DNA of 64,000 bases. Source: Nemertoderma westbladi (taxonomy: Eukaryota > Animalia > Xenacoelomorpha). The stretch lies in assembly GCA_032718475.1 (NCBI GenBank), contig JAUCBJ010001154.1, positions 1 through 64,000 on the forward strand, in the 5' to 3' direction. The notes below the pieces were generated by a model, which was not told the DNA's origin, did not search any database, and saw nothing but the letters and a program-made list of their open reading frames with translations. The position numbers were made by a program, and so were the translations under genes. Positions 1-64,000 of this stretch are shown here, piece by piece. Position 1 is the stretch's first letter. Every line of letters starts with the position of its first letter.

Positions 1-3000
1 AGTTCTACACTAGCTACTCTAATGCAACAAGGTGAGTCTGGTAAAGTTCAACACTAACTACTCTAATGCAACAAGGTGAGTCTGGTAAAGTTCAACCCTA
101 GCTACTCTAATGCAACAAGGTGAGTCTGGTAAAGTTCTACACTAGCTACTCTAATGCAACAAGGTGAGTCTGGTAAAGTTCTACCCTAGCTACTCTAATG
201 CAACAAGGTGAGTCTGATAAAGTTCTACACTAGCTACTCTAATGCAACAAGGTAAGTCTGGTAAAGTTCTACACTAGCTACTCTAATGCAACAAGGTGAG
301 TCTGGTAAAGTTCAACCCTAGCTACTCTAATGCAACAAGGTGAGTCTGGTAAAGTTCAACACTAGCTACTCTAATGCAACAAGGTGAGTCTGGTAAAGTT
401 CAACCCTAGCTACTCTAATGCAACAAGGTGAGTCTGATAAAGTTCTACACTAGCTACTCTAATGCAACAAGGTAAGTTTGGTAAAGTTCTACACTAGCTA
501 CTCTAATGCAACAAGGTGAGTCTGGTAAAGTTCAACCCTAGCTACTCTAATGCAACAAGGTGAGTCTGATAAAGTTCTACACTAGCTACTCTAATGCAAC
601 AAGGTAAGTTTGGTGAAGTTCAACCCTAGCTACTCTAATGCAACAAGGTGAGTCTGGTAAAGTTCAACACTAGCTACTCTAATGCAACAAGGTGAGTCTG
701 ATAAAGTTCTACACTAGCTACTCTAATGCAACAAGGTAAGTTTGGTAAAGTTCAACCCTAGCTACTCTAATGCAACAAGGTGAGTGTGGTAAAGTTCTAC
801 ACTAGCTACTCTAATGCAACAAGGTGAGTCTGATAAAGTTCTACACTAGCTACTCTAATGCAACAAGGTGAGTCTGGTAAAGTTCTACACTAGCTACTCT
901 AATGCAACAAGGTAAGTTTGGTAAAGTTCTACACTAGCTACTCTAATGCAACAAGGTGAGTCTGGTAAAGTTCGACCCTAGCTACTCTAATGCAACAAGG
1001 TGAGTCTGGTAAAGTTCAACCCTAGCTACTCTAATGCAACAAGGTGAGTCTGGTAAAGTTCTACACTAGCTACTCTAATGCAACAAGGTAAGTTTGGTAA
1101 AGTTCTACACTAGCTACTCTAATGCAACAAAGTGAGTCTGATAAAGTTCTACACTAGCTACTCTAATGCAACAAGGTAAGTCTGGTAAAGTTCTACACTA
1201 GCTACTCTAATGCAACAAGGTGAGTCTGATAAAGTTATACAATAGCTACTCTAATGCAACAAGGTGAGTCTGGTAAAGTTCTACACTAGCTACTCTAATG
1301 CAACAAGGTAAGTTTGGTAAAGTTCTACACTAGCTACTTTAATGCAACAAGGTGAGTCTGATAAAGTTCTACACTAGCTACTCTAATGCAACAAGGTGAG
1401 TCTGATAAAGTTCTACACTAGCTACTCTAATGCAACAAGGTGAGTCTGATAAAGTTATACAATAGCTACTCTAATGCAACAAGGTGAGTCTGGTAAAGTT
1501 CTACACTAGCTACTCTAATGCAACAAGGTAAGTTTGGTAAAGTTCTACACTAGCTACTCTAATGCAACAAGGTGAGTCTGATAAAGTTCAACACTAACTA
1601 CTCTAATGCAACAAGGTAAGTCTGGTAAAGTTCAACACTAGCTACTCTAATGCAACAAGGTAAGTTTGGTAAAGTTCTACACTAGCTACTCTAATGCAAC
1701 AAGGTAAGTCTGATAAAGTTATACAATAGCTACTCTAATGCAACAAGGTGAGTCTGGTAAAGTTCTACACTAGCTACTCTAATGCAACAAGGTAAGTTTG
1801 GTAAAGTTCTACACTAGCTACTCTAATGCAACAAGGTGAGTCTGATAAAGTTCAACACTAACTACTCTAATGCAACAAGGTGAGTCTGGTAAAGTTCAAC
1901 ACTAGCTACTCTAATGCAACAAGGTGAGTCTGGTAAAGTTCAACACTAGCTACTCTAATGCAACAAGGTGAGTCTGGTAAAGTTCAACCCTAGCTACTCT
2001 AATGCAACAAGGTGAGTCTGATAAAGTTCTACACTAGCTACTCTAATGCAACAAGGTAAGTCTGGTAAAGTTCTACACTAGCTACTCTAATGCAACAAGG
2101 TGAGTCTGGTAAAGTTCAACCCTAGCTACTCTAATGCAACAAGGTGAGTCTGATAAAGTTCTACACTAGCTACTCTAATGCAACAAGGTAAGTCTGGTGA
2201 AGTTCAACCCTAGCTACTCTAATGCAACAAGGTGAGTCTGGTAAAGTTCTACACTAGCTACTCTAATGCAACAAGGTAAGTTTGGTAAAGTTCTACACTA
2301 GCTACTCTAATGCAACAAGGTGAGTCTGATAAAGTTCTACACTAGCTACTCTAATGCAACAAGGTAAGTTTGGTGAAGTTCAACCCTAGCTACTCTAATG
2401 CAACAAGGTGAGTCTGATAAAGTTCTACACTAGCTACTCTAATGCAACAAGGTGAGTCTGGTAAAGTTCAACACTAGCTACTCTAATGCAACAAGGTGAG
2501 TCTGATAAAGTTCTACACTAGCTACTCTAATGCAACAAGGTAAGTCTGGTAAAGTTCAACCCTAGCTACTCTAATGCAACAAGGTGAGTGTGGTAAAGTT
2601 CTACACTAGCTACTCTAATGCAACAAGGTGAGTCTGATAAAGTTCTACACTAGCTACTCTAATGCAACAAGGTGAGTCTGGTAAAGTTCTACACTAGCTA
2701 CTCTAATGCAACAAGGTGAGTCTGATAAAGTTCAACACTAGCTACTCTAATGCAACAAGGTGAGTCTGGTAAAGTTCAACACTAGCTACTCTAATGCAAC
2801 AAGGTGAGTCTGGTAAAGTTCAACCCTAGCTACTCTAATGCAACAAGGTGAGTCTGATAAAGTTCTACACTAGCTACTCTAATGCAACAAGGTAAGTTTG
2901 GTGAAGTTCAACCCTAGCTACTCTAATGCAACAAGGTGAGTCTGGTAAAGTTCTACACTAGCTACTCTAATGCAACAAGGTAAGTTTGGTAAAGTTCTAC

Positions 3001-6000
3001 ACTAGCTACTCTAATGCAACAAGGTGAGTCTGATAAAGTTCTACACTAGCTACTCTAATGCAACAAGGTAAGTTTGGTGAAGTTCAACCCTAGCTACTCT
3101 AATGCAACAAGGTGAGTCTGATAAAGTTCTACACTAGCTACTCTAATGCAACAAGGTGAGTCTGGTAAAGTTCAACACTAGCTACTCTAATGCAACAAGG
3201 TGAGTCTGATAAAGTTCTACACTAGCTACTCTAATGCAACAAGGTAAGTTTGGTAAAGTTCAACCCTAGCTACTCTAATGCAACAAGGTGAGTGTGGTAA
3301 AGTTCTACACTAGCTACTCTAATGCAACAAGGTGAGTCTGATAAAGTTCTACACTAGCTACTCTAATGCAACAAGGTGAGTCTGGTAAAGTTCTACACTA
3401 GCTACTCTAATGCAACAAGGTGAGTCTGATAAAGTTCAACACTAACTACTCTAATGCAACAAGGTGAGTCTGGTAAAGTTCAACCCTAGCTACTCTAATG
3501 CAACAAGGTGAGTCTGGTAAAGTTCTACACTAGCTACTCTAATGCAACAAGGTGAGTCTGGTAAAGTTCAACCCTAGCTACTCTAATGCAACAAGGTGAG
3601 TCTGATAAAGTTCTACACTAGCTACTCTAATGCAACAAGGTAAGTTTGGTAAAGTTCTACACTAACTACTCTAATGCAACAAGGTGAGTCTGGTAAAGTT
3701 CAACCCTAGCTACTCTAATGCAACAAGGTGAGTCTGGTAAAGTTCAACACTAGCTACTCTAATGCAACAAGGTGAGTCTGGTAAAGTTCAACCCTAGCTA
3801 CTCTAATGCAACAAGGTGAGTCTGATAAAGTTCTACACTAGCTACTCTAATGCAACAAGGTAAGTTTGGTAAAGTTCTACACTAGCTACTCTAATGCAAC
3901 AAGGTGAGTCTGGTAAAGTTCAACCCTAGCTACTCTAATGCAACAAGGTGAGTCTGATAAAGTTCTACACTAGCTACTCTAATGCAACAAGGTAAGTTTG
4001 GTGAAGTTCAACCCTAGCTACTCTAATGCAACAAGGTGAGTCTGGTAAAGTTCAACACTAGCTACTCTAATGCAACAAGGTGAGTCTGATAAAGTTCTAC
4101 ACTAGCTACTCTAATGCAACAAGGTAAGTTTGGTAAAGTTCAACCCTAGCTACTCTAATGCAACAAGGTGAGTGTGGTAAAGTTCTACACTAGCTACTCT
4201 AATGCAACAAGGTGAGTCTGATAAAGTTCTACACTAGCTACTCTAATGCAACAAGGTGAGTCTGGTAAAGTTCTACACTAGCTACTCTAATGCAACAAGG
4301 TAAGTTTGGTAAAGTTCTACACTAGCTACTCTAATGCAACAAGGTGAGTCTGGTAAAGTTCGACCCTAGCTACTCTAATGCAACAAGGTGAGTCTGGTAA
4401 AGTTCAACCCTAGCTACTCTAATGCAACAAGGTGAGTCTGGTAAAGTTCTACACTAGCTACTCTAATGCAACAAGGTAAGTTTGGTAAAGTTCTACACTA
4501 GCTACTCTAATGCAACAAAGTGAGTCTGATAAAGTTCTACACTAGCTACTCTAATGCAACAAGGTAAGTCTGGTAAAGTTCTACACTAGCTACTCTAATG
4601 CAACAAGGTGAGTCTGATAAAGTTATACAATAGCTACTCTAATGCAACAAGGTGAGTCTGGTAAAGTTCTACACTAGCTACTCTAATGCAACAAGGTAAG
4701 TTTGGTAAAGTTCTACACTAGCTACTTTAATGCAACAAGGTGAGTCTGATAAAGTTCTACACTAGCTACTCTAATGCAACAAGGTGAGTCTGATAAAGTT
4801 CTACACTAGCTACTCTAATGCAACAAGGTGAGTCTGATAAAGTTATACAATAGCTACTCTAATGCAACAAGGTGAGTCTGGTAAAGTTCTACACTAGCTA
4901 CTCTAATGCAACAAGGTAAGTTTGGTAAAGTTCTACACTAGCTACTCTAATGCAACAAGGTGAGTCTGATAAAGTTCAACACTAACTACTCTAATGCAAC
5001 AAGGTAAGTCTGGTAAAGTTCAACACTAGCTACTCTAATGCAACAAGGTAAGTTTGGTAAAGTTCTACACTAGCTACTCTAATGCAACAAGGTAAGTCTG
5101 ATAAAGTTATACAATAGCTACTCTAATGCAACAAGGTGAGTCTGGTAAAGTTCTACACTAGCTACTCTAATGCAACAAGGTAAGTTTGGTAAAGTTCTAC
5201 ACTAGCTACTCTAATGCAACAAGGTGAGTCTGATAAAGTTCAACACTAACTACTCTAATGCAACAAGGTAAGTTTGGTAAAGTTCTACACTAGCTACTCT
5301 AATGCAACAAGGTGAGTCTGATAAAGTTCAACACTAACTACTCTAATGCAACAAGGTAAGTCTGGTAAAGTTCAACCCTAGCTACTCTAATGCAACAAGG
5401 TGAGTCTGGTAAAGTTCTACACTAGCTACTCTAATGCAACAAGGTAAGTCTGATAAAGTTATACAATAGCTACTCTAATGCAACAAGGTGAGTCTGGTAA
5501 AGTTCAACACTAGCTACTCTAATGCAACAAGGTAAGTCTGGTAAAGTTCTACACTAGCTACTCTAATGCAACAAGGTGAGTCTGATAAAGTTATACAATA
5601 GCTACTCTAATGCAACAAGGTGAGTCTGGTAAAGTTCTACACTAGCTACTCTAATGCAACAAGGTAAGTTTGGTAAAGTTCTACACTAGCTACTTTAATG
5701 CAACAAGGTGAGTCTGATAAAGTTCTACACTAGCTACTCTAATGCAACAAGGTGAGTCTGATAAAGTTCTACACTAGCTACTCTAATGCAACAAGGTGAG
5801 TCTGATAAAGTTATACAATAGCTACTCTAATGCAACAAGGTGAGTCTGGTAAAGTTCTACACTAGCTACTCTAATGCAACAAGGTAAGTTTGGTAAAGTT
5901 CTACACTAGCTACTCTAATGCAACAAGGTGAGTCTGATAAAGTTCAACACTAACTACTCTAATGCAACAAGGTAAGTCTGGTAAAGTTCAACACTAGCTA

Positions 6001-9000
6001 CTCTAATGCAACAAGGTAAGTTTGGTAAAGTTCTACACTAGCTACTTTAATGCAACAAGGTGATTCTGATAAAGTTCTACACTAGCTACTCTAATGCAAC
6101 AAGGTGAGTCTGATAAAGTTCTACACTAGCTACTCTAATGCAACAAGGTGAGTCTGATAAAGTTATACAATAGCTACTCTAATGCAACAAGGTGAGTCTG
6201 GTAAAGTTCTACACTAGCTACTCTAATGCAACAAGGTGAGTCTGATAAAGTTCAACACTAACTACTCTAATGCAACAAGGTAAGTCTGGTAAAGTTCTAC
6301 ACTAGCTACTCTAATGCAACAAGGTAAGTTTGGTAAAGTTCTACACTAACTACTCTAATGCAACAAGGTGAGTCTGGTAAAGTTCAACCCTAGCTACTCT
6401 AATGCAACAAGGTGAGTCTGATAAAGTTCTACACTAGCTACTCTAATGCAACAAGGTGAGTCTGATAAAGTTCTACACTAGCTACTCTAATGCAACAAGG
6501 TGAGTCTGATAAAGTTCAACACTAACTACTCTAATGCAACAAGGTGAGTCTGGTAAAGTTCAACCCTAGCTACTCTAATGCAACAAGGTGAGTCTGATAA
6601 AGTTCTACACTAGCTACTGTAATGCAACAAGGTGAGTCTGATAAAGTTCTACACTAGCTACTCTAATGCAACAAGGTGAGTCTGATAAAGTTCTACACTA
6701 GCTACTCTAATGCAACAAGGTGAGTCTGATAAAGTTCAACCCTAGCTACTCTAATGCAACAAGGTGAGTCTGGTAAAGTTCTACACTAGCTACTCTAATG
6801 CAACAAGGTGAGTCTGGTAAAGTTCAACGCTAGCTACTCTAATGCAACAAGGTGAGTCTGATAAAGTTCTACACTAGCTACTCTAATGCAACAAGGTGAG
6901 TCTGATAAAGTTCAACACTAACTACTCTAATGCAACAAGGTGAGTCTGGTAAAGTTCAACCCTAGCTACTCTAATGCAACAAGGTGAGTCTGGTAAAGTT
7001 CTACACTAGCTACTCTAATGCAACAAGGTGAGTCTGGTAAAGTTCAACCCTAGCTACTCTAATGCAACAAGGTGAGTCTGATAAAGTTCTACACTAGCTA
7101 CTCTAATGCAACAAGGTAAGTTTGGTAAAGTTCTACACTAACTACTCTAATGCAACAAGGTGAGTCTGGTAAAGTTCAACCCTAGCTACTCTAATGCAAC
7201 AAGGTGAGTCTGGTAAAGTTCAACACTAGCTACTCTAATGCAACAAGGTGAGTCTGGTAAAGTTCAACCCTAGCTACTCTAATGCAACAAGGTGAGTCTG
7301 ATAAAGTTCTACACTAGCTACTCTAATGCAACAAGGTAAGTTTGGTAAAGTTCTACACTAGCTACTCTAATGCAACAAGGTGAGTCTGGTAAAGTTCAAC
7401 CCTAGCTACTCTAATGCAACAAGGTGAGTCTGATAAAGTTCTACACTAGCTACTCTAATGCAACAAGGTAAGTTTGGTGAAGTTCAACCCTAGCTACTCT
7501 AATGCAACAAGGTAAGTTTGGTGAAGTTCAACCCTAGCTACTCTAATGCAACAAGGTGAGTCTGATAAAGTTCTACACTAGCTACTCTAATGCAACAAGG
7601 TGAGTCTGGTAAAGTTCAACACTAGCTACTCTAATGCAACAAGGTGAGTCTGATAAAGTTCTACACTAGCTACTCTAATGCAACAAGGTAAGTTTGGTAA
7701 AGTTCAACCCTAGCTACTCTAATGCAACAAGGTGAGTGTGGTAAAGTTCTACACTAGCTACTCTAATGCAACAAGGTGAGTCTGATAAAGTTCTACACTA
7801 GCTACTCTAATGCAACAAGGTGAGTCTGGTAAAGTTCTACACTAGCTACTCTAATGCAACAAGGTGAGTCTGATAAAGTTCAACACTAACTACTCTAATG
7901 CAACAAGGTGAGTCTGGTAAAGTTCAACCCTAGCTACTCTAATGCAACAAGGTGAGTCTGGTAAAGTTCTACACTAGCTACTCTAATGCAACAAGGTGAG
8001 TCTGGTAAAGTTCAACCCTAGCTACTCTAATGCAACAAGGTGAGTCTGATAAAGTTCTACACTAGCTACTCTAATGCAACAAGGTAAGTTTGGTAAAGTT
8101 CTACACTAACTACTCTAATGCAACAAGGTGAGTCTGGTAAAGTTCAACCCTAGCTACTCTAATGCAACAAGGTGAGTCTGGTAAAGTTCAACACTAGCTA
8201 CTCTAATGCAACAAGGTGAGTCTGGTAAAGTTCAACCCTAGCTACTCTAATGCAACAAGGTGAGTCTGATAAAGTTCTACACTAGCTACTCTAATGCAAC
8301 AAGGTAAGTTTGGTAAAGTTCTACACTAGCTACTCTAATGCAACAAGGTGAGTCTGGTAAAGTTCAACCCTAGCTACTCTAATGCAACAAGGTGAGTCTG
8401 ATAAAGTTCTACACTAGCTACTCTAATGCAACAAGGTAAGTTTGGTGAAGTTCAACCCTAGCTACTCTAATGCAACAAGGTGAGTCTGGTAAAGTTCAAC
8501 ACTAGCTACTCTAATGCAACAAGGTGAGTCTGATAAAGTTCTACACTAGCTACTCTAATGCAACAAGGTAAGTTTGGTAAAGTTCAACCCTAGCTACTCT
8601 AATGCAACAAGGTGAGTGTGGTAAAGTTCTACACTAGCTACTCTAATGCAACAAGGTGAGTCTGATAAAGTTCTACACTAGCTACTCTAATGCAACAAGG
8701 TGAGTCTGGTAAAGTTCTACACTAGCTACTCTAATGCAACAAGGTAAGTTTGGTAAAGTTCTACACTAGCTACTCTAATGCAACAAGGTGAGTCTGGTAA
8801 AGTTCAACCCTAGCTACTCTAATGCAACAAGGTGAGTCTGGTAAAGTTCAACCCTAGCTACTCTAATGCAACAAGGTGAGTCTGGTAAAGTTCTACACTA
8901 GCTACTCTAATGCAACAAGGTAAGTTTGGTAAAGTTCTACACTAGCTACTCTAATGCAACAAAGTGAGTCTGATAAAGTTCTACACTAGCTACTCTAATG

Positions 9001-12000
9001 CAACAAGGTAAGTCTGGTAAAGTTCTACACTAGCTACTCTAATGCAACAAGGTGAGTCTGATAAAGTTATACAATAGCTACTCTAATGCAACAAGGTGAG
9101 TCTGGTAAAGTTCTACACTAGCTACTCTAATGCAACAAGGTAAGTTTGGTAAAGTTCTACACTAGCTACTTTAATGCAACAAGGTGAGTCTGATAAAGTT
9201 CTACACTAGCTACTCTAATGCAACAAGGTGAGTCTGATAAAGTTCTACACTAGCTACTCTAATGCAACAAGGTGAGTCTGATAAAGTTATACAATAGCTA
9301 CTCTAATGCAACAAGGTGAGTCTGGTAAAGTTCTACACTAGCTACTCTAATGCAACAAGGTAAGTTTGGTAAAGTTCTACACTAGCTACTCTAATGCAAC
9401 AAGGTGAGTCTGATAAAGTTCAACACTAACTACTCTAATGCAACAAGGTAAGTCTGGTAAAGTTCAACACTAGCTACTCTAATGCAACAAGGTAAGTTTG
9501 GTAAAGTTCTACACTAGCTACTCTAATGCAACAAGGTAAGTCTGATAAAGTTATACAATAGCTACTCTAATGCAACAAGGTGAGTCTGGTAAAGTTCTAC
9601 ACTAGCTACTCTAATGCAACAAGGTAAGTTTGGTAAAGTTCTACACTAGCTACTCTAATGCAACAAGGTGAGTCTGATAAAGTTCAACACTAACTACTCT
9701 AATGCAACAAGGTAAGTTTGGTAAAGTTCTACACTAGCTACTCTAATGCAACAAGGTGAGTCTGATAAAGTTCAACACTAACTACTCTAATGCAACAAGG
9801 TAAGTCTGGTAAAGTTCAACCCTAGCTACTCTAATGCAACAAGGTGAGTCTGGTAAAGTTCTACACTAGCTACTCTAATGCAACAAGGTAAGTCTGATAA
9901 AGTTATACAATAGCTACTCTAATGCAACAAGGTGAGTCTGGTAAAGTTCAACACTAGCTACTCTAATGCAACAAGGTAAGTCTGGTAAAGTTCTACACTA
10001 GCTACTCTAATGCAACAAGGTGAGTCTGATAAAGTTATACAATAGCTACTCTAATGCAACAAGGTGAGTCTGGTAAAGTTCTACACTAGCTACTCTAATG
10101 CAACAAGGTAAGTTTGGTAAAGTTCTACACTAGCTACTTTAATGCAACAAGGTGAGTCTGATAAAGTTCTACACTAGCTACTCTAATGCAACAAGGTGAG
10201 TCTGATAAAGTTCTACACTAGCTACTCTAATGCAACAAGGTGAGTCTGATAAAGTTATACAATAGCTACTCTAATGCAACAAGGTGAGTCTGGTAAAGTT
10301 CTACACTAGCTACTCTAATGCAACAAGGTAAGTTTGGTAAAGTTCTACACTAGCTACTCTAATGCAACAAGGTGAGTCTGATAAAGTTCAACACTAACTA
10401 CTCTAATGCAACAAGGTAAGTCTGGTAAAGTTCAACACTAGCTACTCTAATGCAACAAGGTAAGTTTGGTAAAGTTCTACACTAGCTACTTTAATGCAAC
10501 AAGGTGATTCTGATAAAGTTCTACACTAGCTACTCTAATGCAACAAGGTGAGTCTGATAAAGTTCTACACTAGCTACTCTAATGCAACAAGGTGAGTCTG
10601 ATAAAGTTATACAATAGCTACTCTAATGCAACAAGGTGAGTCTGGTAAAGTTCTACACTAGCTACTCTAATGCAACAAGGTGAGTCTGATAAAGTTCAAC
10701 ACTAACTACTCTAATGCAACAAGGTAAGTCTGGTAAAGTTCTACACTAGCTACTCTAATGCAACAAGGTAAGTTTGGTAAAGTTCTACACTAGCTACTCT
10801 AATGCAACAAGGTGAGTCTGATAAAGTTCAACACTAACTACTCTAATGCAACAAGGTAAGTCTGGTAAAGTTCTACACTAGCTACTCTAATGCAACAAGG
10901 TAAGTTTGGTAAAGTTCTACACTAGCTACTTTAATGCAACAAGGTGAGTCTGATAAAGTTCTACACTAGCTACTCTAATGCAACAAGGTGAGTCTGATAA
11001 AGTTCTACACTAGCTACTCTAATGCAACAAGGTAAGTTTGGTAAAGTTCTACACTAGCTACTTTAATGCAACAAGGTGAGTCTGATAAAGTTCTACACTA
11101 ACTACTCTAATGCAACAAGGTAAGTCTGGTAAAGTTCTACACTAGCTACTGTAATGCAACAAGGTGAGTCTGATAAAGTTCTACACTAGCTACTCTAATG
11201 CAACAAGGTAAGTTTGGTAAAGTTCTACACTAGCTACTTTAATGCAACAAGGTGAGTCTGATAAAGTTCTACACTAGCTACTCTAATGCAACAAGGTGAG
11301 TCTGATAAAGTTCTACACTAGCTACTGTAATGCAACAAGGTGAGTCTGATAAAGTTCTACACTAGTTACTCTAATGCAACAAGGTAAGTTTGGTAAAGTT
11401 CTACACTAGCTACTTTAATGCAACAAGGTGAGTCTGATAAAGTTCTACACTAGCTACTCTAATGCAACAAGGTGAGTCTGATAAAGTTCTACACTAGCTA
11501 CTCTAATGCAACAAGGTGAGTCTGATAAAGTTCTACACTAGCTACTCTAATGCAACAAGGTAAGTTTGGTAAAGTTCTACACTAGCTACTTTAATGCAAC
11601 AAGGTGAGTCTGATAAAGTTCTACACTAGCTACTCTAATGCAACAAGGTGAGTCTGATAAAGTTCTACACTAGCTACTCTAATGCAACAAGGTAAGTTTG
11701 GTAAAGTTCTACACTAGCTACTTTAATGCAACAAGGTGAGTCTGATAAAGTTCTACACTAACTACTCTAATGCAACAAGGTAAGTCTGGTAAAGTTCTAC
11801 ACTAGCTACTGTAATGCAACAAGGTGAGTCTGATAAAGTTCTACACTAGCTACTCTAATGCAACAAGGTAAGTTTGGTAAAGTTCTACACTAGCTACTTT
11901 AATGCAACAAGGTGAGTCTGATAAAGTTCTACACTAGCTACTCTAATGCAACAAGGTGAGTCTGATAAAGTTCTACACTAGCTACTGTAATGCAACAAGG

Positions 12001-15000
12001 TGAGTCTGATAAAGTTCTACACTAGTTACTCTAATGCAACAAGGTAAGTTTGGTAAAGTTCTACACTAGCTACTTTAATGCAACAAGGTGAGTCTGATAA
12101 AGTTCTACACTAGCTACTCTAATGCAACAAGGTGAGTCTGATAAAGTTCTACACTAGCTACTGTAATGCAACAAGGTGAGTCTGATAAAGTTCTACACTA
12201 GCTACTCTAATGCAACAAGGTAAGTTTGGTAAAGTTCTACACTAGCTACTTTAATGCAACAAGGTGAGTCTGATAAAGTTCTACACTAGCTACTCTAATG
12301 CAACAAGGTGAGTCTGATAAAGTTCTACACTAGCTACTCTAATGCAACAAGGTGAGTCTGATAAAGTTATACAATAGCTACTCTAATGCAACAAGGTAAG
12401 TTTGGTAAAGTTCTACACTAGCTACTTTAATGCAACAAGGTGAGTCTGATAAAGTTCTACACTAGCTACTCTAATGCAACAAGGTGAGTCTGATAAAGTT
12501 CTACACTAGCTACTCTAATGCAACAAGGTGAGTCTGATAAAGTTATACAATAGCTACTCTAATGCAACAAGGTGAGTCTGGTAAAGTTCTACACTAGCTA
12601 CTCTAATGCAACAAGGTGAGTCTGATAAAGTTCAACACTAACTACTCTAATGCAACAAGGTAAGTCTGGTAAAGTTCTACACTAGCTACTCTAATGCAAC
12701 AAGGTAAGTTTGGTAAAGTTCTACACTAGCTACTCTAATGCAACAAGGTGAGTCTGATAAAGTTCAACACTAACTACTCTAATGCAACAAGGTAAGTCTG
12801 GTAAAGTTCTACACTAGCTACTCTAATGCAACAAGGTAAGTTTGGTAAAGTTCTACACTAGCTACTTTAATGCAACAAGGTGAGTCTGATAAAGTTCTAC
12901 ACTAGCTACTCTAATGCAACAAGGTGAGTCTGATAAAGTTCTACACTAGCTACTCTAATGCAACAAGGTAAGTTTGGTAAAGTTCTACACTAGCTACTTT
13001 AATGCAACAAGGTGAGTCTGATAAAGTTCTACACTAACTACTCTAATGCAACAAGGTAAGTCTGGTAAAGTTCTACACTAGCTACTGTAATGCAACAAGG
13101 TGAGTCTGATAAAGTTCTACACTAGCTACTCTAATGCAACAAGGTAAGTTTGGTAAAGTTCTACACTAGCTACTTTAATGCAACAAGGTGAGTCTGATAA
13201 AGTTCTACACTAGCTACTCTAATGCAACAAGGTGAGTCTGATAAAGTTCTACACTAGCTACTGTAATGCAACAAGGTGAGTCTGATAAAGTTCTACACTA
13301 GCTACTCTAATGCAACAAGGTAAGTTTGGTAAAGTTCTACACTAGCTACTCTAATGCAACAAGGTGAGTCTGGTAAAGTTCTACACTAGCTACTCTAATG
13401 CAACAAGGTGAGTCTGATAAAGTTCAACACTAACTACTCTAATGCAACAAGGTAAGTCTGGTAAAGTTCAACACTAGCTACTCTAATGCAACAAGGTAAG
13501 TTTGGTAAAGTTCTACACTAGCTACTTTAATGCAACAAGGTGAGTCTGATAAAGTTCTACACTAGCTACTCTAATGCAACAAGGTGAGTCTGATAAAGTT
13601 ATACACTAGCTACTCTAATGCAACAAGGTGAGTCTGGTAAAGTTCAACACTAGCTACTCTAAAGCAACAAGGTAAGTTTGGTAAAGTTCTACACTAGCTA
13701 CTTTAATGCAACAAGGTGAGTCTGATAAAGTTCTACACTAGCTACTCTAATGCAACAAGGTGAGTCTGATAAAGTTCTACACTAGCTACTCTAATGCAAC
13801 AAGGTAAGTTTGGTAAAGTTCTACACTAGCTACTTTAATGCAACAAGGTGAGTCTGATAAAGTTCTACACTAGCTACTCTAATGCAACAAGGTGAGTCTG
13901 ATAAAGTTCTACACTAGCTACTCTAATGCAACAAAGTGAGTCTGATAAAGTTCTATACTAGCTACTCTAATGCAACAAGGTGAGTCTGATAAAGTTATAC
14001 AATAGCTACTCTAATGCAACAAGGTGAGTCTGGTAAAGTTCTACACTAGCTACTTTAATGCAACAAGGTGAGTCTGATAAAGTTCTACACTAGCTACTCT
14101 AATGCAACAAGGTGAGTCTGATAAAGTTCAACACTAACTACTCTAATGCAACAAGGTAAGTCTGGTATAAAGTTCTACACTAGCTACTCTAATGCAACAA
14201 GGTAAGTTTGGTAAAGTTCTACACTAGCTACTTTAATGCAACAAGGTGAGTCTGATAAAGTTCTACACTAGCTACTCTAATGCAACAAGGTGAGTCTGAT
14301 AAAGTTATACAATAGCTACTCTAATGCAACAAGGTAAGTTTGGTAAAGTTCTACACTAGCTACTTTAATGCAACAAGGTGAGTCTGATAAAGTTCTACAC
14401 TAGCTACTCTAATGCAACAAGGTGAGTCTGATAAAGTTCTACACTAGCTACTCTAATGCAACAAGGTGAGTCTGGTAAAGTTCAACACTAGCTACTCTAA
14501 TGCAACAAGGTAAGTTTGGTAAAGTTCTACACTAGCTACTTTAATGCAACAAGGTGAGTCTGGTAAAGTTCAACACTAGCTACTCTAATGCAACAAGGTA
14601 AGTTTGGTAAAGTTCTACACTAGCTACTTTAATGCAACAAGGTGAGTCTGATAAAGTTCAACACTAACTACTCTAATGCAACAAGGTAAGTCTGGTATAA
14701 AGTTCTACACTAGCTACTCTAATGCAACAAGGTAAGTTTGGTAAAGTTCTACACTAGCTACTTTAATGCAACAAGGTGAGTCTGATAAAGTTCTACACTA
14801 GCTACTCTAATGCAACAAGGTAAGTTTGGTAAAGTTCTACACTAGCTACTTTAATGCAACAAGGTGAGTCTGATAAAGTTCTACACTAGCTACTCTAATG
14901 CAACAAGGTAAGTTTGGTAAAGTTCTACACTAGCTACTCTAATGCAACAAGGTGAGTCTGATAAAGTTCAACACTAACTACTCTAATGCAACAAGGTAAG

Positions 15001-17845
15001 TCTGGTATAAAGTTCTACACTAGCTACTCTAATGCAACAAGGTAAGTTTGGTAAAGTTCTACACTAGCTACTTTAATGCAACAAGGTGAGTCTGATAAAG
15101 TTCTACACTAGCTACTCTAATGCAACAAGGTGAGTCTGATAAAGTTCTACACTAGCTACTCTAATGCAACAAGGTGAGTCTGATAAAGTTCTATACTAGC
15201 TACTCTAATGCAACAAGGTGAGTCTGATAAAGTTATACAATAGCTACTCTAATGCAACAAGGTGAGTCTGGTAAAGTTCTACACTAGCTACTCTAATGCA
15301 ACAAGGTGAGTCTGATAAAGTTCAACACTAACTACTCTAATGCAACAAGGTGAGTCTGATAAAGTTCAACACTAACTACTCTAATGCAACAAGGTAAGTC
15401 TGGTTTAAAGTTCTACACTAGCTACTCTAATGCAACAAGGTAAGTTTGGTAAAGTTCTACACTAGCTACTTTAATGCAACAAGGTGAGTCTGATAAAGTT
15501 CTACACTAGCTACTCTAATGCAACAAGGTAAGTTTGGTAAAGTTCTACACTAGCTACTTTAATGCAACAAGGTGAGTCTGATAAAGTTCTACACTAGCTA
15601 CTCTAATGCAACAAGGTAAGTTTGGTAAAGTTCTACACTAGCTACTCTAATGCAACAAGGTGAGTCTGATAAAGTTCAACACTAACTACTCTAATGCAAC
15701 AAGGTAAGTCTGGTATAAAGTTCTACACTAGCTACTCTAATGCAACAAGGTAAGTTTGGTAAAGTTCTACACTAGCTACTTTAATGCAACAAGGTGAGTC
15801 TGATAAAGTTCTACACTAGCTACTCTAATGCAACAAGGTGAGTCTGATAAAGTTCTACACTAGCTACTCTAATGCAACAAGGTGAGTCTGATAAAGTTCT
15901 ATACTAGCTACTCTAATGCAACAAGGTGAGTCTGATAAAGTTATACAATAGCTACTCTAATGCAACAAGGTGAGTCTGGTAAAGTTCTACACTAGCTACT
16001 CTAATGCAACAAGGTGAGTCTGATAAAGTTCAACACTAACTACTCTAATGCAACAAGGTAAGTCTGGTATAAAGTTCTACACTAGCTACTCTAATGCAAC
16101 AAGGTAAGTTTGGTAAAGTTCTACACTAGCTACTCTAATGCAACAAGGTGAGTCTGATAAAGTTCAACACTAACTACTCTAATGCAACAAGGTAAGTCTG
16201 GTAAAGTTCTACACTAGCTACTCTAATGCAACAAGGTAAGTTTGGTAAAGTTCTACACTAGCTACTCTAATGCAACAAGGTAAGTTTGATAAAGTTCTAC
16301 ACTAGCTACTTTAATGCAACAAGGTGAGTCTGATAAAGTTCTACACTAGCTACTCTAATGCAACAAGGTGAGTCTGATAAAGTTCTACACTAGCTACTCT
16401 AATGCAACAAGGTAAGTTTGATAAAGTTCTACACTAGCTACTTTAATGCAACAAGGTGAGTCTGATAAAGTTCTACACTAGCTACTCTAATGCAACAAGG
16501 TGAGTCTGATAAAGTTCTACACTAGCTACTCTAATGCAACAAGGTAAGTTTGGTAAAGTTCTACACTAGCTACTTTAATGCAACAAGGTGAGTCTGATAA
16601 AGTTCTACACTAACTACTCTAATGCAACAAGGTAAGTCTGGTAAAGTTCTACACTAGCTACTGTAATGCAACAAGGTGAGTCTGATAAAGTTCTACACTA
16701 GCTACTCTAATGCAACAAGGTAAGTTTGATAAAGTTCTACACTAGCTACTTTAATGCAACAAGGTGAGTCTGATAAAGTTCTACACTAGCTACTCTAATG
16801 CAACAAGGTGAGTCTGATAAAGTTCTACACTAGCTACTCTAATGCAACAAGGTAAGTTTGGTAAAGTTCTACACTAGCTACTTTAATGCAACAAGGTGAG
16901 TCTGATAAAGTTCTACACTAACTACTCTAATGCAACAAGGTAAGTCTGGTAAAGTTCTACACTAGCTACTGTAATGCAACAAGGTGAGTCTGATAAAGTT
17001 CTACACTAGCTACTCTAATGCAACAAGGTGAGTCTGATAAAGTTCTACACTAGCTACTCTAATGCAACAAGGTGAGTCTGATAAAGTTCTACACTAGCTA
17101 CTCTAATGCAACAAGGTAAGTTTGGTAAAGTTCTACACTAGCTACTTTAATGCAACAAGGTGAGTCTGATAAAGTTCTACACTAGCTACTCTAATGCAAC
17201 AAGGTGAGTCTGATAAAGTTCTACACTAGCTACTGTAATGCAACAAGGTGAGTCTGATAAAGTTCTACACTAGCTACTCTAATGCAACAAGGTAAGTTTG
17301 GTAAAGTTCTACACTAGCTACTTTAATGCAACAAGGTGAGTCTGATAAAGTTCTACACTAGCTACTCTAATGCAACAAGGTGCGTCTGATAAAGTTCTAC
17401 ACTAGCTACTGTAATGCAACAAGGTGAGTCTGATAAAGTTCTACACTAGCTACTCTAATGCAACAAGGTAAGTTTGGTAAAGATCTACACTAGCTACTTT
17501 AATGCAACAAGGTGAGTCTGATAAAGTTCTACACTAGCTACTCTAATGCAACAAGGTGAGTCTGATAAAGTTCTACACTAGCTACTCTAATGCAACAAGG
17601 TGAGTCTGATAAAGTTATACAATAGCTACTCTAATGCAACAAGGTGAGTCTGGTAAAGTTCTACACTAGCTACTCTAATGCAACAAGGTAAGTTTGGTAA
17701 AGTTCTACACTAGCTACTTTAATGCAACAAGGTGAGTCTGATAAAGTTCAACACTAACTACTCTAATGCAACAAGGTAAGTCTGGTAAAGTTCAACACTA
17801 GCTACTCTAGTACAACAAGTACAGGGTGGTAAAGTGTAACACTAT
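1..17845 (+). repeat. 44-bp tandem satellite (~405 copies, begins upstream of the window); the unit is the 3' end of the iGluR M2 pore-loop exon plus its 5' splice site
   Basis: Consensus AGTTCTACACTAGCTACTCTAATGCAACAAG|GT(G/A)AGT(C/T)TG(G/A)TAA with period 44. ACA CTA GCT ACT CTA ATG CAA CAA G reads TLATLMQQG and is followed by GTGAGT or GTAAGT. The last unit is degenerate at ~17790-17845. Confidence 0.97.
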
Positions 17846-18988
17846 ATAGTTTCTTCGGGAGACACCAATACCGACACAAAAATAGTCCCAGTCGACAAAG
17901 TATGTTAATTAAGGAAGTTCCGAGACTTCCGCATATAATTACCGAGTTGTCTTATATCGAACACCCTGGAACTGGTGCATACGTTAGATTGACTGCAGCT
18001 CCGCCACTCTATTTAATTGCACTACTCAGTTACGGAACGGAGTTCGTGAAATGTACATCACTTGAAAAAACTTAATAGTTTCTACCTGACATTCCGTAAG
18101 GGCTGACCTCGTGTAGATTGCCGATAAATTGGCATTTTCTTCCACAGGCAATTTGACAACTGTATGTCAAACCGCGATTAACCGGGATATTCAAGGTGTT
18201 TATATTATCCCGGTTTGCCGCACCATGTCCTGGAATATAGTATCTTTATTTAGTTACCTGCCCTCCTCCCTTCTCTACCTCCTTTTCGATTTAATTTCAA
18301 TCTATAATGCACCACCGGTCTTGGTTGTTACCTGAAATGCTCGAAGGGCGCCATCCTAACTCCCAGGGTTGAACACTCACGAGCTATTAATTCCATATAA
18401 TACTACGTGACATTTTGTTTACTTTTTTATTTTTTACAAAATATATTATTATATTGGATAAGTTTATTACCTCTTATATATTGGATAAATATAATGACTG
18501 ATTATGTCGTATATTGTCGATCGATTTTTTATTATACTCGCCCACAAAATATCAAACCAGTTGTTATCATTGAATTACAATTGGGTAAAAATACAATATA
18601 AACATATAAATAGAAATAAGTTATGAGAACACAATACTAGATTTTATGTCACTATAATCACCTATACAACTGACTGACACAGTAAAATTTTACAACATGA
18701 ATACTGTCGATGAAAACTGAAAGTAATTATAATACGACTTACATTCAGTAAGAATTGTATGTAGTAGTTCACCAAGTGTCACATGCAAATTTAAATTAAT
18801 TTGGTAGAATGTTTGCAATTTATATGACTTTAAAGCTACGATGTTAAAGAAACAAGTTGTGATGTCACATAAATTGATGATGGATTGATACGATAAATTA
18901 TACTTTGATTTTTGACGGCCTGCACATTTTTGTAAGATACAAAATTTATATCCTGTGCTTTTGTATCTCGTAGACGTGATTATTAATA

Positions 18989-21358
18989 GCTTTGTGATAC
19001 TCCACCAGTGCGGGTGCTCTGAGTCGCTTTGTGATACTCCAACAGTGCGGCTGCTCTGAGTCGCTTTGCGACACTCCACCAGTGCGGGTGCTCTGAGTCG
19101 CTTTGTGATACTCCACCAGTGCGGGTGCTCTGAGTCGCTTTGTGATACTCCAACAGTGCGGGTGCTCTGAGTCGCTTTGTGATACTCCACCAGTGCGGGT
19201 GCTCTGAGTCGCTTTGTGACACTCCAACAGTGCGGCTGCTCTGAGTCGCTTTGTGACACTCCACCAGTGCGGTTGCTCTGAGTCGCTTTGTGATACTCCA
19301 CCAGTGCGGGTGCTCTGAGTCGCTTTGTGATACTCCACCAGTGCGGGTGCTCTGAGTCGCTTTGTGATACTCCACCAGTGTGGGTGCTCTGAGTCGCTTT
19401 GTGATACTCCACCAGTGCGGGTGCTCTGAGGCGCTTTGTGATACTCCACCAGTGAGGGTGCTCTGAGTCGCTTTGTGATACTCCACCAGTGCGGGTGCTC
19501 TGAGTCGCTTTGTGATACTCCACCAGTGCGGGTGCTCTGAGTCGCTTTGTGATACTCCAACAGTGCGATTGCTCTGAGTCGCTTTGTGATACTCTACCAG
19601 TGCGGGTGATCTGAGTCGCTTTGTGATACTCCAACAGTGCGGGTGCTCTGAGTCGCTTTGTGATACTCCACCAGTGCGGGTGCTCTGAGTCGCTTTGTGA
19701 TACTCCACCAGTGCGGGTGCTCTGAGTTGCTTTGTGATACGCCAACAGTGCGGGTGCTCTGAGTCGCTATATGATACTCCAACAGTGCGGGTGCTCTGAG
19801 TCGCTTTGTGATACTCCAACAGTGCGGGTGCTCTGAGTCGCTTTGTGATACTCCACCAGTGCGGGTGCTCTGAGTCGCTTTGTGATACTCCACCAGTGCG
19901 GGTGCTCTGAGTCGCTTTGTGATACTCCACCAGTGCGGGTGCTCTGAGTCGCTTTGTGATACTCCACCAGTGCGGGTGCTCTGAGTCGCTTTGTGATACT
20001 CCACCAGTGCGGGTGCTCTGAGTCGCCTTGTGATACTCCACCAGTGCGGGTGCTCTGAGTCGCTTTGTGATACTCCACCACTGCGGGTGCTCTGAGTCGC
20101 TTTGTGATACTCCACCAGTGCGGGTGCTCTGAGTCGCTTTGTGATACTCTATCAGTGCGGGTGCTCTGAGTCGCTTTGTGACACTCCAACAGTGCGGCTG
20201 CTCTGAGTCGCTTTGTGACACTCCACCAGTGCGGTTGCTCTGAGTCTCTTTGTGATACTCCACCAGTGCGGGTGCTCTGAGTCGCTTTGTGATACTCCAC
20301 CAGTGCGGGTGCTCTGAGTCGCTTTGTGATACTCCACCAGTGTGGGTGCTCTGAGTCGCTTTGTGATACTCCACCAGTGCGGGTGCTCTGAGGCGCTTTG
20401 TGATACTCCACCAGTGAGGGTGCTCTGAGTCGCTTTGTGATACTCCTCCAGTGCGGGTGCTCTGAGTCGCTTTGTGATACTCCACCAGTGCGGGTGCTCT
20501 GAGTCGCTTTGTGATACTCCAACAGTGCGGTTGCTCTGAGTCGCTTTGTGATACTCCACCAGTGCGGGTGATCTGAGTCGCTTTGTGATACTCCAACAGT
20601 GCGGGTGCTCTGAGTCGCTTTGTGATACTCCACCAGTGCGGGTGCTCTGAGTTGCTTTGTGATACTCCACCAGTGCGGGTGCTCTGAGTTGCTTTGTGAT
20701 ACGCCAACAGTGCGGGTGTTCTGAGTCGCTGTATGATACTCCAACAGTGCGGGTGCTCTGAGTCGCTTTGTGATACTCCAACAGTGCGGGTGCTCTGAGT
20801 CGCTTTGTGATACTCCACCAGTGCGGGTGCTCTGAGTCGCTTTGTGATACTCCACCAGTGCGGGTGCTCTGAGTGGCTTTGTGATACTCCACCAGTGCGG
20901 GTGCTCTGAGTCGCTTTGTGATACTCCACCAGTGCGGGTGCTCTGAGTCGCTTTGTGATACTCCACAAGTGCGGGTGCTCTGAGTCGCTTTGTGATACTC
21001 CACCAGTGCGGGTGCTCTGAGTCGCTTTGTGATACTCCACCACTGCGGGTGCTCTGAGTCGCTTTGTGATACTCCACCAGTGCGGGTGCTCTGAGTCGCT
21101 TTGTGATACTCTATCAGTGCGCGTGCTCTGAGTCGCTTTGTGATACTCCACCAGTGCGGGTGCTCTGAGTCGCTTTGTGATACTCCAACAGTGCGGGTGC
21201 TCTGAGTCGCTTTGTGATACTCCAACATTGCGGGTGCTCTGAGTCGCTTTGTGATACTCCACCAGTGCGGGTGCTCTGAGTCGCTTTGTGATACTCCACC
21301 AGTGCGGGTGCTCTGAGTCGCTTTGTGATACTCCACCAGTGAGGGTGCTCTGAGTCGC
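18989..21358. repeat. 37-bp GC-rich tandem minisatellite (~64 copies) with a 26-unit (962 bp) higher-order period, intronic
   Basis: Unit GCTTTGTGATACTCCACCAGTGCGGGTGCTCTGAGTC, with GAGTC at 19021 and 19058. The rare variant GAGGCG recurs at 19428 and 20390 (962 = 26x37). Confidence 0.97.
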
Positions 21359-22304
21359 GTTGTCATACAGTAAAATATGTTACTCAATCGGGACGGCAGA
21401 AAATATGCTGCTCTCTTCATCTTTATACTTTATGACGTTTGGGTCTTTGAGCGAAATTTAGTAAATTTATGAGCTATTTATGAATAAAAATTCATAGTGG
21501 ATGTTTGTATTAAATGTTTGTTTGTTATGTCATGTCATGTTATGTTTGTTTGTATTTTCATTTTTAAAGAGTTAAAATTATAAAATATATAAAGAGTCCT
21601 CCTCTGCGTCAACCTTTAAACGTGCACTATATTTATATGCACTGGACCACTCCAAAATGTTTCAATATCCTACCAAATTTATCCCATTATACTTGGGTCC
21701 TGTCTATCTATTTATTATTTTGTGTGGTACGGTAGAAACCTTAACCCATGGTGGTAAAATAAACGTCCTTATTTCAATATATAAAGAGTTAACTATACTT
21801 TGTTGCTTCTAAGCGTGCTGCGATACGTCGAAAATGGAAGAGGAATCTGGGGAATCGTTGCGATCTGAACAACACAAATTTGGATTTTCAAATAGTATAT
21901 GGTTCGCTCTTTCTGCGGCCTTGAGACAAAGTATGTTGAAAACTCTGCACAACCTTTATCTCTATGCCGCATAACTGCATATGGTAGAGTGGCTTTAGTT
22001 CTCAATCACAGATAATATTTGTTACTTATTGTATCAGCATGCAGATCCTTGCATTACTGTATGCGTGGCGGCAATGACCTCTTAGACCTACATGACCAAC
22101 TAACTGCACCACCAAATCTTACGCGTACACCCACTTCACACGCACATCAACCTTGTTTATTCATGTCTTTTAACCCGTATAATTCTGTAGAGACCCTAAA
22201 TGTAAGCACATGGGTGAAGTTGAGCATGTTGGTTTGGTTTCGTGTCGGTGTCTTATATATATCGGAATAATAATTTATCATATTTTTCCTGTTTAGTTTG
22301 TACC

Positions 22305-22672
22305 AAACTAGCTAACATACACAGTTATACATACATACATACACCCCGATGCTACCAGGTTTCACACCAGGCGATACAATACTCACTTGATAAACGAGGC
22401 ATTTTACAATCTCGGTAGTAACATCCTATTGCAAAACCCAGCACCACCCCGCGGGATCAACGTATAATAATTTCCGGCCACTGTCATCGTATAACTGACA
22501 AGCCTGTACGTGATCTTGTTGTATGTCAGCCGGCTGTAAATATAAAACATGGTGGTCAGCCACTGACGTCTGGTTAATATAGATTAATTCGGGATTTACA
22601 AGGCTGATCGCGAATTGTGGCGGTGGTGTTGCGTTGAGGCCTACCCGCGATTACATCCCATTCGTGTAGCCG

Positions 22673-22708
<36 letters not shown>

Positions 22709-22730
22709 CATTAACAGTAGTTCAGCTAGT
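22305..22730. repeat. Degenerate fold-back element bounded by inverted (TACA)n/(TGTA)n microsatellites, possible old MITE
   Basis: (TACA)n at ~22328-22343 faces (TGTA)n at ~22676-22707, with outer CTAGCT...AGCTAG. Inner imperfect inverted matches include CGCGGG..TCAACG vs CGTTGA..CCCGCG, and CCGGCCAC..AGCCTGTA vs TACAAGGCT..GTGGCGG. Confidence 0.45.
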
Positions 22731-24349
22731 ATAGTTTCTAGTCATATAATATACACCACACCATCACGGGTAAAAATGTAGTGTCTCTTTCTGATGACAC
22801 GCCAACTTATATTTTTTCTACAAATTTTTTTGTCATATTGCTTAAAATAGTGAAATGTTCAACTCAACGTCTTGGTTACAACGCACCCAGTATTCTAGAT
22901 TTTGCGTGCGAAGATTTTCAGGCCTTTTTTAAAGTGTTATCCTACCTGTTATTCGTCACATTAGGATTAGGGATTCCGCTTCTATCACTAAATGACACCA
23001 TATTACCGGTCATGGTGTTGGTGTGTATGTAAAGAAAGCTATTGTGATTATTGCTTGGTTTGTTAAGAAGCAATTGTTTAGAATTTTGTTCCAGCAATAA
23101 AAAATCATAACTCTGAAATAAATTAAAAATGCAACTAAATCAAAAAATATAATTAGGTAAATGTAATCGGTTTTGTGTTCCAAGGAATTACATAGAGGCT
23201 AATCTTAATTGATTTTTATCCATCGAACTCAAATTGTATTAAATTGAAATTGGTGGATTTTATTTTCTGCCGTTGCCGAGTTGTGTTCTGCACGTTTCCT
23301 CTATTGTTTAGACTAAATAATTATTTATTCCGCTCTTTATTACACACCTTATTCCACCTATAATTGTAATTTATACATATTTATTCTGAAACGCCCCCTC
23401 TATTGAATCGCCTTGTGTTATTTCAATGAAAAAAAATAAGAAATGTTCTGTAAACTCAGCTCGCTCAAACCACACATTTAACGCAATTGACACCTTTTTT
23501 TTCCAATATTTTTAAACGGTAAATATTTTTGAGTCTTAATGACAAATGGATGGGTATATTGGATATTGGATCTTTATAATGTATTGTATATAGGCGACAA
23601 CTTTATTATTATAAATTTTGCAGCGGATCAATTTGCGATTTGCAATGGCTTATTGAAGCAGCATCTATTACAGAAAATTTATTGGTGGTATTGGTATTGG
23701 TGCCTTTAACAGATCTATGCAATAGGTATTTACTATGTATTAGATTTAGTCCAATGCTAACATGTTATTGAAACCTGACTGGAATTATATGTTTTGTGTT
23801 ATTTTAGTAGGTAATACGATTGTCATCAATAATCATACGATTGATGGGCATTTTAAAAGAGCGAGAAACGTTTTTAACAGTTCAGTCATTGCTTCCATGT
23901 GTTTTGTAAAAATTGCTGAATATTTACAAAGTTTACATGCGTTCGACTGTAGTTAAAACGTTAATGTGATAAATCATAGACACAGTAAGTAATCAAGTTT
24001 TCAGTATTATGATTAACGATTAACGCGGCATACATATTGTACATGATCGGCCCCATCTATATGGTGCAATACTGACGAACCAGAAACAAAGCCATCTCAA
24101 ACCACTCGGTGATCCAAACACTTTAAGAGTTCGGTGAAGTTCTCATGGCCAATGTCCTCGATTTACCGGCAAAGGATAGTTATTGGCCGGCTACCGTGCC
24201 AGTTCAAGCTGAGACAGACTGATCTCCCCGGCGGTATGAGTGTCCAGTCCATTGATCATGGTATCAAATCAGTGAGTGACAGCCCAGGACAGCCATAGAG
24301 CAGCACATATCTGTACAAACCAGAAGGTCGCCAAAGTGCTTTGCGAGGC

Positions 24350-24367
24350 GGGGGGGGGGGGGGGGGG
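24350..24367 (+). repeat. Poly-G homopolymer (18 G)
   Basis: Directly visible G run about 230 bp upstream of the exon acceptor at 24600. Confidence 0.9.
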
Positions 24368-24600
24368 TAATCTCTACTAATTAACAAAGTTGTAACAAAT
24401 TGAATTATTATCAATTGAAGGAAAGGAGCAGGTTTCAGTGTCATATTTCTAACCAAAATAAATATAAACGCGCGATTTCATTTGCGATGAATATTGATTG
24501 CGTCACGAAACCCCTGTACATATCTAAATTATTATCCCGCCGATATTGTATTTCCGTTCGTACAACGCATTATCGCATTTACATTACGTTTGTGTTTCAG

Positions 24601-25096
24601 GTTGCGACTATCACCCTAAAACGTTATCTTCTCGGATTCTCGGCGCCTTTTGGTGGTTGTTCACAATGATCGTTATATCCACTTACACGGCCAATCTAGC
24701 GGCGTTCCTTACGTCCAGTCGTATGGAGACCCCGATAGACTCCCTGGAGGACCTAGTCGGGCAGCGAGTAATCACTTACGGTACAGTCAAGGATTCCCCC
24801 ATACACAACGCCTTCCAAGAACAAAAACAGATGAACCCAATATACGAGAGCATCGCCATATACTTTGAGGACAACCCAGAAGTCTTAGTTGAAACTGCCG
24901 CCGAGGGTTATAAGAAAGTGTTAAATTCCACGACCAATAAGAACGAGAAGTACGCGTTCATGTGGGATGAAGCGATCCACGATTATAAAATGACGCAGAA
25001 CTGTAACTATAAGACAGTCGGGAAACCTTTCCTACTCAAAGGATACGGTATAGCTATGCAAAAAGGCTCGCCATATCGGGAAAATATGTCGTGGGC
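24601..25096 (+). CDS. Ionotropic glutamate receptor (non-NMDA, AMPA/kainate/delta-type) internal exon: M2-M3 linker, M3 gating helix, most of the S2 ligand-binding lobe
   Basis: Acceptor tttgtgtttcag| at 24600 and donor |gtaagt at 25097. Translation (G)[37 protein letters not shown]...YGTVKDS...YAFMWD...[13 protein letters not shown] contains the hallmark (S/T)YTANLAAF motif. The phase-1 start fits an upstream exon ending MQQG. Confidence 0.96.
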
Positions 25097-25145
25097 GTAA
25101 GTTTCATATTTTATTGTGTATATTGTAAGCCTAATTTGGTAGGGA

Positions 25146-25230
25146 TTAGCACCATCCATTAGATGTGTTTACTAAGCGTTTACTAAGCACCATTAGTTTG
25201 TGTTTACTAAGCACCATTAGCTTGTGTTTA
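25146..25230. repeat. Short nascent tandem repeat (~24 bp, ~3 copies) near the intron start
   Basis: TAAGCACCATTAG(T/C)TTGTGTTTAC repeated imperfectly, about 50 bp downstream of the donor at 25097. Confidence 0.7.
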
Positions 25231-25344
25231 CCCAACATAATCAAAAGACAAATATCAAAAGACAAAAATCAAAAGCGAAATAAAACTCATTACAGATAAA
25301 TTAATATTTTTTCAGATGTTTTTTCTAGAAAGCGTATAATTATT

Positions 25345-25481
25345 TATTGCATGGGTGAAAAAGTAGGACTTTTTTCACTATGCTTATTATATATATTATA
25401 TTTTATTTACCGAGCGTAGCAAGCTCAATAAAGATTTCAGAGCATAGTGAAAAAAGTCCTACGTTTTTTTCCTATGCAATA
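25345..25481. mobile_element. Small MITE-like palindromic element with ~40-bp terminal inverted repeats
   Basis: Left arm TATTGCATGGGTGAAAAAGTAGGACTTTTTTCACTATGCT; the right arm reverse complement is TATTGCATAGGAAAAAAACGTAGGACTTTTTTCACTATGCT. The spacer contains CCGAGCGTAGC. The inverted repeat is seen; mobility is inferred. Confidence 0.65.
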
Positions 25482-26344
25482 CGTGAGATTTTTTTATTAA
25501 ATTGTTCTTTTTTCCCCGATATGAGTTATCTGGCATATATATTTTCATATATTCACTAAGTACACACTAAATTGGTATATAATAGAAGACATAATTATAG
25601 TTTTTGAATACAGTAGAGTCTCGATGGAAACTTGGTTTGTTTCAAACTAATTAAAGTTAATATTGGCATTGTTTCCTGTTATTTCAATGATATAGATTTT
25701 TCCCACATTATCGTCTCTTTATCGTCTCTTATCGTCTCTATTCCCCTATTCCGCCCGGTCATTAAATCAGGAATCACCGTTTATCACCGTTAATCACGGA
25801 ATCCAATCGACGTTCCTTCGATAACTTTTACCGCCTTCCTACCGCCGATATCACTCTGTTCAATGTAACCTGTAGCAGTTGATTCTTGATACCATCCGTA
25901 GTGACGCATTATATCTTGCTAGCCATGCTAGCTGATTATTTATATTCTATATACTAATCAATCAAAATCGAATTCTAGAATATACAGTATATTATACCAT
26001 AGTCAACCACGCTTAAAACTGTGAAAACCAAGGTATTTATTTTTAATGGACATTAAAAAAATGAAGTTGATTTGTTAATGGGTTTTAAATGAAAGGAGTG
26101 GAAAATAAGTCCAATTTAATTTAATTTATTTAATAAAAACAGATTGTGAAAATACCGATATTATAAAATACTGAAATTATTAATATTACTTAGAATTATT
26201 GACTTTTGTCTTTTGACTTTGTAGTGAAGTTATTAATAACTTAGTATTCAATTTCCTAATGTTAACTCTTGCTTCTTTTGTATAATAATTTAGTATTGGT
26301 GCTATTCTGGAGGTATCTGACCTTTTGTTGTCAATCTTCTTTAG

Positions 26345-26493
26345 AATATTGAAACTACAAGAACGAAATAAATTGAAAGAATTAAAGAAGACGTGGTTTA
26401 GTGGTGAGAGTGGAGGGAGTTCAAATATTTGTTCGAATTGGGTTCAAGATGATCACCATGCTACAAAAGGCATTGAACTGGTAAATGTTGCAG
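26345..26493 (+). CDS. iGluR exon: end of S2 and pre-M4 linker
   Basis: Acceptor tcttctttag| at 26344 and donor |gtaagc at 26494. Phase-2 join GC+A gives Ala, then ILKLQERNKLKELKKTWF...C...GIELVNVAG, which matches the iGluR pattern AILxLQExGxLxxLKxKWW...L.L.NVAG. Confidence 0.93.
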
Positions 26494-27594
26494 GTAAGCG
26501 ACCCTCTTAGGTTTAATTACCAATCCAGGTTTATTGGTCTAAACGCGTCCACATTGTAGCAATGGACTAGTCAACGTAAATTATTGTAAAATTATATCAA
26601 ATATTATCGTACATATATTTTAATATATTTTATATACCTGCAGTACATGGTATGGTGTTCATAATAATGTGTTTGTTTTTCATTTTGTAGTGAAATTTTT
26701 ACACTAAAACGTAGTTGATAGTTTTTGCTACCCGCCTCTGATAACCAAAATCCTACCAAGGAATTTGGTGTATATGTTTTTACATACATATCAGCCTGTT
26801 AAGTAGTGAATTTATTGAATACACTACATTGTTTTTACACCTACAATAAATATGCGTGAAATTCAAACGTGTTTTTGTGTAAACAAATTTATTAGAAAGG
26901 CATTTCCTAAAGGAAATGCAACCACGAAGCTAAGGAAAATTAAACACTCTTTGACTAATCACTTCATTGCTTTACCAAGTTAAGAGGCATATGCCTTAAA
27001 ACTCTTATTACCATGGCAACCGGAGTTTTCTAGAACTGCTGAGGTTTACATTAAGATCCGACTTGTGGTTCCAGGTAACACATACTTCAATTCAGTTTCA
27101 TTGAGTATTTAATGAGCAAAACTAAGGCTTTAATTGTTAAAACGTCTGTTTGTAGTGGTTGTCATGGAAACTGAAAAATAGAACATTCAAATTCGGACAC
27201 AGAATATGTGATATAGTGAGGGTATGTTTTGGTCCCAAGTCATAACACCTTAACCTTAGGATTCAAATTAACATTTTATAAATTTTAACATCTGTTTAAC
27301 CCGGTTGCCAAGGTAACTGGATTTCTCTTTAACCTCAATCAGCTCTGTTATAGACTTTATAGTTGAGTTGATAAACAAATTTACTAAATATGCGCAAAGA
27401 AAAATCGGCAAGAAAAGCAAATGTTTTAATTTTATAAGTAAATCTTTGAAATATTTTTTCAAACCTAGTAATAAATTGCAATAATTTCTCCCGATTTTGA
27501 AGTATATTCGAGCGAAAAAGTAATAATTTAAAAATAAAATATTTTTCTTTATTTTAATAATTTCTTTATTTTTCTTTACTTTAAATTGATTTTA

Positions 27595-28082
27595 ATTTCT
27601 TTATTTTACAGGTGTATTTTTCTTTATTTTAAAGGTGTATAGGTTTGATATAGCACAAATAAACATATTTACTTTACACATTATATTACTCACTGTACTG
27701 GTGCTTTTATACAAATATAGTTCAGTACAAATAGAACAATTTTGTTACCGGTAACTTTAAGATTTATGAACAGAGTTGACATGGGTTCACCAACCAAACT
27801 CTTCAGTCTGCTACCCAAGCACCTGCGCCGTCATCCAGCCCCAGTAGCCGCCACGAACGTCGCCCCCCTCTAAGGCACAAACCCACAGCGCGCACCAACG
27901 CGATGGACAGACGGGCCCTAACCGGTGGTATATAGAAGGTGTATACAAAAGGTGTATAGGTGTATTTTTCTTTATTTTACAGGTGTATTTTTCTTTATTT
28001 TACAGGTATATTTTACTCTATTTTACAGGTGTATTTTACTTTATTTTACGGGTGTATTTACTTTATTTTACAGGTGTATTTT
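27595..28082 (+). repeat. Tandem 22-23 bp duplications of the M4-exon 3' splice site, split by a ~300-bp unique insert
   Basis: Unit GTGTATTTT(T/A)CTTTATTTTACAG. AG ends at 27611, 27982, 28005, 28028 and 28073; copies ending at ~27634 (AAG) and 28051 (CGG) are mutated. Confidence 0.88.
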
Positions 28083-28167
28083 ACATACTTATACTTGGAA
28101 CTGTGTTGGCGTTTTGTACCGCAGTTGTTGAAATAGTTTGGTATCAGAGAATTCGTGGATCTAACGA
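28074..28167 (+). CDS. iGluR exon encoding the M4 transmembrane helix
   Basis: Acceptor ctttattttacag| at 28073. The phase-1 join gives NVAG-VFYILILGTVLAFCTAVVEIVWYQRIRGSN, matching AMPA/kainate NVAGVFYIL...E. Probable donor GA|gttagt at 28168; read-through would stop at 28181-28183. Confidence 0.9.
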
Positions 28168-28647
28168 GTTAGTATCGCAGTAACAATCACGTATTCGTTA
28201 TAGATAAATAAGTAGCATGTGGAAATAAAATATTGCTAGTTCCGGTAGTACGAATGTCATATGTGTCACCTTCATCAATTTCTTATTCCCAATAAAATAT
28301 TATTGGTTGATTTTGCTTGTTGTCCACTTTTTGTTATGACAAATATTAATGATATTAGGGCAACCGCATTGGAAATAGACATGAATCATCTTCTTTGAAG
28401 TTAATTCCTTGAAGCAGTGGGAGTCTGTTTTTAATCCTATCCAATTTGATCTAATGTAAGTTCACAATAACGCTTACTGTAAGCACAGTAAGCTATAAGC
28501 TTACTGTAAGACTTTATGGACTTTAAGTTCCTTATTCTACTCACATCAAATTAGATTATCTCAATAATACGACTCAGTTTCTCACAGTTCTATTTTTCAG
28601 TACGAAAATCTTCATCCTAAAAGTATGAATAATTCTTTATTTTATAG

Positions 28648-28787
28648 TAACTCGCAGAACATGACCCGAGACACATCAACGTTGCCGCAACCAAATACCG
28701 TTAGAGCTAGTCGATACGACGAGCGGGTCTTAATGCCTCGCCGCACAAACCCTGAAGGGAGTTCCTTCATATCAAAGGATCCAAGTG
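28648..28787 (+). CDS. Probable iGluR cytoplasmic C-terminal exon
   Basis: Acceptor ttctttattttatag| at 28647. The phase-2 join GA+T gives Asp and continues open as NSQNMTRDTSTLPQPNTVRASRYDERVLMPRRTNPEGSSFISKDPS(G). It is GC-richer than its flanks and ends at G|gttagt (28788), or at an in-frame TAG at 28790-28792. No homology support, since C-tails are unconserved. Confidence 0.68.
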
Positions 28788-31700
28788 GTTAGTGCCACAA
28801 TCACAAGTACCAACAGTTAGTGACACAATTACACGTACCCAATAGTTAGTGACACAATCACAAGTACCAACAGTTAGTGACACAATTATTACACGTACCC
28901 AACAGTTAGTGACACAATCACACGTACCAACAGTTAGTGACACAATCACACGTACCAGCAGTTAGTGACACAATCACAAGTACCAATCAGTTAGTGCCAC
29001 AATCACAAGTACCCAACAGTTAGTGACACAATTACACGTACCCAATAGTTAGTGAACAATCACAAGTACCCAGCAGTTAGTGACACAATCACACGTACCC
29101 AACAGTTAGTGACACAATTACACGTACCCAATAGTTAGTGACACAATCACACGTACCCAATAGTTAGTGACACAATCACAAGTACCCAGCAGTTAGTGCC
29201 ACAATCACACGTACCCAACAGTTAGTCACACAATCACACGTACCCAATAGTTAGTGACACAATCACAAGTACCAACAGTTAGTGACACAATTACACGTAC
29301 CCAACAGTTAGTGCCACAATCACAAGTACCAACAGTTAGTGACACAATCACTCGTACCCAACAGTTAGTGACACAATCACACGTACCCAACAGTTAGTAC
29401 CACAATCACACGTACCAGCAGTTAGTGACACAATCACACGTACCAGCAGTTAGTGACACAATCACAAGTACCAATCAGTTAGTGCCACAATCACAAGTAC
29501 CAACAGTTAGTGACACAATCACACGTACCCAACAGTTAGTGACACAATCATACGTACCCAGAGTTAGTGACACAATCACACGTACCAACAGTTAGTGACA
29601 CAATCACACGTACCAGCAGTTAGTGACACAATCACAAGTACCAATCAGTTAGTGCCACAATCACAAGTACCCAACAGTTAGTGACACAATTACACGTACC
29701 CAATAGTTAGTGAACAATCACAAGTACCCAGCAGTTAGTGACACAATCACACGTACCCAACAGTTAGTGACACAATTACACGTACCCAATAGTTAGTGAC
29801 ACAATCACACGTACCCAATAGTTAGTGACACAATCACAAGTACCCAGCAGTTAGTGACACAATCACACGTACCAGCAGTTAGTGACACAATCACAAGTAC
29901 CAATCAGTTAGTGACACAATCACACGTACCCAACAGTTAGTACCACAATCACACGTACCAGCAGTTAGTGACACAATCACACGTACCAGCAGTTAGTGAC
30001 ACAATCACAAGTACCAATCAGTTAGTGCCACAATCACAAGTACCAACAGTTAGTCACACAATCACAAGTACCAACAGTTAGTGACACAATTACACGTACC
30101 CAACAGTTAGTACCACAATCACACGTACCAACAGTTAGTGACACAATCACACGTACCAGCAGTTAGTGACACAATCACAAGTACCAATCAGTTAGTGCCA
30201 CAATCACAAGTACCCAACAGTTAGTGACACAATTACACGTACCCAATAGTTAGTGAACAATCACAAGTACCCAGCAGTTAGTGACACAATCACACGTACC
30301 CAACAGTTAGTGACACAATTACACGTACCCAATAGTTAGTGACACAATCACACGTACCCAATAGTTAGTGACACAATCACAAGTACCCAGCAGTTAGTGC
30401 CACAATCACACGTACCCAACAGTTAGTGACACAATCACACGTACCCAATAGTTAGTGACACAATCACAAGTACCAACAGTTAGTGACACAATTACACGTA
30501 CCCAACAGTTAGTGCCACAATCACAAGTACCAACAGTTAGTGACACAATCACACGTACCCAACAGTTAGTGACACAATCACACGTACCCAACAGTTAGTA
30601 CCACAATCACACGTACCAGCAGTTAGTGACACAATCACACGTACCAGCAGTTAGTGACACAATCACAAGTACCAATCAGTTAGTGCCACAATCACAAGTA
30701 CCAACAGTTAGTGACACAATCACACGTACCAGCAGTTAGTGACACAATCACACGTACCCAACAGTTAGTGACACAATCACAAGTACCCAGCAGTTAGTGA
30801 CACAATCACAAGTACCCAACAGTTAGTGACACAATCACACGTACCCAACAGTTAGTGACACAATCACACGTACCCAATAGTTAGTGACACAATCACAAGT
30901 ACCCAGCAGTTAGTGACACAATCACAAGTACCCAACAGTTAGTGACACAATCACACGTACCCAACAGTTAGTGACACAATCACACGTACCCAACAGTTAG
31001 TGACACAATCACAAGTACCCAGCAGTTAGTGACACAATCACAAGTACCCAACAGTTAGTGACACAATCACACGTACCCAACAGTTAGTGACACAATCACA
31101 CGTACCCAACAGTTAGTGACACAATCACACGCACCCAATAGTTAGTGACACAATCACAAGTACCAACAGTTAGTGACACAATCACACGCACCCAATAGTT
31201 AGTGACACAATCACACGTACCCAATAGTTAGTGACACAATTACACGTACCCAACAGTTAGTGACACAATTACACGTACCCAATAGATAGTGACACAATTA
31301 CACGTACCCAATAGTTAGTGACACAATTACACGTACCCAATAGTTAGTGACACAATCACACATTTCCAGCAGTTAGTGCCACAATCACACGTACCAGCAG
31401 TTAGTGACACAATTACACGTACCCAATAGTTAGTGACACAATCACACATTTCCAGCAGTTAGTGCCACAATCACACGTACCAGCAGTTAGTGCCACAATT
31501 ACACGTACCCAATAGATAGTGACACAATTACACGTACCCAATAGTTAGTGACACAATTACACGTACCCAATAGTTAGTGACACAATTACACGTACCCAAT
31601 AGTTAGTGACACAATCACACATTTCCAGCAGTTAGTGCCACAATCACACGTACCAGCAGTTAGTGCCACAATCACACGTAGCCAATAGATAGTGACACAA

Positions 31701-34700
31701 TTACACGTACCCAATAGTTAGTGACACAATTACACGTACCCAATAGTTAGTGACACTATCACACATTTCCAGCAGTTAGTGCCACAATCACACGTACCAG
31801 CAGTTAGTGCCACAATCACACGTAGCCAACAGTTAGTGACACAATCACACGTACCCAACAGTTAGTGACACAATCACAAGTTCCAACAGTTAGTGACACA
31901 ATCACACGTACCAGCAGTTAGTGACACAATCACACGTACCCAACAGTTAGTGACACAATCACAAGTTCCAACAGTTAGTGACACAATCACACGTACCAGC
32001 AGTTAGTGACACAATCACACGTACCCAACAGTTAGTGACACAATTACACGTACCCAATAGATAATGACACAATTACACGTACCCAATAGTTAGTGACACA
32101 ATCACACGTACCCAATAGTTAGTGACACAATCACACATTTCCAGCAGTTAGTGACACAATCACACGTACCCAATAGTTAGTGACACAATTACACGTACCC
32201 AATAGTTAGTGACACAATCACACGTACCCAATAGTTAGTGACACAATCACACATTTCCAGCAGTTAGTGACACAATCACACGCACCCAATAGTTAGTGAC
32301 ACAATCACAAGTACCAACAGTTAGTGACACAATCACAAGTACCCAATAGTTAGTGACACAATCACACATTTCCAGCAGTTAGTGACACAATCACACGCAC
32401 CCAATAGTTAGTGACACAATCACAAGTACCAACAGTTAGTGCCACAATCACACGTAGCCAACAGTTATTTACACAATCACAAGTAACAATCAGTTAGTGC
32501 CACAATCACACGTACCCGACAGTTAGTGACACAATCACAAGTACCCGACAGTTAGTAACACAATCACAAGTACCCAACAGTTAGTGACACAATTACACGT
32601 ACCCAATAGTTAGTGACACAATCACACGTACCCAATAGTTAGTGACACAATCACACATTTCCAGCAGTTAGTGACACAATCACACGTACCCAATAGTTAG
32701 TGACACAATTACACGTACCCAATAGTTAGTGACACAATTACACGTACCCAATAGTTAGTGACACAATCACACGTACCCAATAGTTAGTGACACAATCACA
32801 CATTTCCAGCAGTTAGTGACACAATCACACGTACCCAATAGTTAGTGACACAATTACACGTACCCAATAGTTAGTGACACAATTACACGTACCCAATAGT
32901 TAGTGACACAATCACACGTACCCAATAGTTAGTGACACAATCACACATTTCCAGCAGTTAGTGACACAATCACACGTACCCAATAGTTAGTGACACAATC
33001 ACACATTTCCAGCAGTTAGTGACACAATCACACGTACCCAATAGTTAGTGACACAATTACACGTACCCAATAGTTAGTGACACAATCACACGTACCCAAT
33101 AGTTAGTGACACAATCACACATTTCCAGCAGTTAGTGACACAATCACACGTACCCAATAGTTAGTGACACAATCACACGTACCCGACAGTTAGTGACACA
33201 ATTACACGTACCCAACAGTTAGTGACACAATCACACGCACCCAATAGTTAGTGACACAATCACAAGTACCAACAGTTAGTGACACAATCACACGTACCAG
33301 CAGTTAGTGACACAATCACAAGTTCCAACAGTTAGTGACACAATTACACGTACCCAATAGTTAGTGACACAATCACACGTACCCGACAGTTAGTGACACA
33401 ATTACACGTACCCAACAGTTAGTGACACAATCACACGCACCCAATAGTTAGTGACACAATCACAAGTACCAACAGTTAGTGACACAATCACACGTACCAG
33501 CAGTTAGTGACACAATCACAAGTTCCAACAGTTAGTGACACAATTACACGTACCCAACAGTTAGTGACACAATCACACGTACTCAACAGTTAGTGACACA
33601 ATTACACGTACCCAGCAGTTAGTGACACAATCACAAGTACCAACAGTTAGTGACACAATCACACGTACCAGCAGTTAGTGACACAATTACACGTACCCAA
33701 CAGTTAGTGACACAATCACACGTAGCCAACAGTTAGTGACACAATCACACGTACCCAATAGTTAGTGACACAATTACACGTACCCAATAGTTAGTGACAC
33801 AATTACACGTACCCAATAGTTAGTGACACAATCACACATTTCCAGCAGTTAGTGACACAATCACACGCACCCAATAGTTAGTGACACAATTACACGTACC
33901 CAACAGTTAGTGACACAATCACACGTAGCCAACAGTTAGTGACACAATCACACGTACCCAATAGTTAGTGACACAATTACACGTACCCAATAGTTAGTGA
34001 CACAATTACACGTACCCAATAGTTAGTGACACAATCACACATTTCCAGCAGTTAGTGACACAATCACACGTACCCAATAGTTAGTGACACAATTACACGT
34101 ACCCAATAGTTAGTGACACAATTACACGTACCCAATAGTTAGTGACACAATCACACGTACCCAATAGTTAGTGACACAATCACACATTTCCAGCAGTTAG
34201 TGACACAATCACACGCACCCAATAGTTAGTGACACAATCACAAGTACCAACAGTTAGTGACACAATCACAAGTACCCAACAGTTAGTGACACAATTACAC
34301 GTACCCAATAGTTAGTGACACAATCACACGTACCCGACAGTTAGTGACACAATCACACGCACCCAATAGTTAGTGACACAATCACACGTACCCGACAGTT
34401 AGTGACACAATCACAAGTACCAACAGTTAGTGACACAATCACACGTACCCGACAGTTAGTGCCACAATCACACGCACCCAATAGTTAGTGACACAATCAC
34501 AAGTACCAACAGTTAGTGACACAATCACACGTACCCGACAGTTAGTGACACAATTACACGTACCCAACAGTTAGTGACACAATCACACGCACCCAATAGT
34601 TAGTGACACAATCACAAGTACCAACAGTTAGTGACACAATCACACGTACCAGCAGTTAGTGACACAATCACACGTACCAGCAGTTAGTGACACAATCACA

Positions 34701-37700
34701 CGTACCAGCAGTTAGTGACACAATCACACGTACCCAACAGTTAGTGACACAATCACACGTACTCAACAGTTAGTGACACAATTACACGTACCCAGCAGTT
34801 AGTGACACAATCACAAGTACCAACAGTTAGTGACACAATCACACGTACCAGCAGTTAGTGACACAATTACACGTACCCAACAGTTAGTGACACAATCACA
34901 CGTACCCAACAGTTAGTGACACAATTACACGTACCCAACAGTTAGTGACACAATCACACGTACCCAACAGTTAGTGACACAATCACACGTACCCAACAGT
35001 TAGTGACACAATCTACACACCCAGCAGTTAGTGACACAATCACACGCACCCAACAGTTAGTGACACAATTACACGTACCCAATAGTTAGTGACACAATCA
35101 CACGTACCCAACAGTTAGTGACACAATCACACGTACCCAACAGATAGTGACACAATTACACGTACCCAATAGTTAGTGACACAATCACAAGTACCAACAG
35201 TTAGTGACACAATTACACGTACCCAACAGTTAGTGACACAATCACACGTACCCAACAGTTAGTGACACAATCACACGTACCCAACAGTTAGTGACACAAT
35301 CTACACACCCAGCAGTTAGTGACACAATCACACGCACCCAACAGTTAGTGACACAATTACACGTACCCAATAGTTAGTGACACAATCACACATTTCCAGC
35401 AGTTAGTGACACAATCACACGCACCCAATAGTTAGTGACACAATCACAAGTACCAACAGTTAGTGACACAATCACAAGTACCCAATAGTTAGTGACACAA
35501 TCACACATTTCCAGCAGTTAGTGACACAATCACACGCACCCAATAGTTAGTGACACAATCACAAGTACCAACAGTTAGTGCCACAATCACACGTAGCCAA
35601 CAGTTATTTACACAATCACAAGTAACAATCAGTTAGTGCCACAATCACACGTACCCGACAGTTAGTGACACAATCACAAGTACCCGACAGTTAGTAACAC
35701 AATCACAAGTACCCAACAGTTAGTGACACAATTACACGTACCCAATAGTTAGTGACACAATCACACGTACCCAATAGTTAGTGACACAATCACACATTTC
35801 CAGCAGTTAGTGACACAATCACACGTACCCAATAGTTAGTGACACAATTACACGTACCCAATAGTTAGTGACACAATTACACGTACCCAATAGTTAGTGA
35901 CACAATCACACGTACCCAATAGTTAGTGACACAATCACACATTTCCAGCAGTTAGTGACACAATCACACGTACCCAATAGTTAGTGACACAATTACACGT
36001 ACCCAATAGTTAGTGACACAATTACACGTACCCAATAGTTAGTGACACAATCACACGTACCCAATAGTTAGTGACACAATCACACATTTCCAGCAGTTAG
36101 TGACACAATCACACGTACCCAATAGTTAGTGACACAATCACACATTTCCAGCAGTTAGTGACACAATCACACGTACCCAATAGTTAGTGACACAATTACA
36201 CGTACCCAATAGTTAGTGACACAATCACACGTACCCAATAGTTAGTGACACAATCACACATTTCCAGCAGTTAGTGACACAATCACACGTACCCAATAGT
36301 TAGTGACACAATCACACGTACCCGACAGTTAGTGACACAATTACACGTACCCAACAGTTAGTGACACAATCACACGCACCCAATAGTTAGTGACACAATC
36401 ACAAGTACCAACAGTTAGTGACACAATCACACGTACCAGCAGTTAGTGACACAATCACAAGTTCCAACAGTTAGTGACACAATTACACGTACCCAATAGT
36501 TAGTGACACAATCACACGTACCCGACAGTTAGTGACACAATTACACGTACCCAACAGTTAGTGACACAATCACACGCACCCAATAGTTAGTGACACAATC
36601 ACAAGTACCAACAGTTAGTGACACAATCACACGTACCAGCAGTTAGTGACACAATCACAAGTTCCAACAGTTAGTGACACAATTACACGTACCCAACAGT
36701 TAGTGACACAATCACACGTACTCAACAGTTAGTGACACAATTACACGTACCCAGCAGTTAGTGACACAATCACAAGTACCAACAGTTAGTGACACAATCA
36801 CACGTACCAGCAGTTAGTGACACAATTACACGTACCCAACAGTTAGTGACACAATCACACGTAGCCAACAGTTAGTGACACAATCACACGTACCCAATAG
36901 TTAGTGACACAATTACACGTACCCAATAGTTAGTGACACAATTACACGTACCCAATAGTTAGTGACACAATCACACATTTCCAGCAGTTAGTGACACAAT
37001 CACACGCACCCAATAGTTAGTGACACAATTACACGTACCCAACAGTTAGTGACACAATCACACGTAGCCAACAGTTAGTGACACAATCACACGTACCCAA
37101 TAGTTAGTGACACAATTACACGTACCCAATAGTTAGTGACACAATTACACGTACCCAATAGTTAGTGACACAATCACACATTTCCAGCAGTTAGTGACAC
37201 AATCACACGTACCCAATAGTTAGTGACACAATTACACGTACCCAATAGTTAGTGACACAATTACACGTACCCAATAGTTAGTGACACAATCACACGTACC
37301 CAATAGTTAGTGACACAATCACACATTTCCAGCAGTTAGTGACACAATCACACGCACCCAATAGTTAGTGACACAATCACAAGTACCAACAGTTAGTGAC
37401 ACAATCACAAGTACCCAACAGTTAGTGACACAATTACACGTACCCAATAGTTAGTGACACAATCACACGTACCCAATAGTTAGTGACACAATCACACATT
37501 TCCAGCAGTTAGTGACACAATCACACGCACCCAATAGTTAGTGACACAATCACAAGTACCAACAGTTAGTGCCACAATCACACGTAGCCAACAGTTATTT
37601 ACACAATCACAAGTAACAATCAGTTAGTGCCACAATCACAAGTACCAACAGTTAGTGACACAATCACACGTACCAGCAGTTAGTGACACAATCACAAGTA

Positions 37701-40700
37701 CCGACAGTTAGTGACACAATCACACGTACCCAACAGTTAGTGACACAATTACACGTACCCAATAGTTAGTGACACAATCACACGTACCCAATAGTTAGTG
37801 ACACAATCACACATTTCCAGCAGTTAGTGACACAATCACACGTACCCAATAGTTAGTGACACAATTACACGTACCCAATAGTTAGTGACACAATCACACG
37901 TACCCAATAGTTAGTGACACAATCACACATTTCCAGCAGTTAGTGACACAATCACACGTACCCAATAGTTAGTGGCACAATCACACGTACCCGACAGTTA
38001 GTGACACAATTACACGTACCCAACAGTTAGTGACACAATCACACGCACCCAATAGTTAGTGACACAATCACAAGTACCAACAGTTAGTGACACAATCACA
38101 CGTACCAGCAGTTAGTGACACAATCACACGTACCCAACAGTTAGTGACACAATCACACGCACCCAATAGTTAGTGACACAATCACAAGTACCAACAGTTA
38201 GTGACACAATCACACGTACCAGCAGTTAGTGACACAATCACACGTACCCAACAGTTAGTGACACAATCACACGTACTCAACAGTTAGTGACACAATTACA
38301 CGTACCCAGCAGTTAGTGACACAATCACAAGTACCAACAGTTAGTGACACAATCACACGTACCAGCAGTTAGTGACACAATTACACGTACCCAACAGTTA
38401 GTGACACAATCACACGTAGCCAACAGTTAGTGACACAATCACACGTACCCAACAGTTAGTGACACAATCACAAGTTCCAACAGTTAGTGACACAATCACA
38501 CGTACCAGCAGTTAGTGACACAATCACACGTACCCAACAGTTAGTGACACAATCACAAGTTCCAACAGTTAGTGACACAATCACAAGTACCAACAGTTAG
38601 TGACACAATTACACGTACCCAACAGTTAGTGCCACAATCACAAGTACCAACAGTTAGTGACACAATCACACGTACCCAACAGTTAGTGACACAATCACAC
38701 GTACCCAACAGTTAGTACCACAATCACACGTACCAGCAGTTAGTGGCACAATCACACGTACCAGCAGTTAGTGACACAATCACAAGTACCAATCAGTTAG
38801 TGCCACAATCACAAGTACCAACAGTTAGTGACACAATCACACGTACCAGCAGTTAGTGACACAATCACACGTACCCAACAGTTAGTGACACAATCACACG
38901 TACCCAACAGTTAGTACCACAATCACACGTACCAGCAGTTAGTGACACAATCACACGTACCAGCAGTTAGTGACACAATCACAAGTACCAATCAGTTAGT
39001 GCCACAATCACAAGTACCAACAGTTAGTCACACAATCACAAGTACCAACAGTTAGTGACACAATTACACGTACCCAACAGTTAGTACCACAATCACACGT
39101 ACCAGCAGTTAGTGACACAATCACACGTACCAGCAGTTAGTGACACAATCACAAGTACCAATCAGTTAGTGCCACAATCACAAGTACCAACAGTTAGTCA
39201 CACAATCACACGTACCAGCAGTTAGTGACACAATCACACGTACCCAGCAGTTAGTGACACAATCACACGTACCTGCAGTTAGTGACACAATCACAAGTTC
39301 CAACAGTTAGTGACACAATCACACGTACCAGCAGTTAGTGACACAATCACACGTACCTGCAGTTAGTGACACAATCACAAGTTCCAACAGTTAGTGACAC
39401 AATCACACGTACCCAACAGTTAGTGACACAATTACACGTACCCAATAGATAGTGACACAATTACACGTACCCAATAGTTAGTGACACAATTACACGTACC
39501 CAATAGTTAGTGACACAATCACGCATTTCCAGCAGTTAGTGCCACAATCACACGTAGCCAACAGTTAGTGACATAATCACAAGTAACAATCAGGTAGTGC
39601 CACAATCACAAGTACCAACAGTTAGTGACACAATCACACGTACCAGCAGTTAGTGACACAATCACACGTACCCAACAGTTAGTGACACAATTACACGTAC
39701 CCAACAGTTAGTGACACAATCACACGCACCCAATAGTTAGTGACACAATCACAAGTACCAACAGTTAGTGACACAATCACACGTACCAGCAGTTAGTGAC
39801 ACAATCACACGTACCCAACAGTTAGTGACACAATTACACGTACCCAATAGTTAGTGACACAATCACACGTACCCAATAGTTAGTGACACAATCACACGTA
39901 CCCAATAGTTAGTGACACAATTACACGTACCCAACAGTTAGTGACACAATCACACGCACCCAATAGTTAGTGACACAATCACAAGTACCAACAGTTAGTG
40001 ACACAATCACACGTACCCAACAGTTAGTGACACAATTACACGTACCCAATAGATAGTGACACAATTACACGTACCCAATAGTTAGTGACACAATTACACG
40101 TACCCAATAGTTAGTGACACAATCACACATTTCCAGCAGTTAGTGCCACAATCACACGTACCAGCAGTTAGTGACACAATTACACGTACCCAATAGTTAG
40201 TGACACAATCACACATTTCCAGCAGTTAGTGCCACAATCACACGTACCAGCAGTTAGTGCCACAATTACACGTACCCAATAGATAGTGACACAATTACAC
40301 GTACCCAATAGTTAGTGACACAATTACACGTACCCAATAGTTAGTGACACAATTACACGTACCCAATAGTTAGTGACACAATCACACATTTCCAGCAGTT
40401 AGTGCCACAATCACACGTACCAGCAGTTAGTGCCACAATCACACGTAGCCAATAGATAGTGACACAATTACACGTACCCAATAGTTAGTGACACAATTAC
40501 ACGTACCCAATAGTTAGTGACACTATCACACATTTCCAGCAGTTAGTGCCACAATCACACGTACCAGCAGTTAGTGCCACAATCACACGTAGCCAACAGT
40601 TAGTGACACAATCACACGTACCCAACAGTTAGTGACACAATCACAAGTTCCAACAGTTAGTGACACAATCACACGTACCAGCAGTTAGTGACACAATCAC

Positions 40701-43700
40701 ACGTACCCAACAGTTAGTGACACAATCACAAGTTCCAACAGTTAGTGACACAATCACACGTACCAGCAGTTAGTGACACAATCACACGTACCCAACAGTT
40801 AGTGACACAATTACACGTACCCAATAGATAATGACACAATTACACGTACCCAATAGTTAGTGACACAATCACACGTACCCAATAGTTAGTGACACAATCA
40901 CACATTTCCAGCAGTTAGTGACACAATCACACGTACCCAATAGTTAGTGACACAATTACACGTACCCAATAGTTAGTGACACAATCACACGTACCCAATA
41001 GTTAGTGACACAATCACACATTTCCAGCAGTTAGTGACACAATCACACGCACCCAATAGTTAGTGACACAATCACAAGTACCAACAGTTAGTGACACAAT
41101 CACAAGTACCAACAGTTAGTGCCACAATCACACGTACCAGCAGTTAGTGACACAATCACAAGTACCCAACAGTTAGTGACACAATTACACGTACCCAATA
41201 GTTAGTGACACAATCACACGTACCCAATAGTTAGTGACACAATCACACATTTCCAGCAGTTAGTGACACAATCACACGTACCCAATAGTTAGTGACACAA
41301 TTACACGTACCCAATAGTTAGTGACACAATCACACGTACCCAATAGTTAGTGACACAATCACACATTTCCAGCAGTTAGTGACACAATCACACGTACCCA
41401 ATAGTTAGTGACACAATCACACGTACCCGACAGTTAGTGACACAATTACACGTACCCAACAGTTAGTGACACAATCACACGCACCCAATAGTTAGTGACA
41501 CAATCACAAGTACCAACAGTTAGTGACACAATCACACGTACCAGCAGTTAGTGACACAATCACACGTACCCAACAGTTAGTGACACAATCACACGCACCC
41601 AATAGTTAGTGACACAATCACAAGTACCAACAGTTAGTGACACAATCACACGTACCAGCAGTTAGTGACACAATCACACGTACCCAACAGTTAGTGACAC
41701 AATCACACGTACTCAACAGTTAGTGACACAATTACACGTACCCAGCAGTTAGTGACACAATCACAAGTACCAACAGTTAGTGACACAATCACACGTACCA
41801 GCAGTTAGTGACACAATTACACGTACCCAACAGTTAGTGACACAATCACACGTAGCCAACAGTTAGTGACACAATCACACGTACCCAACAGTTAGTGACA
41901 CAATCACAAGTTCCAACAGTTAGTGACACAATCACACGTACCAGCAGTTAGTGACACAATCACACGTACCCAACAGTTAGTGACACAATCACAAGTTCCA
42001 ACAGTTAGTGACACAATCACACGTACCAGCAGTTAGTGACACAATCACACGTACCCAACAGTTAGTGACACAATTACACGTACCCAATAGATAATGACAC
42101 AATTACACGTACCCAATAGTTAGTGACACAATCACAAGTACCAACAGTTAGTGACACAATCACACGTACCCAACAGTTAGTGACACAATTACACGTACCC
42201 AATAGATAATGACACAATTACACGTACCCAATAGTTAGTGACACAATCACACGTACCCAATAGTTAGTGACACAATCACACATTTCCAGCAGTTAGTGAC
42301 ACAATCACACGTACCCAATAGTTAGTGACACAATTACACGTACCCAATAGTTAGTGACACAATCACACGTACCCAATAGTTAGTGACACAATCACACATT
42401 TCCAGCAGTTAGTGACACAATCACACGTACCCAATAGTTAGTGACACAATCACACGTACCCGACAGTTAGTGACACAATTACACGTACCCAACAGTTAGT
42501 GACACAATCACACGCACCCAATAGTTAGTGACACAATCACAAGTACCAACAGTTAGTGACACAATCACACGTACCAGCAGTTAGTGACACAATCACACGT
42601 ACCCAACAGTTAGTGACACAATCACACGTACTCAACAGTTAGTGACACAATTACACGTACCCAATAGTTAGTGACACAATCACAAGTACCCAATAGTTAG
42701 TGACACAATCACACATTTCCAGCAGTTAGTGACACAATCACACGTACCCAATAGATAATGACACAATTACACGTACCCAATAGTTAGTGACACAATCACA
42801 CGTACCCAATAGTTAGTGACACAATCACACATTTCCAGCAGTTAGTGACACAATCACACGTACCCAATAGTTAGTGACACAATTACACGTACCCAATAGT
42901 TAGTGACACAATCACACGTACCCAATAGTTAGTGACACAATCACACATTTCCAGCAGTTAGTGACACAATCACACGTACCCAATAGTTAGTGACACAATC
43001 ACACGTACCCAATAGTTAGTGACACAATCACACGCACCCAATAGTTAGTGACACAATCACAAGTACCCAATAGTTAGTGACACAATCACACGTACCCAAC
43101 AGTTAGTGACACAATCACAAGTTCCAACAGTTAGTGACACAATCACACGTACCAGCACTTAGTGACACAATCACACGTACCCAACAGTTAGTGACACAAT
43201 TACACGTACCCAATAGATAATGACACAATTACACGTACCCAATAGTTAGTGACACAATCACACGTACCCAATAGTTAGTGACACAATCACACATTTCCAG
43301 CAGTTAGTGACACAATCACACGTACCCAATAGATAATGACACAATTACACGTACCCAATAGTTAGTGACACAATCACACGTACCCAATAGTTAGTGACAC
43401 AATCACACATTTCCAGCAGTTAGTGACACAATCACACGTACCCAATAGTTAGTGACACAATCACACGTACCCGACAGTTAGTGACACAATCACAAGTTCC
43501 AACAGTTAGTGACACAATCACACGTACCCAACAGTTAGTGACACAATCACAAGTTCCAACAGTTAGTGACACAATCACACGTACCAGCAGTTAGTGACAC
43601 AATCACACGTACCCAACAGTTAGTGACACAATTACACGTACCCAATAGATAATGACACAATTACACGTACCCAATAGTTAGTGACACAATCACACGTACC

Positions 43701-46700
43701 CAATAGTTAGTGACACAATCACACATTTCCAGCAGTTAGTGACACAATCACACGTACCCAATAGTTAGTGACACAATTACACGTACCCAATAGTTAGTGA
43801 CACAATCACACGTACCCAATAGTTAGTGACACAATCACACATTTCCAGCAGTTAGTGACACAATCACACGTACCCAATAGTTAGTGACACAATCACACGT
43901 ACCCGACAGTTAGTGACACAATTACATGTACCCAACAGTTAGTGACACAATCACACGCACCCAATAGTTAGTGACACAATCACAAGTACCAACAGTTAGT
44001 GACACAATCACAAGTTCCAACAGTTAGTGACACAATCACACGTACCAGCAGTTAGTGACACAATCACACGTACCCAACAGTTAGTGACACAATTACACGT
44101 ACCCAATAGATAATGACACAATTACACGTACCCAATAGTTAGTGACACAATCACACGTACCCAATAGTTAGTGACACAATCACACATTTCCAGCAGTTAG
44201 TGACACAATCACACGTACCCAATAGTTAGTGACACAATTACACGTACCCAATAGTTAGTGACACAATCACACGTACCCAATAGTTAGTGACACAATCACA
44301 CATTTCCAGCAGTTAGTGACACAATCACACGTACCCAATAGTTAGTGACACAATCACACGTACCCGACAGTTAGTGACACAATTACACGTACCCAACAGT
44401 TAGTGACACAATTACACGTACCCAACAGTTAGTGACACAATCACACGCACCCAATAGTTAGTGACACAATCACAAGTACCAACAGTTAGTGACACAATCA
44501 CACGTACCAGCAGTTAGTGACACAATCACACGTACCCAACAGTTAGTGACACAATTACACGTACCCAATAGTTAGTGACACAATCACACGTACCCAATAG
44601 TTAGTGACACAATCACACGTACCCAATAGTTAGTGACACAATTACACGTACCCAACAGTTAGTGACACAATCACACGCACCCAATAGTTAGTGACACAAT
44701 CACAAGTACCAACAGTTAGTGACACAATCACACGTACCCAACAGTTAGTGACACAATTACACGTACCCAATAGATAGTGACACAATTACACGTACCCAAT
44801 AGTTAGTGACACAATTACACGTACCCAATAGTTAGTGACACAATCACACATTTCCAGCAGTTAGTGCCACAATCACACGTACCAGCAGTTAGTGACACAA
44901 TTACACGTACCCAATAGTTAGTGACACAATCACACATTTCCAGCAGTTAGTGCCACAATCACACGTACCAGCAGTTAGTGCCACAATTACACGTACCCAA
45001 TAGATAGTGACACAATTACACGTACCCAATAGTTAGTGACACAATTACACGTACCCAATAGTTAGTGACACAATTACACGTACCCAATAGTTAGTGACAC
45101 AATCACACATTTCCAGCAGTTAGTGCCACAATCACACGTACCAGCAGTTAGTGCCACAATCACACGTAGCCAATAGATAGTGACACAATTACACGTACCC
45201 AATAGTTAGTGACACAATTACACGTACCCAATAGTTAGTGACACTATCACACATTTCCAGCAGTTAGTGCCACAATCACACGTACCAGCAGTTAGTGCCA
45301 CAATCACACGTAGCCAACAGTTAGTGACACAATCACACGTACCCAACAGTTAGTGACACAATCACAAGTTCCAACAGTTAGTGACACAATCACACGTACC
45401 AGCAGTTAGTGACACAATCACACGTACCCAACAGTTAGTGACACAATCACAAGTTCCAACAGTTAGTGACACAATCACACGTACCAGCAGTTAGTGACAC
45501 AATCACACGTACCCAACAGTTAGTGACACAATTACACGTACCCAATAGATAATGACACAATTACACGTACCCAATAGTTAGTGACACAATCACACGTACC
45601 CAATAGTTAGTGACACAATCACACATTTCCAGCAGTTAGTGACACAATCACACGTACCCAATAGTTAGTGACACAATTACACGTACCCAATAGTTAGTGA
45701 CACAATCACACGTACCCAATAGTTAGTGACACAATCACACATTTCCAGCAGTTAGTGACACAATCACACGCACCCAATAGTTAGTGACACAATCACAAGT
45801 ACCAACAGTTAGTGACACAATCACAAGTACCAACAGTTAGTGCCACAATCACACGTACCAGCAGTTAGTGACACAATCACAAGTACCCAACAGTTAGTGA
45901 CACAATTACACGTACCCAATAGTTAGTGACACAATCACACGTACCCAATAGTTAGTGACACAATCACACATTTCCAGCAGTTAGTGACACAATCACACGT
46001 ACCCAATAGTTAGTGACACAATTACACGTACCCAATAGTTAGTGACACAATCACACGTACCCAATAGTTAGTGACACAATCACACATTTCCAGCAGTTAG
46101 TGACACAATCACACGTACCCAATAGTTAGTGACACAATCACACGTACCCGACAGTTAGTGACACAATTACACGTACCCAACAGTTAGTGACACAATCACA
46201 CGCACCCAATAGTTAGTGACACAATCACAAGTACCAACAGTTAGTGACACAATCACACGTACCAGCAGTTAGTGACACAATCACACGTACCCAACAGTTA
46301 GTGACACAATCACACGCACCCAATAGTTAGTGACACAATCACAAGTACCAACAGTTAGTGACACAATCACACGTACCAGCAGTTAGTGACACAATCACAC
46401 GTACCCAACAGTTAGTGACACAATCACACGTACTCAACAGTTAGTGACACAATTACACGTACCCAGCAGTTAGTGACACAATCACAAGTACCAACAGTTA
46501 GTGACACAATCACACGTACCAGCAGTTAGTGACACAATTACACGTACCCAACAGTTAGTGACACAATCACACGTAGCCAACAGTTAGTGACACAATCACA
46601 CGTACCCAACAGTTAGTGACACAATCACAAGTTCCAACAGTTAGTGACACAATCACACGTACCAGCAGTTAGTGACACAATCACACGTACCCAACAGTTA

Positions 46701-49700
46701 GTGACACAATCACAAGTTCCAACAGTTAGTGACACAATCACACGTACCAGCAGTTAGTGACACAATCACACGTACCCAACAGTTAGTGACACAATTACAC
46801 GTACCCAATAGATAATGACACAATTACACGTACCCAATAGTTAGTGACACAATCACAAGTACCAACAGTTAGTGACACAATCACACGTACCCAACAGTTA
46901 GTGACACAATTACACGTACCCAATAGATAATGACACAATTACACGTACCCAATAGTTAGTGACACAATCACACGTACCCAATAGTTAGTGACACAATCAC
47001 ACATTTCCAGCAGTTAGTGACACAATCACACGTACCCAATAGTTAGTGACACAATTACACGTACCCAATAGTTAGTGACACAATCACACGTACCCAATAG
47101 TTAGTGACACAATCACACATTTCCAGCAGTTAGTGACACAATCACACGTACCCAATAGTTAGTGACACAATCACACGTACCCGACAGTTAGTGACACAAT
47201 TACACGTACCCAACAGTTAGTGACACAATCACACGCACCCAATAGTTAGTGACACAATCACAAGTACCAACAGTTAGTGACACAATCACACGTACCAGCA
47301 GTTAGTGACACAATCACACGTACCCAACAGTTAGTGACACAATCACACGTACTCAACAGTTAGTGACACAATTACACGTACCCAATAGTTAGTGACACAA
47401 TCACAAGTACCCAATAGTTAGTGACACAATCACACATTTCCAGCAGTTAGTGACACAATCACACGTACCCAATAGATAATGACACAATTACACGTACCCA
47501 ATAGTTAGTGACACAATCACACGTACCCAATAGTTAGTGACACAATCACACATTTCCAGCAGTTAGTGACACAATCACACGTACCCAATAGTTAGTGACA
47601 CAATTACACGTACCCAATAGTTAGTGACACAATCACACGTACCCAATAGTTAGTGACACAATCACACATTTCCAGCAGTTAGTGACACAATCACACGTAC
47701 CCAATAGTTAGTGACACAATCACACGTACCCGACAGTTAGTGACACAATCACAAGTTCCAACAGTTAGTGACACAATCACACGTACCCAACAGTTAGTGA
47801 CACAATCACAAGTTCCAACAGTTAGTGACACAATCACACGTACCAGCAGTTAGTGACACAATCACACGTACCCAACAGTTAGTGACACAATTACACGTAC
47901 CCAATAGATAATGACACAATTACACGTACCCAATAGTTAGTGACACAATCACACGTACCCAATAGTTAGTGACACAATCACACATTTCCATCAGTTAGTG
48001 ACACAATCACACGTACCCAATAGTTAGTGACACAATTACACGTACCCAATAGTTAGTGACACAATCACACGTACCCAATAGTTAGTGACACAATCACACA
48101 TTTCCAGCAGTTAGTGACACAATCACACGTACCCAATAGTTAGTGACACAATCACACGTACCCGACAGTTAGTGACACAATTACACGTACCCAACAGTTA
48201 GTGACACAATCACACGCACCCAATAGTTAGTGACACAATCACAAGTACCCAATAGTTAGTGACACAATCACACGTACCCAACAGTTAGTGACACAATCAC
48301 AAGTTCCAACAGTTAGTGACACAATCACACGTACCAGCAGTTAGTGACACAATCACACGTACCCAACAGTTAGTGACACAATTACACGTACCCAATAGAT
48401 AATGACACAATTACACGTACCCAATAGTTAGTGACACAATCACACGTACCCAATAGTTAGTGACACAATCACACATTTCCAGCAGTTAGTGACACAATCA
48501 CACGTACCCAATAGATAATGACACAATTACACGTACCCAATAGTTAGTGACACAATCACACGTACCCAATAGTTAGTGACACAATCACACATTTCCAGCA
48601 GTTAGTGACACAATCACACGTACCCAATAGTTAGTGACACAATCACACGTACCCGACAGTTAGTGACACAATCACAAGTTCCAACAGTTAGTGACACAAT
48701 CACACGTACCCAACAGTTAGTGACACAATCACAAGTTCCAACAGTTAGTGACACAATCACACGTACCAGCAGTTAGTGACACAATCACACGTACCCAACA
48801 GTTAGTGACACAATTACACGTACCCAATAGATAATGACACAATTACACGTACCCAATAGTTAGTGACACAATCACACGTACCCAATAGTTAGTGACACAA
48901 TCACACATTTCCAGCAGTTAGTGACACAATCACACGTACCCAATAGTTAGTGACACAATTACACGTACCCAATAGTTAGTGACACAATCACACGTACCCA
49001 ATAGTTAGTGACACAATCACACATTTCCAGCAGTTAGTGACACAATCACACGTACCCAATAGTTAGTGACACAATCACACGTACCCGACAGTTAGTGACA
49101 CAATTACATGTACCCAACAGTTAGTGACACAATCACACGCACCCAATAGTTAGTGACACAATCACAAGTACCAACAGTTAGTGACACAATCACAAGTTCC
49201 AACAGTTAGTGACACAATCACACGTACCAGCAGTTAGTGACACAATCACACGTACCCAACAGTTAGTGACACAATTACACGTACCCAATAGATAATGACA
49301 CAATTACACGTACCCAATAGTTAGTGACACAATCACACGTACCCAATAGTTAGTGACACAATCACACATTTCCAGCAGTTAGTGACACAATCACACGTAC
49401 CCAATAGTTAGTGACACAATTACACGTACCCAATAGTTAGTGACACAATCACACGTACCCAATAGTTAGTGACACAATCACACATTTCCAGCAGTTAGTG
49501 ACACAATCACACGTACCCAATAGTTAGTGACACAATCACACGTACCCGACAGTTAGTGACACAATTACACGTACCCAACAGTTAGTGACACAATCACACG
49601 CACCCAATAGTTAGTGACACAATCACAAGTACCAACAGTTAGTGACACAATCACACGTACCAGCAGTTAGTGACACAATCACACGTACCCAACAGTTAGT

Positions 49701-52700
49701 GACACAATCACACGTACTCAACAGTTAGTGACACAATTACACGTACCCAGCAGTTAGTGACACAATCACAAGTACCAACAGTTAGTGACACAATCACACG
49801 TACCAGCAGTTAGTGACACAATTACACGTACCCAACAGTTAGTGACACAATCACACGTAGCCAACAGTTAGTGACACAATCACACGTACCCAACAGTTAG
49901 TGACACAATCACAAGTTCCAACAGTTAGTGACACAATCACACGTACCAGCAGTTAGTGACACAATCACACGTACCCAACAGTTAGTGACACAATCACAAG
50001 TTCCAACAGTTAGTGACACAATCACACGTACCAGCAGTTAGTGACACAATCACATGTACCCAACAGTTAGTGACACAATTACACGTACCCAATAGATAAT
50101 GACACAATTACACGTACCCAATAGTTAGTGACACAATCACACGTACCCAATAGTTAGTGACACAATCACACATTTCCAGCAGTTAGTGACACAATCACAC
50201 GTACCCAATAGTTAGTGACACAATTACACGTACCCAATAGTTAGTGACACAATCACACGTACCCAATAGTTAGTGACACAATCACACATTTCCAGCAGTT
50301 AGTGACACAATCACACGCACCCAATAGTTAGTGACACAATCACAAGTACCAACAGTTAGTGACACAATCACACGTACCAGCAGTTAGTGACACAATCACA
50401 CGTACCAGCAGTTAGTGACACAATCACACGTAGCCAACAGTTATTTACACAATCACAAGTAACAATCAGTTAGTGCCACAATCACAAGTACCAACAGTTA
50501 GTGACACAATCACACGTACCCGACAGTTAGTGACACAATTACACGTACCCAACAGTTAGTGACACAATCACACGCACCCAATAGTTAGTGACACAATCAC
50601 AAGTACCAACAGTTAGTGACACAATCACACGTACCAGCAGTTAGTGACACAATCACACGTACCCAACAGTTAGTGACACAATCACACGTACTCAACAGTT
50701 AGTGACACAATTACACGTACCCAGCAGTTAGTGACACAATCACAAGTACCAACAGTTAGTGACACAATCACACGTACCAGCAGTTAGTGACACAATTACA
50801 CGTACCCAACAGTTAGTGACACAATCACACGTACCCAACAGTTAGTGACACAATTACACGTACCCAACAGTTAGTGACACAATCACACGTACCCAACAGT
50901 TAGTGACACAATCACACGTACCCAACAGTTAGTGACACAATCTACACACCCAGCAGTTAGTGACACAATCACACGCACCCAACAGTTAGTGACACAATTA
51001 CACGTACCCAATAGTTAGTGACACAATCACACGTACCCAACAGTTAGTGACACAATCACACGTACCCAACAGATAGTGACACAATTACACGTACCCAATA
51101 GTTAGTGACACAATCACAAGTACCAACAGTTAGTGACACAATTACACGTACCCAACAGTTAGTGACACAATCACACGTACCCAACAGTTAGTGACACAAT
51201 CACACGTACCCAACAGTTAGTGACACAATCTACACACCCAGCAGTTAGTGACACAATCACACGCACCCAACAGTTAGTGACACAATTACACGTACCCAAT
51301 AGTTAGTGAACAATCACAAGTACCCAGCAGTTAGTGACACAATCACACGTACCCAACAGTTAGTGACACAATTACACGTACCCAATAGTTAGTGACACAA
51401 TCACACGTACCCAATAGTTAGTGACACAATCACAAGTACCCAGCAGTTAGTGCCACAATCACACGTACCCAACAGTTAGTGACACAATCACACGTACCCA
51501 ATAGTTAGTGACACAATCACAAGTACCAACAGTTAGTGACACAATTACACGTACCCAACAGTTAGTGCCACAATCACAAGTACCAACAGTTAGTGACACA
51601 ATCACACGTACCCAACAGTTAGTGACACAATCACACGTACCCAACAGTTAGTACCACAATCACACGTACCAGCAGTTAGTGACACAATCACACGTACCAG
51701 CAGTTAGTGACACAATCACAAGTACCAATCAGTTAGTGCCACAATCACAAGTACCAACAGTTAGTGACACAATCACACGTACCAGCAGTTAGTGACACAA
51801 TCACACGTACCCAACAGTTAGTGACACAATCACACGTACCCAACAGTTAGTACCACAATCACACGTACCAGCAGTTAGTGACACAATCACACGTACCAGC
51901 AGTTAGTGACACAATCACAAGTACCAATCAGTTAGTGCCACAATCACAAGTACCAACAGTTAGTCACACAATCACACGTACCAGCAGTTAGTGACACAAT
52001 CACACGTACCTGCAGTTAGTGACACAATCACAAGTTCCAACAGTTAGTGACACAATCACACGTACCCAACAGTTAGTGACACAATTACACGTACCCAATA
52101 GATAGTGACACAATTACACGTACCCAATAGTTAGTGACACAATTACACGTACCCAATAGTTAGTGACACAATCACACATTTCCAGCAGTTAGTGCCACAA
52201 TCACACGTAGCCAACAGTTAGTGACATAATCACAAGTAACAATCAGGTAGTGCCACAATCACAAGTACCAACAGTTAGTGACACAATCACACGTACCAGC
52301 AGTTAGTGACACAATCACACGTACCCAACAGTTAGTGACACAATTACACGTACCCAACAGTTAGTGACACAATCACACGCACCCAATAGTTAGTGACACA
52401 ATCACAAGTACCAACAGTTAGTGACACAATCACACGTACCAGCAGTTAGTGACACAATCACACGTACCCAACAGTTAGTGACACAATTACACGTACCCAA
52501 TAGTTAGTGACACAATCACACGTACCCAATAGTTAGTGACACAATCACACGTACCCAATAGTTAGTGACACAATTACACGTACCCAACAGTTAGTGACAC
52601 AATCACACGCACCCAATAGTTAGTGACACAATCACAAGTACCAACAGTTAGTGACACAATCACACGTACCCAACAGTTAGTGACACAATTACACGTACCC

Positions 52701-55700
52701 AATAGATAGTGACACAATTACACGTACCCAATAGTTAGTGACACAATTACACGTACCCAATAGTTAGTGACACAATCACACATTTCCAGCAGTTAGTGCC
52801 ACAATCACACGTACCAGCAGTTAGTGACACAATTACACGTACCCAATAGTTAGTGACACAATCACACGTACCCAACAGTTAGTGACACAATTACACGTAC
52901 CCAACAGTTAGTGACACAATCACACGTACCCAACAGTTAGTGACACAATCACACGTACCCAATAGTTAGTGACACAATTACACGTACCCAATAGTTAGTG
53001 ACACAATCACACATTTCCAGCAGTTAGTGCCACAATCACACGTACCAGCAGTTAGTGCCACAATTACACGTACCCAATAGATAGTGACACAATTACACGT
53101 ACCCAATAGTTAGTGACACAATTACACGTACCCAATAGTTAGTGACAAAATTACACGTACCCAATAGTTAGTGACACAATCACACATTTCCAGCAGTTAG
53201 TGCCACAATCACACGTACCAGCAGTTAGTGCCACAATCACACGTAGCCAATAGATAGTGACACAATTACACGTACCCAATAGTTAGTGACACAATTACAC
53301 GTACCCAATAGTTAGTGACACTATCACACATTTCCAGCAGTTAGTGCCACAATCACACGTACCAGCAGTTAGTGCCACAATCACACGTAGCCAACAGTTA
53401 GTGACACAATCACACGTACCCAACAGTTAGTGACACAATCACAAGTTCCAACAGTTAGTGACACAATCACACGTACCAGCAGTTAGTGACACAATCACAC
53501 GTACCCAACAGTTAGTGACACAATCACAAGTTCCAACAGTTAGTGACACAATCACACGTACCAGCAGTTAGTGACACAATCACACGTACCCAACAGTTAG
53601 TGACACAATTACACGTACCCAATAGATAATGACACAATTACACGTACCCAATAGTTAGTGACACAATCACACGTACCCAATAGTTAGTGACACAATCACA
53701 CATTTCCAGCAGTTAGTGCCACAATCACACGTAGCCAACAGTTATTTACACAATCACAAGTAACAATCAGTTAGTGCCACAATCACACGTACCCGACAGT
53801 TAGTGACACAATCACACGCACCCAATAGTTAGTGACACAATCACACGTACCCGACAGTTAGTGACACAATCACAAGTACCAACAGTTAGTGACACAATCA
53901 CACGTACCCGACAGTTAGTGCCACAATCACACGCACCCAATAGTTAGTGACACAATCACAAGTACCAACAGTTAGTGACACAATCACACGTACCCGACAG
54001 TTAGTGACACAATTACACGTACCCAACAGTTAGTGACACAATCACACGCACCCAATAGTTAGTGACACAATCACAAGTACCAACAGTTAGTGACACAATC
54101 ACACGTACCAGCAGTTAGTGACACAATCACACGTACCAGCAGTTAGTGACACAATCACACGTACCAGCAGTTAGTGACACAATCACACGTACCCAACAGT
54201 TAGTGACACAATCACACGTACTCAACAGTTAGTGACACAATTACACGTACCCAGCAGTTAGTGACACAATCACAAGTACCAACAGTTAGTGACACAATCA
54301 CACGTACCAGCAGTTAGTGACACAATTACACGTACCCAACAGTTAGTGACACAATCACACGTACCCAACAGTTAGTGACACAATTACACGTACCCAACAG
54401 TTAGTGACACAATCACACGTACCCAACAGTTAGTGACACAATCACACGTACCCAACAGTTAGTGACACAATCTACACACCCAGCAGTTAGTGACACAATC
54501 ACACGCACCCAACAGTTAGTGACACAATTACACGTACCCAATAGTTAGTGACACAATCACACGTACCCAACAGTTAGTGACACAATCACACGTACCCAAC
54601 AGATAGTGACACAATTACACGTACCCAATAGTTAGTGACACAATCACAAGTACCAACAGTTAGTGACACAATTACACGTACCCAACAGTTAGTGACACAA
54701 TCACACGTACCCAACAGTTAGTGACACAATCACACGTACCCAACAGTTAGTGACACAATCTACACACCCAGCAGTTAGTGACACAATCACACGCACCCAA
54801 CAGTTAGTGACACAATTACACGTACCCAATAGTTAGTGACACAATCACACGTACCCAGCAGTTAGTGACACAATCACACGTACCCAACAGTTAGTGACAC
54901 AATCACACGTACCCAACAGATAGTGACACAATTACACGTACCCAATAGTTAGTGACACAATCACAAGTACCAACAGTTAGTGACACAATCACACGTACCA
55001 GCAGTTAGTGACACAATCACACGTACCCAACAGTTAGTGACACAATCACACGTACCCAACAGTTAGTGACACAATCACACGTACCCAACAGATAGTGACA
55101 CAATTACACGTACCCAATAGTTAGTGACACAATCACAAGTACCAACAGTTAGTGACACAATCACACGTACCAGCAGTTAGTGACACAATCACACGTACCC
55201 AGCAGTTAGTGACACAATCACACGTACCCAACAGTTAGTGACACAATCACACGTACCCAACAGATAGTGACACAATTACACGTACCCAATAGTTAGTGAC
55301 ACAATCACAAGTACCAACAGTTAGTGACACAATCACACGTACCAGCAGTTAGTGACACAATCACACGTACCCAACAGTTAGTGACACAATCACACGTACC
55401 CAACAGTTAGTGACACAATCACACGTACCCAACAGATAGTGACACAATTACACGTACCCAATAGTTAGTGACACAATCACACGTACCCAGCAGTTAGTGA
55501 CACAATCACACGTACCCAACAGTTAGTGACACAATCACACGTACCAGCAGTTAGTGACACAATCACACGTACCCAACAGTTAGTGACACAATCACACGTA
55601 CCCGATAGTTAGTGACACAATCACACGTACCCAATAGTTAATGACACAATCACACATTTCCAGCAGTTAGTGACACAATCACACATTTCCAGCAGTTAGT

Positions 55701-58700
55701 TACTCAATCACAAGTACCAATCAGTTAGTGACACAATCACAAGTACCAACAGTTAGTGACACAATCACAAGTACCAACAGTTAGTGACACAATCACACAT
55801 TTCCAGCAGTTAGTGACACAATCACACGTACCAGCAGTTAGTGACACAATCACACGTACCCAACAGTTAGTGACACAATTACACGTACCCAACAGTTAGA
55901 GACACAATCACACGTACCCAACAGTTAGTGACACAATCACACGTACCCAATAGTTAGTGACACAATCACACGTACCCAACAGTTAGTGACACAATCACAC
56001 GTACCCAATAGTTAGTGACACAATCAAAAGTACCAACAGTTAGTGACACAATCACACGTACCCAACAGTTAGTGACACAATTACAAGTACCAATCAGTTA
56101 GTGACACAATCACAAGTACCCAGCAGTTAGTGACACAATTACACGTACCCAATAGTTAGTGACACAATCAAAAGTACCAACAGTTAGTGACACAATTACA
56201 CGTACCCAACAGTTAGTGACACAATTACAAGTACCAGCAGTTAGTGACACAATCACAAGTACCAACAGTTAGTGACACAATCACTAGTACCCAGCAGTTA
56301 GTGACACAATCACAAGTACCAATCAGTTAGTGACACAATCACAAGTACCAACAGTTAGTGACACAATCACTAGTACCCAGCAGTTAGTGACACAATCACA
56401 AGTACCAATCAGTTAGTGACACAATCACAAGTACCCAGCAGTTAGTGACACAATTACACGTACCCAATAGTTAGTGACACAATCACAAGTACCAACAGAT
56501 AGTGACACAATTACACGTACCCAATAGTTAGTGACACAATCACAGTACCCAATAGTTAATGACACAATCTACACACCCATCAGTTAGTGCCACAATCACA
56601 AGTACCCAGCAGTTAGTGACACAATTACACGTACCCAATAGTTAGTGACACAATCACAAGTACCAACAGTTAGTGACACAATCACACGTACCCAACAGTT
56701 AGTGACACAATCACACGTACCCAACAGTTAATGACATAATCTACACACCCATCAGTTAGTGACACAATCACACGTACCCAATAGTTAGTGACACAATAAC
56801 AAGTACCAACAGTTAGTGACACAATCACACGTACCCAACAGTTAATGACATAATCTACACACCCATCAGTTAGTGACACAATCACACGTACCCAATAGTT
56901 AGTGACACAATAACAAGTACCAACAGTTAGTGATACAATCACACGTATCCAACAGTTAGTGACACAATCACACGTACCCAGCAGTTAGTGACACAATCAC
57001 ACGTACCAGCAGTTAGTGACACAATCACACGTACCCAACAGTTAATGACATAATCTACACACCCATCAGTTAGTGACACAATCACAAGTACCCAACAGTT
57101 AATGACATAATCTACACACCCATCAGTTAGTGACACAATCACAAGTTCCAACAGTTAGTGACACAATCACACGTACCCAACAGTTAGTGACACAATCACA
57201 CGTACGCAGCAGTTAGTGACACAATCACACGTACCCAATAGTTAGTGACACAATCACACGTACCCAATAGTTAGTGACACAATTACACGTACCCAACAGT
57301 TAGTGACACAATCACACGCACCCAATAGTTAGTGACACAATCACAAGTACCAACAGTTAGTGACACAATCACACGTACCCAACAGTTAGTGACACAATTA
57401 CACGTACCCAATAGATAGTGACACAATTACACGTACCCAATAGTTAGTGACACAATTACACGTACCCAATAGTTAGTGACACAATCACACATTTCCAGCA
57501 GTTAGTGCCACAATCACACGTACCAGCAGTTAGTGACACAATTACACGTACCCAATAGTTAGTGACACAATCACACGTACCCAACAGTTAGTGACACAAT
57601 TACACGTACCCAACAGTTAGTGACACAATCACACGTACCCAACAGTTAGTGACACAATCACACGTACCCAATAGTTAGTGACACAATTACACGTACCCAA
57701 TAGTTAGTGACACAATCACACATTTCCAGCAGTTAGTGCCACAATCACACGTACCAGCAGTTAGTGCCACAATTACACGTACCCAATAGATAGTGACACA
57801 ATTACACGTACCCAATAGTTAGTGACACAATTACACGTACCCAATAGTTAGTGACAAAATTACACGTACCCAATAGTTAGTGACACAATCACACATTTCC
57901 AGCAGTTAGTGCCACAATCACACGTACCAGCAGTTAGTGCCACAATCACACGTAGCCAATAGATAGTGACACAATTACACGTACCCAATAGTTAGTGACA
58001 CAATTACACGTACCCAATAGTTAGTGACACTATCACACATTTCCAGCAGTTAGTGCCACAATCACACGTACCAGCAGTTAGTGCCACAATCACACGTAGC
58101 CAACAGTTAGTGACACAATCACACGTACCCAACAGTTAGTGACACAATCACAAGTTCCAACAGTTAGTGACACAATCACACGTACCAGCAGTTAGTGACA
58201 CAATCACACGTACCCAACAGTTAGTGACACAATCACAAGTTCCAACAGTTAGTGACACAATCACACGTACCAGCAGTTAGTGACACAATCACACGTACCC
58301 AACAGTTAGTGACACAATTACACGTACCCAATAGATAATGACACAATTACACGTACCCAATAGTTAGTGACACAATCACACGTACCCAATAGTTAGTGAC
58401 ACAATCACACATTTCCAGCAGTTAGTGCCACAATCACACGTAGCCAACAGTTATTTACACAATCACAAGTAACAATCAGTTAGTGCCACAATCACACGTA
58501 CCCGACAGTTAGTGACACAATCACACGCACCCAATAGTTAGTGACACAATCACACGTACCCGACAGTTAGTGACACAATCACAAGTACCAACAGTTAGTG
58601 ACACAATCACACGTACCCGACAGTTAGTGCCACAATCACACGCACCCAATAGTTAGTGACACAATCACAAGTACCAACAGTTAGTGACACAATCACACGT

Positions 58701-61700
58701 ACCCGACAGTTAGTGACACAATTACACGTACCCAACAGTTAGTGACACAATCACACGCACCCAATAGTTAGTGACACAATCACAAGTACCAACAGTTAGT
58801 GACACAATCACACGTACCAGCAGTTAGTGACACAATCACACGTACCAGCAGTTAGTGACACAATCACACGTACCAGCAGTTAGTGACACAATCACACGTA
58901 CCCAACAGTTAGTGACACAATCACACGTACTCAACAGTTAGTGACACAATTACACGTACCCAGCAGTTAGTGACACAATCACAAGTACCAACAGTTAGTG
59001 ACACAATCACACGTACCAGCAGTTAGTGACACAATTACACGTACCCAACAGTTAGTGACACAATCACACGTACCCAACAGTTAGTGACACAATTACACGT
59101 ACCCAACAGTTAGTGACACAATCACACGTACCCAACAGTTAGTGACACAATCACACGTACCCAACAGTTAGTGACACAATCTACACACCCAGCAGTTAGT
59201 GACACAATCACACGCACCCAACAGTTAGTGACACAATTACACGTACCCAATAGTTAGTGACACAATCACACGTACCCAACAGTTAGTGACACAATCACAC
59301 GTACCCAACAGATAGTGACACAATTACACGTACCCAATAGTTAGTGACACAATCACAAGTACCAACAGTTAGTGACACAATTACACGTACCCAACAGTTA
59401 GTGACACAATCACACGTACCCAACAGTTAGTGACACAATCACACGTACCCAACAGTTAGTGACACAATCTACACACCCAGCAGTTAGTGACACAATCACA
59501 CGCACCCAACAGTTAGTGACACAATTACACGTACCCAATAGTTAGTGACACAATCACACGTACCCAGCAGTTAGTGACACAATCACACGTACCCAACAGT
59601 TAGTGACACAATCACACGTACCCAACAGATAGTGACACAATTACACGTACCCAATAGTTAGTGACACAATCACAAGTACCAACAGTTAGTGACACAATCA
59701 CACGTACCAGCAGTTAGTGACACAATCACACGTACCCAACAGTTAGTGACACAATCACACGTACCCAACAGTTAGTGACACAATCACACGTACCCAACAG
59801 ATAGTGACACAATTACACGTACCCAATAGTTAGTGACACAATCACAAGTACCAACAGTTAGTGACACAATCACACGTACCAGCAGTTAGTGACACAATCA
59901 CACGTACCCAGCAGTTAGTGACACAATCACACGTACCCAACAGTTAGTGACACAATCACACGTACCCAACAGATAGTGACACAATTACACGTACCCAATA
60001 GTTAGTGACACAATCACAAGTACCAACAGTTAGTGACACAATCACACGTACCAGCAGTTAGTGACACAATCACACGTACCCAACAGTTAGTGACACAATC
60101 ACACGTACCCAACAGTTAGTGACACAATCACACGTACCCAACAGATAGTGACACAATTACACGTACCCAATAGTTAGTGACACAATCACACGTACCCAGC
60201 AGTTAGTGACACAATCACACGTACCCAACAGTTAGTGACACAATCACACGTACCAGCAGTTAGTGACACAATCACACGTACCCAACAGTTAGTGACACAA
60301 TCACACGTACCCGATAGTTAGTGACACAATCACACGTACCCAATAGTTAATGACACAATCACACATTTCCAGCAGTTAGTGACACAATCACACATTTCCA
60401 GCAGTTAGTTACTCAATCACAAGTACCAATCAGTTAGTGACACAATCACAAGTACCAACAGTTAGTGACACAATCACAAGTACCAACAGTTAGTGACACA
60501 ATCACACATTTCCAGCAGTTAGTGACACAATCACACGTACCAGCAGTTAGTGACACAATCACACGTACCCAACAGTTAGTGACACAATTACACGTACCCA
60601 ACAGTTAGAGACACAATCACACGTACCCAACAGTTAGTGACACAATCACACGTACCCAATAGTTAGTGACACAATCACACGTACCCAACAGTTAGTGACA
60701 CAATCACACGTACCCAATAGTTAGTGACACAATCAAAAGTACCAACAGTTAGTGACACAATTACACGTACCCAACAGTTAGTGACACAATTACAAGTACC
60801 AATCAGTTAGTGACACAATCACAAGTACCCAGCAGTTAGTGACACAATTACACGTACCCAATAGTTAGTGACACAATCAAAAGTACCAACAGTTAGTGAC
60901 ACAATTACACGTACCCAACAGTTAGTGACACAATTACAAGTACCAGCAGTTAGTGACACAATCACAAGTACCAACAGTTAGTGACACAATCACTAGTACC
61001 CAGCAGTTAGTGACACAATCACAAGTACCAATCAGTTAGTGACACAATCACAAGTACCAACAGTTAGTGACACAATCACTAGTACCCAGCAGTTAGTGAC
61101 ACAATCACAAGTACCAATCAGTTAGTGACACAATCACAAGTACCCAGCAGTTAGTGACACAATTACACGTACCCAATAGTTAGTGACACAATCACAAGTA
61201 CCAACAGTTAGTGACACAATCACACGTACCCAACAGTTAGTGACACAATCACAAGTACCCAGCAGTTAGTGACACAATCACAAGTACCAATCAGTTAGTG
61301 ACACAATCACAAGTACCCAGCAGTTAGTGACACAATTACACGTACCCAATAGTTAGTGACACAATCACAAGTACCAACAGTTAGTGACACAATCACACGT
61401 ACCCAATAGTTAGTGACACAATCAAAAGTACCAACAGTTAGTGACACAATTACACGTACCCAATAGTTAGTGACACAATCAAAAGTACCAACAGTTAGTG
61501 ACACAATTACACGTACCCAACAGTTAGTGACACAATTACAAGTACCAGCAGTTAGTGACACAATCACAAGTACCAACAGTTAGTGACACAATCACTAGTA
61601 CCCAGCAGTTAGTGACACAATCACACGTACCCAACAGTTAGTGACACAATTACAAGTACCAGCAGTTAGTGACACAATCACAAGTACCAACAGTTAGTGA

Positions 61701-64000
61701 CACAATCACTAGTACCCAGCAGTTAGTGACACAATCACAAGTACCAATCAGTTAGTGACACAATCACAAGCACCCATCAGTTAGTGACACAATTACACGT
61801 ACCCAATAGTTAGTGACACAATCACAAGTACCAACAGTTAGTGACACAATCACACGTACCCAACAGTTAGTGACACAATCACAAGTACCCAGCAGTTAGT
61901 GACACAATCACAAGTACCCAACAGTTAGTGACACAATCACAAGTACCCAGCAGTTAGTGACAAAATTAGAAGTACCAGCAGTTAGTGACACAATTACAAG
62001 TACCAGCAGTTAGTGACACAATCTACACACCCAGCAGTTAGTGACACAATCACACGTACCCAACAGTTAGTGACACAATCACACGTACCCAATAGTTAAT
62101 TACACAATCTACACACCCAGCAGTTAGTGACATAATCACAAGTACCCAACAGTTAATGACATAATCTACACACCCAGCAGTTAGTGACACAATTACAAGT
62201 ACCAGCAGTTAGTGACACAATCTACACACCCAGCAGTTAGTGACACAATCACACGTACCCAACAGTTAGTGACACAATCACACGTACCCAATAGTTAATG
62301 ACATAATCTACACACCCATCAGTTAGTGACACAATCACAAGTACCCAATAGTTAGTGACACAATTACACGTACCCAATAGTTAGTGACACAATCACAAGT
62401 ACCCAGCAGTTAGTGGCACAATTACACGTACCCAATAGTTAGTGACACAATCACAAGTACCAACAGTTAGTGACACAATCACACGTACCCAACAGTTAGT
62501 GACACAATCACAAGTACCCAGCAGTTAGTGGCACAATTACACGTACCCAATAGTTAGTGACACAATCACAAGTACCAACAGTTAGTGACACAATCACACG
62601 TACCCAACAGTTAGTGACACAATCACAAGTACCCAGCAGTTAGTGACACAATTACACGTACCCAATAGTTAGTGACACAATCACAAGTACCAACAGTTAG
62701 TGACACAATCACACGTACCCAATAGTTAGTGACACAATCACAAGTACCCAACAGTTAGTGACACAATCACAAGTACCCAGCAGTTAGTGACACAATTACA
62801 CGTACCCAATTGTTAGTGACACAATCACAAGTACCAACAGTTAGTGACACAATCACACGTACCCAACAGTTAGTGACACAATCACACGTACCCAATAGTT
62901 AATGACACAATCTACACACCCATCAGTTAGTGCCACAATCACAAGTACCCAGCAGTTAGTGACACAATTACACGTACCCAATAGTTAGTGACACAATCAC
63001 AAGTACCAACAGTTAGTGACACAATCACACGTACCCAACAGTTAGTGACACAATCACACGTACCCAACAGTTAATGACATAATCTACACACCCATCAGTT
63101 AGTGACACAATCACACGTACCCAATAGTTAGTGACACAATAACAAGTACCAACAGTTAGTGACACAATCACACGTACCCAACAGTTAATGACATAATCTA
63201 CACACCCATCAGTTAGTGACACAATCACACGTACCCAATAGTTAGTGACACAATAACAAGTACCAACAGTTAGTGATACAATCACACGTATCCAACAGTT
63301 AGTGACACAATCACACGTACCCAGCAGTTAGTGACACAATCACACGTACCAGCAGTTAGTGACACAATCACACGTACCCAACAGTTAATGACATAATCTA
63401 CACACCCATCAGTTAGTGACACAATCACAAGTACCCAACAGTTAATGACATAATCTACACACCCATCAGTTAGTGACACAATCACAAGTTCCAACAGTTA
63501 GTGACACAATCACACGTACCCAACAGTTAGTGACACAATCACACGTACGCAGCAGTTAGTGACACAATCACACGTACCAGCAGTTAGTGACACAATCACA
63601 CGTACCCAACAGTTAATGACATAATCTACACACCCATCAGTTAGTGACACAATCACACGTACCCAATAGTTAGTGACACAATCACAAGTACCAACAGTTA
63701 GTGACACAATCACACGTACCCAACAGTTAGTGACACAATCACACGTACCCAGCCGTTAGTGACACAATCACACGTACCAACAGTTAGTGACACAATCACA
63801 CGTACCCAGCAGTTAGTGACACAATCACACGTACCAGCAGTTAGTGACACAATCACACGTACCCAACAGTTAATGACATAATCTACACACCCATCAGTTA
63901 GTGACACAATCACACGTACCCAATAGTTAGTGACACAATCACAAGTACCAACAGTTAGTGACACAATCACACGTACCCAACAGTTAGTGACGCAATCACA
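28788..64000 (+). repeat. 28-29 bp tandem satellite (>35 kb, ~1200+ copies, runs off the window), starting at a donor-like GTTAGT
   Basis: Consensus GTTAGTGACACAATCACACGTACCCAACA with 28-bp variants (...AAGTACCAACA, ...CGTACCAGCA). Multi-kb higher-order duplications are visible from rare variants. Confidence 0.97.

Follow-up and report, generated by a model that had tools for sequence, protein, structure and literature searches.

A junction-spanning satellite and a putative arginine-bearing second pore exon in a likely delta-type glutamate receptor gene of Nemertoderma westbladi

The window analyzed here, a stretch of 64,000 nt from contig JAUCBJ010001154.1 of Nemertoderma westbladi (positions 1 to 64,000 of the forward strand), holds the downstream part of an ionotropic glutamate receptor (iGluR) gene together with several tandem arrays, as follows.

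1..17844, + strand: 44-bp satellite, 405 units, each the end of a pore exon (exon A) plus an intron start with its donor
18989..21368, no strand assigned: 37-bp minisatellite, 64 copies, in the same intron as the 44-bp array
21814..21930, + strand: exon B, a putative second pore-loop exon of 117 nt, phase 1-1, from profile match, frame, and splice sites
24601..25096, + strand: exon C, the M2-M3 linker, M3, and most of S2, from homology
26345..26493, + strand: exon D, the end of S2
27567..28084, + strand: 23-bp repeats spanning the exon E acceptor, in clusters at 27567-27640 and 27958-28084
28074..28167, + strand: exon E, M4 and the beginning of the tail, with a GTTAGT donor
28648..28787, + strand: exon F (inferred), the C-terminal tail, phase-compatible with exon E
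28788..64000, + strand: 28/29-bp satellite of ~1,226 copies, running past the right edge

Exons C to F encode 292 residues free of stops, and exon F would close either at a GTTAGT donor or, one codon further on, at a stop. The best solved matches of exon C are GluK3 and GluK2 (E ~1e-32), and a sequence-only reading of this DNA had likened the pore loop to that of AMPA and kainate receptors. The iGluR pore match holds, but in our tree the gene groups outside both the AMPA and kainate clades, nested in acoel sequences (100/99, 98/91) and placed with ambulacrarian ones (96/85), its link to vertebrate GluD being weak (77/83). The acoel, hemichordate, and echinoderm receptors with which it groups are of the kind represented by the acoel DioGluD, which is GABA-gated, and the starfish AcaGluD, both invertebrate delta iGluRs according to the accessible portion of PMC10861852; of the present gene's binding domain, the S1 half lies outside the window. 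An intron directly after the QQG filter in phase 1, as expected of delta iGluRs, is found at the junction in the window, and the same intron position is where isoforms of the orthologues in hemichordates and echinoderms diverge, through inserts placed precisely behind QQ; a putative 12-residue cassette is located there, 36 nt long in crinoid and hemichordate orthologues. We regard the gene as a likely delta-type glutamate receptor. Its nearest protein shows 55-58% identity, and the protein searches brought up no product of this gene from the species itself (best 58% among 140 matches, and best 51% among single-domain matches in the top 150 representatives). Five short peptides from the window were absent from the PMC10861852 supplement (one file) and from the PMC13520880 files searched (file 13 excluded), and among 88 candidate loci in metagenome contigs only one was related, matching distantly at 45% and lacking the 44-bp unit.

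The roughly 400-fold repetition of the 44-bp unit described earlier was reproduced by two counts: Tandem Repeats Finder gives 404.7 copies of period 44 at 1-17819 (93% matches), and tiling gives 405 units, separated by 398 steps of 44 bp and six of 46 bp, with a mean divergence from the consensus of 4.2%. In each unit, 25 nt (7-31 in the first one) represent the exon end and 19 nt the beginning of the intron. The left side of the array runs off the window edge, so that 17.8 kb and 405 units are its minimum size, while on the right it ends in a decayed unit at ~17844, the last intact donor coming after 17775. GT is retained in 404 of the 405 units, 397 carry a perfect donor, AAG followed by GT(A/G)AGT (GTGAGT in 266, GTAAGT in 131), and 323 translate as TLATLMQQ. 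The satellite donor matches the consensus at 8 of 9 positions, the gene's other donors at 6-8 of 9. Within the array, 41 unit variants lie in nested blocks, and blocks of 1,986 and 1,604 nt that recur unchanged at distances of 4,444 and 3,388 nt (101 and 77 units) point to block duplication.

The unit was compared with a profile built from 125 distinct M2 segments of fetched proteins, and only placements with an in-register GT were allowed. It scored 22.9, a value reached by none of 20,000 shuffles (best 13.9) and one that places the satellite peptide at the family median (21.6), in agreement with the earlier proposal that the unit is an iGluR pore-exon end with an intact donor. The array also lies in the intron upstream of the M3 exon, on the expected strand and in the expected phase, with the unit's donor and exon C both in phase 1. 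Given the pore-loop match and the right intron and phase, amplification of the junction of an upstream exon outside the window, as had been suggested, is the likely origin of the array, and the satellite very probably derives from an exon of its own glutamate-receptor gene. The initial duplication may have started from a 6-nt match (ACACTA) 44 bp apart, as ACACTA is where the last unit of the array ends; slippage and unequal exchange likely drove subsequent growth, and later block duplications would have enlarged the array further.

Arrays of this kind have precedents. Minisatellites spanning human exon-intron junctions are described in the available part of PMC1557585 for F7 intron 7 (37 bp, 5-9 copies), IFI6/6-16 (25 pseudo-sites), CBS intron 13 (15-20), LMNB2, and PDGF. 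As here, an exon end and its donor are repeated into the intron, with identical donors following the true one; unlike these human cases, which reach up to 25 copies, the present array has at least 405 copies over 17.8 kb, 25 coding nt per unit, and a stronger donor. It also has two features of the amphioxus "mirages" reported, in the portion accessible to us of PMC3087553, for Adh3 and the globins BflGb6 and BflGb9, namely head-to-tail units of exon end and adjoining intron start, situated in the intron beside the copied exon and sharing its strand and phase. Tandem donor or acceptor borders and the exclusion of edge units from homogenization are common to both systems, and donor-type and acceptor-type arrays both occur in this gene, as they do among the mirages; whereas the amphioxus globin case comprises 3-6 units, there are hundreds here, with up to three arrays at the splice sites of this one gene. 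The 35-kb 28/29-bp satellite immediately follows the last base of exon F and contains the donor hexamer GTTAGT 1,147 times, and the 23-bp repeats provide extra AG sites before 27612, 27635, 27960, 27983, 28006, and 28029; the 37-bp minisatellite shows no link to an exon border. These two further splice-site arrays and the 37-bp array suggest a genome prone to such array growth. A likeness between the intron starts of exons E and F was rejected (738/5,000).

To the question raised in the sequence-only reading, how the spliceosome would choose among so many donors, an answer has been published for human F7, in which only the most upstream of the identical donors is used (PMC1557585, in part). 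In the known junction-spanning repeats it is mostly the first donor that serves, although two additional donors are active in IFI6 and in CBS, and donors perfectly matching the consensus can compete. By analogy with F7, only the first donor of the present array would be used, which is likely why the array is tolerated. Transcripts cut at a later donor would hit a stop and undergo nonsense-mediated decay; an in-frame stop follows shortly after the donor in all 403 units tested, before the next donor in 397 and just past it in 6. Recursive splicing at each unit's AG-GT was considered; the unit contains no pyrimidine tract. From the comparison with F7 and its like, we consider it probable that the array is neutral and that its first donor is used. 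The satellite leaves the Q/R residue unaltered, and it is a very large example of a known and probably harmless oddity, one that offers a natural test of first-donor choice against 400 strong decoys over 18 kb.

Two other views of the satellite fit less well. A donor array acting as a regulatory device, by diverting transcripts to decay, binding U1 snRNP, or tilting the choice between exons A and B, would make sense of the 397 strong donors, of a commonest variant (G/A at +3) that still fits the consensus, and of the stop awaiting every later donor. However, the other invariant positions of the unit are equally conserved in this young, homogenized array, similar arrays occur at other junctions and off junctions within the same 64 kb, and published junction-spanning repeats have had little effect, as far as the available text of PMC1557585 and PMC3087553 reports; we therefore find such a role improbable. 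It is very improbable that the unit resembles a pore exon by accident and belongs to a dispersed satellite or arose as an assembly artefact. The unit is indeed known from one assembled contig window, and the length of the array is that of the assembly, but the shuffle result, the correct intron, strand, and phase, and the nested blocks of variants with a decayed last unit all speak against it, as do, more weakly, the 0 exact matches to the unit in a limited search of metagenome contigs.

Exon C had been taken as the first exon past the array. It is real and in phase 1, but exon B lies before it, and we consider exon B a more useful result than the satellite. Within the 4,365 nt of intron that are unique, exon B is the top M2-plus-GT site, scoring 34.7 against -8.9 for the next site (0/200 shuffles; profile E 2.6e-5), and its GC content is 43.6%, compared with 29.5% and 37% in the flanks. 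It has the makings of an alternative exon, being homologous and open in frame, with compatible phase, an AAG acceptor (weak) after a pyrimidine tract, and a GTATGT donor at the homologous base. AAG acceptors are rare. At the Q/R position exon B has R (AGA), and S replaces the filter G, giving R-Q-S versus the Q-Q-G of the satellite. The head of the exon is family-typical (23.5 vs a median of 27.3), its tail lies at the family's 5th percentile (11.2 vs 11.9), and its helix changes are to small or hydrophobic residues. The tail shares only 12 of 25 nt with the exon part of the satellite, and the two disagree at four of the five fourfold third positions, the age estimate being based on 8 codons. 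In a simulation of neutral decay at 0.5 changes per site, the acceptor, donor, frame, and family-like head survived in 7 of 20,000 runs; under light decay (0.1 per site) the exon still looked intact in 3,277 of 20,000. R-Q-S was absent from all 170 distinct M2 segments compared, no similar exon was seen in eight isoform sequences of two distant acoels, a protein query with exon B (a weak search) gave five candidates, none of them at E up to 10, and the 25 longest inverted repeats included no editing-type hairpin near it.

We also considered how exon B might have arisen. A decayed M1 before it, suggested by eye, had no significance (its score was equalled in 2 of 24 intron windows and in 2 of 40 shuffles). 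The starts of exons B and C share 12 of 23 nt, and a fusion through an intron-spanning duplication was entertained but is unsupported: gapped comparisons, made for exon starts, for acceptors, and for donors, were unconvincing (the acceptor figures were 151 of 5,000 for stretches of intron and 493 of 5,000 for shuffles, and the others were weaker), and the two introns concerned share nothing.

Exon B looks old and selected, and this appearance makes it likely that splicing can swap the Q/R residue; whether some transcripts use it is, on sequence evidence, close to an even call. Its inclusion would put R-Q-S beside the M3 linker instead of Q-Q-G, with exon B either replacing exon A or following it as a cassette, and in the latter arrangement the exon A helix would be pushed into the cytoplasmic loop. 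A TLATLMQQG-like pore loop, which had been expected of the cDNA, is not required in every transcript, the second pore exon having R at the Q/R site. More tentatively, a delta-type and possibly GABA-gated receptor may switch its Q/R site by exon B splicing, despite the 400 decoy donors in the intron that has to be crossed.

Exon B could instead be a duplicate, dead already or on its way out, that splicing no longer includes, in which case the satellite would be as described and the gene would make a Q-Q-G pore only. The AAG acceptor, the lost filter glycine with its R-Q-S unmatched among the 170 segments, the low-scoring tail, the lack of a similar exon in the acoel isoforms, and the light-decay simulation, which is compatible with a recent death, all lean this way. 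Yet the frame, homologous donor, phase, exon-like GC, and family-typical head have been kept despite near-saturated third positions, and the helix has changed toward small or hydrophobic residues, leaving this outcome rather unlikely. The converse, that exon B is the working pore exon, with the satellite's source exon dead or rarely used and the receptor always carrying arginine, draws on exon B being the sole complete pore exon visible in the window and the nearest to exon C, and on the genomically encoded pore arginine at Q2 of an acoel AMPA receptor (PMC13520880, in part). Against it, the closest relatives read QQG, and a family-median satellite peptide in units that differ by only 4% suggests that the array started from a canonical exon A, so we give this version little credence. 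Taken whole, a junction-spanning satellite in the intron of a likely delta-type receptor gene, accompanied by a likely alternative, arginine-bearing pore exon, is the account that we favor and think reasonably probable.

An arginine in the pore filter, predicted here, is shared with edited vertebrate receptors and with the AMPA receptor of Hofstenia. In the accessible parts of PMC8257547 and PMC13520880, vertebrate GluA2, GluK1, and GluK2 acquire it by Q/R RNA editing (PMC8257547), the Hofstenia receptor has a genomic Q2 arginine (PMC13520880), and the residue removes Ca2+ sensitivity and rectification. Its source would differ in the three cases, being exon choice (putative) here, editing in vertebrates, and a separate gene in Hofstenia. 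If exon B is indeed spliced in, an early-branching bilaterian would use exon choice to tune how a delta receptor filters calcium and polyamines, which neither vertebrate editing nor the separate arginine-bearing AMPA gene of Hofstenia does in this way; together with the hemichordate and echinoderm cassette, this would make the intron a recurrent splice switch for the ion filter of delta receptors. Our search by title or abstract start, with subscription journals mostly outside its reach, found no paper on splice-selected iGluR pore exons, nor was one found on the duplicated R/Q pore exons of insect kainate-type genes. Paired R and Q pore exons are present in insect kainate-type gene models (37 of 281 fetched proteins) and suggest that exon B could swap the Q/R residue by splicing. 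Both the insect models and the present gene have two pore exons, with R versus Q at the first filter position, but in insects the duplication takes in M1 as well as M2 and the filter glycine is mostly retained, whereas here it comprises the loop and M2 only, with S for G. The insect genes are kainate-type and the present one is delta-like, a separate lineage, and the two pore-exon duplications are thus likely independent.

Tandem Repeats Finder describes the array as a repeat of period 44 bp, with 404.7 copies and 93% matches, starting at base 1. Tiling resolves it into 405 units with a mean divergence from consensus of 4.2%, each joining a 25-nt exon end to a 19-nt intron start; GT is kept in 404 units, AAG|GT(A/G)AGT in 397, and 323 encode TLATLMQQ. 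Against a profile built on the fetched proteins' 125 distinct pore segments (arginine-bearing insect segments included, GT required in register), the unit scores 22.9, a value reached by none of 20,000 shuffles (best 13.9). The proposal, made from the sequence alone, of a roughly 400-fold satellite of exon end plus donor is thus borne out. The satellite is open at the left edge of the window and closes with a decayed final unit at about 17844.

Exon C (24601-25096) is similar to solved kainate, AMPA and delta receptors, and exons D and E were located by tblastn using fetched proteins, with an inferred tail exon F after them. Exons C to F read stop-free for 292 residues, a frame length opened by 1 of 14 comparable intronic acceptors. 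Its closest protein match, at 58%, comes from the acoel Convolutriloba and is named a "delta-1-like" receptor. In a midpoint-rooted tree of 48 rows, selected by us from the fetched proteins and read from support values only, the gene joins two Convolutriloba proteins (100/99) within six acoel rows (98/91). These adjoin receptors of hemichordates and echinoderms (96/85), the whole standing apart from the AMPA and kainate groups and linked weakly to vertebrate GluD; the tree label "GluD" of the Acanthaster protein is ours, its source name being "kainate 2-like". Xenacoelomorph, hemichordate and echinoderm receptors are assigned to the delta family in PMC10861852, which also describes one acoel delta receptor as GABA-gated. 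Together, the tree grouping and this placement point to a likely delta-type receptor of a likely acoel. The sequence-only reading stands in part: the AMPA/kainate likeness it drew from the pore loop is not supported by the tree, and it overlooked a second pore exon, exon B, in the same intron as the satellite.

Features of the gene and its introns (forward-strand coordinates)
21814-21930: exon B, 117 nt, phase 1 on either side; AAG acceptor preceded by a pyrimidine tract, GTATGT donor
18989-21368: 37-bp minisatellite, 64 copies; its minus-strand open frames are as expected of a stop-free unit
27567-27640 and 27958-28084: 23-bp repeats spanning the acceptor of exon E, the M4 exon
28788-64000: giant second satellite, about 1,226 copies over more than 35 kb, beginning at the first base past inferred exon F

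An in-frame stop follows soon after the donor in all 403 satellite units tested, preceding the next donor in 397, so a full protein can come from the first donor only. Transcripts cut at later donors would be expected to decay. The same exon-end/donor architecture is described for human F7, with IFI6, CBS, LMNB2 and PDGF also listed; among the cases covered there, the authentic donor is exclusively used in F7, LMNB2 and PDGF, two additional donors are used besides it in IFI6 and CBS, and competition is seen from perfect-consensus decoys only (PMC1557585). Amphioxus donor and acceptor repeats, termed "mirages", are described as leaving splicing visibly unaffected (PMC3087553). Given these precedents, the satellite is a known kind of repeat, a very large mirage at an extreme of size, and it is likely neutral. 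ACACTA opens the exon part of every unit and also forms the array's last bases (17839-17844), suggesting that slippage was likely seeded by this 6-nt match spaced 44 bp apart. Identical runs of 1,986 nt (offset 101 units) and 1,604 nt (offset 77 units) show that later block duplication enlarged the satellite. Further arrays of this sort occur in the gene: the 23-bp repeats, the satellite past exon F and the 37-bp minisatellite.

Exon B ends in FGFSNSIWFALSAALRQ, and its donor falls at the same codon position as that of the satellite. Nothing else in the 4,365 nt of unique intron is pore-like (exon B 34.7 vs −8.9 for the next site; 0 of 200 shuffles), and its profile match has E 2.6e-5. With exon B joined to exon C, the filter would read R-Q-S in place of the Q-Q-G given by exon A, the inferred upstream source of the satellite; the arginine would occupy the first (Q/R) position (compare protein P0040). 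Several features were counted for selection on exon B: its GC content (43.6%, against 29.5% and 37% in the flanks), a head score within the family range, and divergence from the satellite's exon part (12 of 25 nt common; 4 of 5 fourfold sites differing). In neutral simulations that begin with exon B itself and apply substitutions without indels, all its features were retained in 7 of 20,000 runs at 0.5 changes per site, whereas the 3,277 survivors in 20,000 at 0.1 count against selection, as do its AAG acceptor, the position of its tail at the 5th percentile of the family, the absence of R-Q-S among 170 distinct segments (RQG 15, QQG 126), and the lack of a similar exon in two distant acoels, across 8 isoform sequences. 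No M1 remnant was found ahead of exon B. A fusion origin was tried and found unsupported.

Cassette-like inserts occur at the same intron position in hemichordate and echinoderm orthologue isoforms. They sit inside the filter, directly past QQ, and are mostly 12 residues long; by gene models, not read-checked, they are carried by 2 of 5 isoforms in Ptychodera, 5 of 6 in Antedon, 4 of 5 in Anneissia, 5 of 6 in Apostichopus (9-20 residues), 1 of 8 in urchins and 0 of 14 in starfish, plus one Glandiceps gene (proteins compared: P0257, P0258, P0154, P0260-P0264, P0157, P0267-P0269, P0159, P0274-P0276, P0279, P0007). These inserts likely represent a conserved pore cassette exon, for which our literature search found no paper. 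One Ptychodera isoform (P0255) has one glycine fewer at this junction, which suggests tandem acceptors 3 nt apart. Among the 281 fetched proteins, 38 contain two pore segments; insect kainate-type models (among P0158-P0238) account for 37 and have tandem M1-M2 segments, the copy with R at the Q/R position preceding the copy with Q. In the shrimp model P0184 both copies carry Q, and P0079 and P0236 have the R form alone.

The orthologue inserts and paired insect segments make use of exon B plausible. Its use has roughly an even chance; a working filter switch is somewhat less likely than not. Mutual exclusion of A and B is possible if exon A begins downstream of M1 and in phase 1. If exon A instead contains M1, as in vertebrate GluD2, where M1 and pore share one exon, exon B would act as a cassette: the glycine of the first filter would be lost, and exon B would provide the helix adjoining M3. 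In PMC13520880, an arginine encoded in the genome is described as abolishing rectification and Ca2+ sensitivity when it stands at the second filter position, in an AMPA receptor of Hofstenia; according to that paper, splicing in these species is still to be studied. For the human pore, passages of PMC8257547 name editing and not splicing, and a literature search by titles and the opening lines of abstracts found no published report of splice-selected iGluR pore exons. Experiment is most worthwhile on the arginine exon that had been overlooked.

Elsewhere in the gene, the 23-bp repeats supply in-frame extra acceptors before 28029 and 27960, which would insert 15 or 38 mostly hydrophobic residues preceding M4; the remaining extra acceptors give a frame shift or stop. 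Each unit of the 28788-64000 satellite opens with the hexamer used as donor by exon E (1,147 copies of it in the array), and the satellite represents a larger donor array or else sits right at a stop codon in the 3' UTR. No exon link was seen for the 37-bp minisatellite. A TATG microsatellite and a long run of G lie at 22674-22707 and 24348-24368. Some 80-180 nt past the exon C donor (25178-25275) there are small duplications of 24 bp and 14 bp. In the same intron after exon C, an inverted repeat at 25358-25467 (27-nt arms, 96% complementary, 56 nt apart) is possibly a small transposon relic.

Follow-up and report, generated by a model that had tools for sequence, protein, structure and literature searches.

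The 64-kb window analysed here (the whole stretch of 64,000 nucleotides) includes the 3' portion of a gene for an ionotropic glutamate receptor, with tandem repeat arrays that lie at, or appear to have been copied from, the splice junctions of this gene. We consider it fairly probable that these arrays are "mirage" minisatellites, i.e. products of a local duplication at an exon edge followed by repeat turnover, which are tolerated via use of the exon-proximal splice site. As such they are probably by-products, and not a regulatory device. Tandem Repeats Finder (TRF) reported head-to-tail, minisatellite-type repeats with periods of 44, 23 and 29.

Protein and domain searches identified the gene by a Lig_chan domain with the M3 motif, S2 and M4. 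In a phylogenetic tree its product is sister to an acoel protein and clustered with neither the AMPA nor the kainate rows. The exon structure on the forward strand was derived with the aid of run X4, which is labelled "DNA?", with no library on record, and was handled here as RNA, given that the joins in its contigs fall at GT-AG edges and that several intron bins have zero cover. Exon B (24601..25096; M3 and S2; Pfam PF00060, E 2e-21) is represented in X4 contigs 17 and 18, the latter of which joins 25096 to 26345, the first base of exon C (26345..26493; end of S2, pre-M4). Exon C was also recovered by tblastn, as was exon D (28074..28167; M4; donor CGA|GTTAGT), which is likewise found in an X4 contig. 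Exon E (28648..28787), encoding the C-terminal tail, is a real exon and not the last one: X4 contig 22 joins 28167 to 28648, exits exactly at 28787 using the donor GTG|GTTAGT and continues for 77 further letters, and the phase is continuous. A near-length search gave three protein matches (38-47% identity) and no record spanning M2 of this gene, and representative proteins likewise included no M2-spanning record from it (best single-stretch identity 53%). Rfam detected nothing in 17700-28900, and the supplement text of PMC10861852 contains none of the motifs sought.

At the acceptor of the M4 exon, a 23-bp array (27958..28084, forward strand; 5.6 copies by TRF) spans the exon-intron boundary of the host gene. 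Its unit consists of the final approx. 12 bases of the intron and the initial approx. 11 bases of the exon; the in-register copies carry both parts, and the exon itself is confirmed by X4. The last copy (AG at 28072-28073) provides the acceptor used; contig 22 starts at 28071, the position predicted for exon C joined to 28074. Seven copies have a pyrimidine tract, five of them with TTTTACAG|GT, one with AAAG and one with ACGG. Two displaced copies of the unit were found at 27590..27642 (forward strand; TRF and unit comparison), with TRF also reporting a displaced piece at 27567-27640, and the array is split by a multi-copy insert of approx. 300 bp (27643..27938, without assigned strand), recognized from the contigs of DNA runs. 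In both DNA runs with genomic cover (X1 and X2) contigs join 27595 to 27967 and the insert is absent. The lack of 371 bases in these runs fits length instability of the array region, but the join falls on a 36-base direct repeat and may be an assembler shortcut.

The 44-bp donor-type array (1..17838, forward strand; TRF and unit tables) runs off the 5' end of the window, just as the 29-mer array described below runs off the 3' end, and the sizes of both are therefore minima. For the 44-mer these are at least 17.8 kb and at least 404 copies (TRF: 1-17819, 404.7 copies, 93% matches). The unit is composed of 25 exon-end bases, encoding TLATLMQQ-G, and 19 intron bases opening with GTRAGT, so that it reads TLATLMQQ-G|GTRAGT; the array holds 401 GTRAGT sites (270 GTGAGT and 131 GTAAGT, besides two GTGATT variants). 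Shuffling of the unit produced CAR CAR G|GT in 116/200000 cases, and M2 profile matches on the units are weak (E 0.08-0.4). The apparent source is a glutamine-type pore-loop (M2) exon upstream of the window, which makes the M2 junction an inferred one. The RNA data point to the same exon: X4 contig 17 enters exon B at 24601, and the exon that it comes from has precisely two terminal letters in common with the end of the intron, as expected from the 44-mer exon end and not from a second pore-loop exon, exon A, at 21814-21930. By this overlap logic a 44-mer-type exon end predicts position 24599, which is the position observed, the identity of the joined exon resting on a two-letter overlap because its own letters are unseen. 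The coding content, the donor and the RNA overlap agree with one another, and the 44-mer unit thus likely straddles a boundary between exon and intron in the host gene. The terminal unit (17795..17844, forward strand; unit table) is decayed, with 10/44 mismatches against at most five in other units, and has lost its donor. Directly after it comes ACACTA, a hexamer with which the exon-derived part of the unit also opens, and this motif is a candidate microhomology that might have seeded the duplication.

The array following exon E (28788..64000, forward strand) is built of 28/29-bp units, at least 1211 according to the unit tables (TRF: 1225.6 copies over 28788-64000, 89% matches). It opens at intron base +1, fills the whole visible intron and measures at least 35 kb. 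GTTAGT opens 1144/1211 units, and an array that starts at +1 with a repeated donor hexamer would be expected to work like a donor mirage. The unit tail resembles the end of exon E no better than chance (1804/15624 control positions and 260/3000 shuffles score as high). Derivation from the end of exon E was rejected, as 11.5% of control positions score equally well, and so was derivation from the donor region of exon D, for which no score exceeded those of shuffled units. Judged by its letters, the 29-mer adjoins a junction and repeats the donor hexamer with no detectable exon sequence, and it may thus not be a true mirage.

Splicing at the authentic sites is kept at the exon edges in contigs 17, 18 and 22 of the single run X4, assemblies of a kind that drops rare variants, so that minor use of decoys may occur. 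The sites used in contig 22 are the exon-proximal ones, i.e. the last acceptor copy of the 23-mer and the first donor after exon E. Use of later donors would be harmful, because read-through of exon E runs straight into a stop codon and 44 is not divisible by 3. Signs of turnover are present within the two large arrays: near-exact blocks of at least 700 nt at long offsets make up 59% and 60% of them, including 3.3 kb at offset 4444 and 4.0 kb at offset 4709, although such blocks could partly reflect assembly over-expansion.

These features can be accommodated in a four-step scenario. First, the exon end with its donor or, on the acceptor side, the acceptor with the exon start would have been copied by a short duplication, for which a microhomology (ACACTA in the case of the 44-mer) probably served as the site. 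The exon would have stayed intact, with the copy placed in the intron. Slippage and unequal exchange would then have amplified and homogenized the units, with the multi-kb block duplications and the decayed edge unit as the visible pattern. With the exon-proximal site in use, as a single assembly, likely of RNA, indicates for the 23-mer and the 29-mer and indirectly for the 44-mer, the copies would remain silent. Finally, donor arrays could become huge as the first donor wins, whereas acceptor copies, lying upstream of the real site, would compete with it and stay few; this contrast between large donor and small acceptor arrays is drawn from three arrays.

The window also contains a 37-bp array of 64 copies (18989..21368, without assigned strand; TRF), 2.4 kb in length, which has no GT[AGT]AGT on either strand and lies at no identified junction, 445 bases from the nearest identified exon. 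The preliminary description of this DNA had proposed splice-junction-seeded arrays forming giant introns of decoy sites, with approx. seven copies of the 23-mer at the M4 acceptor, and had staked part of its case on 28648-28787 being an exon. Its anatomy holds in the unit tables, at exon E, which contig 22 enters and leaves by splicing, and for the 23-mer with its seven pyrimidine-tract copies; exon content of the 29-mer was not borne out, and the M2 junction is an indirect one. Its further proposal goes too far in limiting the expansions that selection tolerates to those which restore a splice site, as the 37-mer has expanded without one. A tolerance filter would remove exon-disrupting duplications, but could not alone enrich junctions over plain intron.

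The stronger claim of the preliminary description is a lineage-wide mode of intron growth, in which a mutational process would specifically duplicate splice junctions (for example via breaks or R-loops at exon edges, or reinsertion of small circles) and act as a genome-wide engine. We regard this as a tentative possibility, which would add to the mirage explanation. Three of the four large arrays touch junctions (local P for at least three of four, 0.0003-0.0009; for at least three of nine TRF arrays, with two 23-mer rows merged, 0.005-0.016), and arrays occupy 82% of the visible interval between M2 and exon B and fill the intron behind exon E as far as it is visible. However, these P values overstate the case because the window was chosen for the pattern, and the 37-mer is a counter-example. 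A different origin of one array, namely that the 29-mer is a pre-existing satellite which inserted at exon E or beyond it and provided a donor or took the place of the old one, leaving only two arrays born at junctions, seems rather doubtful. It would explain why the unit tail lacks significant likeness to the end of exon E and why the unit has no significant match elsewhere in the unique region, but the array begins exactly at +1, the donor hexamer appears in only 0.3% of shuffled 29-mer units, and the GTTAGT donor, shared with exon D, is of a style native to the gene. Moreover, a human counterpart, the F7 unit, holds only four exon bases according to the available text of PMC1557585.

It is very unlikely that the donor copies are functional, either by loading U1 snRNP along the giant intron (against premature cleavage, or in stepwise splicing) or by affecting Q/R exon choice. 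The commonest change in the 44-mer donor, G to A at +3, keeps the consensus, neither large array has AATAAA or ATTAAA on the sense strand, and the 44-mer array is placed between the proposed glutamine exon and exon A. Yet the copies share ancestry and are not independent, which deprives conservation counts of power, and position-wise donor conservation within units was therefore computed but set aside as evidence. In addition, 67/1211 29-mer units have lost the hexamer, with such variants recurring along the array, and no decoy use was seen in the X4 contigs, from which rare variants are dropped. Ratchet points are absent as well: a recursive-splicing array was rejected upon finding 0 pyrimidine-tract-plus-YAG matches in either large array, while in the 23-mer copies YAG|GT is present, though the donor there (GTGTAT) is weak. 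Still less credible is that the giant sizes are mostly an assembly artefact and the true arrays much shorter. Internal repeats that match exactly over 1986 and 3551 bases would be in keeping with this, but dozens of unit variants form gradients along the arrays, and summed contig depth at 28809 amounts to 3529 (X1) and 604 (X2) versus 12-19 for single-copy contigs, values that do not translate into a copy number.

Mirage arrays, the reading we prefer, are of a kind already known. The available text of PMC3087553 and PMC3902484 describes amphioxus "mirage" minisatellites in Adh3, the globins BflGb6 and BflGb9, troponin C and PGBD5, located at both boundary types and compatible with normal splicing; their origin is called unclear in PMC3087553. 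Human donor-spanning minisatellites covered in the available text of PMC1557585 include those of F7 IVS7 (37 bp; 5-9 sites), CBS IVS13 (15-20), 6-16 (25), lamin B2 (10-15) and PDGF (16-18). Tandem boundary copies, on the donor and acceptor sides and more than one per gene, are thus on record in these sources, contrary to the novelty suggested in the preliminary description, and what is new here is the size and, probably, the lineage.

As far as those amphioxus accounts go, the resemblance extends to tandemly copied exon edges on the acceptor side and, likely, the donor side, more than one array in a gene (PGBD5 has two mirages), short units (10-72 bp in Adh3; 23-44 here), maintenance of regular splicing, edge units outside homogenization and perhaps the length differences known there between haplotypes. 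The amphioxus copy numbers are 2-7, compared with at least 404 and 1211 here; the large arrays of the present gene, whose host is probably an acoel and not a cephalochordate, create introns of at least 24.6 and 35.2 kb, and the 29-mer, unlike amphioxus mirages, has no detectable exon part. In the human examples, as in our arrays, the first unit spans or adjoins the donor and later copies are pseudo-sites (PMC1557585, available text). Experiments reported there showed that F7 uses only the most upstream site, like exon E, whereas 6-16 and CBS use one or two extra donors, which was not seen in the X4 contigs, where rare use would be missed. The human cases cited there also have far fewer copies, one array per gene and the donor side only. 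The literature searched, mostly open-access, offered neither a genome-wide test of junction-spanning arrays nor any description of acoel mirages or of mirages of multi-10-kb size, and mutually exclusive iGluR pore exons were not the subject of any paper found there.

The present gene is an extreme specimen, in which the correct donor appears to be chosen although more than 1,100 similar copies follow it over 35 kb. It thus puts first-donor selection to a natural stress test that far exceeds the 5-25 copies given for human cases in the available text of PMC1557585. A genome with arrays this large would permit tests of both junction enrichment and donor/acceptor size asymmetry. A more speculative and, in our opinion, improbable extension is that donor-side mirages, invisible to splicing and free to grow without limit, provide a genome-wide route to giant introns in acoels, consisting almost entirely of decoy donors, while acceptor copies stay small, and that the length of the 44-mer array, placed between two mutually exclusive exons that fix glutamine or arginine at the Q/R site, could tune the choice of exon, and hence calcium permeability, by splicing and not by RNA editing.

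Exon A (21814..21930, forward strand; 117 nt, phase 1-1), which ends in ...NSIWFALSAALRQ|S, is not mentioned in the preliminary description. It is an intact M2 homologue (M2 profile E 1.2e-5, the best of 700 peptides; E for Pfam Lig_chan only 0.056). Its Q/R (Q1) position is occupied by arginine (AGA), versus glutamine in the exon of the 44-mer. Exon A ends in phase 1 like that exon, which is known only via the repeat and the RNA overlap. From these sequence features the two exons are probably mutually exclusive. X4 depth is 0 over 21896-22143 and this run shows the form lacking exon A, no transcript with the exon being present among its contigs. Used as a protein query, exon A matched 0/5 candidates, which is weak evidence, and Convolutriloba isoforms X1 and X2 share one M2 (MQQG), with no alternative pore exon in those two records. 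The locus may contain a candidate Q/R switch that operates by splicing, in a glutamate receptor of probable xenacoelomorph origin, and this second pore exon may matter more to channel biologists than the arrays. According to the available text of PMC13520880, the pore arginine of the acoel AMPA receptor Hof-98014323 is genomically encoded, and the authors leave alternative splicing in their species to future study. As in exon A, this pore-loop arginine is DNA-encoded and not RNA-edited as in vertebrate GluA2, but it occupies Q2 in a separate paralogue, whereas that of exon A is at Q1, in a second pore exon of one gene.

The arrays of the window are real and had been seen correctly in most respects, and they represent a very large example of a known repeat type. 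Two of them occupy approximately 53 of its 64 kb, and between these lie five plus-strand exons, A (21814-21930), B (24601-25096), C (26345-26493), D (28074-28167) and E (28648-28787), all with GT-AG borders and continuous phase, whose sequence identifies them as part of an ionotropic glutamate receptor gene. Exon B matches Pfam Lig_chan (E 2e-21), and its best identity among 111 hits (58%) is with an acoel protein, a receptor of Convolutriloba macropyga termed 'delta-1-like'. In a tree based on exon B only (29 rows including the window, 27 of them taken from exon B hits or representatives, with subfamilies spanned by choice) these two receptors are sisters (support 100/99), both on fairly long branches, and an acoel or a relative of acoels is the probable host on the strength of this one exon. 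Very high-copy elements, probably non-autonomous transposons, reside in introns at 24345-24600 and 26860-27330 (summed X2 depth up to 225,000); one of them ends near the acceptor of exon B.

Contigs of four out of six listed sequencing runs, none of them recorded as RNA, were compared with positions 21400-28830. X1 and X2 are genomic runs, X6 had no match in this region, and X4 is likely a transcriptome, with several intron bins at zero depth and contigs that jump at predicted edges. X4 contig 18 joins 25096 to 26345 (exon B to exon C), while contig 22 consists of 28071-28167 and 28648-28787, with 19 letters ahead and 77 beyond. Its start at 28071 is that predicted if exon C is joined to 28074, three letters being common. 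The joins of contig 22 therefore demonstrate that the last acceptor copy is used, that exon E is real and that its first donor is used. The preliminary description had let its claim depend in part on 28648-28787 being an exon, and the contig covers exactly these edges; a further exon follows, past the compared part of the 29-mer array. The non-consensus donor GTTAGT occurs in two consecutive introns (28167 and 28787), both supported by contig 22.

The 44-mer array occupies 1-17838, each unit comprising, in register, 25 bases for TLATLMQQ-G and then 19 bases opening with GTRAGT. In the acoel homologue this coding position is occupied by WFTMTSIMQQGG, and QQG is the commonest motif there (140 of the pattern-matched fetched proteins; 248 had the M3 motif). 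CAR CAR G/GT arises in 116 of 200000 shuffled units. X4 contig 17 (518 letters, with no placement in the region listed for 228 of them) covers 24599-24888; a start at 24599 is predicted by an exon end of the 44-mer type, that of exon A predicting 24601, and X4 depth is zero across 21896-22143, within and after exon A. Together with the anatomy of the unit, these data indicate that a glutamine-type M2 exon very likely lies upstream of the window and seeded the 44-mer with its end. Thus, in the proposal that the M2 donor gave rise to this repeat, the array, its coding content and its donor match stand, while the source exon is outside the window and the junction is deduced from the unit. The terminal unit (17795-17838) is decayed, with 10 mismatches in 44 bases versus at most 5 in every other unit; most of them concentrate on the donor, which is now destroyed, and 401 interior copies have kept theirs. 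ACACTA, the six bases that begin the exon-derived part, directly follows this unit and may be the microhomology behind the first duplication. Unit variants have created 39 GT[AGT]AGT and 43 AATAAA/ATTAAA sites on the antisense strand of 1-17819; a search of its sense strand found no AATAAA/ATTAAA.

Exon A was the top M2 match of 700 peptides from the non-array region (E 1.2e-5) and retains NSIWF. It is open for 38 codons, as are 1418 of 20000 shuffles, and since it has only 1 of 8 codons in common with the exon part of the 44-mer, it is read as an old duplicate, seemingly retained by selection. At the pore-loop Q/R site (Q1) it carries arginine (AGA; ...WFALSAALRQ/S), in contrast to the glutamine of the other exon, and each of the two has a phase 1 end that leads into exon B. 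The exon A acceptor is a weak AAG, and in X4, the sole likely RNA run, exon A is skipped and transcripts containing it are absent. Mutually exclusive use of the two exons is predicted, at about even odds; the Convolutriloba isoforms have the glutamine form only. Passages of a Drosophila preprint contained no mention of paired pore exons in kainate receptors. An arginine written in the DNA at the neighbouring position Q2 is reported for an AMPA receptor from an acoel, whose currents are linear and calcium-insensitive (PMC13520880).

The preliminary description of the M4 acceptor, with approximately seven copies of a 23-mer, proved accurate: the unit comprises the end of the intron and the start of exon D, and a pyrimidine tract is present in seven copies, five of which have a clean TTTTACAG/GT. 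Two copies are set apart from the others by approximately 300 bases of multi-copy sequence (insert 27643-27938), which is missing from the X1 and X2 contigs; one contig of single-copy depth in each of these runs joins 27595 to 27967 over a 36-base identical repeat and keeps four clean copies. Such a join would stem from an allele of smaller length or from a shortcut taken by the assembler. Splicing at the copy at 28029 would be in frame, adding 15 residues, and at the other near copies would cause a frameshift. The insert has very high X4 depth (14432 in bin 27600-27847), portions of it recur at the ends of longer contigs of X4 (1680 and 690 letters), and it lacks clear terminal inverted repeats and any Rfam match.

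The 29-mer array begins at intron base +1 after exon E and is at least 35213 bases long. GTTAGT opens 1144 of 1211 units (a donor hexamer is expected in 0.3% of shuffled units), and the junctions of the copies (ACA/GTTAGT, ATA/GTTAGT, GCA/GTTAGT) resemble the working donor of exon D (CGA/GTTAGT); a crude count of U1 matches gives 5 for the copies, 6 for the exon E donor and 7 for that of exon D. An initial resemblance of the unit tail to the end of exon E did not survive its control, in which 1804 of 15624 positions score equally well. Of the proposed seeding at this donor, the position and the at least 1211 units hold, and exon sequence was undetected in the unit: the 29-mer adjoins the junction and multiplies the donor, and is only a candidate as a copy of the exon end. 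Summed contig depth at its start (3529 in X1 and 604 in X2, versus 12-19 in unique contigs) supports many copies, fixing neither their number nor their place.

Minisatellites whose unit spans an exon-intron boundary are known as mirages. As described in the available parts of the reports, amphioxus mirages are found at 5' as well as 3' boundaries, differ in length from one haplotype to another and leave splicing normal, their origin being called unclear (PMC3087553); lancelet PGBD5 contains two (PMC3902484), and human donor-spanning repeats have 5-25 copies (PMC1557585), versus at least 404 and at least 1211 in the window. Junction repeats, even several per gene, are thus not novel. Acoelomorph introns can be as long as 193,733 bp, in Symsagittifera (PMC10565955, in part), so that length by itself is nothing out of the ordinary in the group. 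A literature search, with most subscription papers outside its reach, turned up no acoel mirage and none as large as these, nor any genome-wide test. What makes the window of interest is how large its arrays are, along with its probable lineage and its additional pore exon.

We propose that a short duplication overlapping or adjoining the edge of an exon would leave that exon intact and add a spare splice site to the intron, ordinary minisatellite turnover then multiplying the unit. Copies would cost little as long as the exon-proximal site keeps winning; first-donor use has been demonstrated experimentally in human F7 (PMC1557585, in part). Splicing at later donors would hit a stop or break the frame. 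Acceptor copies, being upstream of the real site, would compete more and so be held small, which matches donor arrays of 18 and 35 kb versus 0.2 kb for the acceptor array, albeit among three arrays only. U1 protects long introns, and donor copies could possibly load U1 or steer exon choice, a purely hypothetical role; the array sequence gives no support to recursive splicing.

Blocks that recur near-exactly over 700 bases or more make up 59% and 60% of the 44-mer and 29-mer arrays (longest 3.3 and 4.0 kb), and unit variants shift along both. Such a pattern fits recent block duplication, although assembly could inflate the block coverage. With arrays collapsed to one unit and placed at random against 11 splice sites, a unit touches some site with a probability of 0.04-0.06, giving 0.0003-0.0009 for three of four large arrays at junctions and 0.005-0.016 for three of nine TRF arrays, in a window chosen for its pattern from a very large scan and with one of the three junctions inferred. 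The local excess is suggestive and falls short of proving the lineage-wide bias that had been suggested. Plain intron expands too: a GC-rich 37-bp array (18989-21368, 64 copies) has no donor hexamer and no identified junction. Its long stop-free minus-strand frames are a by-product of the 37-bp unit.
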